Part shown: piece after piece, positions 1-64,000 of the stretch
How positions within the stretch are numbered: position 1 is the first letter of the stretch
How the letters are laid out: the number at the start of each line of letters is the position of its first letter
Assembly: GCA_050230475.1 (NCBI GenBank)
Contig: JBFLGF010000093.1
Location: 1 to 64,000, forward strand
Source: Ancylonema sp.
Taxonomy: Eukaryota
Length of the DNA stretch: 64,000 nucleotides
Direction: 5' to 3'
Position numbers and translations under genes: made by a program
Notes under the pieces: model-generated
Seen by the model: only the letters and a program-made list of their open reading frames with translations
What the model was told of the DNA's origin: nothing
The model's database searches: none

Positions 1-62
1 AGAGTAACCGGTTACAACTGGACTAGCAAGCATAACATATGGCTATCCAAAATATTCCAACA
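1..62 (-). repeat. Copia family A LTR, U3 end (window edge)
   Basis: Matches the family A LTR end (..GGCTATCCAAAATATTCCAACA). It is followed by host copia-B protease sequence (GGTCT), not by a PPT. Confidence 0.9.
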
Positions 63-1569
63 GGTCTAGCCTAACGACGGCACATGCAGCGACCGCAGCC
101 CAAAGTGGAGCTTCCTCTCTCCACATGTCACCTGGGTCGCGACGATCCCAACTCCCATCACCTTGTGGGGTCTGTTGTCATCCGTGCGGACAAAGCTGTA
201 GCGGAGGGGGACGTTGGAGTCGTAGGAATGGAATTGATCTCGCCGCAGGAAAACGTGGTCCGTGGCCCCGATGTCCACGATTAAGTACTGCCCCTCTTGC
301 GATGCCGACAACGTCTGAATGTTGTTCGGGTAGAGTGCCATCCCAAAATGCCCCTCTCCAATACGCTCTCCGAAGTCCAGCGCAACTTTTCCCAAGCACT
401 GCGTCCCAACGAAATCCGCCTTTCTCACTTGGCTTGCTGCATCTTGTCGCATCACGGTAGAGACATCTTGCGCATGCCCCGGTCTCTTGCAGTAGGTACA
501 CGACATGGCGTTCTGCAATTGTTGTCCTCCTTGCTGCCGACTTTTCCCATACTACTGGCCTCCGCTACCTCCTCCACCGAACTGATGTTGCCCCTTATGT
601 TGTCGTCCGTGCCCTCCATTCTGCTGGCCATCCTGCCGCTGTGGTCGTTTGCTGTCTCGCACCAGATGTCCGGGATCCCCACAATTGTGACATTTTTTTT
701 GTAGTCCAACTCCTCGAGCCTGGCCACCTCCTCGTCCGTTCGGACAGCTATTGCGATAGTGTCCGAACTGCTGGAAACCGTGGCACTTCAAATTGCACAA
801 AGCCGGTCCATTATGGGGTCTGCCGCTAGGTTCGGCTCCTCCAAATCCGCCGTAGTTAATCTTTGGCCCTCAGAGAGGCTCGCCACGCTTCCTCGCGCTT
901 AGCTCTAGTTTTGTGTCCTTCTTTAGCAGCGCAGAGACGATGTGGGGGATGGAGTAGAGTTGGGGAGCTGACACCGCCCGGCTCTGCACCACTTCGACCA
1001 TGGTGTCGTCGCGGGTGCCGAGACAGTTGATGAGGTTGGTCGCCTGGTTTGCTTCGGATACTGGCTTCCCCACATGCGACAGCTCTCGATGGGTAACGTG
1101 CAGGCGTTTAACAAACTCGTGTATGTCCTCAGCCTCTCCCATTACCGTAGCACTCAGTTTGGCTAGGGCACTAGGTATTTCAATAGCCCCCTGAACGTCG
1201 TAAAAACTTGCAAGTGCGTTCCACATCTCAAATGCAAAATCATATTCCCTAACATGCACCTGCTCTGAAAGACCTAGAAACAGAACAATGTAAGCCTGCA
1301 CTTTCAAATCCTGTGCATCCCAAGCATCCACAAGCACATTTCTAGCATCGAAATTCTGCTGATGAGTGTTAGTAGCAATTGTTCAAGCTGCAGCATCACC
1401 AGGCAATGAATATACTACTGCCTCTGTCAGCGGCTCGATAAGAACGGGTCGAGGTATTCTTTCCTTTCCTTTGAAGTTCAACACATAGCGGTGCAGCTCT
1501 TTCTCGATCAAGCCGAACCTAACCTTCAAGGCCCACCCCGGACGGAGAGTAAAAACTCTTATCCGCCAT
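63..1569 (-). pseudogene. gag: Copia B gag-protease, frameshifted
   Basis: Gag similar to family A gag (WALKVRFGL, MWNALASFYDVQGAIEI); three CCHC-type knuckles; protease motif LIVDIGATDH. Confidence 0.85.
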
Positions 1570-1582
1570 CTACACCAGAGTT

Positions 1583-2024
1583 TTTAGGGATGTTACGTGA
1601 TCGGTGTGCAAGGTAGTGTGATTCTTTCCGTACAAGGAACTTACGTCTCTCAGAAATGATCAATGACAAAGTGTTGAGTTGGACGAATAATCTTGTATGG
1701 TCGGCATCGTGTAGGTATACCACGATGCCTCGTCCACAACATGAATCTACAAAGCGTGCCGACGGTCGTGTCTACGAACCGTCGGCCTATCATAACTCAA
1801 CAACAGTCAGATCCTGTCAACGGCACACGCCGGACAGTCTGACAAAACATAACGTCTAGATTCCGGAACCATCTAGACCGCACGTGTACAACGGTACAAG
1901 AAACGTCATACGGGTGCCCGCATAAGTCCGGCCCCTCAATATAAGCAACCTAGGAACACTACCGGTTACACCGGCAGTCCGGACTAGCACGCTAGCAAAC
2001 ATGGCTATCCGATATAATTCCTCA
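1583..2024 (-). repeat. Solo copia LTR, family C (TG...AA), TSD GAGTT
   Basis: GAGTT at 1578-1582 and 2025-2029; shares GGATAGCCATG and the two hairpins with families A and D. Confidence 0.8.
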
Positions 2025-2286
2025 GAGTTAATAGCCAAATTCCAACACAAAGATGCAGCAACAAGCAACTCTAGCAATTTGCGGTAATTTGCAACACATA
2101 AATCACAGCTCACAACACAAAAAATAAGAGCAGAACGTAATTCACAAATTACGAGCCTAGCGATTCCGGTATTAATTGCCCTCACAATTAGGCACAATTT
2201 ACCGTCGATTTCCAGAGCAGCTTTGCCTGGCATTAAGACCGTGGAAATGTTTAGGATGTGAAAAATCATATGTCCTAGACAATTTG

Positions 2287-2299
2287 TGGGCCCATAACT
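2287..2299 (-). promoter_or_regulatory. PBS, internal tRNA-iMet type (family B)
   Basis: Reverse complement AGTTATGGGCCCA directly abuts the LTR end (..CTTTCA). Confidence 0.8.
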
Positions 2300-2472
2300 T
2301 GAAAGTATTTGTCCCTTACTAACGGCAGCGCACAAGTTCAATGTTTTACAAACACGAAAAATAAATGTACGGTAAAGCAACAACATTTTGGTATGATTGT
2401 GAAATGTAAATTAGAAAAACGTTCTCGACGGGCTAATGTACCCGACGAGCGGACAACGGTACAATGATAACT

Positions 2473-3080
2473 TGTAATATATCGCCACCGGGCAATATAA
2501 ATAACGTTATTAGCGAATAACAAACACATACGACTCAAACGTAATCGACACGCTGTGTCCGCAGTCTGCACCAGCTAGAGCTTGTTCACTAGTGAATTAG
2601 TGATTGCTCTGCAGGCTGCGGCGTGTATGTTTGAAGGCGGAGCTCACGATCGAATCGTGCACAAGCTCATGTTTAGCTGAGGGTGCTCATGTTCAGCTGG
2701 GGGTGAATCGCACCTCAGCTGACAGCGGTTCGCTCAGGCCACTGGAAGAGCTCTACGAGCTCTGTCGATGCGGGATGGAATTCCGCAAACGACGGTTGAC
2801 TTGCGTCACGAACGGACGGGGTTGACCCGTCAAAGGACCCGTCGAAATAATAGATAATAATATACAATCACCGGCTCCACGCGGGGGCGGTAATATCTAA
2901 TATTAAACAAGTATTAATTGGCGCAATATTGCGCCAAGTATTGATAATACTTGGTCAGGGCGCAGGCCCGAGGCTGGTGTCCCTCTCTATAACCAACTCT
3001 GCTTATAGGCACAATCGATAATTAACTTAATTATCGACAAAACAAGAGTAATGCACAAGTGCACACGTCACTCCGTTACA
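2473..3080 (-). repeat. Solo LTR of gypsy G1 family, TSD TAACT, inside the copia B 5' LTR
   Basis: TGTAA...TTACA termini; TAACT at 2468-2472 and 3081-3085; homologous to 7634-8198 and 18141-18570. Confidence 0.95.
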
Positions 3081-3376
3081 TAACTGGTCGCTTTTCCTAC
3101 CGGCGGTCGGAACTATTGACCGCCGCACATGCGAAACGTACGGCAACTTGTCGGATTCGACTGTCACCACACAAATCCAGCCACAGGCGTGGTGACACCG
3201 CCAACCATCCTACAACGACTACTATAAAGGTCACGTCTGTACAAGTGTGGACGTGCCATGCGCGGACGGATACCCGGGTGTAGCATACCCGGCTCCGTGT
3301 CACAAAAGAATTTAAGGCAATTAGAGGACAAGGCAAACAATATATAAGGTGTGCCTGTCCAACTCAATTTCTAAGA

Positions 3377-5643
3377 GGGACCACAAACTTTATGCGAAAG
3401 CATCAAAGTGTAAGTTCGCCTAGTCCGAGATGTATTTTTTCGGTCACATTATTTCGAAGGACGGCATCAAGGTCGACCCCAAGAAAATGAAATCGGTCCA
3501 AGATTGGCCGGTCCCGACAACCTCACCGAGCTACGGGGATTCCTTGGGATGGCATCGTACTATCGACGATTCATCGACAAGTTTCTACAACAACTCCGTG
3601 GCGTTGGCTGAGCTTCTCCATAAGGACGATTCATTTGTGTGGACGGAGGTTCATCAAAGGGACTTCGAAAGGCTCAAAGAATACCTTTCGTCTGAAAGGA
3701 TTTGTCACTTAAACAACGGCAGCGCACAAGTTTAATGCTTTACAATAACGACAAACAACTGTACGTAAAGCAACAGCGATTCGGTATGGTTGTGAAATGT
3801 TAATCGGAAAGCTTTCTCGTCGGGATAATGTACCCGGCGAGCGTACAACGATACAATGATTACTAATCATTTTCCATACCGACGTTCGAAACTATTGACC
3901 GCCGCACATTCTAAGAGTGCCAACGCACACACGTCTACGGCAACTTGCCGGACTCAACTGTCACCACACAATCTAGCCAATGTCGTGGTGACACAGACTA
4001 GCAACATACAACGACTACTAGAAAGGTCACGTCCGTACAAATGTGGACGTGCCAAAAGCGGACAGATACCGGGTGTAGCATACCCGGCTCCGTATCACAA
4101 TAGACACGTAGGCAATTATTGGACTAGGCAAACAAGATAGTGTAAGTGCCTATCCAAATAAATTCCTAACATCGTCCTCGCCATGCCTCGCCGTAGCCGA
4201 TCCTCACCTCCTATTTGGCTTATGGTGACCGACGCCTCGGACAAGGCAATAGCCGGCGTCCTCTTCCAAGACCAAAGCAAAGGTGTCCAACTAGCGCCTT
4301 CGAGTCTCGGAAGTTCAAGGCGGCGGACATCAAGTACGCCGTCCGTGAAAAGGAAAGACAAGCCATTATCTATTGCCTCAAAATTTGGAAATGTATGGAC
4401 CATAATTCCATTACATACCTTGAGATCCAAGCCTCCTTGAGTCTCCGAAGCTCGATGAATGGAATTTCTTCAAGAATCCAAACCCAACCTCACCATCGAG
4501 TACAAGCCGGGGAAAATCAACGTAGCGGATCCTTCTCTAGACGCCGGGACCTCATGCTCGGAAGCCATAGTGCCGTAGTCGTTGACCAAGCCTCAAACGA
4601 TCGGTTGAGCGATGCCTACTTAGAGGAAAAAAAGCTATTTGGCCGTCTCCGAGGGTAACGACGCTCACACCTTGAGAGAGGGAATATCGTTTCACCCGGA
4701 CAATTCTAGCCGAGACGATCGCCATCCCTCATGATAGTGATCCACTCAAGTTGATTATGGGGGAGTGCTATGATAAACCCCTTGGCAGAAACTTCGGTTC
4801 GGACAAGACAACGGAGCGGGTGCGCCGTGCTTACCATTGGATGGGAATGGACCGGTCTATCCGAGCCTACGTCCGGTCATGTGAGTAGTGCCAATGGAAC
4901 AAACCGTCCTTGGAAAGGCCCGGGGGATTGCTCCAACCATTACCTAGCCCGAATGAGCCTTGGGAAAGGGTCTCGTACGACTTCATCACCAAACTCCCAA
5001 CGACATTACATGGTCACGACACCATTTTGGTGTTTGTTGACATATTTCAAAAAATGGCTAACTTGATTCCCATGACAGAGAAAGCAACCACCGAACAAGT
5101 GACCGAATTGTTCTTTTATCATGTGGTTCGCGATCACGGATTTCCATTAACTTGATCGCGATAAGTGATCGCGATAAGCGTTTCACCGCCAAGTTTTGGC
5201 AAGCCCTCTTTCATACAACCGGAACTCGCCTGAACCTTTCGACGTTGTTATACTCCCATACGGAGTATAACGGAGCGGATGAGCCGAACCCTCGGGAAGA
5301 GCCTCCAGTCTTACGTTCTTCCGCACCACCGAGATTGCGACCAACATCTCTTTCCTATTGAGATGGCGTACACTGATAGTATGAACTCATCGATCCGGAA
5401 AACACCATACTTCTTAAATCATGGACCACATCCATTGATGTTGCACCAAATTGAAAGACTTGTACCCGGATCGGTGCCTCGGGCAAATAACGTCCTCGCC
5501 AACTTACGGACGGCCTTGGATCGAACCAAGGGACGACCGAGCTAAGGCAAGGCAAAAAGACAACGCGGACAAGTCGAGGAAATATCTTCCCTTCCAAGTC
5601 GGAGACTTGGTAAGGTCAAGCAATGCGAGTCTGCCAGCATACG
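3377..5643 (+). pseudogene. pol: Ty3/gypsy G2 pol remnant (RT C-terminus, RNase H, integrase)
   Basis: FFGHIISKDGIKVDPKK, VTDASDKAIAGVL, GLLQPLP..WERVSYDFITKLP, ISDRDKRF; many frameshifts. Confidence 0.9.
3693..4171 (-). repeat. Solo copia LTR, family B (TG...CA), TSD TCGTC
   Basis: TCGTC at 3688-3692 and 4172-4176; interrupts G2 at ..KEYLSS|.. Confidence 0.92.
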
Positions 5644-6624
5644 TGTCATGCCGCTAGAGATCTTTAGAAAGTAATAATTTTTTAATCGACTTTTTAATAG
5701 CAATTTTGGTAATTGTCGATTTTTGATCGTTATGTCGAACTCTGTCGTCATATGAGTTTCGATCAGTCAGGCGTTTGATTTTATATTTTTTTTATACTCA
5801 GTGAGTCTAGAAAAGTCGAAGTACCACTTTTCAGACTTTGATTCAGAGTATTTTGTCGTATCGACGAGTTAGAAGATTCCTCTTGCGCGCCGAGTTAATT
5901 TCAGTCACCGCGCCTGGCTAGTAAGCTGCCGCACGTGTAAAATCTAGAACTCCAGAATAGACAGTCGAGATTAGCTGTCTAGTTGATATTTGTTCTCAAC
6001 CTTAGATCAAGGTATGATCTAGAATACTCCGCGTGCGAAAAGCCGCGTCGATTGTACTAAAGCAAAAAGTCGCTTTCTGAACTGTCAGCTTCTGCTGTCA
6101 GTTTACGCTGTCTAAATCTCAACAAACTCTTTTGCAATCGTCATCTTGTTGCAATCTCCGTGAAGTCGTGTATTCTGAAATCGTTTACTATCGCTATCAA
6201 GTGTGCCGTTTTGCCTTTGATATTCCCTTTGATTTCTTGCAAGCTTCGCGTCGCTTCATTCAACCGTAAGTTTATGTGAAATTACTTGCTTGCTTGTGCT
6301 TGCTGCCGTATCTCACGTAAATGAAAAGCCGTGTACCGTTTTGCATACGCATCGTGTGAAATTCTGCCGTAGTTAGAATTATCGTTACCCTTGCAATATT
6401 GTGACCTTTGCAAGTCATTGATTGCCAGCCGTTTTGCTGGCGTCAGAAATCGTTACAAGTTTGCTGCACCGTTTCGTGCAAGCTCAGCCAGACAATTCAC
6501 CCTTTGAATTGTCTGCACCCATTACTCAATTCGTGAATTGTTCATTCAGCGCAACGCGTGAACTATCGTGACCATATTCGTGTGCGTATTTTGAAGCAAC
6601 CAATCATCAATCATTCTGCAACCC
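5644..6624 (+). repeat. LTR-like repeat Y, 3'-truncated
   Basis: Starts TGTCATGCCG; near-identical reverse-complement copy at about 24537-25499; non-coding. Confidence 0.7.
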
Positions 6625-6902
6625 CGATCTGCCTTCGCATTATATGATGGCACCACGTCAATCCCCCAGAGTCGTAGCTATTGTAGACAAGGAAGATTAG
6701 AAGAAGGAGAGAAAGAAAAATTGTGCAAGTTGTTGTCGATATTAGCACCCCCATGAATTCGGAAAACCAAAGCTCACGTACTGACGGTGAAGAACAACAG
6801 ACTTGAACTCGGTATCCTTCACCCACTAGAGATCCCGACACTCCTATTTACCAAGATGCTGAGGCAGTACCCGGGGAGTATCCTACTCCTCACCTTGAAA
6901 TA

Positions 6903-7633
6903 TTGTTGGAAATTGTTGCACGAGAAGGAGAAGACTATGGTCGACGACAGGGCTACTGTACAAAAATGCCTGATTCATTCGAACCACATTTTTATTTGCA
7001 ACTTGAACCCGGTTCTACCAGTTTGCATCACATGAACGACTCAATTGTGCCACCACCCTTACCTCTGGAAAAGGCTCAAATTCACCATAATCCTCTTCAT
7101 GACATTTTGATGCAGCAACGAGCCATGGTCCAAGGAACAGAGTCAACACTTCAAGAGGTAGCCGATCTGGTCAACATCATGCAAGATCTTGCGAACGCAC
7201 GTACCACCAATCCTGCCTTTCTCAAGGAACTAGCACGCTTACCCGCTCACTACAACCGATTAGCGAAGCATTACGGCATCATCATGCTTCTCAAAAAACG
7301 TGGTGTACTCCTCGTGGGAGACGTGAAACCAGTGGAGAATGTTTTGGATACTAGCGCCAAAGAAACCATGATTGGTGCCAACCTCACCAAACTCCTTCAA
7401 CTCACTCCAGCAGACCTGCACCCCGGAGCACCCTACATCACGGCGTCAGGAAAAATAGAGCTCAGTTTGGGAAGCACTAAGGAGAAAATCCCAATCACCA
7501 TCGGAGAGGGCACGGCTCACCCTTGCACTGTGCATCTCCACCTTCATCTTTCACCATCCACGGAGTTCGACATCATTTTGGGGAACTCGTTCCTATGCCC
7601 TATGGGGGGATACCCGGAACCCTGGACCGAACT
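6903..7633 (+). CDS. Element X1 piece 1: N-terminal region plus retropepsin-like aspartic protease, interrupted by G1
   Basis: VLDTSAKETMIG ... FDIILGNSFL; homologous to the protease at about 62900-63438. Confidence 0.8.
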
Positions 7634-8198
7634 TGTAATATATCGCCACAGGGCAATATATATGACGTTATTCGTGAATAACAAACACATACGACTCGAA
7701 CGTAATCGACACGCTGTATCCGCAGTCTGCACCAACTAGAGCTTGTTCAATAATGAATTAGTGAGTACAGCAGGCTGCGGCGTGTATGTTTGAAGGCGGA
7801 GCTCACGATCGAATCGTGCAAAAGCTCGTCTTCAGCTGAGGGTGAATTGCACCCCAGCTGATAGCGGTTCGCCCTACGAGCTCTACTAGAAGAGCCCTAC
7901 GAGCTCTGTCGATGCGGGATGGAATTCCGCAAGCGATGTTTGACTTGCGTCATGTGCGGCTGAATCCGTACGAACGGACGGGGACTTTGACCTGTCAAAG
8001 GATTCGTCGAAATAATAATACCGGCTCCATGCGGGGGCGGTAATATCTAATATTAAACAAGTATTAATTGGCGCAACATTGCGCCAAGTATCAATAATTC
8101 TTAGGCGGGGCGCACGCCCGAGGCCGGCGTCCCTCTCTATGAGCAACTCTGCTTATAGGCGCAAGCGATAATAACTTAATTATCGTCACTCTGTTACA
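7634..8198 (-). repeat. G1 3' LTR; PPT at 8199-8210
   Basis: TGTAA..TTACA termini; adjacent CTCGCCCCCCCT is a purine tract on the minus strand. Confidence 0.92.
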
Positions 8199-8324
8199 CT
8201 CGCCCCCCCTTAAGTGGCAATGTCCGCATTGACCACAAAAGAGTAACTAGGACTTGAACCGTTTCCGCAATCCAGCCCGGATTTGTTCGTCGGAAAACGT
8301 TGTTCCAACTGTGCGCTTAACACT

Positions 8325-9337
8325 CTATGCACTGTTGTTCTTAGCTCTTGACATGCCTTTTTCTCTAGCCAGGAATTTAGTTACCATCAGTGGCGCTGAT
8401 TTTTCGATAACTATCGCTGGTTCCCAAATGTTATGTTCAGGTCCATAATCCAACCACTTGACCAGAAATTCACGTCGTGTGCCACGGCCGACTTTTAGAA
8501 ATTGGAAATCGATAAGTTTTTCGATTTCATATTCCATGTTAGCTTCCACGGGAACCGCCGGTGGAATCGGCGATTTACCCGCTACAAAACGCCGAAATTA
8601 ACTCACATGAAAAACATTGTGAATTTTCCGATGCACGGGCAACTCCAATTGGTAGGCAACTTCACCGATTCTGGCCAACACCTTAAACGGACCACTGACT
8701 TTAGGCCAGAGTTGACTGGGCCCGGGTGTTGATAGAGTGATCCTCCTAGTAGATAGAAGAACACTACTCCCAACAGAAAATCGTTCCACCAATCTTCTGC
8801 GGTTGTCAGCATTCATTTTTTGCCTTGCTTGAGCCTCTTGATAACTCTTCCGAGCCTTCTTTAAGAGTCTGTCAATTTGGGCACGAAAACGTTCAGCAGC
8901 AGGGTTCCAATCTCCTGGCTGTCCCGTTTGCAGACGAGCACTTGTTCGAAGGGTTAACGGTGTCTTTGGGTGCTGACCGCCATTCATCTCGAATAGAGTA
9001 CACTGGATGGTTTCTTGCCAAGCGTTGTTTATCGAAAACTTTGCCAATGGCAACCAATCCTCCCAATCGGACATGTCGACATCGATGAAGCAACGAAGAT
9101 ATTGCTCCAAAGTTCGATTGGTCCTTTCGGTTTGCCCCTCGATTTGAGGATGAAAAGAAATACTCATCTTCAAATCGACACCCAATCCAGCAAATAACGT
9201 TTGCGTGAACGCGGCCCGAAATTTAGGATCTCGATCACAAATAATTTCGTCGGGAAGGCCATGGAGTCTTACAACTCCATCGATGAAATAACGGGCAAAA
9301 TCCTTTGCCGTCATCGATTCCTCAACCGCGATGAATT
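8325..9337 (-). pseudogene. pol: G1 integrase core/C-terminus (GPF motif) plus chromodomain
   Basis: [61 protein letters not shown]. Confidence 0.93.
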
Positions 9338-12300
9338 TTTTAACAGTGCTGTCCCGAGAGATTCAGATCTCCGACTCACAGTTTCCGTAAGCTACAATAT
9401 CTTTCAACGAATCTCAAAGGGACAAGAACGTGATAAACGATAATACAAAAGCATCGATGGAAATGAGTAATAAATTGTGAGCGGCATCGGGTTGATAATA
9501 CCCGATGCACGTTACATTGGCAATAATGCCGACGGTCGGAATACCGACCGTTGGCCTATCACAACTCAGCACGTAAGCGATCATGTCAACGGCTTATGCC
9601 AGACAGTCGCGCATGACTAGGCATAGCAAATCCTACCAAGCCACGTAGCTAGGTGCAGTCTGACATGACGCACCTAGCCTACTTCACTAGCAACGGCAAT
9701 CATTATGACGACACGGTACGTGCCTAGCAAAGCGAGTCGGGTGCCCGGAGACAAACGTATCCGACCCCTCTACTACAATCACACCCGGCTATAAGCGCCC
9801 GGGTGGAGTCCGAACTAGCACACTAACCATGGCTATCCGACTTATTCTAACACACCCCCTCGGATGCCATGCCTTGATTGGCAATTCGCTAGGCACCCTA
9901 GGGACTACCCTAGTTACAGCTAAATCATGGCATGACCATTGCATAGCCCATAAGGTAGTTTGGTCTACCCTAGCATATAGACGTGCTAGGGGTGCCCTAT
10001 CTACAAAGTAGCCGATCGGAGCTCCCGAAGTCGATCGCTCCCGCTCCTTGGTCGTTTTTTCGGGCCGAAGCCCTGATCATACTGACAACTACCACAAGTT
10101 AGTGAAACAAAAAAAACAAAAAAATACGTTTTTTACTTTTTGACTTTTTCTGACTATTTAACCCATGCAGTCTGAAAACTTTAAACTTGCACAACTCTTT
10201 CAAAACATGTCCGTACAATTTGAAATTTTGTCATCATGTTTAACATAGCAAAGGCAACGTACACATCGAAAATGAAGTCATTCTAACAACTTTTTGAAAT
10301 CTGCAAAATCTGCAGAATCTGAAACCCTTTTTAACTTGACGTAAAGGTGTTTCAGGGGTTGCTGATAGATTGACTTAGCTGGATATTGGAGGAGTGCTGA
10401 TCCCTCCAGATGTGTCCTGGCCCCAAGCCAAAAACAAAACACACACCCCCTGCCAAGCATGGCAAGGCATCCGAAACATCCAAAAACAGTTCTACGCACC
10501 CCCTAATCAGTACACCCTTCACTATCTGGCAGCAGATTGACTGGCCAGAATATCCCCGTCCAGAACTATTGACACAACTGACTCAATATTTGGCCAAACT
10601 GACTCAAATTACTTGCTACACGGAGCCATCTCTACCAGCTACACTACTGGGTTTACAAGTTAGCAAACAAACAAACAAATCGCAGCAAGCAACAGTTTTT
10701 CAGGGATGCTGGCAGCAGGCTCTCCAGATTGTTGCTGAATACCCTGCTGGATCTAAAACAACCAGCTTTTCGTTTCGCTCATCTAAATGACCTCAAACTA
10801 AATACACTCTTAGTCAACCCTTTCAGGCACGTTGCTGATGTTACAGCTCAACAAACTGTCAAGTACCCAGCACAAGGTAAAATATTTTCTAGAGTACTGA
10901 CGTCAGACTCTGCAGACCTCTAAAAACTGCAGCTTTTATACTCTGGCTATCCTTTACACACAAAACTTGGGCAGGAATGCCTTTTATTATGACTTAAACC
11001 TTTTCCACACTTTCTATCAACATAGCACACCCTCACGACCACTACACCAGACCACGCACAAATCAGCAATTAAGTCAGGCGGGGCGTAGGGTTGGGAAGT
11101 TGGTGGGTGTGGACTGTTTGCTATGACTCCTGTCCTCATCTTGGACCTATGCCCCTTCACTAAAGCCTGCCCTTTGGAACCCCCATACTACTTGCTATCA
11201 TTCAGCATCCTGTCTAGGATCTCATAGCCAGTCTGACTCCCTAATTCACCAAAGCTGGACTTCAGGTTCTTGGAGTTTAGGGTGAGAGGGCCGACGGGGG
11301 GAGGGTCTTGGAGTTATTTTTCAGGGTGGGTAGGAGGTGTTATTTCAGATAGCCCCTCTCCGGGCATATTCCAGTTCATTACAACGGAAAATTTTGTTTT
11401 TACTCCCTCGGACCCAGGCACCATGACACTAGCACACAAAAGGGCCAGACCTCTGTGATGAATGCAATCTGCCCATTTCTCTCCTGTCAGAGTGGTCAAT
11501 TTCGGTCCCTCAGGAAGAACAACGAACCCCAAATTACCTCGCAAGACGAGGCAGTCCACAGACACCAGGTTCTGCGAGAAACTCGGCACGTGCAGAGCTT
11601 TCAAGGGCTTTCAAGGGCTGGACAAATGGCTGGCCAACGTTGCAATAGCGACATGTGATACACGCACCCCCACTTCCCTGAATTTCAGCTCCCTCCTCAC
11701 GCCCAACAGGAGCAGCTGCCTGGCACTCCCAAGCTCGATGGCCTGGCTCCTGGCACCGGTAGCACTCGACTGCTTTGTTGCGATCGCCGCCCCTCTCGCG
11801 CGACGGCTGCTCCTCCGGGCAGTCTCGCTGGATGTGGCCGAATTTGCGGCAGCCGTAACACTCCGGTCCAGCTTGTCTGCCACCGCCTCGACCCCCATAT
11901 GGCCTTCCGTTGCCACTTGCACCCCCTCGGCCAGCATAGTTCGCATGCTGGCCTCCTGGCAGCATCCCCCTTTTACGATCGCCCAGCTCCTCCCTCGTCG
12001 CGTCGTTCGATAACACGTACTGACGATGTGCGGAATGGTAAAATGGCTGAATTGGACTGCGCCCAGGTCATGCACGTCCGCACCATCGGGCTGTATAGTG
12101 TAGATGGCGAGTTGAGGAGGTTTATGGATTGATCGAAGGGAGTCACTGGAGCACCGAGGCCGTCCAGCTTGTCGTGAAGGTCTTTAAGCCGCTTCACGTA
12201 GATGGCCAGCTTCTCGTTCTCCGCCATGACGATGGCTGCCAGCTGGGCTTTCGCATTGGCTTTCTCGATGGCGCCCTGGACGAAGTAATAGGACTCCAGG

Positions 12301-13566
12301 GCGTCCCACATGGCTGCAGCAGTGTCGCAATGTGTGACGTGCGACAGCTCGCAGCATCCCAGATGCTTGACGATGTATGCCATGGCCGCAAGATTCTTCT
12401 CCTCCCAAACAAGGAGTGCAGCAGTTTGAGCTGCGATCGCAGCTTGCCGAGCTCTGCGGGCCAGAGCTGGATCGTCGCCTGCAGCGGTGATTTCATCCTC
12501 CTCAGCCTGCGTCAGCATACTGGGGATAACAGGACAAGATTGCCTGGCAACACCGCCCCATTGTAGCACAATATTATGCAATTTCTTATCGGCCAAGCCG
12601 AACTTTAAACGCCCATTGTCTATAATCTACTCCTGTAAATTGAGGGATCATGGATTTATCCGACATTGCGAGCAGTAGTTATCAAAACACGGCAAGTAGT
12701 CACTCGCAGCCTTAGGCCGTTACTGAGCGTGTCTGAGCTCGCTCCTGAGCTCAATTGAGCCGTGCGCCATGTGCCTAGCGCCGGAAAACTTGGGAATTCC
12801 GAGCTCAGACGCTGTAGCTTAGTATGTAGCTTAGTGTCGGCGTAAATGATTTCTGAGCTCGTTCGAGCTCAGAAATCATTTCCGCCCCTGAGCTCGAGCG
12901 TCGAGCTCAGGAGTGCTGACGTGGTCCTGAGCTCGAACCCGCCAATCGTGCAAAGCCAATTTTCTGATACGCCAATCATAGATTTTCACTTGAACGGGGT
13001 AAAGGGCAACCATGCTGACATGGCAAAAGTTCAGGAACACATACGATAATTTCGCCGGCCACCGCGAGCTCAGGAGGTCGAGCTCAGGATAAATTTGCTA
13101 GCGAACCGTACCCGCGATTATCGCCAGCGAAATTGAGCTCAGGAGCGGAGCTCAGGAACACGAAGTAACACCCTTACAGCTCGCAGTGTTCAGTGCGATC
13201 ACTCACAATTCCAGACCCTGCACCAATTACGTGCAGCGATTCTTAACCCGTAAATTTTGCCCCTGAAAGAGCACAATTTATCGTCCCGCAGTTTCGATTG
13301 CAGTGGACGCGTAGAAGCCTGTAGTTATTAACACAGCGTCTCTAACTAGACCGCATGTGGGCCCATAACCTTTTAACAGTGCTATCCCGAGAGATTCAGA
13401 TCTCCGACTCACAGTTTCCGTACGCAACAATATCTTTCAACGAATCTCAAAGAGACAAGAACGTGATAAACGATAATACAAAAGCATCGATGGAAATGAG
13501 TAATGAATTGTGAGCGGCATCGGGTTGATAATACCCGATGCACGTTACATTGGCAATAATGCCGAG
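9338..13566 (-). mobile_element. Copia family D non-autonomous (gag-only) element nested in G1 integrase
   Basis: 3' LTR 9338-9852; PPT 9853-9862; truncated 5' LTR 13371-13566; PBS 13358-13370; no IN, RT or RH between the LTRs. Confidence 0.85.
11314..12666 (-). pseudogene. gag: Family D gag plus protease C-terminal remnant
   Basis: ADKKLHNIV, MWDALESYY, CYGCRKFGHIQRDC, CYRCQEPGHRAWEC; joined by a deletion to LHVPSFSQNLVSV. Confidence 0.85.
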
Positions 13567-15990
13567 ACTCGATTTTTTTTGTCGTGCGGTAGTCGGAAGA
13601 CTTGTGATGAAGTCCATCGATAACGATGACCAACGGCGCTCCGGGATCGGCAAAGGTTGCAATAACCCTTGTGGCCTACTATTTAATGTCTTGCTCCGCT
13701 GACAAACAAGACAGCCCCGGACAAAGTTGGAAACATCCACCTACAATGTCGGCCACCAATAAGTTCGTTTGATAAACTCAATCGACTTCTTGGCGCCAAA
13801 ATGATCCGCAACCGCACTTGCGTGCCCAAGTTGCATGATTGTGTCTCGAGCCGCCGCGGGCACGAATACACGGTCATCTTTATACCATAATCCTTCGGTA
13901 TAGTTTAGGTGGTATACCCCTTTCTGGCAAGATGGGGAGCCCTCACACTCAGTGCCGACGACATATCCTTCCGCGATCGTCTTAGCATCTATGGCTGAAT
14001 CTGGGAAACCAACGTGGATAGCCATCATAGTCCGTCGACTTTGCATCGTGGTGGTGTCCGTAAAGGTTGCAATCCCTTCCACGTTCCCTCGCCGTGGTTC
14101 AGGTGCCGTTGTGACACTAGGAGGCAAGAGAACCTTCCTATCGATACGACTTAGAGAGTCGGCAAGATTTGTGCGTCCCGGCCGATACTCCCAACGAAAA
14201 TCGTACGACTGTAACAGCTCGGACCATCGTGCTTGCCGCCTTGACAACTCAGTCTTGGTACTTAGGAAGACATTCGGATTATGATCTGTTACGACCACAA
14301 AGGAATGGGCACCTTCCAAACAGCACCGCCACTTCCGCAAACAGTGTACCGTGGTGAGCAACTCTTGCTCACCGACACCGTAACGTTGTTCTGCGCTATT
14401 CATGGTTCGTGATTCGTACGCAATGGCACGTGAACCTTGGAGTAACACTCCACCTACCGAATGCATTGATGCATCCGTTACAACTTCACAAGGAAGATTC
14501 GGATCAAACAACGCCAACGTTGGCGCGTGGGTCAAACACCACTTAAGTCGATCAAATGACTTTTGGCAATTGTCGGTCCACTCAAAGTGTGTCGACGCCT
14601 TAGTCAAATTCGTCATTGGTTTAGCGATCTCCGCAAATCCATAAATGAATTTTCGGAAGTAATTCGCTGGTCCAAGGAACGACCGCACGTCCTTGACGTC
14701 TGCCGGAATAGGCCAATCCGGGATGACACTTAGTTTTTGAGCATCGGGTCGAATACCTTCGGGCCCAACCTCATGTAAAGAAGTTTTTCTTGCATAAACG
14801 TGCACTTCTTCTTTTAGGCATAGAACTTATATTTTCGAAAAATCGACAACGCTTGTCGAACATGCTCAATATGTTCTTCTTCGGTTTTAGAATATATTAG
14901 AATACCATCCAGATATACTAACACAAACTTTCCGAGATACGGACGAAAAATAACATTCATCGTCGATCGTCGCTTGAAAGCTCGCGGGGCATTTGTCAAG
15001 CCGAAAGGCAACACTTTGAACTCATAATGACCCATCGGCGTTATATACGCGGTCTTAGGACAATCTTCCGGCGTAATCCGAATTTGGTGATATCCCTGAG
15101 CCAAGTCCAATTGATCCAACAGATCATCGATACCTGGCAAGGCATATCGGTTTTTGACGGTTTGTTTGTTAAGTGCTCGAAAATCGATACACATTCTCAA
15201 ACTCCCCCCTTTTTTTGATACAAACAAAATCGGCTGATCGTACGGCGAAGAACTCGGGGTAATCCACCCTTTCGCTAAGTACTCAGTGATTTGCTTCTTT
15301 GCCTCTTCCTGTTCAAGAGGACTTAACCGATACATCGGTCGAAAAGCAGGTTTCGCACCCGGTTCCAATGGAATCGTGTGTTCGGTACCCCGATCGGGTG
15401 GAAGTCCGTTCAGAAGATCGTCCGGAAAGACATCGAAAAGCTCGTCGCGTAATTCCACCATTTGAGTTGGGATGCCGGGCATCTTTTCCTCATTTTACAA
15501 AGGCCATTCCTTAGTATCCGCTAACTCTTCTTCAAGAGTTTTCGAGCGTAACTGTACGAAGAATGCCTGAGCCCCTTTTCGCAATGCCTTGGAAAGTTGC
15601 ATCGACGACAATAAAGGAGAGACTGGCTTTTCTTTTTGTTGCTGACTTGCAAACAATGTGATAAAGTGCAATCCTTTGTTTATTCGACATGTTTTGGTTC
15701 CAAAATCTAAAATAGCATTATGTCGATTCATCCATTCCAATCCAAGAATGGAGTCAATATACGGTGCTAACTTTAGCTAACTTTAGCACATTGAAAACGA
15801 CTTTGCCATGATAGGCTCCCAATTTCATGATTTCCCCAATATACCACTTTCACTACCATCGCCCAAAGTGACACTCACTTTGTTACTAGTATCGATGGCA
15901 ATATTGTGTAGGCGAAAAAATCCGCACTAATGAAGTTTTCGCTAGCAAGGGTATCCAACGATATCGATATCGAGACGCCTGCAACTTGCG
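13567..15990 (-). pseudogene. pol: G1 pol: protease, RT, RNase H, integrase N-terminus
   Basis: LDTLASENFIS, ILGLEWM, RMCIDFRALN, LPFGLTNAP, YLDG (YxDD mutated), VTDAS, TDH, HHCC, SMDFITSLP. Confidence 0.93.
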
Positions 15991-15998
15991 TCAAATGA

Positions 15999-16469
15999 CT
16001 ATGCGTTGTCATGTGCTGAAAGTGCAGCCGTTGTGGCATTTGTACTACTCACCATAATGCAATGTGCTTCACGGCAGTTAACGAGGGAAATCCCTAACCT
16101 ATGCACTTGATTGACTTTTTCATGCTTGTGGGTTTGCTTGTAGTTTATAAATGACACCGGCCATGTGTGCAGCTCAGAATTGAGTTTCACGACAACGCAT
16201 TTAAATTTCTTCACAACTGTGTGAAAATATTTTATGCAGTCATCGAGTACTTTACCACTTGGTAAGCACAAATACACATCGCATGACAAATCGATAGAGG
16301 AAAAGAATTCCATTGGAGTCATGACATTACACTTGTATTCCATTGCAATAAATTTCTTATGATTTTCCAGATACACAATTATTGGGAGACTCTCCTCACA
16401 AATTGCGGACAAATCATTTTTATTGACAACTACAAATTCTGTCAATTCCAGCTCGGTCCGCGACTCCAA
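15999..16469 (-). CDS. Extra domain between G1 gag and protease, possibly a degenerate N6-adenine DNA methyltransferase fold
   Basis: 156-aa ORF; FFSSIDLSCDVYLCLPS..CVVVKL..W spacing recalls the VW(L)NPPF..(V)VP..W pattern. Pattern match only. Confidence 0.35.
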   Translation of the reverse strand: MESRTELELTEFVVVNKNDLSAICEESLPIIVYLENHKKFIAMEYKCNVMTPMEFFSSIDLSCDVYLCLPSGKVLDDCIKYFHTVVKKFKCVVVKLNSELHTWPVSFINYKQTHKHEKVNQVHRLGISLVNCREAHCIMVSSTNATTAALSAHDNA

Positions 16470-16480
16470 GTCGGAACGAG

Positions 16481-18083
16481 CTACCCTTTTACCACTCGGC
16501 TAAAGGTTTTCTTTTCATCCCTGTCGTCACCCTTGTCTTTTACTACCACACGTGTGGGACAATCACGGGCCACGTGTCCAGATTTCTGACACGTGAAACA
16601 TTTCCCGTCAGTATAGAGCGCCATCCTATCGTGGTTGCTAAGCTTGGCCCTACCCGGGTCTTGTCTGGGGCCCTGGCCCTTGGCCTGGCCCTCGCTCTGG
16701 CCCTGGCCCTCGGCCTTGCCCTGGGTTTGGCCCTAGCCCTGGAAGCGGTAAGAACTCCCCCCCTTCCCTGCGCTGCCGAACGTCGTCCCCTTCTTCGCTG
16801 GGATTGAGGATCCACCTCCACGATGCTCCAAGGCTTTGGCCTTGCGTTTCTTCAGGAGTTGGGTGAACGGCAGCTCGCGCTCCTCCGCAGTCTCCGGGAT
16901 GATGATCCGCACCTTCTGCTGGTCGTCGTCCTCCTTCACAGCGAACGCCATGAGATCCTGGAGGCTGGTCTACGCACCACCCTTCCGTGGTCCCTTGCGT
17001 TTCACCGCTGTGAACAGCTCGGGATTCATGATGTCGAGCAGGTGCTGAATTTGCGCATTGCGCGATGGACGAATCCCTGGATCCAGGCGCGACAGGTGCT
17101 ACTTCATCTCCACCTAGAGAGGTCGCAGCGGGCCATTCTGTTTCAACGCCCAATAAGTGAGCTTCAACTGCTCCGACAGGTCCGTATTTACCGTACGTGA
17201 CCATCATCTGTCGCTCGAACACCTCGTAGGTATACGGGTTGCCGCCCGTCCGCAGCAAGGATGACTCGCAATCCCGCCAGTACGAATCGGGCCCCTCCTT
17301 CAGGTGTGTCATGATGAGGCGCATGCCCGTCTCCTCTGTGAATCCTATGTCGACGATCATACCGATGGAATCCCTGAACCAGTCCCAAAATTGAACTTTG
17401 CCGTTCGCATCCCACATGGGAGGCGCACCAAAATTCGTCAGCGCCTTGAAATATAGGTCCCTGTCCGCCTTCGAGCTTCCCGATCGAGCCAATTTCATCC
17501 TCCCCTGGGTAATTAGTCGCTCGCTGGGGATTTATGCAGTCTCGACCGTAGTGGGGCGGATCTCAGGCTGCCCGAATTCGCGCCCCTGTACAGCGAGCCC
17601 GGCGACCTTCTCGCGCAGGTCTTGTAGCGCCTTCTCCGCCTGGCGCAGCAGCTCCTCTTCGTTGGAGAGCTTCCCACGATTTTTGTGGTAGGTTCGCAGT
17701 CCCCCGAGTGCGTCGATTGGCGCGCTGGCGCCCGGAGCAGAGGCAGCAGCAGGATTCGCGCGCTGAACGACTGCAGCGTGGGCGGGCTGGCGAGCGGGGC
17801 GGAAGTTTCCTGCAGTGTTTTTTTTTTGGGCGGGAACTAATACTGGTGACGGACGCTTGAGGTTGCTTCCCGTTGGAGAGTCACCGGTTGCAGGCTTCGG
17901 AGATTGCCTCGGCGATGTCACAGCACCCTGCAAAATCGATGAATGCATTGCGAATCCAGCCACAGTCTCAACTACTGGAGGGGCGGATGTCGTCTGTCCG
18001 CGGGGCGCATTAACAGGAGGCACATTCAGAGACATTGACTGGTATGTTCGAATGAAAGCTACGAGTGCGGCTTCGAAACTCAT
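16481..18083 (-). pseudogene. gag: G1 gag, frameshifted, ending in a CCHC knuckle
   Basis: THLKEGPDSYW..TYEVFERQM capsid-like segment; CFTCQKSGHVARDC; stop at 16481-16483. The start is approximate. Confidence 0.8.
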
Positions 18084-18127
18084 GCACAGTGCTATTGTTC
18101 TGAAAAAATTACTAGGATCTAAATCCT

Positions 18128-18139
18128 GCTCTGATACCA
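18128..18139 (-). promoter_or_regulatory. G1 PBS (3' end of tRNA-iMet)
   Basis: Reverse complement TGGTATCAGAGC lies next to the 5' LTR. Confidence 0.92.
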
Positions 18140-18140
18140 A

Positions 18141-18570
18141 TGATAATATATCGCCACAGGGCGATATATATGACGTTATTCGTGAATAACAAACACATAC
18201 GACTCGAACGTAATCGACACGCTGTGTCCGCAGTCTGCACCAGCTAGAGCTTGTTCAATAATGAATTAGTGAGTACTCCGCAGGCTGCGGCGTGTATGTT
18301 TAAAGGCGAAGCTCACGAGCGAATCGTGCACAAGCTCGTCTTCAGCCAAGGGTGAATTGCACCGTAGCTGACAGGGGTTCGCCCAGTCCACTGGAAGAGC
18401 CCTACGAGCTCTGTCGATGCGGGATGGAATTCCGCAAGCGACGTTTGACTTGCGTCATGTACGGCTGAATCCGTACGAACGGACGGGGACTTTGACCCGT
18501 CAAAGGACCCGTCGAAATAATAAACAGTTACCGGCTCCATGCGGGGGCGTTAATATCTTATATTAAACAT
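18141..18570 (-). repeat. G1 5' LTR, part 1
   Basis: Homologous to 2473-2909; broken at TATTAAACA by copia A1. Confidence 0.92.
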
Positions 18571-21500
18571 TGTTGGAATATTTTGGATAGCCATATGTTA
18601 TGCTTGCTAGTCCAGTTGTAACCAGTTACTCTAACCGGGAGCAATATTCCTAGATGTGCTGATACGCGGGGCCGGGCACGTTTGTGTCCGGGCACCTGAC
18701 ATGTTGCCGACACTTAGAGACGTTATTGCTTGTCGTGTCGTGATTGGCTTGTTTAGTCGTGTGTGTAATGTCCGGCATGTGCCGTTGACATGTAGATGAG
18801 TTGTCACTCAATGATAGGCCGACGGTCAATTGTGCCGACCGTCGGCACACAACAATCTGTAAAGCGCATCGGGGTATTACCATCCCCGATGCAATCACAA
18901 TAATAATTCGTTCCACACACGCAACCTTGTCTCGTTGATCATCAGTGATAGAGCTTTTGCGTACGGTTCGTTTTGCCCACCAAATTATCCTGCACGTCTC
19001 ACTCAAAAGCTTATAGGTTATGGGCCCAGTGCGGTCTAGTTCAGACGCCGTGTTGGTTAAAAACTAAAGGCTCCACGCGATTTCGCTGCTTATCTGAGAA
19101 CGGTATTCTGCCAGTGGCGCAAATATATTCGTAGTTGTTAAGGGCTGCACGATTTTCATTGGCTGATTTCGAGTTGAGTGCTGCAGTGCAGGAATCGCAC
19201 TGAGCTCGAGCTGAGTGAGAAATTTCGAATTAATCCTACACAATTGCTGCCACAATGTCGGATAGGTCGCAAATCCCACAGTTCACTGGAGCAAATTACA
19301 GAAGATGGGCCTTCAAGGTCAAATATGGGCTGGCGGACAAAAAGTTGCATCGTGTGGTGATGGATTGGGACAGCCTGCTACGGAGGTGTCGTCCAGACGT
19401 GATACTTCCATTGACACCTGACAACGAGCTGCAATTTGCCGCCAGGGATCGACGTGGACGTCGAGAGAAATGGTTAGGGAGCAGCAGATTTCCTAGCAGC
19501 TGCTGCAGCTCGAGAAATGGGATGAGGGACAATCTGGCTGCCCATGTCCTACATAGTGAAACATTTGGGTCCTTCGGAGCTGACGCACGTCACGGACTGC
19601 ACGACAGCTGCCAAAATGTGGGACGCCTTGAGGACATTCTACCAGGTGCAGGGAGCGATTGAGATCACGAACACCGAGGCGTTGCTGAGCGCGATCATAC
19701 AGACTGAGGCAGAGGACCTCAACGTATATGTCAAACGGCTGCAGCAGCTACACCAGGATTTGAAGAATCTGGGTGCGCCAGTAACTCCTATGAAGCAGGC
19801 GATCAACTTGCTCAACTCCCTCAACACTCATTACAGCCCAATGGTCTCGACGCTGATGCCGTGGTCACAATCGTCACCACATCTGTTTACGATTCCCCAC
19901 ATCGTGAGTGCGCTGTTGCGCGATGACGTCAGAAAGGAGCTGAATGAACGAAAGAGGGGGGCGCTCCCAGGATGTCACCAAGCTCATTATGGTGGACGTG
20001 GAGGGGGTAGCGGAGCTGGAGGCAGCAGCAGACCTGGTGGTGGGGGTAGAGCTGGTCGCAGAGACGCTGCAGGCGTCGAGTGCTTCGGCTGCCACAAATT
20101 TGGCCACATCAGGGCGAACTGCCCTTCACCAGCTATTGGCGGAGGCCATGCCGGAGCCTGGAAATGCCACAGGTGCCACCAAGCAGGCCACAGAGCTGCT
20201 CAGTGCCGTGCGCCATCGCCGGCAGCTGGAAATGTTGCGCACGCGACTCAGGGAAGTTCAGGGGGGAGACAGATGTGCAGATATTGCAACAATGTAGGGC
20301 ATACAATTGAACAATGTAGAAAACGCACATCTGACATGGCTTTAATGAACCCAGAAGCTACTCGAAGGGCTGACGCACAGGCAAGACTTGCTCGCTTTGC
20401 TGACAAACCCTTTGACGTTAATGTGGATTATTTTTGGTGCATTGCTTTCTCATTTGCTATTGTCTGCTGGTTCTCACACAGACTCCCTCCTGATCCTGGA
20501 CTCAGGTGCTACAGACCTTTTCACTGAACGTGAACACTTCGTGGAGTACACTCCAACCCTGAGCACGCAGAGGGCCTTCATCACCACTGCTGACGGCTTG
20601 TCACACAAGGTAGCAGGCACGGGCTTCGTGCACATCCGAGTGAGGACTGGCGACACATTCTTCGTGCAGCCACTCAACTCGATCCACGTCCCTACCTTCG
20701 CCTGCACCCTCGTGTCGACATCGTGCCTCGTCAAAAGAGGTGGGCTGAGCTTCTTACAGCTGCCCACGGGTCCTGAATTAAAAAAGGGGAATGCGAAGTG
20801 GGCTGATGTACTGCAGCAGCCTAGTGGTCTATCTCATGATACGAAAGCAAACTTATCCACAGGCATGATCTGGCATCACAAACTGGGTCACCCCGGTTCT
20901 GATGTTATGTCAGATTTTTTCAGACGTGGTGACATCCCACAGGTAAGTCTAAAAGAATTAACTGAAGTCAAGGGTTGTCAGGTTTGCTGTCAGGGTAAAA
21001 TGAGTCAGTTGAGTCACGCCAAGGCCAGCGAGGATCTAGGGACATGCCCCTGGGTCGCATTCACCTGGATCTGATTGGACCTCTGTCTGTTAGGTCTGCT
21101 AATGGAGGTTTCACTTATGCTCAGACAGGGATTGAGGTGTCCACTCGTCTGTCATTTGTCAGTTGACTGAAAACTAAGGATGAAGCACTGAACCGAGCAA
21201 AGGTCACTTTACAGTTGCTCGAGGTACAGTCAGGGTTGCCACTACAGTCTATACGGACAGACAAGGGTGGGGAGTATGTGTCTCAGGACTGGATAAACTA
21301 CTGTGGGGGGAAGGGTATTGACAAGCAAACCACAGAAGCATACAGTCCTGAACAAAATGGAATCTGTGAAAGACTGAATAGAACCTTGACAGAAAAAATG
21401 CGATGCATATTGATTTGGTCAGGTCTACCGAAGTCGTATTGGGATGTTGCACTGTTGCATGCAAACTGGTTAAGGAACAAAACTCCAACTAAGTCGCTCG

Positions 21501-23851
21501 CTGGCAGAATCCCAATTGAAGTTTGGGAGGGGAAGAACATGAAAATGAACAAAAGTCATAATTTTGGGTGTCTGGTGCAATACTTACAGGTTGGGACAAA
21601 AAAGAACAGTCAAGGGGACAAGTTTGCCCCTCGCACTTGTTTTGGTGTCTTTCTGGGGATGGCTGCGGGGTGTGCAGGCTACAACGTATTCGACCCCCAT
21701 AGGGTGGGGGTGATATCACGCATGGACGTGCGATTCTTCGAGGAGGTGCCCGGGTACCCGAAGCTCATGGGGGGGAAAGCTCCCCAGGTTCAGGCGGCAG
21801 CAGAAAAGCACTTCTTCTATCTGTTCCCTGACACCGAAGATGGACCCCCACCAGCAGTTGTGCCAGCAGCAGCAGTCCACCCCATCATGCCAGCAGAGCC
21901 GATGCCAGCAGTTCTGCCAGCAGAACCAGCAGTCCCTGAGCCAGCAGCTGCCATCGACCATCCGCACGACAACTTCCAGCCACAAGCTGCTGAGGTCCCC
22001 ATCATTGCGATTGAGCTGTCGGACAGCCAGTCAGGGATCAACAATGCAGGAGGTGGAGATGCAGGGGAGGAGGAGGTACAAGGAGGGGGTGCGAACCTAG
22101 GAGTGGGGCAGCCAGGCAGCATAGCTGATCGGGTGATGGCCAGACGACGAGCCAACTTTGCCGAATATGGGGATATCATGTGATGTGATGGGGAGGAGTT
22201 CGATGACGCGGCCCATGCCAACTACTCAGCGACTGAGTGGGAGCCCAGCTACTTCTACACTGGCTTCAACGGTCCTGTAGATCCTGGCTACGCCTGCGTA
22301 GCATCAACCAACAACTCCTCCGAGCCACTCACCCTCAACCATGCCATGATGAGGCCAGACTGGAACCAGTGGGACAGAGCCATCGTGGAAGAGCTCGCTG
22401 CCCTGGAGACGTTCAACACCTTTGAGGTGTGTGTACTTCCTCCAAGTAAAAAAGGTGTGGGGTGTCGATATGTTTTTAAGATCAAAACAACAACTCAGGG
22501 GGATATTGAAAGATATAAAGTCAGACTGGTCGCACAGGGATTCTTACAGCAAGAGGGTATTGACCATAATGAGGTATTCGCACCAGTAATCGACAGTACA
22601 TCTATCACCCTACTCCTCTCTATAGCAAACCAATATGACTGGGAACTGGAACAGATGGACGTTATCACAGCGTTCTTGCATGGACGTCTCGAAGAAGAGG
22701 TTTATATGAAAATACCACCACGTATGTATATAAAAGGGGGTGCTGAGGGAAAGGTGTTACGACTGAAGGGTGCATTGTACGGGCTAAAAAGTAGCCACGT
22801 GTGGCAAGAAATGTTCAGAAAGTTTATATCTCACGGGTTTAAACAATGCGTAATGAACACATGTATATATATGAGGGGGGAAGGAGACAACAGAATCATA
22901 CTGGGCATACATGTAGATGATCAGGTGATCACAGGTCCTAACGCAATGGTGGTCACTTTTAAAGAAGGGTATGGGTAAAAAGTTCAAAGTCAAGGATCTG
23001 GGTCCCCTAACCCCCATATCCTGGGGGTGGAAAAGTGAAGAGGGATATAGACAGAGAAAATTGCTCACACTGTGGACAGTTAGGTTTCTTAAGGGGAGTG
23101 TGCTAGAACGTTACGGGATGTGAGTGTAATCCAACCAAACTCCCCCTCTGGCCCCTGGAACGAACTCAGTTTACGCAAAATGATGAACCAACTCTTCCCC
23201 CTACCCTTGAAGAAATAACAGACTTTCGAGGAAAAGTGGGATCTCTCATATACGCTATGAAACAAACCAGACTGGACATCGGGTATGCACTTAGGGTATT
23301 GGCTAAACACATGGGAAATCCTGGGGTCGCACACATAAGGGCATTACATCAATTATTGAGATACCTTAAAGGGACTGTGAACCACGGACTGACGTTTGTG
23401 GGAAAAGACAGCTTTGAAGTAAAGGGTTACTACGATGCATCATGGAACAGCTGCACAAGAAAGTCAGTCACAGGATGGGCACGGTTGGGGGAACAGCACT
23501 GAGTTAGAAGTCGCAAAAGCAGTCCACTGTTACACACAGCACTGCTGAGGCTGAATATATTGCTGCTTGTAGTGTGTCTAAGGAGTGCTGTTATCTAAAG
23601 TCTCTCTTGAAAGAACTCAAGTTTCCAAACCAAATCACAATCCACACTGACTCAACCTCAGCACTCTCCATGATCCAGAACCCTGTGCAACGACAGAAAG
23701 CAACACATTTTAATGTGGTATATCACTGGGTACGGGAATGCCACAGCACGGGGAGACTAAAGTATGTGTACCTTGCAGGCGCAAATCAACCAGATAATAT
23801 GCTAACCAAAGCTCTTCCTCAAGTTTTACTGGACAGACACAACAAAAGTCT
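18571..23851 (+). mobile_element. Copia A1, 5' LTR (18571-19015) to end of RNase H; its 3' end is at 43340-44234, inverted
   Basis: TGTTGG...CTTATA LTR; PBS GGTTATGGGCCCA at 19016-19028; gag-PR-IN-RT-RH order. Confidence 0.95.
19255..23851 (+). pseudogene. gag-pol: A1 gag-pol polyprotein, frameshifted
   Basis: Three CCHC knuckles, ILDSGAT, WHHKLGHP, RTDKGGEY, NGICERLNRTL, KVRLVAQGF, QMDVITAFL, HVDD, EAEY. Confidence 0.95.
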
Positions 23852-24301
23852 CCAATCCGCCAATATCATCGGCGAAGAAAACTACAAAAGTCATGTTTTC
23901 CAGATTTTTCCAAAATCTGTCAATTTCTTCAACTTTGTGAGATTTCGTCGACACGCTATCTGCCGACTCCATCTGGCACGTCACGTTTATGTTGTTGGAC
24001 GTTTATCTACTTGGTACGCCATGGTCGCAACCTTCTTGACGACGCGTACCTTCGAGAAGTGAATAGTGCCCCGAGATTCTTCGATGGGAGGTCGTATGAG
24101 GTGCCAGATGGAGTCGTCAGACGGCCTGTCGACGACATCTCTCAAAATCAAAGAAATCGACAGATTTTGGAAAAAATATGCTAAACATGACTTTTTGTAT
24201 TTTTATTAGTCGATGAAAATGACGGATGATACTTGATGACTTGGCTACTTGTCTCGAGGAGCAGCATCAAGATTGGGCATCGGGTCATCATCTAGATCTC
24301 A
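23852..24301 (-). repeat. Element X-type LTR copy with a long internal inverted repeat, truncated at an inversion breakpoint
   Basis: Starts TGAGATC on the minus strand like 25706; arms about 23855-23979 and 24101-24227 are reverse complements. Confidence 0.65.
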
Positions 24302-25499
24302 CTTAGAGTAGTTGGTGTAGGTTGAGCCCCTACTGACAACACAAGAATGTAATTCAAGCGTTGTATGTGACTAATCAACGAAGTTTGCAGTAGCTACTAC
24401 TCGCCGAAAGCTAAGTATTGGAAGGTCTAGTAAAACAATACTGAGGTTAATCAAGAATCGCTAATCACATCACTTCACAATATGCGACAACTACTGGTGA
24501 TGGGATTCAAGGCAAATAGTTATAGAATTTATACAAGGGTTGCAGAATGATCGATGATTGGTTGCTTTAAAATACGCACACGAATATGGTCACGATAAAT
24601 CAATCGTTGCGGTGAATGAACGATTCACGAATTCAGTAACGGGTGCAGACAATTCAAAGGGTGAATTGTCTGGCTGAGCTTGCACGAAACGGTGCAGCGG
24701 ACTTGTAACGATATCCGACATCAGCAAAACGGCTGGCAATCAACGACTTGCAAAGGTCACGATATTGCAAGGGTAACGATGATTTTGAATACTACAGAAT
24801 TTCACACGATGCGTATGCAAAACGGCACACGGCTTTTCAGTTACTTGAGATGCGGCAGCAAGCACAAGCAAGCAAGTAATTTCACATAAACTTACGGTTG
24901 AATGAAGCGACGCGAAGCTTGCAAGAAATCAAAGGGAATATCAAAGGAAAAACGGCACACTTGATAGCGATAGTAAACGGTTTCAGAATACACGACTTCA
25001 CGGAGGTTGCAACAAGATGACGATTGCAAAAGAGTTAGTTGAAATTCAGACAGCGTAAACTTACAACGGAAGCTGACAGTTTATAAAGTGACTTTTTGCT
25101 TCAGTACAATCGACGCGGAGTAATCTTGATCTAAGGCTGAAAATAAATATCGACTAGACAGCTAATCTCGACTGTCTATTATGGAGATCTGAATTTTACA
25201 CGTGCGGCAACTTACTAGCCAGGCTGGCTCACTGAAATTAACTCGGTGCGCAGTAGGAATCTTCTAACTCGTCGATACGACAAAATACTCTGAATCAAAG
25301 TCTAAAAAGTGGTACACCGACTTTTCTACACTCAGGGAGTATACATTTTTTATAAAATCAATCGTCTGACTGATCAAAACTCATATGACGACAGAGTTCG
25401 ATATAACGATAAAAAATCGACAATCACAAAAATTGCTATTTTTCAAGCGGATCGACAGTAAAAAGTCTTTACTTTCTAACAATCTCTAGCGGCATGACA
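24302..25499 (-). repeat. LTR-like repeat Y, second and longer copy
   Basis: Reverse complement of 5644-6624 plus about 235 extra bp. Confidence 0.7.
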
Positions 25500-25718
25500 G
25501 TTGACGCGCCAGATGGAGTCGGCAGACAACCTGCCGACGAAATCTTTCAAAATTAAAGAAATCGAGAAATTTTGGAAAAAATCTACAAAATATGACTTTT
25601 TGTATTTTTCTTCGTCGATGAAAATGACGGATAATACTTGATGACTTGGCTGCTTGTCTGGATGAGTAGCATCAGGATTGGTCTTCGGGTCATCACCTGG
25701 ATCTCACTCCCCCCCCCC
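25500..25718 (-). repeat. Element X1 PPT (25707-25718) and start of the 3' LTR (25706-25500)
   Basis: The minus strand reads G-run-AG followed by TGAGATCC; direct repeat of 24101-24301. Confidence 0.75.
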
Positions 25719-25963
25719 AGCTACGAAAGCTCTGCGTCGGAGGCTGGGACACACGGACAGATGATGTGCAACAAGGTTAGGATATATTATAGAATGCTGG
25801 GTTTCTTTGGAGTCTCTGTCTTGACGTAGGTTTTATGATAAGTAGTTAACACTCGTCTAGGTTGGTTAGGGAGTCCGAATTGCATTGGTTTGCAATAATA
25901 TGCATGATGAGTTTGGCCTGAGTCATAATGGAGTTCGACGTCATGCAAGGGTTTGGGGAATTT

Positions 25964-26260
25964 TTATGAAAGGAAGTTCGGGTTGTTGACAGGTGGTGAG
26001 GCATCGGTGACCAAAGCTAGGTTGATCTCGTCTGGGGATGCTCGCCAAGGTGTGCAACGTGAAGTTTCCTCATAAAGTGGTGGTGAGTGGAAAATCAAAT
26101 CGGGAATCTGTGACAAAAATTCGATGAGTTCTTTTTCGACTTGAAGTAGTTTGGTTGCATTTGCGGTGAGGGACTCTGATTGAGTGATGATTGGCTGAGA
26201 GGAAGGGTAAATTTTTGTAGAAGAAGTTGTGGATCGTGTTGAACTAGACTCGCTAGTAGA
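25964..26260 (-). CDS. Element X1 piece 4: C-terminal Ser/Thr-rich and helical tail
   Basis: Joins in frame to 35810 (..KTPSAST|SESSSTRST..) through TSD TCTAC. Confidence 0.65.
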   Translation of the reverse strand, partial: STSESSSTRSTTSSTKIYPSSQPIITQSESLTANATKLLQVEKELIEFLSQIPDLIFHSPPLYEETSRCTPWRASPDEINLALVTDASPPVNNPNFLS

Positions 26261-29200
26261 TATAAGCTTTTGAGTGATTAGACGTGCCGGAATAATTAGG
26301 TGGGCGACAGAACGAACCGTACGCAAAAGGATCTCTATCACTGATGATCAACGAGACACGAGTTGCGTGTGTGGTACGAATTATTATTGTGATTGCATCG
26401 GGGATGGTCATACCCGATGCGCTTTACAGATTCTTGTGTGCCGACGGTCGGCACAATTGACCGTCGGCCTATCATTGACTGAGACAGCTCTTCTACATGT
26501 CAACGGCACATGCCGGACCTTTCTGACACGACTAAACAAGCCAGTCACGACGCTTCAACAAATAACGTCTCTAAGCGTCGGAAACATGTCAGGTGCCCGG
26601 GCACACCCGGGCACAAACTTGCCCGGCCCCGCATACAGGCACATCTAGAATATTGCTCCCGGTTGGAGTAACCGGCTGGACTAGCACGCATAATATATGG
26701 CTATCCAAAATATTCTAACACACCCCCTCGGATGCCATATGCCTAAAGTTGGCATAGATGCAGTCATCAAAAAGAGTACCCAAGTCATTCCAAAACATGG
26801 CAGAACCATCACATAACATATAAAACAGTTTTGGTCTTCCCTAGGCATACAAGCGTGCTAGGGGATTCTATCGATAAATGCCAGCCGTTCGGAAACGATC
26901 GGAAGACGATCGGAAGCCGATCGGATCGGAGGAACTCCTCCAGAAGAACGATCGCTCCAGATCCTTAGTCGTTTTTCGGTTTTCGGGCCGAAGCCCTGCA
27001 CATACAAACAAATGCCACAAAGTTAGGCGAAAAACAAAAAAACTTATGAAGAAAATATTTTTGATTATATCTTAACTTTTTCAACTTCACGATTCTGAAA
27101 CTTCACACTTTCCAGTCAGAAAAATCTCAAAAACAACATAACTTCAAAATTACCCCAGTCTCCTATCAGCACCAACTTTTGACACAAGTGCAACAATGAT
27201 TAGGACATACATACGAAAATTCAGAACAAACTGACAAGTTTAAAGTTGAGCAGATTCACACTTTCTGATTTTAAAGTGTCCTTCAGCGATTTCAAGTGCC
27301 TTTTCAAGGTATTAAGGTGAAAGTGTGACTTAGCTGGAGGAGCTGAAGGTGGTGTACCCTCCCCATTACTTCTGCCTGAAAAGAAACATAACAACACACC
27401 CCCTGCCAACATGCATGGCATTCGAAACCTTCGATCATAAAAATAAAAGAAAACTACTGACACCCCCAGTTCAGTACCCCCAGTTCAGTATAACCAAACC
27501 TAGACTTTTGCTGTGTCTGTCCAGTAAACTTGGGGGTAGAGCTTTAGTTAGCATATCTGTCTGCTGGTTGATTTGCGCCTGCAAGATACACATGTTTCCC
27601 CGTGCTGTGGCATTCCCGTACCCAGTGATATACCACATTAAAATGTTTTGCTTTCTGTCTTTGCACAGGATTCTGGATCATGGAGAGAGCTGAGGGTTTT
27701 GAATCAGTGTGGATTGTGATTTGGTGTGGGAATTTGAGTTCTTTCAAGAGAGACTTCTAGATAACAGCATTTCTTTAGACACACTACAGGCAGCAATATA
27801 CTCAGCCTCAGCAGTGCTCTGTGCAACAGTTGACTGTTTCTGTACTTCCAACTCAGTGCTGTCCCCCCAACCGTGGTTACCCATCCCAGTGACCTTGACT
27901 TCCCCTGTCATGAACTGTTCCATGATGCATCGCAGTAACCCTTTACTTCAAATGTGTCTTTTCCCACAAACGTCAGTCCGTGGTTGACAGTGACAGTCCC
28001 TTTAAGTATCTGAATAGTTGATGTAATGCCCTTATGTGTGCGACCCCAGGATTTCCCATGTGTTTAGCCACAGTACCCCAAGTGCATACCATGTCCAGTC
28101 TGGTTTGTTTCATGGCATATATGAGTGATCCCACTTTCCCACGAAAGTCTGTTTCTGGTATTTCTTCAGGGGTAGGGGGAAGAGTTGGTTCATCATATTG
28201 TGTAAATTGAGTTCCGGGGGCGAGGGGGAGTTTGGTTGGATTACACTCATGCATCCCATAGCGTTCGAGCACTCCCCTTAAGAAACCTGACTGTCCCAGT
28301 GTGTCTTCTCTGTCTATCCCTCTTCACTTCCACCCCCCAGGAATATGGGTTAGGGGACCCAGATCCTTGACTTTTAACTTTTTACCCATATCTTCTTTAA
28401 AATTTTTGACGACCATTGCGTTAGGACCTGTGATCACCTTATCATCTACATGTATGCCCAGTATGATTCTGCTGTCTGCTTCCCCCCTCATATATATACA
28501 TTGTCCATTACGCATTGTGTAAACACTTCAGATATCATAAACTTTCTGAACATCTCTTGCCACACGTGGCTACTCTGCTTTAGACCGTATAAAGCCCCCT
28601 TAAGTCGTAAGACCTTTCCCTCAGCACCCCCATTGATATACATACGTGGTGGTATTTTCATGTAAACTTCTTCCTCCAGACGTCCATGGGAACGCTGTGA
28701 TTACGTCCATCTGTTCCAGTTCCCAGTCATATTGGTTTGCTATAGAGAGGAGTAGGGTGATAGATGTACTGTCGATTACTGGTGCAAATACTTCATTATA
28801 GTCAATACCCTCTTGTTGTAAGAACCCCTGTGCGACCAGTCTGACTTTATATCTTTCAATATCCCCCTGTGGTGTTGTTTTGACCTTAAACACATATCTG
28901 CACCCCACAGCCTTTTTACCTGGAGGAAGCACACACACCTCAAAGGTGTTGAACGTCTCCAGGGCGCAGCGAGCTCGTCCACAATGGCCCTGTCCCACTG
29001 GTCCCAGTCTGGCCATCATCGCATGGTTGAGGGTGAGTGGCTCGGAGGAAGTTCTGTTAGTTGCTGCACGCGTAGCCATCCACAGGACCGTTGAAGCCAG
29101 TGTAGAAACTGTTTTGGGCTCCCACTCAGTCGCTGAGTAGTTGGCGTGAGCTGCGTCATCAAACTCCTCCCCATCACATCACATGAGATCCCCATACGGC

Positions 29201-32200
29201 AAAGATTGGCTCGCCTTCTAGCCATCACCCGATCAGCTACGCTGCCAGGCTCCCCCACTTCTGGGTTCGCACCCCCTCCTTGCACCTCCTCCTCCCCCTG
29301 CATCTCCACCTCCTGCGTTGTTGATCCCTGACAGGCTGTCAGACAGCACAATCGTGGCGTTAGAGACCTCAGCAGCTTGTGGCTGGAAGTTGTCGTGCGG
29401 ATAGTCGTTGGCAGCTGCTGGCTCAGGGACTGCTGGTTCTGCTGGTGCTGGGATTGGTTGGAGAAATCGGTTGCAGAACTGCTGCTGCTGGCATGTTGGG
29501 GTGGACTGCTGCTGCTGGCACCACTGCTCTGCTGCTGCTGGCATGTTGGGGTGGACTGCTGCTGCTGGTACAACTGCTGCAGCTGGTTCATCTTCAGGGT
29601 CGGGGAAAAGGTAGAAAAAGTGTTTTTTCGCTGCCTCGTGAATCTGGGGAGCTCTCCCCCCCATCAGCTTCGGGTACCCCGGCACCTCCTCAAAGAACCT
29701 CACGTCCATGCGTCTATGGGGATCGAAAACATTGTAGCCTGCACTCCCCGCAGCCATCCCCAGAAACACACCAAAGCAAGTACGAGGGGCAAACTTGTCC
29801 CCTTGACTGTTCTTTTCCCCCCCAACCTTCAGATATTGAACCAGACAGAAATTATGACTTTTATTAACTTATTGACTGAACTGTCATGTTCTTTCCCTCC
29901 CAGACCTCAATTGGAATTTTCCCAGAAAGCGACTTAGTGGGTGTTCTGTTCCTTAACCAGTTTGCATGTAATAAAGCCACATCCTAATAAGACTTCGGTA
30001 GACCTGACCAGATAAATATGCATCGCATTTTTTCTGTCAATGTTCTATTCAGTCTTTCACAGATTCCGTTTTGTTCAGGACTATATGCTTCTGTGGTTTG
30101 CTTGTCAATAATACTCCCCCCACCGTAGTTTATCCAGTCCTGAGACATATACTCCCCTCCCTTATCTGTCCGAATAGACTGTAGGGGCAAACCTGACTAT
30201 ACCTCGAGCAATTGTATAGTGACTCTTGCTCGGTTCAGTGCTTCATCCTTTGTTTTTAACAAGCTGACAAATGACAGACGTGTGGATACCTCTATCCCTG
30301 TGTGAGCATATGTAAATCCTCCGTTAGCTGACTTGACAGACAGTGGTCCAATGAGATCCAGGTGAATGCGACCCATCTTGGGGCATGTCCCCAGATCCGC
30401 ACTGACCTTAGCATGACTGAGCTGAACCATCTTCCCCTGACAACAAACCTGACATCCCTGTACTTCAGTCAATTCCCCCTGACTTAACTCTGGGATGTCA
30501 CCACGTCGGGCGAAATCTGACATCACATCAGAACTGGGGTGACCCAGTTTGTGATGCCAGACCAGGCCTGTGGACAAATTTGCTGTAGTATCATGAGATC
30601 CAGGCATAACGATTGTGGCAGCAAGCAGAGTCAGATCACTAGGCTGCTGCAACACATCAGCCCATTTCACATTTCCCTTGTTTAATTCAGGACCCGTGGG
30701 CAGCTGTAGAAAGCTCAGCCCACCTCTTCTGACGAGGCACGATGTCGACACGAGGGTGCAGGCAAAGGTTGGGCCGTGGATCGAGCTGAGTGGCTGCACA
30801 AAGAAAGCGTCGCCATTCCTCACTCGGATGTGCACGAAACCAGTGCCCTCCACCTTGTGTGACGAGCCGTCAGCAGTGGTGATGAAGCCTGCTGCGGCTC
30901 AGGGTAGGTGTGTACTCCACAAAATGTTCACGTGCCGTGAATATGTGGTCAATAGCACCTGATCAGGATCAGGGAGTCTGAGTGAGGACCAGCAGACATT
31001 GCCGGGCTACATCGAACGAGAAAGCACCGAAAGCTAAATAATCCACATTAGCGTTGAAGGGTTTGTCAGCAAGCAGCAAGTCTAGCCCTCTGGGTTCATT
31101 AGAGCCATGTCAGATGTTCTTTTTCTGCAATGTTCAATTGTTTCTGCAATGTTCAATTGTGTGACCGACAAAGTTGCAATATCTGCACTTCTGCCTCCCC
31201 CCTGAACTTCCCTGAGTAGCGTGCGCAACATTTCCAGCTGTTGGTGATGGCGCAGGGCACTGAGAAGCTCGGTGGCCTGCCTGGTGGCACCTGTGACATT
31301 TCCAAGGCCCCGCATGGCCTCCGCCAGATGGGTGAAGGGCAGTAATTTGTGGCAACCGAAGCATTCGACGCCTGCAGCGTCTCTGCGACCAGCTCCAGTC
31401 GCACCACCAGATCTGCTGCTACCTCCAGCTCCATTCCCCCCCCCAGGTCCACCATAATGCGCTTGGTGTCCTCCGGGCAGCGCCCCCCTTTTTCGATCGT
31501 TCAGCTCTTTCCGCACGTCGTCGCGAAGCAGCGCACTCACGATGTGTGGAATCGTGAAGAGGTGTGGCGACGACTCGGACCATGGCATCAGCGTTGAAAC
31601 CATCGGACTGTAATGCGTGTTCAACGAATTCAGCACGTTGATCGCCTGCTTCGTCGGGATACTGGCGCCCCCAAATTCTTAAGGTCCTGAGTGCAGCTGC
31701 TGCAGACGCTTGACGTACACGTTGTGGAGGTCCTCTGCCTCCGTCTGAATGATAGCGCTTAGCAATGCCTCCGTATTTGCGATCTCGATCGCACCCGGCA
31801 CCTGGTAGAATGTCCGCAGGGCATCCCACATTCCGGCAGCTGTCGTGCAGTCCGTGACGTGCGTCAGCAGCTCCGATGGCCCCAGGTGCTTCACAATGTA
31901 CGACATAACAGCCAGATTATCCTCGTCCCATTTCTCCAGCTCTAGCAGCTGCTGGGAAATGCTGTCTGACAATACTTCGACATCCACGTCGATCCCCCTG
32001 GCGGCAAATTGCAGCTCGTTATCAGGTGTCAATGGAAGGATAACGTCTGGGCGACACTTTCGCGGCAAACTGTCCCAATTCATTACCAAACGGTGCAGTT
32101 TCTTGTCCGCCAGCCCATACTTGACCTTGAAGGCCCATCCTGTATAATCAGCTCCAGTAAATTGAGGGATTTGCGACCTATCCGACATTATGGCAGCTAT

Positions 32201-32937
32201 TGTGTAGGATTTTTACAAAATTTCTCGCTCAGCTCGAGTCTCAGTGCCAATTTCCTGCACTGCAGCACTCAGCTCAAAAACTTGGCAGCGCAATATATCA
32301 GCAGAATTACGTGCAGACCTTAACAACCCCGAATATATTTGCGCTCACTGGCAGAATATACCGTTCACAGAGATGATTACCGCAGCAGCGAAATCAATCG
32401 CGTGGAGCCTTTAGTTTTTAACCTACACGGCGTCTGAACTAGACCGCACGTGGGCCCATAACCTATCCTATAAGCTTTTGATTGAGTGATTAGACTTGCC
32501 GGAGGACGGATTATTTAGGTGGGCGACAAAAAACGAACCGTACGCAAAAGGATCTCTATCACTGATGATCAACGAGAGAGTCGTTGCGTGTGTGGTACGA
32601 ATTAATTATTGTGATTGCATCGGGGATGGTAATACCCGATGCGCTTTACAGATTGTTGCGTGCCGACGGTCGGCACAATTGACCGTCGGCCTATCTTGAC
32701 CGTCGGCCTATCATTGACTGACAGCTCTTCTACATGTCAACGGCACATGCCGGACATTTCTGACACGACTAACCTAGCCAGTCACGACGCTTCGCCCAAA
32801 TAACGTCTCTAAGCGTCGGATACATGTCAGGGGCCCGGGCACAAACTTGCCCGGCCCCGCATACAGGCACATCTAGAATATTGCTCCCGGTACTGGACTA
32901 GCAAGCATAACATATGGCTATCCAAAATATTCTAACA
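26261..32937 (-). mobile_element. Copia A2, full length, degenerate gag-pol (32188 to about 27500)
   Basis: 3' LTR 26261-26720; PPT 26721-26730; 5' LTR 32469-32937; PBS 32451-32463; all copia domains present. Confidence 0.95.
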
Positions 32938-35810
32938 AAGTTAACCCCCTAAATTCATGCTATTGGAAGACAACATCGATGACACAACAGTGGCACTACT
33001 TGCAGACATTGCTGCATCACCCGTTGCATCGATGCCACCACCTTCCACACCCGTTACCACCACACCATCGACAGACGGAGGTATACAACTGCCACCCATC
33101 GATGCTTCGCAAACCATGCCAGCACCAAGGTCCATGTACTTATTTGCTAACGTCAACGCAGGTTCGGTACCCCGGGACACGGGGCGTGCCAGATCTGAAG
33201 AGGGTTCACTGCGAGCACCCTTGTCAACCATAAACCCTGGAAAAGGACAACAGCAAAACCATCGACAGGAGCAGCTCAACCTTGATTTGCCGAACTTCAT
33301 GGATTTGGTCGACCACACCAACATCGATCGATATGTGGACACCATGCTTCAGTGGTTCAATCCAGACACCAGACTCACCCCAATCGAGCAACTCTACATT
33401 CTCATGACAAGTCCATTTCATGCACCTCACAACTTGACCCTGCCATCGATCGAGGCGATTCGAGCCAGGGCCAATTCGGATCGTTTGAAATAGGAACAAG
33501 AAGATAAGGACAAACTCACCATTGAACTTCGTGCATTACTCAAGAAAGAGTTGGAGGATGCAGCCATTGTTGAACGTGTACAACGGGTAGCCGATATTCT
33601 GCCTTTGGGAGAAGTCACCACAGCCAATGTCGACGACGCACTGTGGGCGATCAACCAAGTCAAAATTGATTCTTTCAACACACACCTGTAGCAGACTCAT
33701 GCCACCATCATCAGACGAGCTGCCGAATTAAAGGCGAAGGAGGAAGCAGAAGCAGCACGCGTGGCGGAAAAGAAGAAGGGAAAGGAGAAGGCCGACGACA
33801 TTGTGAAACCGGAACTTTTTGACTGTGACTCCGACGACAACCTTAAGAATGTTCCACCGGCGGAATATCAGCATCGTACCACACTCACCATTGGGGAGAG
33901 GACACCAATTTGGAGCCCGCGAGCGAAGTTGCAGCGTCCCATTCATAGACAAAGGACAATTCCCCTAGTCTCTATTCCGGCGGCACCGCAACCCACCCCG
34001 GTGTACCGGACCGTCCCCCTTCTTCCCTCAACATCGACGGCTCAACCCAAGGCGCAACCTTTAGTGCCCCCTCTCATCCCCATCCTTTCCCCACAGCACA
34101 ATGCAGCCCAATTCGCCCAAGACCATGCCGCAGTCAACGCCATGGCGACGGCTGCACAACGAACGACACCTGGCACTTCGTGACTACGACAACGTTCGTG
34201 ATCCTCGCGATGGGGAGGACATCGACAGGCGTCGTGCACGCTATCGCCAGAAGTTTGCATTTTGGAACCCCAGGGATCAGCACCTCAGTATCCCTGGCTA
34301 CCCCGACCTCATCACCCAACGGGTCTTGCCTGCCACATTTCCACCCCAACAGCTAGCCGAGGAAACCCGGAGGATCTACACACCCCGGAGTGTGAACGCC
34401 GTCGCCACCATACGCGAAGGGCAACTCACCATGGGTCAACGATTGCTGTGACAGGGCAACCACAAAATCATGCAGGATTACACCCTTTCCCCACCTCGAC
34501 TTCATTGGAACGGACGAAAATTTTAAATTACCAAATCCATGTCTGCCAGCATTGCACCCCTTCACCCATCCATCCTCGGCAAAGGCGTGCACATCTATGA
34601 ACCATTCGGAGGACCAGACATCAGCATTTCTACCTTTATTCGGAATGTGGCGACTTTGTGGGCACCTACACTACTCAGGTGGAGAGCAAAGCGGACGAGT
34701 AGGCGTTGTACTTCGCCCTGCAAAAAGCACAACGACAATTCCTTGGACAACTTCCCGACAGCGCGATCGCAGGATGCCGCAGTCGATTGGGAAGCAACAT
34801 CATCGAAGAAACCGCAAAACCTGCATTCAGGCGCCTCATCAACGAGCATGGTCAAATCGACATTGTGGGGGAGTATTGGAACAGGGAGACGGAGATTGCC
34901 TATAGTCCACTCAGGGGGGGCTTCGATCACCGCGTGTACCCTGTCCTGGCATTGATCAAAGTCCTGCAGAACCACTCGGACATCAAGGATCACCCTCCCC
35001 GTTGCATTCCATTCACCCACGGGTTTTTGGATTCACCACCGTGGGTAACTGAGATGTATCCCTTGGTAACCACCTTTTTGGGGCATCCAGCAGTCATCGA
35101 GGCCACCGCGGTAAACTCCAACAACCGTCGCTTAACCCTTGTGTGGCAAAACCACATGCCACCCAGACTCCCCGAGGCTTGCTTGCCTGCCGACACCCAA
35201 TGTTGCAAACTCAACGACCTGTTGGAACCCGGCCATCTACCAGCAACAGTAGTCAACAGTGACGTGCAACCGCCAATCGTGAACAGTGCTGGACAACCCC
35301 GACGTGCATTTCCACCCATCACACCCTACCAAGATGGCGTCGACTACAACGTGGATCCTGCCATAGGTCACTACGGCGAGGGCATGGTGTATGAACAACA
35401 ATCTGGCACCTATATCACACCCTCATCTTATGATCTGGAACGCGCCATGGGCTTCACCCCGGGAGCTACAGCCGGACCCGTGGGCATGATCCGCACCGCC
35501 GCTCAACGTCGCAGCACCCTTGGCCTCGCATTAGATCGCCACATCACCCATTGGCTGGCATCCATCATCATGGCCACCTACAACCCGTACGGCCAACGCC
35601 TCACCTCAACTATCAGGTATTCCCCACCATCCTCGTTGAGGCAAAGGGCCACCTACCCCAAAGTTCCTATGCATCCTGTCACCACCCCAGTGCATCGAAA
35701 CCAAAGAAAGAACATAAAAAGAAGAAATCATCGATTTCCTTCATTCCTCCACCATTGGCAACCCCACCACCTGTTAATGATGAAATCTGGAAAACACCAA
35801 GTGCATCTAC
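32938..35810 (+). mobile_element. Element X1 piece 3 (inverted segment): Pro/Thr-rich and charged helical regions plus DNMT-like domain
   Basis: Mostly open + frame with few stops or shifts; its ends carry TSDs swapped between A2 and A3. Confidence 0.75.
34539..35583 (+). pseudogene. C5-cytosine DNA methyltransferase-like domain, catalytic motifs degenerate
   Basis: Motif I-like GVHIYEPFGG; IV position DIVGEYWNRE; VI position PPRCIPFTHG; VIII-like NRRLTLVWQN; IX/X ERAMGFTPGATA..QRRSTLGLALD..WL; one frameshift near 34645 and a TAG at 34700. Confidence 0.75.
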
Positions 35811-38800
35811 TGTTAGAATATTTTGGATAGCCATATGTTATGCGTGCTAGTCCAGTTGTGACCGGTTACTCTAACCGGGAGCAATATTCTAGATGTGCCT
35901 GTAGTCGGGGCCGGGCAAGTTTGTGCCCGGGCACCTGACATGTTTCCGACGCTTAGAGACGTTATTTGGTTGAAGCGTAGTGACTGGCTTGTTTAGTCGT
36001 GTCAGAAATGTCCGGCATGTGCCGTTGACATGTAGAAGAGCTGTCAGTCAATGATAGGCCGACGGTCAATTGTGCCGACCGTCGGCACACAACAATCTGT
36101 AAAGCGCATCGGGTATTACCATCCCCGATGCAATCACAATAATAATTAATTCGATCCACACACGCAACTCCTGTCTCGTTGATCCTCAGTGAAAGAGATC
36201 CTTTTGCGTACGGTTCGTTTTGTCGCCCACCTAATTATTCCGGCAAGTCCACTCAAAAGCTTATAGGTTATGGGCCCACGTGCGGTCTAGTTAAGACGCC
36301 GTGTTGGTTAAAAACTAAAGGCTCCACGCGATTTCGCTGCGGTAATCTCTGTGAACGGTATATTCTGCCAAGCGCAAATATACTCGTAGTTGTAAGGTCT
36401 GCACGTAATTCTGATATTGCGCTGCAAGTTTTTGAGCTGAGTGCTGCAGTGCAGGAATTGCACTGAGAGAGAACTCGAGCTGAGCGAGAAATTTTGTAAA
36501 AGTCCTACACAATAGCTGCCATAATGTCGGATAGGTCGAAAATCCCTCAAATTACTGGAGCTGATTATACAGGATGGGCCTTCAAGGTCAAGGGCTGGCG
36601 GACAAGAAACTGCACCGTTTGGTAATGGATTGGGACAGTTTGGCCGTTTGCCGCGAAAGTGTCGCCCTGATAACGAGCTGCAATTTGCCGCCAGGTTAGC
36701 TGCAATTCGCCGCCAGGGGGATCGACGTGGATGTCGAAGTGTTGGTCAGACAGCAGCAGATTTCCCAGCAGCTGCTGGAGCTGGAGAAATGGGACGAGGA
36801 TAATCTGATCTGGCTGCTCTGTCGTATATTGTGAAGCACCTGGGGCCTTCGGAGCTGACGCACGTCACGGACTGCACGACAGCTGCCGGAATGTGGGATG
36901 CCCTGCGGACAGTAGGTGCAGGGTGCGATCGAGATCGCAAATACGGAAGCACTGCTGAGCGCGATCATTCAGACGGAGGCAGAGGACCTCAACGTGTACG
37001 TGAAGCGTCTGCAGCAGCTGCATCAGGACCTTAAGAATCTGGGGGCGCCAGTATCTCCGACAAAGCAGGCGATCAACCTGCTGAATTCGTTAAACAACAC
37101 GCATTACACTCCAATGGTCTCAACGCTGATGCCATGGTCCGAGTCGTCGCCACACCTCTTCACGATTCCACACATCGTGAGTGCGCTTCGCGACGACGAG
37201 CGGAAAGAGCTGAACGATCGAAAAAGGGGGGCGCTGCCCGGAGGACACCAAGCGCATTATGGTGGACCTGGGGGGGGAAACGGAGCTGGAGGCAGCAGCA
37301 GATCTGGTGGTGCGACTGGAGCTGGTCGCAGAGACGCTGCAGGCGTCGAATGCTTCGGCTGCCACAAATTCAAATTCGGGCACATCAGAGCGAATTCACC
37401 AGCATCTGGCGGAGGCCATGCGGGGCCATGGAAATGTCACAGGTGCCACCAGGCAGGCCACCGAGCTGCTCAGTGCCCTTGCGCCATCACCAGCAGCTGG
37501 AAATGTTGCGCACGCTACTCAGGGAAGTCAGGGGGGAGGCAGAAGTGCAGATGCAACATTGTAGGGCACACAATTGAACATTGTAGAAAAAGAACATCTG
37601 ACATGGCTCTAATGAACACCCAGAAGCTGCTAGGAGGGCTGATGCACAAGCTAGACTTGCTCGCTTTGCTGACAAACCCTTCAACGCTAATGTGGATTTA
37701 GCTTTCGGTGCTTCTTTCTCGTTCGCGTTCGATGTTGCCCGGGCAATGTCTGCTGGTCCTCACTCAGACTCCCTGATCTCAGGTGCTACATACCACATTT
37801 TCACGGCACGTGAACATTTTGTGGAGTACACACCTACCCTGAGCACTGCTGACGGCTCGTCACACAAGGTGGAGGGCACTGGTTTCGTGCACATCCGAGT
37901 GAGGAATGGCGACGCTTTCTTTGTGCAGCCACTTTGCTCGATCAACGTCCCAACCTTTGCCTGCACCCTCGTGTCGACATCGTGCCTCGTCAGAAGAGGT
38001 GGGCTGAGCTTTCAACAGCTGCCCACGGGTCCTGAATTAAACAAGGGAAATGTGAAATGGGCTGATGTGTGCAGCAGCCTAGTGGTCTGACTTGCTCGCT
38101 GCCACAATCGTCATGCCTGGATCTCATGATACTACAGCAAATTTGTCCACAGGCATGGTCTGGCATCACAAACTGGGTCACCCCAGTTCTGATGTATGTC
38201 AGATTTCGCCAGACGTGGTGACATCCCAGAGTTAAGTCAGGGAGAATTAACTGAAGTAAAGGGATGTCAGGTTTGTTGTCAGGGGAAGATGGATTCAACT
38301 CAGTCATGCTAAGGTCAGTCCGGATCTGGGGACATGCCCCAAGATGGGTCGCATCCCACCCTGGATCTCATTGGACCACTGTCTGTCAGGTCAGGTAACG
38401 GAGGATTTACATATGCTCAGACAGGGATAGAGGTATCCACACGTCTGTCATTTGTCAGCTTGTTAAAAACAAAGGATGAAGCACTGAACCGAGCAAAAGT
38501 CACTATACAATTGCTCGAGGTCCAGTCAGGTCTGCCCCTACAGTCTATACGGACAGACAAGGGAGGGGAGTATGTGTCTCAGGACTGGATAAACTACTGT
38601 GGGGGGAAGGGTATTGACAAGCAAACCACAGAAGCATATAGTCCTGAACAAAACGGAATCTGTGAAAGACTGAATAGAACATTGACAGAAAAAATGCGAT
38701 GCATCTTAATCTGGTCAGGTCTACCGAAGTCTTATTGGGATGTGGCATTGTTGTTATTACATGCAAATTGGTTGAGGAACAGAACACCCACTAAGTCACT

Positions 38801-41800
38801 TTCTGGGAAAATTCCAATTGAGGTCTGGGAGGGGAATCTGGGAGGGGAAGAACCTGACACTTAATAAAAGTCATAATTTCGGGTGTCTGGTCCAATATCT
38901 GAAGGTTGGGGGGGAAAAGAACAGTCAAGGGGACAAGTTTAGTTTGCCCCTCGTCTGGGGATGGCTGCGGGGAGTGCAGGCTACAATGTTTTCGACCCCC
39001 ATAGAGTGGGGGTGATATCACGCATGGACGTGCGGTTCTTCGAGGAGGTGCCGGGGTACCCGAAGCTCATGGGGGGGAGAGCTCCCCAGGTTTAGGAGGC
39101 AGCAGAAAAACACTTTTTCTACCTTTTCCCCGACCCTCAAGATGAACCAGCTGCAGCAGTTGTGCCAGCAGCAGCAGTCCACCCCAACATGCCAGCAGCA
39201 GCAGTCCACCCCACCCACGCAGCAGTTTTGCAACCGATGCCAGCAGTTCTGCAGCCAATCCCAGCACCAGCAGAACCAGCAGTCCCTGAGACAGCAGCTG
39301 CCATCGACTATCCGCACGACAACTTCAAGCCACAAGCTACTGAGGTCCCTAACGCCACGATTGTGTTGTCTGACAGCCAGTCAGGGATCAACAACGCAGG
39401 AGGTGGAGATGCAGTGCAAGGAGGGGGTGCGAACCCAGGAGTGGGGGAGCCTGGCAGCGTAGCTGATCGGGTGATGGCTAGAAGGCGAGCCAACTTTGCC
39501 GAGTATGGGGATCTCATGGATGTGATGGGGAGGAGTTTCGATGACGCAGCTCACGCCAACTACTCAGCGACTGAGTGGGAGCCCAGCAGTTTCTACACTG
39601 CTTCAACGGTCCTGTGGATCCGGGCTACGGTGCGTAGCACTAACAGCAACTCCTCCGAGCCACTCACCTAACCATGCGTGAGAGGCCAGACTGGGACCAG
39701 GGGACAGGTCATTGTGGAAGAGCTCGGCAGCCCTGGAGACTTCACTCCTTTGAGGTGTGTGTGCTTCCTCCAGGTAAAAAGGCTGTGGGGTGCACATATG
39801 TGTTTAAGGTCAAAACAACACCACAGGGGGATATTGAAAGATATAAAGTCAGACTGGTCGCACAGGGATTCTTACAGCAAGAGGGTATTGACTATAATGA
39901 AGTATTTGCACCAGTAATCGACAGTACATCTATCACCCTACTCTCTCTATAGCAAACCAATATGACTGGGAACTGGAACAGATGGACGTAATCACAGCGT
40001 TCCTGCATGGACGTCTGGAAGAAGAAGAAGTTTACATGAAAATACCACCACGTATGTATATCAATGGGGGTGAGGGAAAGATCTTACGACTGAAGGGAGC
40101 TTTATACGGTCTAAAGCAGAGTATGGCAGGAAATGTTCAGAAAATAAAATTTATGATATCTGAAGGGTTTAAACAGTGCGTAATGAACACATGTATAGAT
40201 ATGAGGGGGGAAGCAGACAGCAGAATCATACTGGGCATACATGTAGATGATCAGGTGATCACAGGTCCTAACGCAATGGTCGTCAAAACTTTTAAAGAAG
40301 ATATGGGTAAAAAGTTCATTCAAAGTTAAGGATCTGGGTTCCCTAACCCATATCCTGGGGGTGGAAGTGAAGAGGGATAGACAGAGAAGACGCTCACACT
40401 GGGACAGTCAGGATTCTTAAGGGGAGTGTTTGAACGCTATGGGATGCATGAGTGTAATCCAACCAAACTCCCACTCGCCCCTGGAACTCAATTCACACAG
40501 AATGATGAACCAACTCTTCCCCCTACCCCTGAAGAAATAACCGACTTTCGAGGGAAAGTGGGATCTCTCATATATGCCATGAAACAAAACCAGACTGGAC
40601 ATCGGGTATGCACTTGGGGTACTGGCAAAACACATGGGAAATCCTGGGGTCGCACACATAAGGGCGTTACATCAACTATTTAGATACCTTAAAGGGACTG
40701 TGAACCACGGACTTGACGTTTGTGAAAGACAGCTTTGAAGTAAAGGGTTACTGCGATGCATCATGGAACAGTTGCAGATGACAGGGAAGTCAGTCACAGG
40801 ATGGGTAACCACGGTTGGGGGGACAGCACTGAGTTGGAAGTCGCAGAAACAGTCCACTGTTGCACAGAGCACTGCTGAGGCTGAATATATCGCTGCCTGT
40901 AGTGTATCTAAAGAGTGCTGTTATCTAAAGTCTCTCTTGAAAGAACTCAAAGTCCCACACCAAATCACAATCCACACTGATTCAACCTCAGCTCTCTCCA
41001 TGATCCAGAATCCTGTGCAAAGACAGAAAGCAAAACATTTTAATGTGGTATATCACTGGGTACGAGAATGCCACAGCACGGGGAGACTACTACTGTGCTA
41101 TATGTGATCTTGCAGGCGCCAATCAACCAGCAGATATGCTCTTCCCCAAGTTTTACTGGACAGACACAGCAAAAGTCTAGGTTTTGGACGGGTATACTGA
41201 AATGGGGGTGTCAGTCTTTTCTTTTATTTTTATGATCGAAGGTTTCGAATGCCATGCATGTTGGCAGGGGGTGTGTTGTTATGTTTCTTGTCATGCAGAA
41301 GTAATGGGGAGGGTACACCAACTTCAGCTCATCCAGCTAAGTCACACTTTCACCTTAATACCTTGAAAAGAACACTTGAGAAAACGCTTGAGGACACTTT
41401 AAAATCAGAAAGTGGTGAATCTGCTCAACTTTAAACTTGTCAGTTTGTTCTGAATTTCCGAATGTATGTTCTAATCATTGTTGCAAAACTTGTGTCAAAA
41501 GTTGGTGCTGATAGGACTGGTAATTTTGAAGTTATGCTGTTTTGAGATTTTTCTGACCTGGAAAGTGTGAAGTTTTCAAGAATCGTGAAGTTGAAAAAGT
41601 TAAGAAATCAAAAATATTTTTTCATAAGTTTTTTTGTTTTTCGCCTAACTTGTGGCATGTGTTTGTATGTGCAGGGCTTCGGCCCGAAAATCGACTAAGG
41701 ATCTGGAGCGATCGACTTCTGGAGTTCCGATCGGCTTCCGATCGTCTTCCGATCGTCTCTTCCGAACGGCTGCATTTATTGATAGAAAAACCCCTAGCAC

Positions 41801-42386
41801 GCTTGTGTGTATGCTAGGGAAGACCAAAACTGTTTTATATGTTATGCAATGGTTCTGCCATGTTTTGGCAATGACTTGGGTACTCCTTTTGATGTCTGCA
41901 TCTATGCCAACTTTAGCATGGCATCCGAAGGGGGTGTGTTAGAATATTTTGGATAGCCATATGTTATGCGTGCTAGTCCAGTTGTGACCGGTTAATCTAA
42001 CCGGGAGCAATATTCTAGATGTGCCTGTATGCGGGGCCGGGCAGTTTGTGCCCGGGCACCTGCCATGTTTCCGACGCTTAGAGACGTTATTTGTTGAAGC
42101 GTCGTGACTGGCTTGTTTAGTCGTGTCAGAATGTCCGGCATGTGCCGTTGACATGTAGAAGAGTGTCAGTCAATGATAGGCCGACGGTCATTGTGCCGAC
42201 CGTCGTCGGGCAACAATCTGTAAAGCGCATCGGGTATTACCATCCCCGATGCAATCACAATAAATATAATAATTCGTTCCACCACACGCAACTCCTGTCT
42301 CGTTGATCACCAGTGAGAGATCCTTTGCGTACGTTCGTTTTGTCGCCCACCTATATTCCGGCAGTCTAATCACTCAAAAGCTTATA
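35811..42386 (+). mobile_element. Copia A3, full length, degenerate gag-pol (36524 to about 41180)
   Basis: 5' LTR 35811-36265; PBS 36266-36278; PPT about 41927-41936; 3' LTR 41937-42386. Confidence 0.95.
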
Positions 42387-43162
42387 AACTAACCCTTGGG
42401 GAACGAGGGTGCTACCGCCGCATGCAATAGGGATGTTGGGAACACGGGTGAGTGAGGGAACGGCCTGCACGAAAATTTCGTGGTGAATATCCGTGTTTGA
42501 CAAAAGTGGTACACGTTGCCTTGCAATGTATACCTGTCGATGTTCGTGGTTGCGGTGGGGTGTCCCGAAAGAAGGGGTCAAATTCTCGACTGAGGGTAGA
42601 TCGAGGTGGTCTTGTATACGGGGAAATGGGTGAAGTCACATTCGATAGACGGGGTGCAGGAGACGACACCGGGGTGGTGAAGTTAGGCCTCGCGCCACGA
42701 GGTGGTGAGTGTGGAGTAGTGGTGACTTGAGTGACCAAGGGTGGTGGAATGGTCAACTCCCGAGGCTCGGTTGGTGTGGGATCGACTAGGGGAATGGGTC
42801 GATGGTGGGAACCACGGTAACATCGTCGTCGTCGAAGACACAATCGTCGTCTGCATCCGTCGATGTTGGGTCCTGACTGCGAAGACCGCGGCGGTTGGTG
42901 TCAGGGATCGGCATCTCGGTATATATTGTATCTGTGCTGTCCAAGTCCCATCTTGGACATTGTGCCTTTTATGACCCGGTTGTGAAGTCGTTGAAAGTAC
43001 AGTCCGGCGACGGTCGTAACAGTTCGATCCAGGAGGATGCGCAATGTGCTTCTTTCGCGCCATGTAGATGGCTGGGGTGCCCTAAGTCTCGTGGATGGAA
43101 AGAGGGCCTCCGGCTAAACAATGTCCGCCTGTCCTGAAAGCGGGTCGATACGTGTACATTTC
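42387..43162 (-). mobile_element. Element X1 piece 2 (protease C-terminus plus Pro/Thr-rich linker)
   Basis: Continues the 7633 ORF as ..PWTE|MYTYRPAF.., matching SWGHRFHYRV in the X2 protease. Confidence 0.7.
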
Positions 43163-43339
43163 TGTAACGGAGTGACGTGCGCGTTTGTGCATTACTCTTG
43201 TCTTTGTCGATAGTTAAGTTTATTATCGATTGCGCCTAAAAGTAGAGTTGCTTATAGAGAGGGACGCCGGCCTCGGGCCTGCGCCCCGCCTAAGTATTAT
43301 CAATACTTGGCGCAATGTTGCGCCAATTAATACTTGTTT
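43163..43339 (+). repeat. G1 5' LTR, part 2 (inverted)
   Basis: Reverse complement of the LTR portion missing after 18570; starts TGTAACGGAG. Confidence 0.9.
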
Positions 43340-44234
43340 TATAAGCTTTTGAGTGATTAGACGTGCAGGATGATTTGGTGGGCGTCAAAACGACCCGTAC
43401 GCAAAAGGATCTCTATCACTGATGATCAACGAGACAGGAGATGCGTGTGTGGAACGAATTATTATTGTGATCGCATCGGGGATGGTAATACACGATGCGC
43501 TTTACAGATTGTTGTGTGCCGACGGTCGGCACAATTGACCGTCGGCCTATCGTTGAGTGACACTCATCTACATGTCAACGGCACATGCCGGACATTTGCG
43601 ACACGACTAAACAAGCCAATCATAACACGTCAAGCAATAACGTCTCTAGTGTCGGCAACATGTCAGGTGCCCGGACACAAACTTGCCCGGCCCCGCATAT
43701 AAGCACATCTATCTAGGAATATTGCTCCCGGTTAGTAACCGGTTACAACTGGACTAGCAAGGCATAACATATGGCTATCCAAAATATTCCAACACACCCC
43801 CACCCCCTCGGATGCCATGCTAAAGTTGGCATAGATGTAGACATCAAAAGGACTACCCAAGTCACTGCCAAATCATGGTAGAACCATTGCATAACATATA
43901 AAACAGTTTTGGTCTTCCCTAGCATACACTCGTGCTAGGGGGCCCTATCTACAAATGCAGCCGTTCGGAAGCCGATCGGAACTACATGAAGTCGAAAGCT
44001 CCAGATCCTTAGTCGTTTTTCAGGCCGAAGCCCTGAACATACAAACAAATACCACAAGTAGGCGAAAAACAAAAAACAAAAAAACTTAAGAAAATGTTTT
44101 TGAATTTTCAACTTTTTCAACTTTATGATTCTCAAAATTTTACACTTTCCAGTCAGAAAAGTTTCAAAACAGCATAACTTCAAAATTACCAGTCCTATCA
44201 GCACCAACTTTTGACACAAGTTTTGCAACAATGA
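43340..44234 (-). mobile_element. 3' end of copia A1: 3' LTR (43340-43794), PPT, partial 3' UTR
   Basis: Same LTR variant as 18571 (TGTTGG, TCCTGCACGT); abuts the other half of the same G1 LTR. Confidence 0.88.
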
Positions 44235-45051
44235 AGAACTCCTGAGTGGAAATGGTGTCGAGCAACTGGGAAGCCACAAACTGTTGGTGAGATAGATGCA
44301 AAAAGTGATGGTACTCCGATTGGGATGTCTACCCGATGGTTGTGCCCGTGCGTTGCGACTTTTTCTGGAACTTTCGCAAAGGTGTGGTAAAGCCCTTGTG
44401 TTGACTCGTTTCCGGGGTCTTTGATAAACGTGGGTAATGGTGCCTACTCATGGAAGTGGATGGAAGCATTTGGGGGTGAGGAAGTCGATGGTAGTATCTC
44501 AGGGTGAGTGATGGTACCAGACTGTGACTCACGGGAAGGCATGCATGACGGTGTGAGGAAGAGCCCATGTGGCATGTCGACTTGGTGAAGTTGCCCAATT
44601 GTTGTGTCTTTTTCCGGAACTTGCAAAAATCGTGAGTCCAAAGGCAACAAGGGTGAAGAGATGCATGTGGAGAGTAGTGATGAAGGTCGTGATAGGAACT
44701 CAAACAGAGTGGTTGTACCAGACTCCGTCTCCGGGTGAAGCATGCAAATTGTGGAAGTGGGTTGAGGAAGACAAGATGGTGAGGACACGCGGCATAGTGA
44801 TGCAACCCACTCTTGTTGTGGTAATGGATTTTTCGGCATCATGGTTGAACTTGCACTCCCCCCAGGTAATGTCGATGTCTTGAACCTCGATAACTTGATT
44901 ACGAGTGATGGCAAAGGTGGTGACCCTGGCACATGAAGCATGTCACTGAATGTTTGCACAAGGTGACTGAAGGAAGACGCCCCCCCAGATTGGAGTTGAT
45001 TGGGTGTGGATGTCGTGGATGACCGGTCCACCAATGATGGAGTCCGAACCT
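44235..45051 (-). mobile_element. Probable element X2 internal continuation (from 62455)
   Basis: ACCT flanks both outer ends of Z; Pro/Ser/Thr-rich broken ORFs on the minus strand. Confidence 0.5.
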
Positions 45052-45851
45052 TGTCATACTTATTATAGTCGCACGTGCGGCACGTGTGTGCCGTACGGTC
45101 CCGGCCGGGGATGACCCGGTTACGGTTGACAACGCTAGCATACGGTTTGCGGTAGGGCGGTAGGCGGCTGGGAGCTGCGGGCCGGAGTGTGTATTTGTTC
45201 GCTATATAGCGGAGGCCGATAGTGACCGATGGGTTATTCGTGCTCGTTAGTACGATGGCTATGGCGGGGTTATTTGGTCGGGTGATTTATAGCGAGCTCG
45301 ACTGGCCGCATTAGGCGCAACGAGTTCCGCTGGCCGCATTATGCGCGGTAAGACTATTTGGCCATACTACTATGCGGGCGTCCGGTCTGCGGGCGGCCCG
45401 GCGAAAGGCACAGTCGATTTAGTCTGTGATTGGTGCAGTACAGCGCCATTTGCGGAGTGGTTGGGAATGACCCGTTAGTCAATGTCGATAGTCGAAGATG
45501 TGGCTGAGATATATTCGGGTAGGATGCATTCGATTTAACGTAGGTGTACGTTCAGGATTGAATCACAGCGTACGGAAAGTGGATACGTGGTCGCGGACCT
45601 GAAGGTCGGACCTTGGGTATGTAATCCGATTTTTGCGAGGACACTCGCGGCATCCTGCGCGAGTGCAGACCTAGCAAGTCTTGAAAGAGCGATGACGTGG
45701 CATCCTGTGACTGCGCTGTCGTGTAGCCATGGCTTGCTTAAAGGCTGGTAACTTATGAACCTAGTCTATGCGCGTAACCGAGTAGTCTTACATGAGGCTG
45801 CACTCAGTCCTCTTGATTAGATGCTGCGTGCGTTACCTCGCCTAGTTTGTT
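45052..45851. repeat. LTR Z, truncated copy
   Basis: Near-identical to 61391-62189; starts TGTCATAC. Confidence 0.8.
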
Positions 45852-46025
45852 CACTCTCGCAGGATCTTCAAACTAATGTCATTTCCATAAGAATGAGCCG
45901 ATTTGAACGTAGTCAAGTGCAATAGAAAGCTAGCAGACCACTCTACATTTTTTAATCTGTCAAAAGTTTAGATAGCGGCTTCAAAAGAAATCTGAACTTC
46001 ACCTTCGGAAGACCTTGACGAAGGC

Positions 46026-47851
46026 TTGAGGAGAGGGGGTGTCGAAAACCTCAACTTAGCGGACGGTATCAGAGTCCTCTCCGTCACCTCCCTCGTGAAA
46101 GTGGTCTCCGAGGGAGCTGACGGAGAGGACTCTGTCGTCGATTTGCACGATTGCTTGTACATGCCGAGAATGCATGTGAACATTTTCTCGCTGCAGAGGC
46201 TTCGTGAAAAACAAGGAAGTTACTCGATGTCCGGCAAGACCGGGAAAAAAGTGCCGATGTACAATTTTGCAAGGAAGCAATTTGCAGCGATGATCGAGAA
46301 TTCCGCGGGTCGACCGACGCTGATTAGTCGACCAGCCCTTGGCGAAGAAATGCGGGAAGTCCCTGAGTGTCTGCGGGCGGAGATCGATGTCGAGCTACTC
46401 CATCGACGCTGCGGACACGCCTCACAGGGAACATTGGAGAGGATGCTGCGGGAAGGGCTCGTGCGCGGGTGCGATTACGAAATTATGGGGGACCTTGGGC
46501 CGTGTGCTGGCTTGGCTGTCTCTTGGGAAAGGGACAGTCTCCTCCGCATCCTCGTGTCGATCCGGCGCTGCGCGCTCAGGAGTCATTCGGGCGTGTCTAC
46601 ATGGACCTGGCTGGCCCCTTCAAGCCGAAATCACTCGGGGGGGCGTCCTACAACCTAGTCTTCGTCGACAAGTACACGCGCTACAATTGGGCGATCCCGC
46701 TGAAAGACAAGGCGTTCACGGAGCTACTTCTGAAGGAGTGGGTCGTCGTGCAAGAGAAGCAGTCGGGTAGGAGGCTGAAGAAGTTGCGCTCCGACAACGG
46801 CGGAGAGTTCACGAAGACGTCGCTCAAGAAGTGGCTGGCTGCCAGGGTAGTGGAGCAGGAATTCACTCCGCCCGATTCGCTGCAATCCAACGGAGTGGTC
46901 GAGCGGATGAACCGGACCCTTCAAGACCGGGCGAGGGCGATGATGAACGGTGCAGGGCTACCGGGGAGTCTGTGGGCGGAGACGATTGCCATTGCCACCT
47001 ACCTACGTAACCGGGGAGCGGTTAGTGGGCTGCCACCAACACCTCACGAAAAAATGTGGACCGGGGATAAGCCATCGATCGCACACTTGAGGGCATACGG
47101 ATGTCGGGTGTATTGTCTTCTCGACGAGAAGGGAGAGCGGGGGGCAGGAAAAATGGGTGCGGCGGTGAGGTGGCAAGGAGTGTTGGTCGGTTACTCCACG
47201 GAGCGGGTGTGGGATCCGGTGAAGCGAACCGTCTCGAACGTGGGGATCTCGAACGTGGGGAAGCCAGTGTTCGATGAGGGTGTGAAGGCAAGGCATCATG
47301 GTGGCCGAAGGAGAAAGTTGGGAGGAAAGCCAAAGTCCCCGAGCTCGACGACGAGCCGATCGGCTTTTCGGACTTGAACGATGACGAAATGGGAGGGGGT
47401 AGTTCAGTTCGAGGGTTCCGGGTTCCCCAAAATCCCCCACCCATCGTCGTCGATGTCATTCCCGATCTCGTGGAGGATTCAAGTGATGATCGGGGAGGAC
47501 GATGATGATGATGATGAGGCTGAAGATGGTGGTTGGGGTGGTGATGACAATGACAACAACGATGAGGGTTTTGGGCAAGGTGGCGGAGGTGGCGGGGATG
47601 TCGATGATGGGAGTGATGGAGATGATGAGGGAGGAGAGCCACCCGTACCGGAAGAGCCGCGGCGTAGTGGAAGGGAGAATAGGGGTGTCCCTCCATTGCG
47701 CTTCATCGAGCAGTAGGCTGCATTTGTGGGAGAGGCTCAAAAATGTCCGGAAATTTTTTGTGAGGCGATGAATGGGGGGAAGGACAAAAAAAAAATGTGG
47801 CAAGCCGCGGTGGCTAGTGAGATGGGCAGCCTTAGGGAGAATGGTGTCTAT
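46026..47851 (+). pseudogene. pol: Copia E pol, 5' part (protease tail, GAG-pre-integrase, integrase, acidic linker)
   Basis: LHRRCGH, VYMDLAGP, LRSDNGGEF, SNGVVERMNRTL, PRRSGRENRGVPPLRF. Confidence 0.9.
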
Positions 47852-47867
47852 TTTGGCCAGTCAAGGA

Positions 47868-50800
47868 TATAAGCTTTTGAGTGATTAGACGTGCCGGAAT
47901 AATTAGGTGGGCGACAAAACGAACCGTACGCAAAAGGATCTCTATCACTGTTGATCACCGAGACAGGAGTTGCGTGTGTGGAACGAATTAATATTGTGAT
48001 TGCATCGGGGATGGTAATACCCGATGCGCTTTACAGATTGTCACAATTGACCGTCGGCCTATCATTGACTAAGCTCTTCTACATGTCAACGGCACATGCC
48101 GGATTGACACGACACTAAACAAGCCAGTAACGACGCTTCAAACAAATAACGTCTCTAAGCGTCGGAAACATGTCAGGTGCCCGGGCACAAACTTGCCCGG
48201 CCCCGCATACAGGCACTAGAATATTGCTCCCGGTTAGAAGAGTAACCGGTCACAACTGGTCTAGCAAGCATAACATATGGCTATCCAAAATATTCTAACA
48301 CACCCCCTCGGATGCCATGCTAAAGTTGGCAGATGCAGACATCAAAAGGAGTACCCAAGTCATTGCCAAAACATGGCAGAACCATCACATAACATATACA
48401 ACAGTTTTGGTCTTCCCTAGCATACAAGCGTGCTAGGGGATTCTATCGATAAATGCAGCCGTTCGGAAGACGATCGGAAGACGATCGGAAGCCGATCGGA
48501 CCTCCAGAAGACGATCGCTCCAGATCCTTAGTCGTTTTTCGGGCCGGAGCCCTGAACATACAAACAAATACCACCAGTTAGGCGAAAAACAAAAAAACTT
48601 ATGAAAATATTTTTTGATTTCTTAACTTTTTCAACTTCACGATTCTGAAACTTCACACTTTCCAGTCACAAAAATCTTCAAAACAGCATAACTTCAAAAT
48701 TAAAGTCCTATCAGCACCAACTTTTGACACAAGTTTCGCAATAATGATTAGGACATACATACGAAAATTCAGAACAAACTGACAAGTTTAAAGTTGAGCA
48801 GATTCACACTTTCTGATTTTTAAAGTGTCCTTCAGCGTTTTCAAGTGTCTTTTCAAGGTATTAAGGTGAAAGTGTGACTTAGCTGGATGAGCTGAAGTTG
48901 GGTACCCCCAATACTTCTGCCTGAAAAGAAACATAACAACACACCCCCTGCCAACATGCATGGCATTCGAAACCTTCGATCATAAAAATAAAAGAAACTA
49001 CTGACACCCCCACTACTGACACCCCCAGTTCAGTATAACCCCTAGACTTTTGCTGTGTCTGTCTAGTAAAACTTGTTGTTGGGGGTAGGGGTAGAGCTTT
49101 AGTGAGCATATCTTCTGGTTGATTTGCGCCTGCAAGATACACATATTTTAGTCTCCCCGTGCTGGGGCAGTCCCGTACCCAGTGATATACCACATTAAAA
49201 TGTTTTGCTTTCTGTCTTTGCACAGGATTCTGGATCATGGAGAGAGCTGAGGTTGAATCAGTGATTGTTGTGGGAATTTGAGTTCTTTCAAGAGAGACTT
49301 TAGATAACAGCATTCTTTAGACACACTACATGCAGCGATATACTCAGCCTCAGCAGTGCTCTGTGCAACAGTTGACTGTTTCTGTGACTTCCAACTCTGT
49401 GCTCTCCCCCCAACCGTGGTTACCCATCCTGTGACTGACTTCCCTGTCATGCTACAACTGTTCCATGATGCATCGCAGTAACCCTTTACTTCAAATCTTC
49501 AAATGTGTCTTTTCCCACAAACGTCAGTCCGTGGTTGACAGTTTGACAGTCCCTTTAAGGTATCTGAATAGTTGAGTTGATTTGATGATGTAGAGCCCTT
49601 AACCCCAGGATTTCCCATGTGTTTTGCCAGTACCCCAAGTGCATACCCGATGTCCAGCCTGGTTTGTTTCATGGCATATATGAGTGATCCCACTTTCCCA
49701 CGAAAGTCTGTTATTTCTTCAGGGGTAGGGGGAAGAGTTGGTTCATCATTCTGTGTGAATTGAGTTCCAGGGGCGAGTGGGAGTTTGGTTGGATTACACT
49801 CATGCATCCCATAGCGTTCAAGCACTCCCCTTAAGAATCCTGACTGTCCCAGTGTGAGCAGTATTCTCTGTCTATCCCTCTTCACTTCCACCCCCAGGAT
49901 ATGGGTTAGGGAACCCAGATCCTTGACTTTGAACTTTTTACCCATTTCTTCTTTAAAAGTTTTGACGACCATTGCGTTAGGACCTGTGATCACTTATCAT
50001 CTACATGTATGCCCAGTATGATTCTGCTGTCTGCTTCCCCCCTCATATATATACATTGTCCATTACGCATTGTTTAAACCCTTCAGATATCATAAACTTT
50101 CTGAACATTCTCTTGCCACACGTGGCTACTCTGTGTTTTAGACCATATAAAGCCCCCTTCAGTCAAGACCTTTCCCTCAGCACCCCCATTGATATACATA
50201 CGTGGTGGTATTTTCATGTAAACTTCTTCCTCCAGACGTCTATGCAGGAACGCTGTGATTACGTCCATCTGTTCCAGTTCCCAGTCATATTGGTTTGCTA
50301 TAGAGAGGAGTAGGGTGATAGATGTACTGTGTCGATTACTGGTGCAAATTTCATTATAATCAATACCCTCTTGTTGTAAGAACCCCTGTGCGACCAGTCT
50401 GACTTTATATCTTTCAATATCCCCCTGTGGTGTTGTTTTGACCTTAAACACATATATGCACCCCACAGCCTATTTACCTGGAGGAAGCACACACACCTCA
50501 AAGGTGTTGAACGTCTCCAGGGCTGCTAACTCCTCCACAATGGCCCAGTCCCACTGGTCCCAGTCTGGTCTCATCATCGCATGGTTGAGGGTGAGTGGCT
50601 CGGAGGAGTTGCTGTTAGATGCTAGCGTAGCCTAGCCCGGATCCACAGGACCGTTGTTGAAGCCAGTGTAGTAAAAACTGCTGGGCTCCCACTCCTCAGT
50701 CGCTGCTGAGTAGTTGGCGTGAGCTGCGTCATCAAACTCCTCCTCCCCATCACATCACATGAGGTCCCCATACTCCGCAACAAAGTTGGTGGCTCGCCTT

Positions 50801-53800
50801 CTAGCCATCATCACCCGATCAGCTACGCTGCCAGGCTCCCCCACTTCTGGGGGGTTCGCACCCCCTCCTTGCACCTCCTCCTCCCCTGCATCTCCACCTC
50901 CTGCGATGTTGATCCCTGATTGGCTGTCAGACAGCACAATCGTGGCGTTAGGGACCTCAGCAGCTTGTGGCTGGAAGTTGTCGTGCGGATAGTCGTTGGC
51001 AGCTGCTGGCTCAGGGACTGCTGGTTCTGCTGGTGCTGGGATTGGCTGCAGAACTGCTGGCATCGGTTGCAAAACTGGTGCTGCTGGTATGTTGGGGTGG
51101 ACTGCTGCTGCTGGCATGTTGGGGTGGACTGCTGCTGCTGGCACAACTGCTGCAGCTGGTTCATCTTCAGGGTCGGGGAAAAGGTAGAAAAAGTGTTTTT
51201 CTGCTGCCTCCTGAATCTGGGGAGCTCTCCCCCCCACCAGCTTCGGGTACCCCGGCACCTCCTCAAAGAACCTCACGTCCATGCGTGATATCACCCCAGC
51301 TCTATGGGGGTCGAAAACATTGTAGCCTGCACTCCCCGCAGCCATCCCCAGAAACACACCAAAGCAAGTACGAGGGGCAAACTTGTCCCCTTGACTGTTC
51401 TTTTCCCCCCCCCAACCTTCAGATATTGGACCAGACACCCGAAATTATGACTTTTAAACTGTCATTTTCTTCCCCTCCCAGACCTCAATTGGAATTTTCC
51501 CAGACAGCGACTTAGTGGGTGTTCTGTTCCTCAACCAGTTTGCATGTAATAATGCCACATCCCAATAAGACTTCGGTAGACCTGACCAGATTAATATGCA
51601 TCGCATTTTTTCTGTCAATGTTCTATTCAGTCTTTCACAGATTCCGTTTTGTTCAGGACGATATGCTTCTGTGGTTTGCTTATCAATACCCTTCCCCCCA
51701 CAGTAGTTTATCCAGTCCTGAGACATATACTCCCCTCCCTTATCTGTCCGAATAGACTGTAGGGGCAGACCCGACTGGACCTCGAGCAATTGTATAGTGA
51801 CTCTTGCTCGGTTCAGTGCTTCATCCTTTGTTTTTTACAAGCTCACAAATGACAGACGTGTGGATACCTCTATCCCTGTCTGAGCATATGTAAATCCTCC
51901 GTTAGCTGACTTGACAGACAGTGGTCCAATGAGATCCAGGTGAATGCGACCCATCTTGGGGCATGTCCCCAGATCCGCACTGACCTTAGCATGACTGAGC
52001 TGAGTCATCTTCCCCTGACAACAAACCTGACATCCCTTTACTTCAGTTAATTCCCCCTGACTTAACTCTGGGATGTCCCCACGTCTGGCGAAATCTGACA
52101 TCACATCAGAACTGGGGTGACCCAATTTGTGATGCCAGACCATGCCTGTGGACAAATTTGCTGTAGTATCATGAGATCCAGGCATAACGATTGTGGCAGC
52201 AAGCAGAGTCAGACCACTAGGCTGCTGACACACATCAGCCCATTTCACATTTCCCTTGTTTAATTCAGGACCCGTGGGCAGCTGTAGAAAGCTCAGCCCA
52301 CCTCTTCTGACGAGGCACGATGTCGACACGAGGGTGCAGGCAAAGGTTGGGCCGTGGATCGAGCTGAGTGGCTGCACAAAGAAAGCGTCGCCATTCCTCA
52401 CTCGGATGTGCACGAAACCTGTGCCCTCCACCTTGTGTGACGAGCCGTCAGCAGTGGTGATGCAGGCCTTCTGCGTGCTCAGACTAGGTGTGTACTCCAC
52501 AAAATGTTCACGTGCCGTGAAAATGTGGTCGGTAGCACCTGAATCCAGGATCAGGGAGTCTGTGTGAGAACCAGCAGACAATGCCCGGGCTACATCGAAC
52601 GAGAAAGCACCGAAAGCTAAATAATCCACATTAGCGTTGAAGGGTTTGTCAGCAAGCGAGCAAGTCTAGCTTGTGCATCCAGCCCTCCTAGCAGCCTCTG
52701 GGTTCATTAGAGCCATGTCAGATGGTTCTTTTTCTGCAATGTTCAATTGTTGTGCCCGACAATGTTGCAATATCTGCACTTCTGCCTCCCCCCCTGAACT
52801 TCCCTGAATAGCGTGCGCAACATTTCCAGCTGCTGGTGATGGCGGAGGGCACTGAGCAGCTCGGTGGCCTGCCTGGTGGCACCTGTGACCTTTCCAAGGC
52901 CCCGCATGGCCTCCGCCAGATGCTGGTGAAGGGCAGTTCGCTCTGATGTGCCCGAATTTGTGGCAGCCGAAGCATTCGACGCCTGCGGCGTCTCTGCGAC
53001 CAGCTCCAGTCGCACCACCAGATCTGCTGCTACCTCCAGCTCCATTCCCCCCCCCAGGTCCACCATAATGCGCCTGGTGTCCTCCGGGCAGCGCCCCCCA
53101 TTTTCGATCGTTCAGCTCTTTCCGCACGTCGTCGCGAAGCAGCGCACTCACGATGTGTGGAATCGTGAAGAGGTGTGGCGACGACTCGGACCATGGCATC
53201 AGCGTTGAAACCATCGGACTGTAATGCGTGTTCAACGAATTCAGCACGTTGATCGCCTGCTTCGTCGGGATACTGGCGCCCCCAAATTCTTAAGGTCCTG
53301 AGTGCAGCTGCTGCAGACGCTTGACGTACACGTTGTGGAGGTCCTCTGCCTCCGTCTGAATGATAGCGCTTAGCAATGCCTCCGTATTTGCGATCTCGAT
53401 CGCACCATGCACCTGGTAGAATGTCCGCAGAGCATCCCACATTCCGGCAGCTGTCGTGCAGTGAGTGACTTGCGTCAGCTCCGATGGCCCCAGGTGCTTC
53501 ACAATATATGACATAGCAGCCAGATTATCCTCGTCCCATTTCTCCAGCTCCAACAGCTGCTGGGAAATCTGCTGCTGTCTCACCAACACTTCGACATCCA
53601 CGTCGATCCCCCTGGCGGCAAATTGCAGCTCGTTATCAGGTGTCAATGGAAGGATAACGTCTGGGCGACACTTTCGCGGCAAACTGTCCCAATCCATCAC
53701 CAAACGGTGCAGTTTCTTATCCGCCAGCCCATACTTGACCTTGAAGGCCCATCCTGTATAATCAGCTCCAGTAAATTGAGGGATTTGCGACCTATCCGAC

Positions 53801-54543
53801 ATTATGGCAGAGCTATATTGTGTGTAGGAGACTTTTTACAAAATTTCACGCTCAGCTCGAGTTCTCAGTGCAATTCTTTCCTGCACGCACTGCAGCACAC
53901 AGCTCAAAAACTTGCAGCGCAATATCAGAATTACGTGCAGACCTTAACAACCCCGAATATATTTGCGCTCACTGGCAGAATATACCGTTCACAGAGATGA
54001 GATTACCGCAGACCGCAGCGAAATCGCGTGGAGCCTTTAGTTTTTTACCTACACGGCGTCTGAACTAAACTAGACCGCACGTGGGCCCATAACCTCTAAG
54101 CTTTTGAGTGATTAGACGTGCCGGAATAATTAGGTGGGCGACAAAACGAACCGTAACGCAAAAGGATCTCTATCACTGATGATCAACGAGAAACAGGAGT
54201 TTGCGTGTGTGGAACGAATTGTTATTGTGATTGCATCGGGGATGGTAATACCCGATGCGCATTACAGATTGTTGTGTGCCGACGGTCGGCACAATTGACC
54301 GTCGGCCTATCATTGACTGACAGCTCTTCTACATGTCAACGGCACATGCCGGACATTTCTGACACGACTAAACTAGCCAGTCACGACGCTTCGACCAAAT
54401 ACCGTCTCTAACGTCGGAAACATGTCAGGTGCCCGGGCACAAACTTGCCCGCCCCGCAACAGGCACATCTTGTTTCTAGAAAGTGTAACCGGTCACAACT
54501 GGACTAGCACGCATAACATATGGCTATCCAAAATATTCTAACA
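47868..54543 (-). mobile_element. Copia A4, full length, degenerate gag-pol (53802 to about 49040), inserted in copia E RT
   Basis: 3' LTR 47868-48300; 5' LTR 54095-54543; PBS 54082-54094; TSD TCTAT at 47847-47851 and 54544-54548. Confidence 0.95.
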
Positions 54544-55971
54544 TCTATAAGCTAGTGGACCGTCCAAAAGGGAAGAAAGTGGTAAAGTCCAGGTGGGTGC
54601 TCCGGCTAAAGACCGATGTCGATGGAAAGGTGGTGACATACAAGGCTAGGGTAGTGGCCAAGGGGTACAGTCAGGTTGAAGGGGTCAACTACAACCAAAC
54701 ATTCACACCTACGGTTCGGTTTGAAGCTATTAGGAGTTTGATCGCTTTAGGGGTCTCGGAGGGGTTAGAGATGCATCAAATGGATGTGACGACGGCCTTT
54801 CTTTACGCACCCTTAGAGGAGGAGGTCTACATGGAACAGCCCGAGGGGACGTGCTTGCCGGGTGATGAGGAAAAGTGATGAGGAAAAGGTGTTTACGGCT
54901 TGAAGCAGGCTCCGAGGCTTCACAAGGCTTGTTTCAGACTTCGGCATCTATGTGAAAGGGGAGGGAGCGGATAAGGTGTATCTAGCCCTCTATGTCGATG
55001 ACTTGTTTTTGTTGGGGAAATTGTTGGGGAAGATCATGGAGGTGAAGGGGATTTTCCACCAAGAGTTCAAGATGAAAGACCTCGGGGAGGCAAAGTTCCT
55101 ACTTGGGATAGTGATCCGTCGGATTCAGGGGGGAGACGTGTTCGTGGTACAGGAGAAGTACGCCAAGGAGGTGGTGGTGAGGTTCGGGATGGAGAACTCG
55201 AAGCCTGCATCTACACCCTTGGAGCCCGGGTCCAAGGAGTGCCAAGCAGAAGCCTGAGTCCGAAGCCGAGTGGGAGCTGCTCTCTCATGTACTTGAAGGA
55301 TCAGCCATAGTGGGCCAATCCCTTGCCTGACCGTGACTCGCCCCGACCTAGGGGCTGCCGTGAGTGTGTTGAGTCGCTTCTCCCAAGATCCAGGGATGGC
55401 ACAGTGGGAGGGGGTGTAGCGAGTTCTTCGCTACGTGCACGGGAGTGCGGACGTGGGGCTACTTTACCGTAAGGGGCGTCAAGTTCCAGTTTGGGGTTAT
55501 TGTGATGCTAGCCATGCTAGTGAGACCGAGGAGTTGAGGGGGCGAGGAGGTTATGTTTTCTTGAGTGGTGGTGCTGCTGTGAGTTGGAGGAGCTCGTTGC
55601 TAGAGGTGGTGACACACTCGAGTTGCGAGTCCGAGTATGTGGCTTTGAGTGGTGCTGTGAACGAGGGGGTGTACATGAGACAGATGCAAGAGGAGCTGGG
55701 TGTGGTGAATTAGAAGGGGACTTTGATTGTGGGAGACAATGAGTCGTGCCAGAAGTTGGCTGAAAATCCCGTGTTCCATCGATGTTCGAAACACATCTTG
55801 GTGAAGTTCCATTCGGTGCGCCAACACGTGAGGGATGGGAAGATTGAGTTGCAGAAAATTGAGACGAAGGCCATGGGGGCAGATATTTTGACCAAGTGTG
55901 TGGGACCAGGAGTGCTAAAGGAGAACATGCGACTGATAGGGATGAGTCGAGGTGGAGGCAAGATTGTTTGA
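54544..55971 (+). pseudogene. pol: Copia E pol, 3' part (RT, RNase H)
   Basis: YKARVVAKGYSQ, QMDVTTAFL, LYVDDL, GYCDAS, SSCESEY, ADILTK. Confidence 0.93.
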
Positions 55972-55989
55972 GGATTGCACTAAAGTTCT

Positions 55990-56420
55990 AGGAGGGGGAA
56001 TGTGAGTTGCTAGAACTCTGTACAATAAGTAAAATTTGGATTGTGGTTGTTTCGATGTGTAGATTTTGTAGATGATAAATCAAGGATAATTTGAGTGAAA
56101 TAATTAGTTTTGGAGTTGTGGTTAGAAAGATTTTACAAGTATTACGTTCTGAGTGCAAATTAGGGGTACAGTCGGTAAACCGTCAGAACTTTGAATTGGT
56201 CGACACGCGTCATGCGTGGTCCGAATCAATTGATGTTAATTGTGTTGTGTTTCATTTAGGATAATACACGTATTGACAACAGTTGGTGATTTTTGGACAC
56301 GTGTAAGGATTGACAGATAACGTGTCGACTTTACAAGACACTAGGTGTGAGATAGTGACACATAAGTGATACGTGGGTATGCTTAGAGGTCAGGGGCTGT
56401 CGATCCCAGAAGTTGCATCA
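55990..56420 (+). repeat. Copia E PPT (55990-56000) and probable 3' LTR
   Basis: AGGAGGGGGAA is followed by TG at 56001. The end at ..GCATCA 56420 is a guess because there is no second copy. Confidence 0.5.
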
Positions 56421-59400
56421 GTTAGGATTTGCGTTGGTTTGTACTAAGACTCTCGAGTCTGAAATTTCTACTATATTTTTTAAGAATAATTTCTTGCAAG
56501 GAGACCATGATGAATTGATATATGAATTCTGAATTTGCACTTGTTGAATACTCTGCTTTTACATAAAGGAGAGTAGTGCACGTTCAATATGCAATATGCG
56601 GAACCTATGATTTCGAAATAGAAATCAGGAGGTGTGGTGACTTGCTCTCTTTCAAAATAAGAAATTATTTCGAAATTAAAGATCAAGGTCTTATATTGCA
56701 TTTTACTGACTTTCTCTGAAGAGAAGTCATTTAATGAGGAAAATATTCTGTGCAAAGGTGATTTCTGTGCAAAAGTGATTTACTGGTGATGTCAGAGTGA
56801 TACGAGGAGGAAAGAAAAGAATTTATATTCTTGAATGTGCGGTTCGAATTCGGAAAACCCCAAAAATAACATCTGCGATGATCGTATTGGGATTAATATA
56901 CTCATCAATGTGTCAGTATCCTGTGATGATCTCAAAATGAGTTGATCTTTCTGAGATTCTGAGATCGTTGTGTACCCTTTTATTAGCAAAGGGGAGGCAA
57001 ACGTGATTTCGTGGCTCCATCTGCTATCTTCGCAACGCGAAGGTTCAGCGAGGGCGGGAGATGCCGCTGTGAACGGAACGCATCTTCAAATGCGTTCTGG
57101 AAGTTGATGGCCGGGCGGGGAGGGAAGACTTACCTTTTGCAAAGCTAAGTAACTGCCCAGCCACATTGCTTTATCAATTCATGCTGTCTTACAGTAGGGA
57201 TTGGGAAATGTAATGGTGACTGCTATAAACCTATGAGGTTTAGGGTGTTCAAAGAAAATGTTTAAGGTTTAGGCTCCACTGTTGAGCTTACGCTTTAAAG
57301 TAACTCGCAGCCAAAGCTAGAAAGAGCCTGCGTTAGCGCTAGGGTCCGAGCCAGCGCCAGAGAGCCCGAGCCAGAACCATGTTACTGAGAAAGTCGTAAC
57401 TAACATTAAGGAGGTAGAATACCAGAAACCATGAACTTGAACATACGTTGAACAGCTGAACCACAGGGGATGGATGTCACACTGGTTCAATTGAAACCCA
57501 ATGAAAAGTTAAATGTTATAAACCACAGAGATGGTTGTATGGCGATTTGATCACAAAGTCGAGCCAGCCAGATAATGGGCGGTAGGCTGTGAAAATGAGG
57601 TGAAGCCAAAATATTGGTCAAAATTTGTTTTGAGGGTTCCTGATGCACAGTGTGTGCCGTCGTGTAGGGAGACGAGGTGACAACACTTTCAAGTGTGGAG
57701 ACGCTGCTGTCTAGGAGAGACGTGAGTGCAATAGGCACCAGGAGTAGGAGGGGTTTGGATCGGAGGACCTTTGGAGGCAATCGAAGGGTTGTGTTTGGAT
57801 GGCAATATGAGGGAGGAGGCTAGTGTGAGCCTGTTGGGCAGGGTGCAACACACATAGGGAAGGTATTGGCCATGGTGGCGTGCACCTTCCGCCAGCAGAT
57901 GTAGGTATTTGAGGCTCAACCTCGATGAGGAGACGAAGCTTGTATCTTGCCGGGAGGCGGATGAGACATAGGGATTTATGTCTGGGAGGGAACCAGTGGA
58001 GTAAAGGGAGAAGGATGTCGGGGGCAAAGGAAAAAGAGGAGGAGAGGCAGGGAACGTCAGTTAAAGTGAGGTGTGGGCAGATCACAATGCCAATGGAAAC
58101 ACGTAGAGGTGGCAAGAAACCAGCTTCTATGGGAAACACCGGAGGGGAGGCTGATAGTGGAGTCTAGTTCTTAGAGGACAGACTTCGGGCACACAAAGGT
58201 GTGGCACTTATGGAGGGTCGCTAAGTTGGTCAGCAAGACTCACTAGTGGAGTAGTGGGGGGGGCCCGTTCTGCCTAGTGATAAAGGAGTATGGAGTTGTG
58301 CTCAAAAGGAGTCAGTTTGTGAGAGAGCCGGGAAAGGGCTCACAGCCACCGCTAGACACGAGGGGTCTAAGGGGGTGACCCCCTTGGTGTTTCAACTGCC
58401 CACATGTGGGACCTGGGGCAATTTGAGCTAGTAATGGGAGGTGGGAGGAGTAGGCTGAAAGCAGGGAGACTGTGCTCCATAGAAAGGCCTACCACTAGCT
58501 AGTTGGGGGACAATACGAGACCTCATATTCGCAGGGTATTGGAGTTGGGAGGCCACGTTGCACCTCTGGGGGGGGTGAGATGGCAACAACCGTAACAACA
58601 GCAGCAGCAGCCGCAAAACCTCGGGGCAGTGTGCGGATACGCAACATGCCGGAGAGGATGGTCCGGTGCACCTGTGCAACGTGGGCGTCTCGGGACACAA
58701 TCGGGTGATTGACCGAAATTTGGAAAGGTGAGGGGAAGGTTAAACCCGTCCCAAACACCAGTTGAGTTACCCTACCAAGGAGTAGGGGTAATCACAAAGT
58801 TCTTCTCATTTTCGAAACCAACGGATTACAAGGGAAGTGTGACATGGGAAAACCAAGTGCACCATAATCTATCTAGGGTGGAACCCAATAGATTCATTAT
58901 ACATAAATATGGTATACTTTATGTGAAATCAACTTCCTTAATGGGAGTGTGATAGGTCAACTTCCAAAGATGGAAGCATGATGGGTCAATTTCCAATATA
59001 GAAGTGTGACGGGTCAATTTCCGGGGTGGAAATATGACATCAAACCCATGAGTCATAGCCATTGTCTAAACCAGTGGTATGAGGGTAGATGTTGGATTCG
59101 ACACCCAACATCGTTATCAATCTAGAGGGGATATGGGTGAATCCATAATCACCTCAAAAGATTATAACAATAAAGAGCAAGTGTTTCAATGCTTACGAGC
59201 ATAGTTATGAGTCTAGAGAGGTGATGGATTACATTCAAAACCTATAGAGACTATAACACGAGAAAGTAAAACTACTTCTACAAGAAGTAGTAAACTCATT
59301 GTCATACACATTGTCACATCGGAACCAATGGTATGGAGGGAGTTTGCTTACGAGCATAGTTATCAATCTAAAGGGGTTCTAGAGTATATCTATAACCTAT

Positions 59401-59888
59401 ATGGATTATAGCACTAACAACTAACAAAGACTCCATGGTGGGGGGGGGCAAACTAAAGATTCTACATAAGAACCATACATTGTAACAGCGGAACCAATGT
59501 ATGGAAGAGCACTGATGCATGCGGGCATATCTCTACATCGGAACCATACAATGTTACAGCGGAACCATTGTATGATAGAGATAAAGCGATAATGGTGTTC
59601 CATAGCAAAGATGTGCAATGGATGGGCTATGCCTTTGCCGGAGACATCTAAGACTCCATTGAGGGAGCACACTATTAATTATGAGTTACTTACCAATGGG
59701 GAAGTAGGCAAAGCATCTCAAGACCCAAACTATATACATTGTAACAGTGGAATTGATGATATGAAGGGGATGGCGCTACTTACCATATGGTGAAGTGAAC
59801 TAAAGACTCTACATCGGAACCATGCAATGAAACATCGGACACGTTGCATGAGAGGGATGAAGTGATAATGGTGTTCCATATCACTTAT

Positions 59889-60651
59889 GTGCAATGGATT
59901 AGCTTAAGCCTTTGCTGGAGGCATTGAAGACCTCCATGAGGGGAATTATATGCAATGGATTGGCTTAGGCCTTTGCCAGAGGCATTGAAGACATCCATGA
60001 GAGGCATTATATGCAATGGATTGGCTTAGGCCTTTGCCGGAGGCATTGAAGACCTCCATGAGGGGCATTGAAGACCTCCATGAGGGGCATTATGTGCAAT
60101 GGATTGGCTTAGGTCTTTGCCGGAGGCATTGAAGACCTCCATGAGGGGCATTGAAGATCTCCATGTGGGGCATTGAAGACCTCCATGAGGGGCATTGAAG
60201 ACCTCTATGAAGGGCATTGAAGACCTCCATGAGGGGCATTATGTTTAATGGATTGGCTTAGGTCTTTGCCGGAGACATTGAAGACCTCGATGAGGGGCAT
60301 TGAAGACCTCCATGTGGGGCATTGAAGACCTCTATGAGTGGCATTGAAGACCTCCATGTGGGGCATTGAAGACCTCCATGTGGGGCATTGAAGACCTCCG
60401 TGAGGGGCATTGAAGACCTCCATGAGGGACATTGAAGATCTCCATGAGGTGCATTGAAGACCTCCATGAGGGGCATTGTAGACCTCCATGAGGGGCATTG
60501 AAGACCTCCGTGAGGGGCATTGAAGACCTCTATGAGGTGCATTGAAGACCTCTTTGAGGGGCATTGAAGACCTCCGTGAGGGGAATTGAAGACCCCGATG
60601 AGGGGCATTGAAGACCTCTACGAGGGGCATTGAAAACCTCTATGAGGGGCA
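59889..60651. repeat. Minisatellite: 22-bp unit GGGGCATTGAAGACCTCCATGA embedded in 61-bp units
   Basis: Direct tandem copies are visible; the translated ORFs show a 22-aa (3x22 nt) period. Confidence 0.95.
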
Positions 60652-61156
60652 ATAATCAACATTCTACAGGTAGTATGATTGGTCAACTTTCATGAGAAGT
60701 GTGACACTTTCCTAACCTCAATTTACTCAGTCAATGAAGATGAACTAGATAATGTGAGTATGGTGTCACCAAATCACAAATGTGCTATGGACGAGCATAG
60801 CTCGTGCCATAGACATTCAATAATCCAAGGATGGATAATTAGTCAACTTTTTACAGGAAGTGTGACTGTCAATTACCATAACGGAAATATGACACTAAAG
60901 AAGTTAGTTATCATCTTTTACAGCGGAACCATATACATTGGCAAACCCAATGAATATGTGAAATGTATAATACAAAAATGTCATAGCGAAACACGATTTA
61001 AAACAAGTCCAAATAATATTGTCGTAAACGAGGAGTTTATGGGACAACTTCGTGTAGAAGTATGTCAAGTGACTTCATAACTGAAGTACGGTTATAAATT
61101 AGATTGACTTGGTAACTTAGAAAACTTAAAAAGATTTTCTAAGTCTACACACTGGT

Positions 61157-61388
61157 ATGATTTGTGATAACCGCATGCCGTCTACGCGCGGTTGTGGGGA
61201 GCGGTGTTTGATAGTTGCACGCCGCCTAGGCGCGACTATGTGAGTACGGATTGTGCCTACGGAGATGGCGTAGCTATGGGATAGCTTGTACGACGGCTTA
61301 GCCCTTTTTGTAGGCACGAGTTGTACGGTGTGCTTATATGGTGTGGTGTTCACACGTGTAGCCGTACACGATTGTCATAGGTACGACA
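61157..61388. repeat. Terminal fragment of LTR Z in tandem with a full Z LTR
   Basis: Direct repeat of 62223-62454, ending GTACGACA. Confidence 0.85.
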
Positions 61389-61390
61389 GC

Positions 61391-62454
61391 TGTCATACTT
61401 ATTCAAGTCGCACGTGCGGCACGTGTGTGCCGTACGGTCCCGACCGGGGATGACCCGGTTACGGTTGACAACGCTAGCATGCGGTCTGCGGTAGGGCGGT
61501 AGGCGGCTAGGAGCTGCGGGCCGGAGTGTGTATTTGTTCGATATATAGCGGAGGCCGATAGTGACCGATGGGTTATTCGTGCTCGTTAGTACGATGGCTA
61601 TGGCGGGGTTATTTGGTCGGGTGATTTGTAGCAAGCTCGACTGACCACATTAGGCGCAACGAGTTCGGATGGCCGCATTATGCGCGGTAAGACTATTTGG
61701 CCATACTATTATGCGGGCGTCCAGTCCGCGGGCGGCCCGGCGAAAGGCACAGTCGATTTAGTCTGTGATTGGTGCAGTACAGCGCCATTTGCGGAGTGGT
61801 TGGGAATGACCCGTTAGTCAATGTCGATAGTCGAAGATGTGGCTGAGATATATTCGGGTAGGATGCATTCGATTTAACGTAGGTGTACGTTCAGGATTGA
61901 ATCACAGCGTACGGAAAGTGGATACGTGGTCGCGGACCTGAAGGTCGGACCTTGGGTATGTAATCCGATTTTTGAGGACACTCGCGGCATCCTGCGCGAG
62001 TGCAGACCTAGCAAGTCTTGAAAGAGCGATGACGTGGCATCCTGTGACTGCGCTGTCGTGTAGCCATGGCTTGCTTAAAGGCTGGTAACTTATGAACCTA
62101 GTCTATGCGCGTAACCGAGTAGTCTTACATGAGGCTGCACTCAGTCCCTCTTGATTAGATGTTGCGTGCGTTACCTCGCCTAGTTTGTTAGTGAACACAA
62201 ATTTGAAGCGCGTGACGGATGAATGATTTGTGATAAGCGTATGCCGTCTAGGCGCGGTTGTGGGGAGCGGTGCTCGATAGTTGCATGCCGCCTAGGCGCG
62301 ACTATGCGAGTACGGAGTGTGCCTAGGAAGATGGCGTAGCTATGGGATAGCTTGTACGACGGCTTAGCCCTTGTTATAGGCATGAGCTGTACGGTGTGCT
62401 TCTATGGTGTGGTGTTCACATGTGTAGCCGTACACGATTGTTATAGGTACGACA
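61391..62454. repeat. LTR Z, full copy (1064 bp)
   Basis: TGTC...GACA inverted termini; both ends are confirmed by the other partial copies. Confidence 0.8.
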
Positions 62455-63889
62455 ACCTCGCATGGTGGAGTCGGAGCGTGAATGGAAATGATTGCCTTTG
62501 GGTGATCCAGTTCGAGAGCCAGTAAATGGTGAATCGATGGTGTTGCACCAAGGGTGAGGCATGGATCCCGCGACTCCGGATGGTGGTGAGTTGGAGATAG
62601 AGGACAAGTAAGGGTGACTTGCAGCGAATCATGTTTGGCGACGGGTTTGCCAAGAATGATCCTAGCCTTGCGAGGTGCCACATCAGTACGCTTGTTGATG
62701 TCGGCTGCTGCAAATTGAATCCGTCCACGTATCGCTTGAAGTGCTGCCCTTTTGGTTTCCATTCGGGCAAGGAAAGTTGCATGAGCTGACGGACTTGGTT
62801 GGTTGTAAATGCCTCGCTCATGTATGCTACCCCAAAGGTATCGAGGTTGAATGCTGAGTTGCGTTGAGCCCATGGGTGATGATAGGAACGGACACCATTG
62901 TGTCACCTTTGATTTCCTAGTCCACCCGATAGTGGAATCTGTGTCCCCAACTGTCGACGATCCCGCCAATGGGAACAATGAAAGAATTGCCAAGAAGGAT
63001 CGACTACTTGTCTGAGGGTGACAAGGTGAGACGGATTGGAACCGTGGTTTTGAACTTGCCTTGTCCAATGGTGATTGCATAATCTCGTTTGGTTACGCCC
63101 AATGATGTGTTGGTCTGTCCCGAAGAGGCGAGATATTCCTCGCTAGGATCTAAACCAGCCTTGGTGATGCCGAGTTGTTTTGCCATGGTGACACCGATCA
63201 TACAATCTCCTGACCCGGTATCGAGCACCATGTCTCTTGTTGGTTCGACTCCTTCGATGAAGAACGTTTGTTTGTTTTTCTCGATCACAGGCACCGTCCA
63301 ATTTGTGGTGATTCGTGCGTCTGGTTCAATGAATGGTTTGGTGTTCTTTGGTCTGACTGTGGAGTGAATTGCTGGTACCCTGCCCTGCAAAACCACTAGA
63401 ATGCCAGCTTGTAGTTTTTTCCACTTTTCCTTGGTCATGTGATCTCGTGGACAATCTTGCTAGATATAGCCTGGTTGAAACGGCGCATTTATCTTCTACT
63501 TTTTGTGGTAAAGGATGCGGAGGACCTGGTGCTATGCTGGCAACTACAGGTGAGAGTGTGACAGTCTTGTTGGTGAGTACTGCTAGCTGTTCTACTTTCT
63601 CCTGGCTCATGAGAGAGTTGAAAATACCGACACCCGTGACATATGCTGCTTCTTGCACATACCGTTGATGCTCTTTCTTTGTCATGTGCAGGTAGCGGGG
63701 TGTACTTGCCATCGGCATATTGGTGTATGCCGGAACGGAAGATGGTGACTGGGCCATGGGTTGTGTGGAGGACTGCTATTGTAAGTTGCTCCTCAAATTG
63801 GCTAGCTCAGCTTTCAAAGGGTTGATTGCTGTAGTCACGGTTGCTTCAATGTCTTTCCATAGGAGTGGCGGTGCGAACGAAGCACTTGG
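62455..63889 (-). pseudogene. Element X2 (diverged relative of X1): N-terminal region plus retropepsin
   Basis: MVLDTGSGDCMIG ... ITIGQG ... LSPSDK*SILLGNSF aligns by eye with the X1 protease. Confidence 0.75.
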
Positions 63890-63984
63890 TTTAAGCTTTT
63901 GAGTGATTAGACGTGCAGGAGATTTGGTGGGCGACAAAACGAACCGTACGCAAAAGGATCTCTATCACTGATGATCAACGAGAC
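63890..63984 (-). repeat. Copia family A LTR, U5 end, cut by an assembly N at 63985
   Basis: TTTAAGCTTTTGAGTGATTAGACGTGCAGG matches the family A LTR. Confidence 0.9.
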
Positions 63985-64000
63985 NATAATCCACATTAGC

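Follow-up and report, generated by a model that had tools for sequence, protein, structure and literature searches.

The window analysed here, a stretch of 64,000 nt of Ancylonema sp. (GCA_050230475.1, contig JBFLGF010000093.1, positions 1-64,000 of the forward strand), raises the question of what kind of mobile element its scattered protease and DNMT-like fragments once formed. An earlier note had assembled four of them into a single element, X1. The order, coordinates and strands it proposed, 6625-7633(+), 43162-42387(-), 32938-35810(+) and 26260-25719(-), were recovered by our analysis, the interior of ~5.2 kb was computed as 5196 bp, and the scattering was traced to nested insertions and two inversions. 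The explanation that we favour, and regard as fairly probable when its structure, the dead DNMT3-like domain, mobilisation in trans and a circle route are taken together, is that X1 represents one decayed member of a multi-copy, non-autonomous retroelement family derived from Gypsy and carrying split end repeats. The pieces of the interior and the elements which separate them are as follows:

6625..7633 (+): P1, start of a long decayed ORF with ATG at 6644; contains the retropepsin at ~7314-7631
7634..18569 (-): Gypsy element A, nested at join 1, with RT, RNase H, integrase and a Met-type PBS; TSD GAACT/GAAAT
18571..23851 (-): 3' part of copia B3, at the breakpoint of the large inversion; TSD TGTTT
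42387..43162 (-): P2, C-terminus of the protease, then a Pro/Ser/Thr-rich spacer
35811..42386 (-): copia copy, one of two recombinants produced when P3 was inverted; swapped flanks TAGTT / GTAGA
32938..35810 (+): P3, a spacer of low-complexity and coiled sequence followed by the DNMT3-like domain; in inverted orientation with respect to P2 and P4
34573..35602 (+): the DNMT3-like domain of P3, its catalytic residues missing
26261..32937 (+): copia copy, the other recombinant from the inversion of P3; swapped flanks GTAGA / AAGTT
25719..26260 (-): P4, holding the ORF end (stop near 25965) plus ~250 bp of non-coding sequence on the 3' side

The three joins are accompanied by TSDs, as had been claimed: GAACT/GAAAT at join 1, TAGTT/AAGTT at join 2 and GTAGA/GTAGA (= TCTAC) at join 3, with chance expectations of 0.016, 0.016 and 0.001, respectively, when the positions are fixed by the element ends. 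The claimed continuity of the reading frame at join 1 was also found, P1 running in phase into EMYTYRP; this join is spanned by the protease end W-x-E-x-x-x-[YF/L]-R-P/Q, as in the related proteases P0026 and P0010. At joins 2 and 3 the two inverted copia copies have exchanged flanks, which is the mark of an inversion of P3. A larger inversion (~23852-44234) splits copia B3, the 5' part of which lies at 43340-44234(+), and the first 177 bp of the 5' LTR of Gypsy A sit apart at 43163-43339(+). The LTR pair of copia B3 has 17 derived sites in common; no other pairing among the 8 LTRs has more than 2. The copia LTR distances all fall within 3.4-5.2% and alone give no confirmation of the small inversion, which comes from the swapped flanks. 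The history of X1 as read from the sequence comprises three nested insertions and two inversions.

The protease and the DNMT-like domain claimed for X1 were both recovered. The protease is a retropepsin related to those of Gypsy, with the active-site motif DTSA; it matches Pfam PF13975 with E 1.6e-5, below the curated cut-off, and blastp finds similar proteases in 7 polyproteins that bear a DNMT (best E 1.8e-8). In P3, frame 1 contains 7 stops in 957 codons, while the two remaining frames have 20 and 26. The final open frame stops at ~25966, at the expected ~250 bp before the PPT, and is followed by the G10 tract. No CpG depletion particular to X1 was observed (interior o/e 0.71-1.07).

The motif order of the DNMT domain is unrearranged and DNMT3-like. 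A motif I-like VHIYEPFGG at 34587 lies in a different frame from the rest of the domain, and motifs VIII-X are still recognisable. With this domain phmmer returned 118 matches (best full-length match P0005, E 4e-22). Relatives are Gypsy polyproteins with an rve integrase; of 20 matches looked up, one carries a name, Closterium GJP34393.1, and none was recognised as K. nitens. Profile comparison to DNMT3A gave E 4e-16, and the best fold match of the predicted structure (pLDDT 83) is DNMT3A with TM 0.57. Structure prediction from the single sequence of the DNMT frame reached a pLDDT of 36, single-sequence searches with this frame gave no match in Pfam, NCBIfam, PDB, phages, metagenome or viral contigs, and word-based protein searches gave none either. 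As a lead only, 26 of 30 Atlas matches lie in PF00145-bearing clusters (top score 0.92), the family being found on 14-19% of their members.

The catalytic residues are missing from the domain, a point absent from the earlier note. Motif IV reads GEYWNRE and has no Cys, while EN is missing from motif VI, the ENV motif being gone. Because of these missing residues the domain is predicted to be no active C5 methyltransferase; judged from its motifs, it cannot, as it stands, methylate by the C5 mechanism. Among the 68 alignment rows covering motif IV the Cys is present in 60, and EN in 52 of those 60; three of the eight rows lacking Cys (P0025, P0035 and P0038) seem to be misaligned or frameshifted, and the Cys-less group does not include them. 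Five relatives of X1, at 33-71% identity, likewise have no Cys (six sequences in all, 26-71% identity), and since they have the same loss, it is older than the X1 copy. A quick tree built on 93 columns, with P0115 left out, sets X1, P0004, P0017, P0029 and P0078 apart from the remaining sequences at a branch with an SH-aLRT of 91, a support <95. An unbiased test gave no significant sign of constraint on the dead domain (20/93 conserved vs 31/112 other columns changed, p 0.20; second value p 0.35), and a uniform-rate comparison within the Cys-less group showed no excess of invariant columns (5 vs 3.3 of 41). A first constraint test with p 0.008 was discarded as biased by conditioning on X1.

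The absence of RT, RNase H and integrase, another claim of the earlier note, is borne out: 0 of 75 stop-free frames of at least 40 aa match those Pfam families, profiles built from the DNMT-bearing relatives found none of the three in X1, and the 800-codon spacer bears no RT/RH trace. Tyrosine recombinase was likewise found in 0 of the 75 frames. As the ORF has neither RT nor RNase H nor integrase, these enzymes were likely borrowed from an autonomous relative; no such partner was found among the contigs searched, which are short and come from one sample of the same organism, possibly the source of the window itself.

Uninterrupted copies, proposed earlier as a check, were seen in part: the P3-P4 join is present in 2 other contigs with 147 letters on the short side, and no contig showed join 1 or join 2 as a joint. 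Contig records 7, 13 and 14 extend 118-210 letters past 7627-7630 without the LTR of Gypsy A. P1 and P3 are covered by many diverged contigs, which together with the two occurrences of the P3-P4 join means that X1 belongs to a family and is no one-off. No whole second copy was present among these short contigs, which suggest that RT and integrase may be missing from every family member. X1 could instead derive by internal deletion from an autonomous family, or be the first ORF of such a family, the part with RT, RNase H and integrase having been deleted only in some copies and the dead DNMT being a passenger. Such an origin would agree with P0026 (1775 aa) and P0106 (2159 aa), long protease and DNMT ORFs which keep the Cys and have no RT, and with the lack of a constraint signal among close copies, but P3 is joined directly to P4 in other contigs, records 3 and 8 cover P4 at 10% divergence, and the spacer is free of RT and RH; we consider this origin unlikely.

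The ends of X1 were described previously as lost at the 5' side (LTR, PBS and gag deleted), which is contradicted by a 981-bp copy of the 3' repeat at 5644-6624 directly preceding P1. Nor does the TGAGATC unit represent the LTR: with its 205 bp it is only one part of a larger repeat. The ends, and a second element of the same layout, are as follows:

5640..5643 (+): left TSD TACG, within the integrase of a host Gypsy element; ATACG (5 bp) when the terminal A of X1 is included
5644..6624 (+): repeat A1, 5' end of X1, starting TGTCATG; 871/956 aligned bases identical to 25499->24537
25707..25718 (-): polypurine tract, G10 then AG, at the canonical position before the 3' repeat
25502..25706 (-): repeat B1, 205 bp, TGAGATC...GCGTCA; 180/207 identical to B2
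25500..25501 (-): 2-nt spacer AC of the internal B-A junction (GCGTCA-AC-TGTCATG), probable integration site
24537..25499 (-): repeat A2, by alignment to A1
24302..24536 (-): segment u, ~233-235 bp, once in X1, ending ...TACTCTAAG before B2; A-u and u-B bridged by contigs
24097..24301 (-): repeat B2, 3' end of X1, ending CACCTCA, by alignment to B1
24093..24096 (-): right TSD TACG, matching the left TACG
45052-62454: element W, with repeats unrelated in sequence to those of X1

X1 thus reads A-interior-PPT-B-AC-A-u-B; its ends are TG...CA, and its TSD measures 4 bp. Two whole identical LTRs are not present at its ends, A and B being parts of one repeat; the TG...CA termini, the TACG/TACG duplication and the PPT G10-AG at 25718->25707 fit a canonical Ty3/Gypsy element. 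Beyond the right end the host integrase frame ...SLPAY picks up as DLPSKNLG at 24096(-). Only u and any PBS are missing from the 5' repeat; by eye, with no host tRNA sequences for comparison, no PBS was recognised after 6624, and no tRNA genes were found in the 64-kb window. B1 and B2 differ by 13.2% and A1 and A2 by 8.9%, which makes X1 an old copy in which some details may have eroded. Since both ends of X1 coincide with the GCGTCA-AC-TGTCATG junction, its AC is the probable site of integration. W has the internal junction GACA-GC-TGTC and the TSD ACCT/ACCT, in frame inside a host ORF; u is missing from its 5' repeat as in X1, and no PPT was seen before its B1.

Reverse transcription would yield an LTR of ~1.4 kb (B-AC-A-u) beginning right after the PPT. 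Both LTR ends would join head to tail as the u-B2 junction of a circle, the end of u presumably being the LTR-LTR junction, and a DDE integrase supplied in trans would open the circle at the CA-AC-TG site that lies inside the other LTR, dropping the 2-nt spacer and creating the 4-bp duplication; u and the PBS would probably have been lost later from the 5' repeat of the X1 copy. The CA-NN-TG junction and the 4-bp TSD in both X1 and W lead us to predict one particular circular intermediate and one particular site of cleavage by integrase. Contigs 1 and 7 bridge the A-u junction and 2 contigs the u-B junction; a repeat period of 1404 occurs in 2 contigs, where the u-B junction is one base shorter. 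Against the circle route, the absence of u from the 5' repeats of X1 and W also fits u as a unique spacer.

The latter would be expected if X1 replicated like the PAT, Toc, Kangaroo and Ngaro elements, which have A1-B1-A2-B2 split direct repeats, by definition, and encode RT and tyrosine recombinase (PMC4157794). For X1 this would mean that u is a natural spacer, the 5' end is complete and the B1-A2 junction templates the circle junction. The ATG only 20 nt after A1 is consistent with such a complete end, as are the shared lack of u in X1 and W and the absence of a loose end at 6625 among the 12 of 244 listed. On the other side, the G10 tract stands exactly before B1, two contigs exit u into non-B sequence (records 1 and 7 depart from the window at 24303/24304, with 31 and 20 letters beyond) and no tyrosine recombinase was found in X1. 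Moreover, the TSD is a true one that does not occur in the junction sequence, which points to a DDE integrase. PAT/Ngaro-like replication is rated as quite improbable; as compared with the described elements, X1 shares split direct repeats but has neither RT nor tyrosine recombinase, and it is further set apart by its retropepsin, its PPT, its TG...CA ends and a TSD of 4 bp. An accidental layout, in which a protease-DNMT element with a 205-bp LTR met solo LTRs of another family and deletions, would suit a heavily nested and rearranged region with solo-LTR flanks TCAAC/CCAAC matching 4/5, but is very improbable, as the host TSD must pair the A start with the B end by chance (0.004), and again for W, and A-u-B is bridged in other contigs.

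Most likely X1 arose as a non-autonomous offshoot of the KnitGypsy-Dnmt3 kind, its closest known element by description, and was mobilised in trans. KnitGypsy-Dnmt3 of Klebsormidium nitens is of Gypsy type; its polyprotein includes a DNMT3-like domain that is unrearranged, lies in the Pol ORF together with RT and RNase H and keeps the key residues, and its repeats are DIRS-like, A-coding-B-A-B (de Mendoza et al. 2018, PMC5890265). The accessible part of PMC5890265 does not mention its TSD, junction or mechanism. Both elements have the unrearranged domain and the A-coding-B-A-B repeats; unlike KnitGypsy-Dnmt3 as described there, X1 is devoid of RT, RNase H and integrase and has lost the catalytic Cys as well as ENV.

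That DNMT3 is borne by retroelements is already known. DNMT3L and other catalytically dead DNMT3 paralogues have the DNMT3 fold without catalytic motifs and are host genes with regulatory roles. The dead fold of X1 is the same, borne by an element and with a putative role. Most probably the dead domain would have kept a binding or decoy function for some time. It is possible, although doubtful, that the dead DNMT3 is retained in an old lineage for a purpose, serving like DNMT3L as a decoy or as a chromatin-binding module that acts on methyltransferases of the host or of a partner, and that its elements, having given up RT and integrase, insert from a circle of two LTRs which is cut at a dedicated site within the LTR. 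If true, a lineage without RT, integrase and catalytic residues but with the fold would separate a binding or decoy role from methylation. LARD, TRIM and gag-only elements are non-autonomous LTR classes without pol enzymes which are moved in trans; X1 differs from them in ~1600 retained ORF codons, a protease with an accessory domain, and split ends.

A literature search that took in few subscription papers found no paper on a pol-less dead-DNMT3 lineage or on an internal CA-NN-TG junction. For the unexplained A-B-A-B Gypsy layout, X1 and W provide base-level detail from two unrelated elements, with ends at the internal CA-NN-TG junction and a 4-bp TSD. The segment 45851->45052 had been a candidate for the 5' end of another element, Y; this assignment was rejected, as the segment is an end of W, which interrupts Y.

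The window is made of eukaryotic LTR retrotransposons nested in one another. X1, a decayed retroelement with a protease and a DNMT3-like domain, is dispersed in it over four pieces, all of which were found where the earlier note had placed them:

6625-7633, plus strand: X1 piece P1
42387-43162, minus strand: X1 piece P2
32938-35810, plus strand: X1 piece P3
25719-26260, minus strand: X1 piece P4
26261-32937, 35811-42386, 47868-54543, 18571-23851 and 43340-44234: copia family
45052-62454, plus strand: element W, with an X1-like plan (A-interior-B-NN-A-u-B) and unrelated repeat sequence
63884 to 62455 and 45051 to 44235, minus strand: element Y, interrupted in frame by W (PTPPCE / VRTPSLV)
2475-3086: a solo Gypsy A-family LTR that lies within another element and has 81% identity to 7634-8188

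Gypsy element A inserted at join 1, and joins 2 and 3 each received a copia element, the two being oppositely oriented. The flanks at joins 1, 2 and 3 (GAACT/GAAAT, TAGTT/AAGTT and GTAGA/GTAGA) agree with the duplications proposed before, and the chance probabilities of the matches are 0.016, 0.016 and 0.001, respectively. The proposed continuity PWTE-MYTYRP also stands: the frame of P1 is in phase with EMYTYRP opening P2, and the ending pattern at join 1 recurs in related proteases (WEETAWLRP in P0026, WAERVQYQP in P0010). Among the contig records listed, the Gypsy A LTR is absent in three extending 118-210 letters beyond 7627-7630, two of which may be one sequence from two runs. The copia flanks are swapped at joins 2 and 3, so P3 was inverted via recombination between the two copia copies. 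P3 and P4 are collinear without copia in two contigs (joint 26261-35804; short side 147 letters), and the support for join 2 consists of the flank match and the inversion geometry. A larger inversion (~23852-44234) disrupts copia copy B3, whose LTRs have 17 common derived sites.

The earlier observation of X1 is partly confirmed: the element is real, and its 5' end, thought to be deleted, is present, with 5644-6624 aligning to 25499-24537 in reverse (871 of 956 bases identical). The integrase of the host Gypsy reads ...GCATACG just before 5644 and continues with TACGACC after 24097 in an unbroken frame. This continuity together with the repeat match sets the X1 start at TGTCATG and its end at CACCTCA, with a 4-bp TSD (5 bp if the terminal A is counted as shared). 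The layout, lengths in bp, is as follows:

A1 (981) - interior (5196) - G10-AG - B1 (205) - AC - A2 (963) - u (235) - B2 (205)

The two termini of X1 both map to its internal junction, GCGTCA-AC-TGTCATG. The ends, TSD, PPT and repeat layout of X1 are directly observed, as are its domain content and catalytic loss.

Contigs bridge the A-u junction. The u-B junction is present in two contigs, each with one base fewer there than X1, and two contig records depart from the window at 24303/24304, carrying 31 and 20 further letters. These junctions fit an LTR of ~1404 bp that begins just 3' of the PPT and extends through u. With the plus strand primed at the PPT, the LTR would take the form B-AC-A-u, the ends of the two LTRs would join, and a DDE integrase acting in trans would cut the internal CA-AC-TG site; on this reading u and the PBS would have been dropped later from the 5' copy of X1. 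The main alternative, which we regard as improbable, is that X1 replicates in the manner of PAT/Ngaro elements, u being a natural spacer; PMC4157794 gives the definition of split direct repeats.

A third B-type end (...CACGTCA) lies at 23855-23983 on the plus strand. It is inserted ~110 bp away from X1 in the host integrase that X1 also occupies, and the large inversion cuts it; this place once held a second member of the X1 family.

The interior of X1 looks like one decayed ORF of ~1600 codons, beginning with the ATG at 6644 and closing with a stop near 25965. In P3, one frame has 7 stops over 957 codons, versus 20 and 26 in the others. The protease is matched by Pfam with E 1.6e-5, under the curated cut-off, and by blastp to seven DNMT-bearing polyproteins (best E 1.8e-8). 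The claim that RT, RNase H and integrase are lacking is borne out: 75 stop-free X1 frames gave no match to RT, RNase H, integrase or recombinase families, nor did X1 match the relatives' domain profiles of 8-11 sequences each (best i-E 0.11, PHD), which on the window's own Gypsy return RT, RNase H and integrase (E 7e-33, 1e-38 and 9e-22). The spacer between protease and DNMT is ~800 codons in X1 versus 49-324 residues in six of the seven relatives measured. Two long ORFs, P0026 and P0106, carry a protease and a DNMT that has the Cys, and terminate with no RT; they may represent active versions of the X1 design.

A search of 1.84 billion representatives with the frame 34703-35809 gave 118 relatives at E <= 0.001. 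In the Pfam scan, which took in 54 of them, most of the long ones proved to be Gypsy polyproteins, built in one of two orders (protease-DNMT-RT-RNase H-integrase or RT-RNase H-DNMT-integrase-PHD). One named protein comes from Closterium, and this with one Atlas cluster loosely suggests streptophyte affinity. P0097 joins a C5 DNMT and a PCIF1-type domain in one ORF. DNMT3A is the top PDB match of a 73-sequence profile (E 4e-16) and the best structural match of the predicted domain model (pLDDT 83; E 9e-9, TM 0.57), which is not independent evidence because the alignment drives it.

The motif IV Cys is present in 60 of 68 covering relatives, and motif VI EN in 52 of the 60 Cys-bearing ones. X1 reads GEYWNRE in motif IV and has no EN in motif VI. 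The Cys is also absent in five relatives known from short contigs of 563-941 bp (WKRE, WNQE, YHTE, WNQE, WHTE); the six sequences are 26-71% identical and have derived residues in common. The five of them included in a quick tree (82 of 120 rows) all fall on one side of a branch (SH-aLRT 91). The Cys was therefore lost long ago, and X1 is not alone in lacking it. The X1 DNMT copy is itself broken, since VHIYEPFGG, which resembles motif I, is encoded at 34587 in a different frame and a stop follows at 34700.

Changes affect 20 of 93 conserved columns versus 31 of 112 others (p 0.20, corrected test); a first constraint test (p 0.008) was set aside as biased. Some constraint is hinted at by fragments that are collinear and free of stops at 28-40% identity, with the proviso that gene calling favours such fragments. 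That a pseudo-methyltransferase is kept deliberately, in circle-integrating non-autonomous elements, is possible, if rather doubtful.

As described in PMC5890265, KnitGypsy-Dnmt3 has a Gypsy domain set with DNMT3 in the Pol ORF, conserved key residues and DIRS-like repeats. When its DNMT was expressed in yeast no methylation was seen, a result the authors call inconclusive. X1 shares this plan and differs in two defining features, for which reason it is filed as a non-autonomous variant and not as a KnitGypsy-Dnmt3 member. No relevant report of a non-autonomous form, a catalytically dead form or permuted LTRs was found in the literature searched.

W has repeats A of 800, B of 232 and u of 33 bp, the junction CGACA-GC-TGTCATA and the TSD ACCT/ACCT, and is inserted in frame within another protease-bearing ORF. 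In both X1 (5639) and W (45047) an A precedes the left 4-bp TSD, so that either duplication can also be taken as 5 bp long, with the terminal A of the element shared. Nested copia elements and degenerate tandem repeats (59885-60651) occur within the 15-kb interior of W, which gave no match to a protease or DNMT. The part of Y seen lacks a DNMT as well as RT, RNase H and integrase; the Y and X1 proteases share 38% identity (E 4e-21). The copia family ends in TA...CA (TATAAG...AACA), not TG...CA, and has a CpG o/e of ~0.6 and a CHG o/e of ~1.4, from which its neighbours differ.

Follow-up and report, generated by a model that had tools for sequence, protein, structure and literature searches.

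A 64,000-nt stretch of Ancylonema sp. DNA (the window; contig JBFLGF010000093.1, positions 1–64,000) codes at 34539–35590 for a C5-methyltransferase domain of the Dnmt3 type that stems from a retrotransposon. Its catalytic motifs are replaced, and comparison with related proteins indicates that this loss is clade-wide and not private decay. The explanation we favour, at a probability of roughly 0.4, is that this presumably inactive retrotransposon Dnmt3-type domain, common to a clade, was kept as a protein-binding module pairing with an active Dnmt3-type enzyme, in the manner of DNMT3L or DRM3. Why retrotransposons carry DNA methyltransferases (DNMTs) is an open question, and the published answer assumes methylation of new cDNA (PMC5890265). 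A fold kept under apparent selection after the loss of every catalytic residue would point to a second, non-catalytic value of the domain. A literature search that covered subscription journals thinly, with the supplements of two key papers partly visible, found no account of such a clade.

Domain identity and predicted fold

The motifs named in the original prediction (EPFGG, WNRE, FTH, RRLT, ERAMG and RSTLG) were all located at 34599–35524 in the order claimed, and their mapping is correct: W-[PE]-C-Q of motif IV has become W-N-R-E, ENV/ENT of motif VI has become FTH, and the second Arg of motif VIII has become Thr. The domain has the following features.

34539–35590, plus strand: Dnmt3-type C5-methyltransferase-fold domain with catalytic motifs replaced, by homology, predicted fold and motifs
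34599–34613, plus strand: motif I EPFGG, SAM-binding loop, partly kept (EPFGGS[D/N] in P0140 and P0143)
Near 34627, plus strand: frame change inside the domain; sister proteins P0140 and P0143 read through
34700–34702, plus strand: TAG stop within the domain; P0140 and P0143 read through
34877–34888, plus strand: motif IV, W-N-R-E replacing W-[P/E]-C-Q, without the catalytic Cys
35012–35020, plus strand: motif VI, FTH replacing ENV/ENT
35126–35137, plus strand: motif VIII (RRLT), first Arg retained, second Arg replaced by Thr
35312–35329, plus strand: target-recognition loop, PPITPY replacing PTLVAY, conserved Thr changed to Pro; the TRD around the loop is acidic
35438–35524, plus strand: motifs IX and X kept, ERAMG (35438–35452) to RSTLG (35510–35524)

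The domain shares with active C5 cytosine DNA methyltransferases (PF00145) the predicted fold and the order of motifs I–X, and is without their catalytic Cys, ENV, RxR and TRD Thr. Besides the first Arg of motif VIII, it retains the Arg-rich helix before motif X and the S-P-x-R loop after motif IV.

A phmmer search with the open frame 34703–35590 against 1.84 billion representatives gave 123 matches at E ≤ 1e-3, and the window frame scores 121 bits against a profile from 52 intact homologues, so the resemblance to DNMTs is not due to chance. PF00145 was detected in 19 of 45 matches scanned for domains, and many long matches among those 45 bear protease, reverse transcriptase (RT), RNase H or integrase. 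The window frame alone gave no Pfam match and no PDB sequence match, and Pfam is also blind to the related proteins P0143, P0142 and P0116; domain-based surveys therefore miss such elements. Another homologue search returned 11 matches, all 11 within the derived clade described below. A word-based search (162–518 aa) found nothing, ESM Atlas gave no usable match for P0140 or P0143, and JGI metagenome and IMG/VR contigs queried with P0136 or P0143 gave no related loci.

The AlphaFold check suggested for the domain was run with AF2 and predicts a DNMT3A-like fold. The model has a pLDDT of 84.5 and aligns to DNMT3A at E 1.4e-8 and TM 0.58, with Z 17.9 (rmsd 3.3–3.5, 240 aligned) in a second structure comparison; since it rests on an alignment of mostly intact homologues, this fold is partly imposed. 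A single-sequence AF2 model was unusable (pLDDT 35.7).

A clade with replaced catalytic motifs

The proposal of a family-level pseudo-enzyme, as opposed to decay of a single copy, holds and extends to a clade, as sister copies and three distant families carry replaced motifs. In same-organism contigs of at least 80% likeness, the codon for Cys reads R, T or K, and none of the variants listed at a share of 12% or more encodes Cys. P0143 reads GGKWNTE at motif IV and YILFTH at motif VI, and P0004 reads GGNWKRE at motif IV. P0016, P0079, P0025 and P0116 have N-[W/Y]-[N/H]-x-E in common, and three of these four have x-T-[H/Q] at motif VI. Together, the window's family and the three distant families make up the derived clade, with 25–47% identity between families.

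All seven derived rows have R, K, T or Q at the Cys position; motif VI is FTH, WTQ, YTH or STQ in the five that cover it, and the second Arg of motif VIII is Thr in 4 of 4 rows. The TRD Thr is replaced by Pro in eight family rows and by Gln in three tentative clade rows. Cys, Glu, second Arg and TRD Thr occur in no derived row; outside the clade they are retained in 66/67, 80/82, 88/92 and 108/111 rows, respectively, counts that include P0032, P0023, P0074 and P0086, which are atypical or frameshifted at motif IV and were omitted from both clade trees. In the window's family, the SAM motifs FGG and LG-x-[A/S]-x-D are present, and motifs I and X are partly retained. Every derived row has N or R in place of the motif III Asp, and P0116 is without motifs I–II.

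A single branch with support 100/100 separates the seven derived rows from all others in the tree, and the same split appears with the motif IV and VI columns dropped (SH-aLRT 99), the membership of the distant families being judged from fragments of 95–185 aa and that of P0063, P0068 and P0044 from the C-terminal half only. These trees comprise 33 and 31 of 60 intact rows, those covering the region; P0117 was excluded as a repeat-protein match, and P0002, P0003, P0025 and P0079 were left out of one other tree because their alignment was too short. The stem branch is long (2.0 changes per column, or 1.0 once the motif columns are removed), and conserved after it are N-[W/Y]-[N/H]-x-E, S-P and T-[H/Q], together with D-H-R in three of the four families. 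The intact sister clade consists of P0005, P0112 and P0048; the derived clade offers a natural mutant series in which a non-catalytic role can be tested against it. A family stop directly after motif X (codon 35588–35590) accounts for 98% of summed depth in X2 and 94% in X1. Six of 11 C-terminal fragments end at the family-stop residue, and none extends past it.

State of the copy and signs of selection

The window copy is old and broken. Its terminal repeats A1 and A2 show a p-distance of 0.094 (9.4%; 88% identity by blastn), the frames upstream of the domain hold five further stops, and near-fixed differences comprise 13 nonsynonymous versus 5 synonymous changes. The original prediction had taken the presence of only about two lesions as pointing to a family-level pseudo-enzyme. 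We rejected the lesion count as a sign of selection, because neutral decay at 9.4% divergence predicts ~1.7 new stops in 350 codons, which the two lesions match.

Signs of purifying selection were nevertheless found, as had been expected, among variants segregating between copies: 14 of 22 are synonymous (p 6e-5 to 2.5e-3, by transition bias), giving a pN/pS of ~0.17 that refers to 35 codons only, in collapsed contigs, at a share threshold of 0.75 that we chose, and that is not a genome-wide dN/dS. The pattern is suggestive of purifying selection on the domain. The net charge of the TRD is −5 to −7 in all five rows of the window's family; the intact homologues (n = 103) have a median of −1 and a 5th percentile of −6, and P0063, P0068 and P0044 are not strongly acidic (−1, −2 and −4). 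An acidic TRD would favour a protein partner over DNA.

The host element

The host element spans ~7.8 kb and was rebuilt through target-site duplications (TSDs); it encodes a protease, then the pseudo-DNMT, then a stop. It is multi-copy, and its split repeats follow the order A-coding-B-A-B, as seen in one copy rebuilt through TSDs, with a 233-bp spacer between A2 and B2. An ordinary LTR pair around the domain, as had been assumed, is not supported: the LTRs at 32469–32937 and 35811–36265 are inverted, each pairs with a different Copia, and both were rejected as the element's own. Listed in element order, followed by the two Copia insertions, the parts are:

5640–5643, plus strand: left TSD TACG, in the integrase/SH3 region of an older Gypsy
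5644–6624, plus strand: terminal repeat A1, beginning TG
6807–7633, plus strand: short pre-protease frame and aspartic protease (PF13975/PF13650 below cut-off), cut by Gypsy G1
42387–43163, minus strand: continuation past the G1 insertion (TSD GAACT/GAAAT), moved by inversion; no known domain
32938–34538, plus strand: coding-like region 5′ of the domain, with several stops; no known domain
35591–35810, plus strand: region past the family stop, cut by Copia CopB; no pol similarity
25718–26260, minus strand: remaining 3′ region without pol similarity, which the crosswise TSD TCTAC/GTAGA links to 35810
25707–25717, minus strand: purine run G9AG, polypurine-tract-like, directly before B1
25502–25706, minus strand: repeat B1 (TG..CA), then AC and A2, forming an internal CA-AC-TG joint
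24537–25499, minus strand: repeat A2
24097–24301, minus strand: repeat B2, the 3′ end of the element (CA), 87% to B1
24093–24096, minus strand: right TSD TACG, past which the older Gypsy resumes
26261–32937, minus strand: Copia insertion CopA, outside the element, its 5′ LTR abutting the DNMT segment
35811–42386, plus strand: Copia insertion CopB, outside the element, inverted relative to CopA

The claim that the element has no RT stands for the window copy, in which no RT, RNase H or integrase was found; other copies may have a separate pol frame. Searches of all internal parts by tblastn with RT-, RNase H- or integrase-bearing proteins gave 0 matches, and the neighbouring Gypsy pol gave 87. 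No PHD/ADD or UBA domain was present in the frames scanned, and no gag domain was detected in the element. TG..CA ends, a 4-bp TSD and a purine run are present; the repeats are split, and no PBS was seen by eye behind A1. The protease is homologous to that of DNMT-carrying polyproteins (P0036, E 9e-11) and reads D-T-S in the window copy versus D-[T/S]-G in relatives. The last 60 codons of 32938–34538 resemble the part of P0116 that precedes motif I. CpG is abundant in repeat A (observed/expected 1.4). Taken as a proxy for methylation, transition rates in CG, CHG and CHH contexts revealed no clear signature for any element. The transition rate of the element's repeat pairs at CG/CHG is not below that of neighbouring elements, a comparison of little power since no element in the window has a clear CG excess.

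Relation to known systems

KnitGypsy-Dnmt3 of Klebsormidium nitens holds its DNMT within Pol together with Gypsy domains and is described as having "conserved key functional amino acids" (PMC5890265). The window element is likewise Gypsy-related, with DIRS-like A-coding-B-A-B repeats and a Dnmt3-type domain akin to retrotransposon DNMTs. The domain of KnitGypsy-Dnmt3 is described as being under purifying selection (PMC5890265); here the signal is suggestive. Unlike KnitGypsy-Dnmt3 as described there, the window element has replaced catalytic motifs in place of the conserved key residues, a stop after motif X, and no Pol frame in which RT, RNase H and integrase accompany the DNMT. SymbioDIRS-Dnmt3 is described as active in yeast and catalytically conserved (PMC5890265), and EpiLTRs carry cytosine methyltransferase domains that are likewise described as catalytically conserved (bioRxiv 10.64898/2026.05.21.726589). 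SymbioDIRS-Dnmt3 has the repeat order of the window element; both systems differ from it in their tyrosine recombinase or DAM/chromo domains and in their hosts.

A protease-then-DNMT order, with a protease homologous to that of the window, is common to Closterium GJP34393.1 (P0010), P0036, P0056 and P0040, and P0010 and P0036 also have no RT in the same frame. Unlike in the window domain, to which they are 25–30% identical, motifs IV, VI and VIII are intact in these four proteins; the protease–DNMT linker, 2.4 kb long in the window element, is much shorter in them. TR-GAG/LARD non-autonomous LTR retrotransposons have ordinary LTR pairs and a protease-bearing frame, with no RT, RNase H or integrase, and are not known to carry a methyltransferase-fold domain. 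The window element matches them in its terminal repeats, its protease-bearing frame and its absence of RT, RNase H and integrase, and departs from them in its split repeats and methyltransferase-fold domain.

DRM3 and Dnmt3L have no motif IV Pro-Cys and work together with an active paralogue (PMC2965745). Mammalian DNMT3L and angiosperm DRM3, as described there, resemble the derived clade in being conserved, Dnmt3-related and without motif IV Pro-Cys; they are encoded by the host and carry PHD/ADD or UBA domains, whereas the window domain is transposon-borne, appears to have arisen separately within retrotransposon DNMTs, and retains a full-length TRD and motifs IX–X. A Dnmt3-related pseudo-enzyme would then have originated independently on the transposon side, in parallel with DNMT3L and DRM3.

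Possible functions of the domain

In the favoured explanation, the domain would transfer no methyl groups, having lost the Cys nucleophile, the Glu and one Arg. Younger copies would still make the protein, and selection would retain it. The element would be non-autonomous, borrowing RT and integrase from a putative protease-DNMT-RT-RH-IN helper. At the least certain step, the dead domain would pair through its kept scaffold with an active Dnmt3 of the putative helper or of the host, which would tether the helper Pol to the parasite or tune the methylation of new cDNA. Gag-Gag contacts are normally enough to co-package Pol, so a DNMT hook may be unneeded. The D-T-S protease of the window copy also speaks against this explanation, as do the new conserved residues around the old active site, which fit a new ligand or chemistry as well. 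A more specific version, possible although doubtful, is that an RT-less parasitic clade made a stolen Dnmt3 into a DNMT3L-like pseudo-enzyme with a newly conserved pocket, which binds and hijacks or poisons the active Dnmt3 of helper or host. If so, the DNA methylation machinery would be subject to a regulator that is encoded by a transposon and invisible to Pfam.

Selection against stops and misfolding would also yield a pN/pS below 1, and the SAM-site motifs erode unevenly (loss of I–II in P0116; N or R for the motif III Asp in all derived rows). Both observations suit a structural passenger or nucleic-acid packaging module without a methylation-related role, kept for an open, folded polyprotein or for binding element RNA. 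We consider this unlikely, as a useless C-terminal 1 kb could be deleted, yet it is present in four families at 25–47% identity with a shared new signature; the acidic TRD of the window's family argues against it too. The original prediction had suggested a DNA-binding decoy or anti-silencing factor. In this reading, which may take in chromatin binding, the dead fold would occupy the DNA of the element and keep host methyltransferases off it. The retained first Arg of motif VIII, Arg-rich helix and S-P-x-R loop fit such a role, as does the CpG richness of repeat A, but neither the TRD Thr nor the second Arg remains, the TRD is acidic, and the low-powered CG/CHG comparison gave no reduced transition rate, leaving the decoy rather improbable.

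Less probable again is a neofunctionalized enzyme or ligand site in which the clade-conserved Asn, Glu, His and Thr serve new chemistry or a new ligand. The long stem branch, after which N-[W/Y]-[N/H]-x-E, S-P, D-H-R and T-[H/Q] are conserved, fits it, and the partial retention of motifs I and X in the window's family is compatible; against this, the Cys position is free to vary (R, K, T, Q) and P0116 has lost SAM motifs. We know of no catalytic motif that matches the clade-conserved residues. The idea that the window holds one decayed member of a DNMT-Gypsy family that is otherwise ordinary and active could draw on the 9.4% difference between A1 and A2, the 13 nonsynonymous versus 5 synonymous near-fixed differences and the stops upstream; it is largely refuted, since sister copies and distant families have the replaced motifs and the terminal stop in common.

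Identity of the domain

The C5-methyltransferase motifs named in the original prediction were all recovered, in canonical order, in the domain. It begins at the methionine at 34539, shifts frame near 34627, is interrupted by a TAG at 34700–34702 and then stays open to 35590. Sequence searches with the window frame returned no match in Pfam or PDB. Against 1.84 billion representatives, scanned in full, phmmer found 123 matches at E ≤ 1e-3 (17 at E ≤ 1e-10), and 19 of 45 homologues scanned contained PF00145. The long homologues are polyproteins of retrotransposons, in which protease, RT, RNase H, integrase and PHD occur; both named homologues seen come from Closterium. When a profile was built from the window frame plus 59 homologues, DNMT3A came first in PDB (E 3e-16). 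The AF2 model built on the homologue alignment (pLDDT 84.5, pTM 0.81) also matched DNMT3A by Foldseek (E 1.4e-8, TM 0.58) and structural alignment (Z 17.9, rmsd 3.3–3.5 over 240 residues). This fold is partly imposed, because the AF2 alignment consists mostly of intact enzymes (homologues with catalytic motifs kept); homology of the domain stands independently of the model, on sequence. Intact homologues show two domain orders (P0015, P0029, P0061, P0107, P0109 and P0119 versus P0056, P0035 and P0073), RT-RH-DNMT-IN-PHD and DNMT-RT(-RH-IN). Two further proteins, P0098 and P0088, combine PF12237 (PCIF1-type) with a C5 methyltransferase, P0098 also carrying a PHD finger.

Replaced motifs define a clade

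Logan contigs from one sample contain the stretch, and only those at least 80% alike were counted. A 534-base contig differs from the window by one base and has a depth of about 126 in X2; summed depth across the domain, which is not copy number, is about 3,500–55,000, and the comparison suggests that the family numbers on the order of 100 copies. In place of the catalytic Cys these contigs encode Arg, Thr (22%) or Lys (15%), and no codon for Cys appears among those listed at ≥12%, disfavoring an ordinary family with intact Cys; the following Glu codon varies only silently. Family proteins agree: P0143 reads GGKWNTE at motif IV and YILFTH at motif VI, P0004 reads GGNWKRE at motif IV, motif VIII is RRST in P0136, P0139 and P0142, and both window-copy lesions are read through in P0140 and P0143.

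The replacement extends to distant families, with 25–47% identity between derived families. Four fragments (P0016 with P0079, P0025, P0116) share N-[W/Y]-[N/H]-x-E at motif IV; motif VI is x-T-[H/Q] in three of the four. In a midpoint-rooted tree of 40 rows, a branch supported at 100/100 separates the seven derived rows from all others, the intact P0005, P0112 and P0048 lying next to them; SH-aLRT remains 99 without the motif columns. Outside this clade, Cys is kept in 66/67 rows, Glu in 80/82, the second Arg of motif VIII in 88/92 and Thr of the target-recognition region (TRD) in 108/111. Since sister contigs, sister proteins and distant families carry the replaced motifs within one supported clade, the predicted family-level pseudo-enzyme holds up, and decay of one copy is highly improbable. 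We consider the domain a probable clade-level pseudo-enzyme of some kind (probability about 0.85).

The original prediction had also counted the presence of only about two lesions against decay of one copy. That argument fails, because the 9.4% difference between repeats A1 and A2 predicts about 1.7 stops in 350 codons. Contig variants in 34884–34987 number 33 rows. The 22 below 75% share comprise 14 synonymous and 8 nonsynonymous changes over 24.3 and 80.7 sites, respectively, giving pN/pS of about 0.17 (binomial p 6e-5, or 2.5e-3 if strong transition bias is assumed); of the 11 at ≥75% share, 5 are synonymous and 6 are not. Near-fixed in-frame differences of the window copy, among 40 of 718 rows listed, number 5 synonymous and 13 not, a ratio of about 0.8 (Fisher p 0.03 versus the segregating set). 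Within its scope, 35 codons taken from collapsed contigs, the pattern fits a family under selection and a window copy decaying since insertion.

Host element

Segment 32938–35810, which holds the domain, is flanked on its two sides by copies, in inverted orientation, of a single, highly abundant Copia family.

Copies of the Copia family in the window
26261–32937, flanking the domain segment, inverted relative to the next
35811–42386, flanking the domain segment
18571–23851, further copy
47868–54543, further copy

Neither flanking copy has its own TSD; the segment is read as flipped because their TSDs match crosswise (GTAGA/TCTAC; AAGTT versus AACTA, one mismatch). A chromodomain Gypsy has its 5′ LTR split by another flip, which involves the Copia copies at 18571 and 43340. 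The two nested inversions (18571–43339 and 32938–35810), each with Copia copies of this family in inverted orientation at its ends, may be real recombination or an assembly mis-join.

Rebuilt through these events, the element is about 7.8 kb long and lies within an older Gypsy, in its integrase/SH3 region. Its order is TACG, A1 (5644–6624), protease frame (6807–7633), 43163–42387, 32938–35810, 26260–25718, a G9AG run, B1 (25706–25502), AC, A2 (25499–24537), 233 bases, B2 (24301–24097) and TACG. The protease is homologous to that of DNMT-carrying polyproteins (P0036, E 9e-11), and the rebuild is independently supported because protease at one end and DNMT at the other co-occur in homologous polyproteins. 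At 7347–7355 the element's protease reads D-T-S versus D-[T/S]-G in relatives.

No internal part of the element matched RT, RNase H or integrase in a search that gave 87 matches for the neighboring Gypsy pol, and no gag domain was detected in it. The stop at 35588–35590 accounts for 98% (X2) and 94% (X1) of summed depth; 6/11 family fragments with the C-terminal half end there and 0/11 extend past it. Upstream, the window copy has stops at 34449 and 34524, and P0116 fuses the domain to upstream sequence. Of the predicted RT-less LTR element, then, the missing RT is confirmed, for the window copy and family-wide for the domain's frame, and the adjoining LTRs are not: they belong to two inverted Copia insertions, and the element itself has split repeats. 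Other copies of the family may carry a separate pol frame.

Possible function

By established chemistry, C5 methylation depends on the Glu of motif VI and the Args of motif VIII, besides the motif IV Cys. As Cys (IV), Glu (VI) and one Arg (VIII) are lost together, the domain is predicted to be without methyltransferase activity; the requirement for the motif IV Cys is stated in excerpts of PMC2965745. What is kept is the scaffold, together with a newly conserved signature close to the former active site. The window's family retains part of its SAM motifs, and P0116 has lost them. We tentatively favor a putative protein-binding module, DNMT3L/DRM3-like, whose partner would be an active Dnmt3 of helper or host. 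A structural or RNA-binding passenger is rather unlikely. The DNA-binding decoy proposed originally ranks slightly lower, and below its earlier standing, because residues positioning the target base are also replaced and the TRD is acidic (net charge −5 to −7 in 5/5 family rows; median −1 in 103 intact rows). New chemistry at the old active site is more doubtful still.

DNMT-bearing retrotransposons and split repeats are already known (parts of PMC5890265 and bioRxiv 10.64898/2026.05.21.726589), as are host pseudo-DNMTs. KnitGypsy-Dnmt3 has the same A-coding-B-A-B order (PMC5890265, Fig. 4c and 1e legends). The domains described in those parts are catalytically conserved, whereas the window's is replaced. 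A catalytically replaced, RT-less DNMT clade was not found in the literature covered. The transposon types and the homologues suggest that the host is a streptophyte alga or a bryophyte; excerpts of PMC6338049 report tracheophytes to lack such elements.

Minor features of the repeats

The internal B1/A2 joint (25499–25506, minus strand) reads CA-AC-TG, resembling the element's joined ends; taken together with the 4-bp TSD and the TG..CA ends, it hints at integrase cutting at the split-repeat junction. In ENA protein P0004, repeat B read on its reverse strand (versus 24226–24318 and 25637–25711) is linked to the DNMT-like region; the source may be a copy that was rearranged or nested, or else a contig that is chimeric. 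The Copia LTR has a summed depth of about 2 million versus about 125 for a single copy, and its primer site, GGTTATGGGCCC, is of half-tRNA type. Copia copies differ by 125–155 gap openings per 6.7 kb, with transversions exceeding transitions, which suggests under-polished repeats. Chromodomain Gypsy G1 (7634–18569, minus strand) retains RT, RNase H and integrase pieces, with a Copia-type gag nested at 11537–12626, and a 22-bp tandem satellite occupies 59885–60717.
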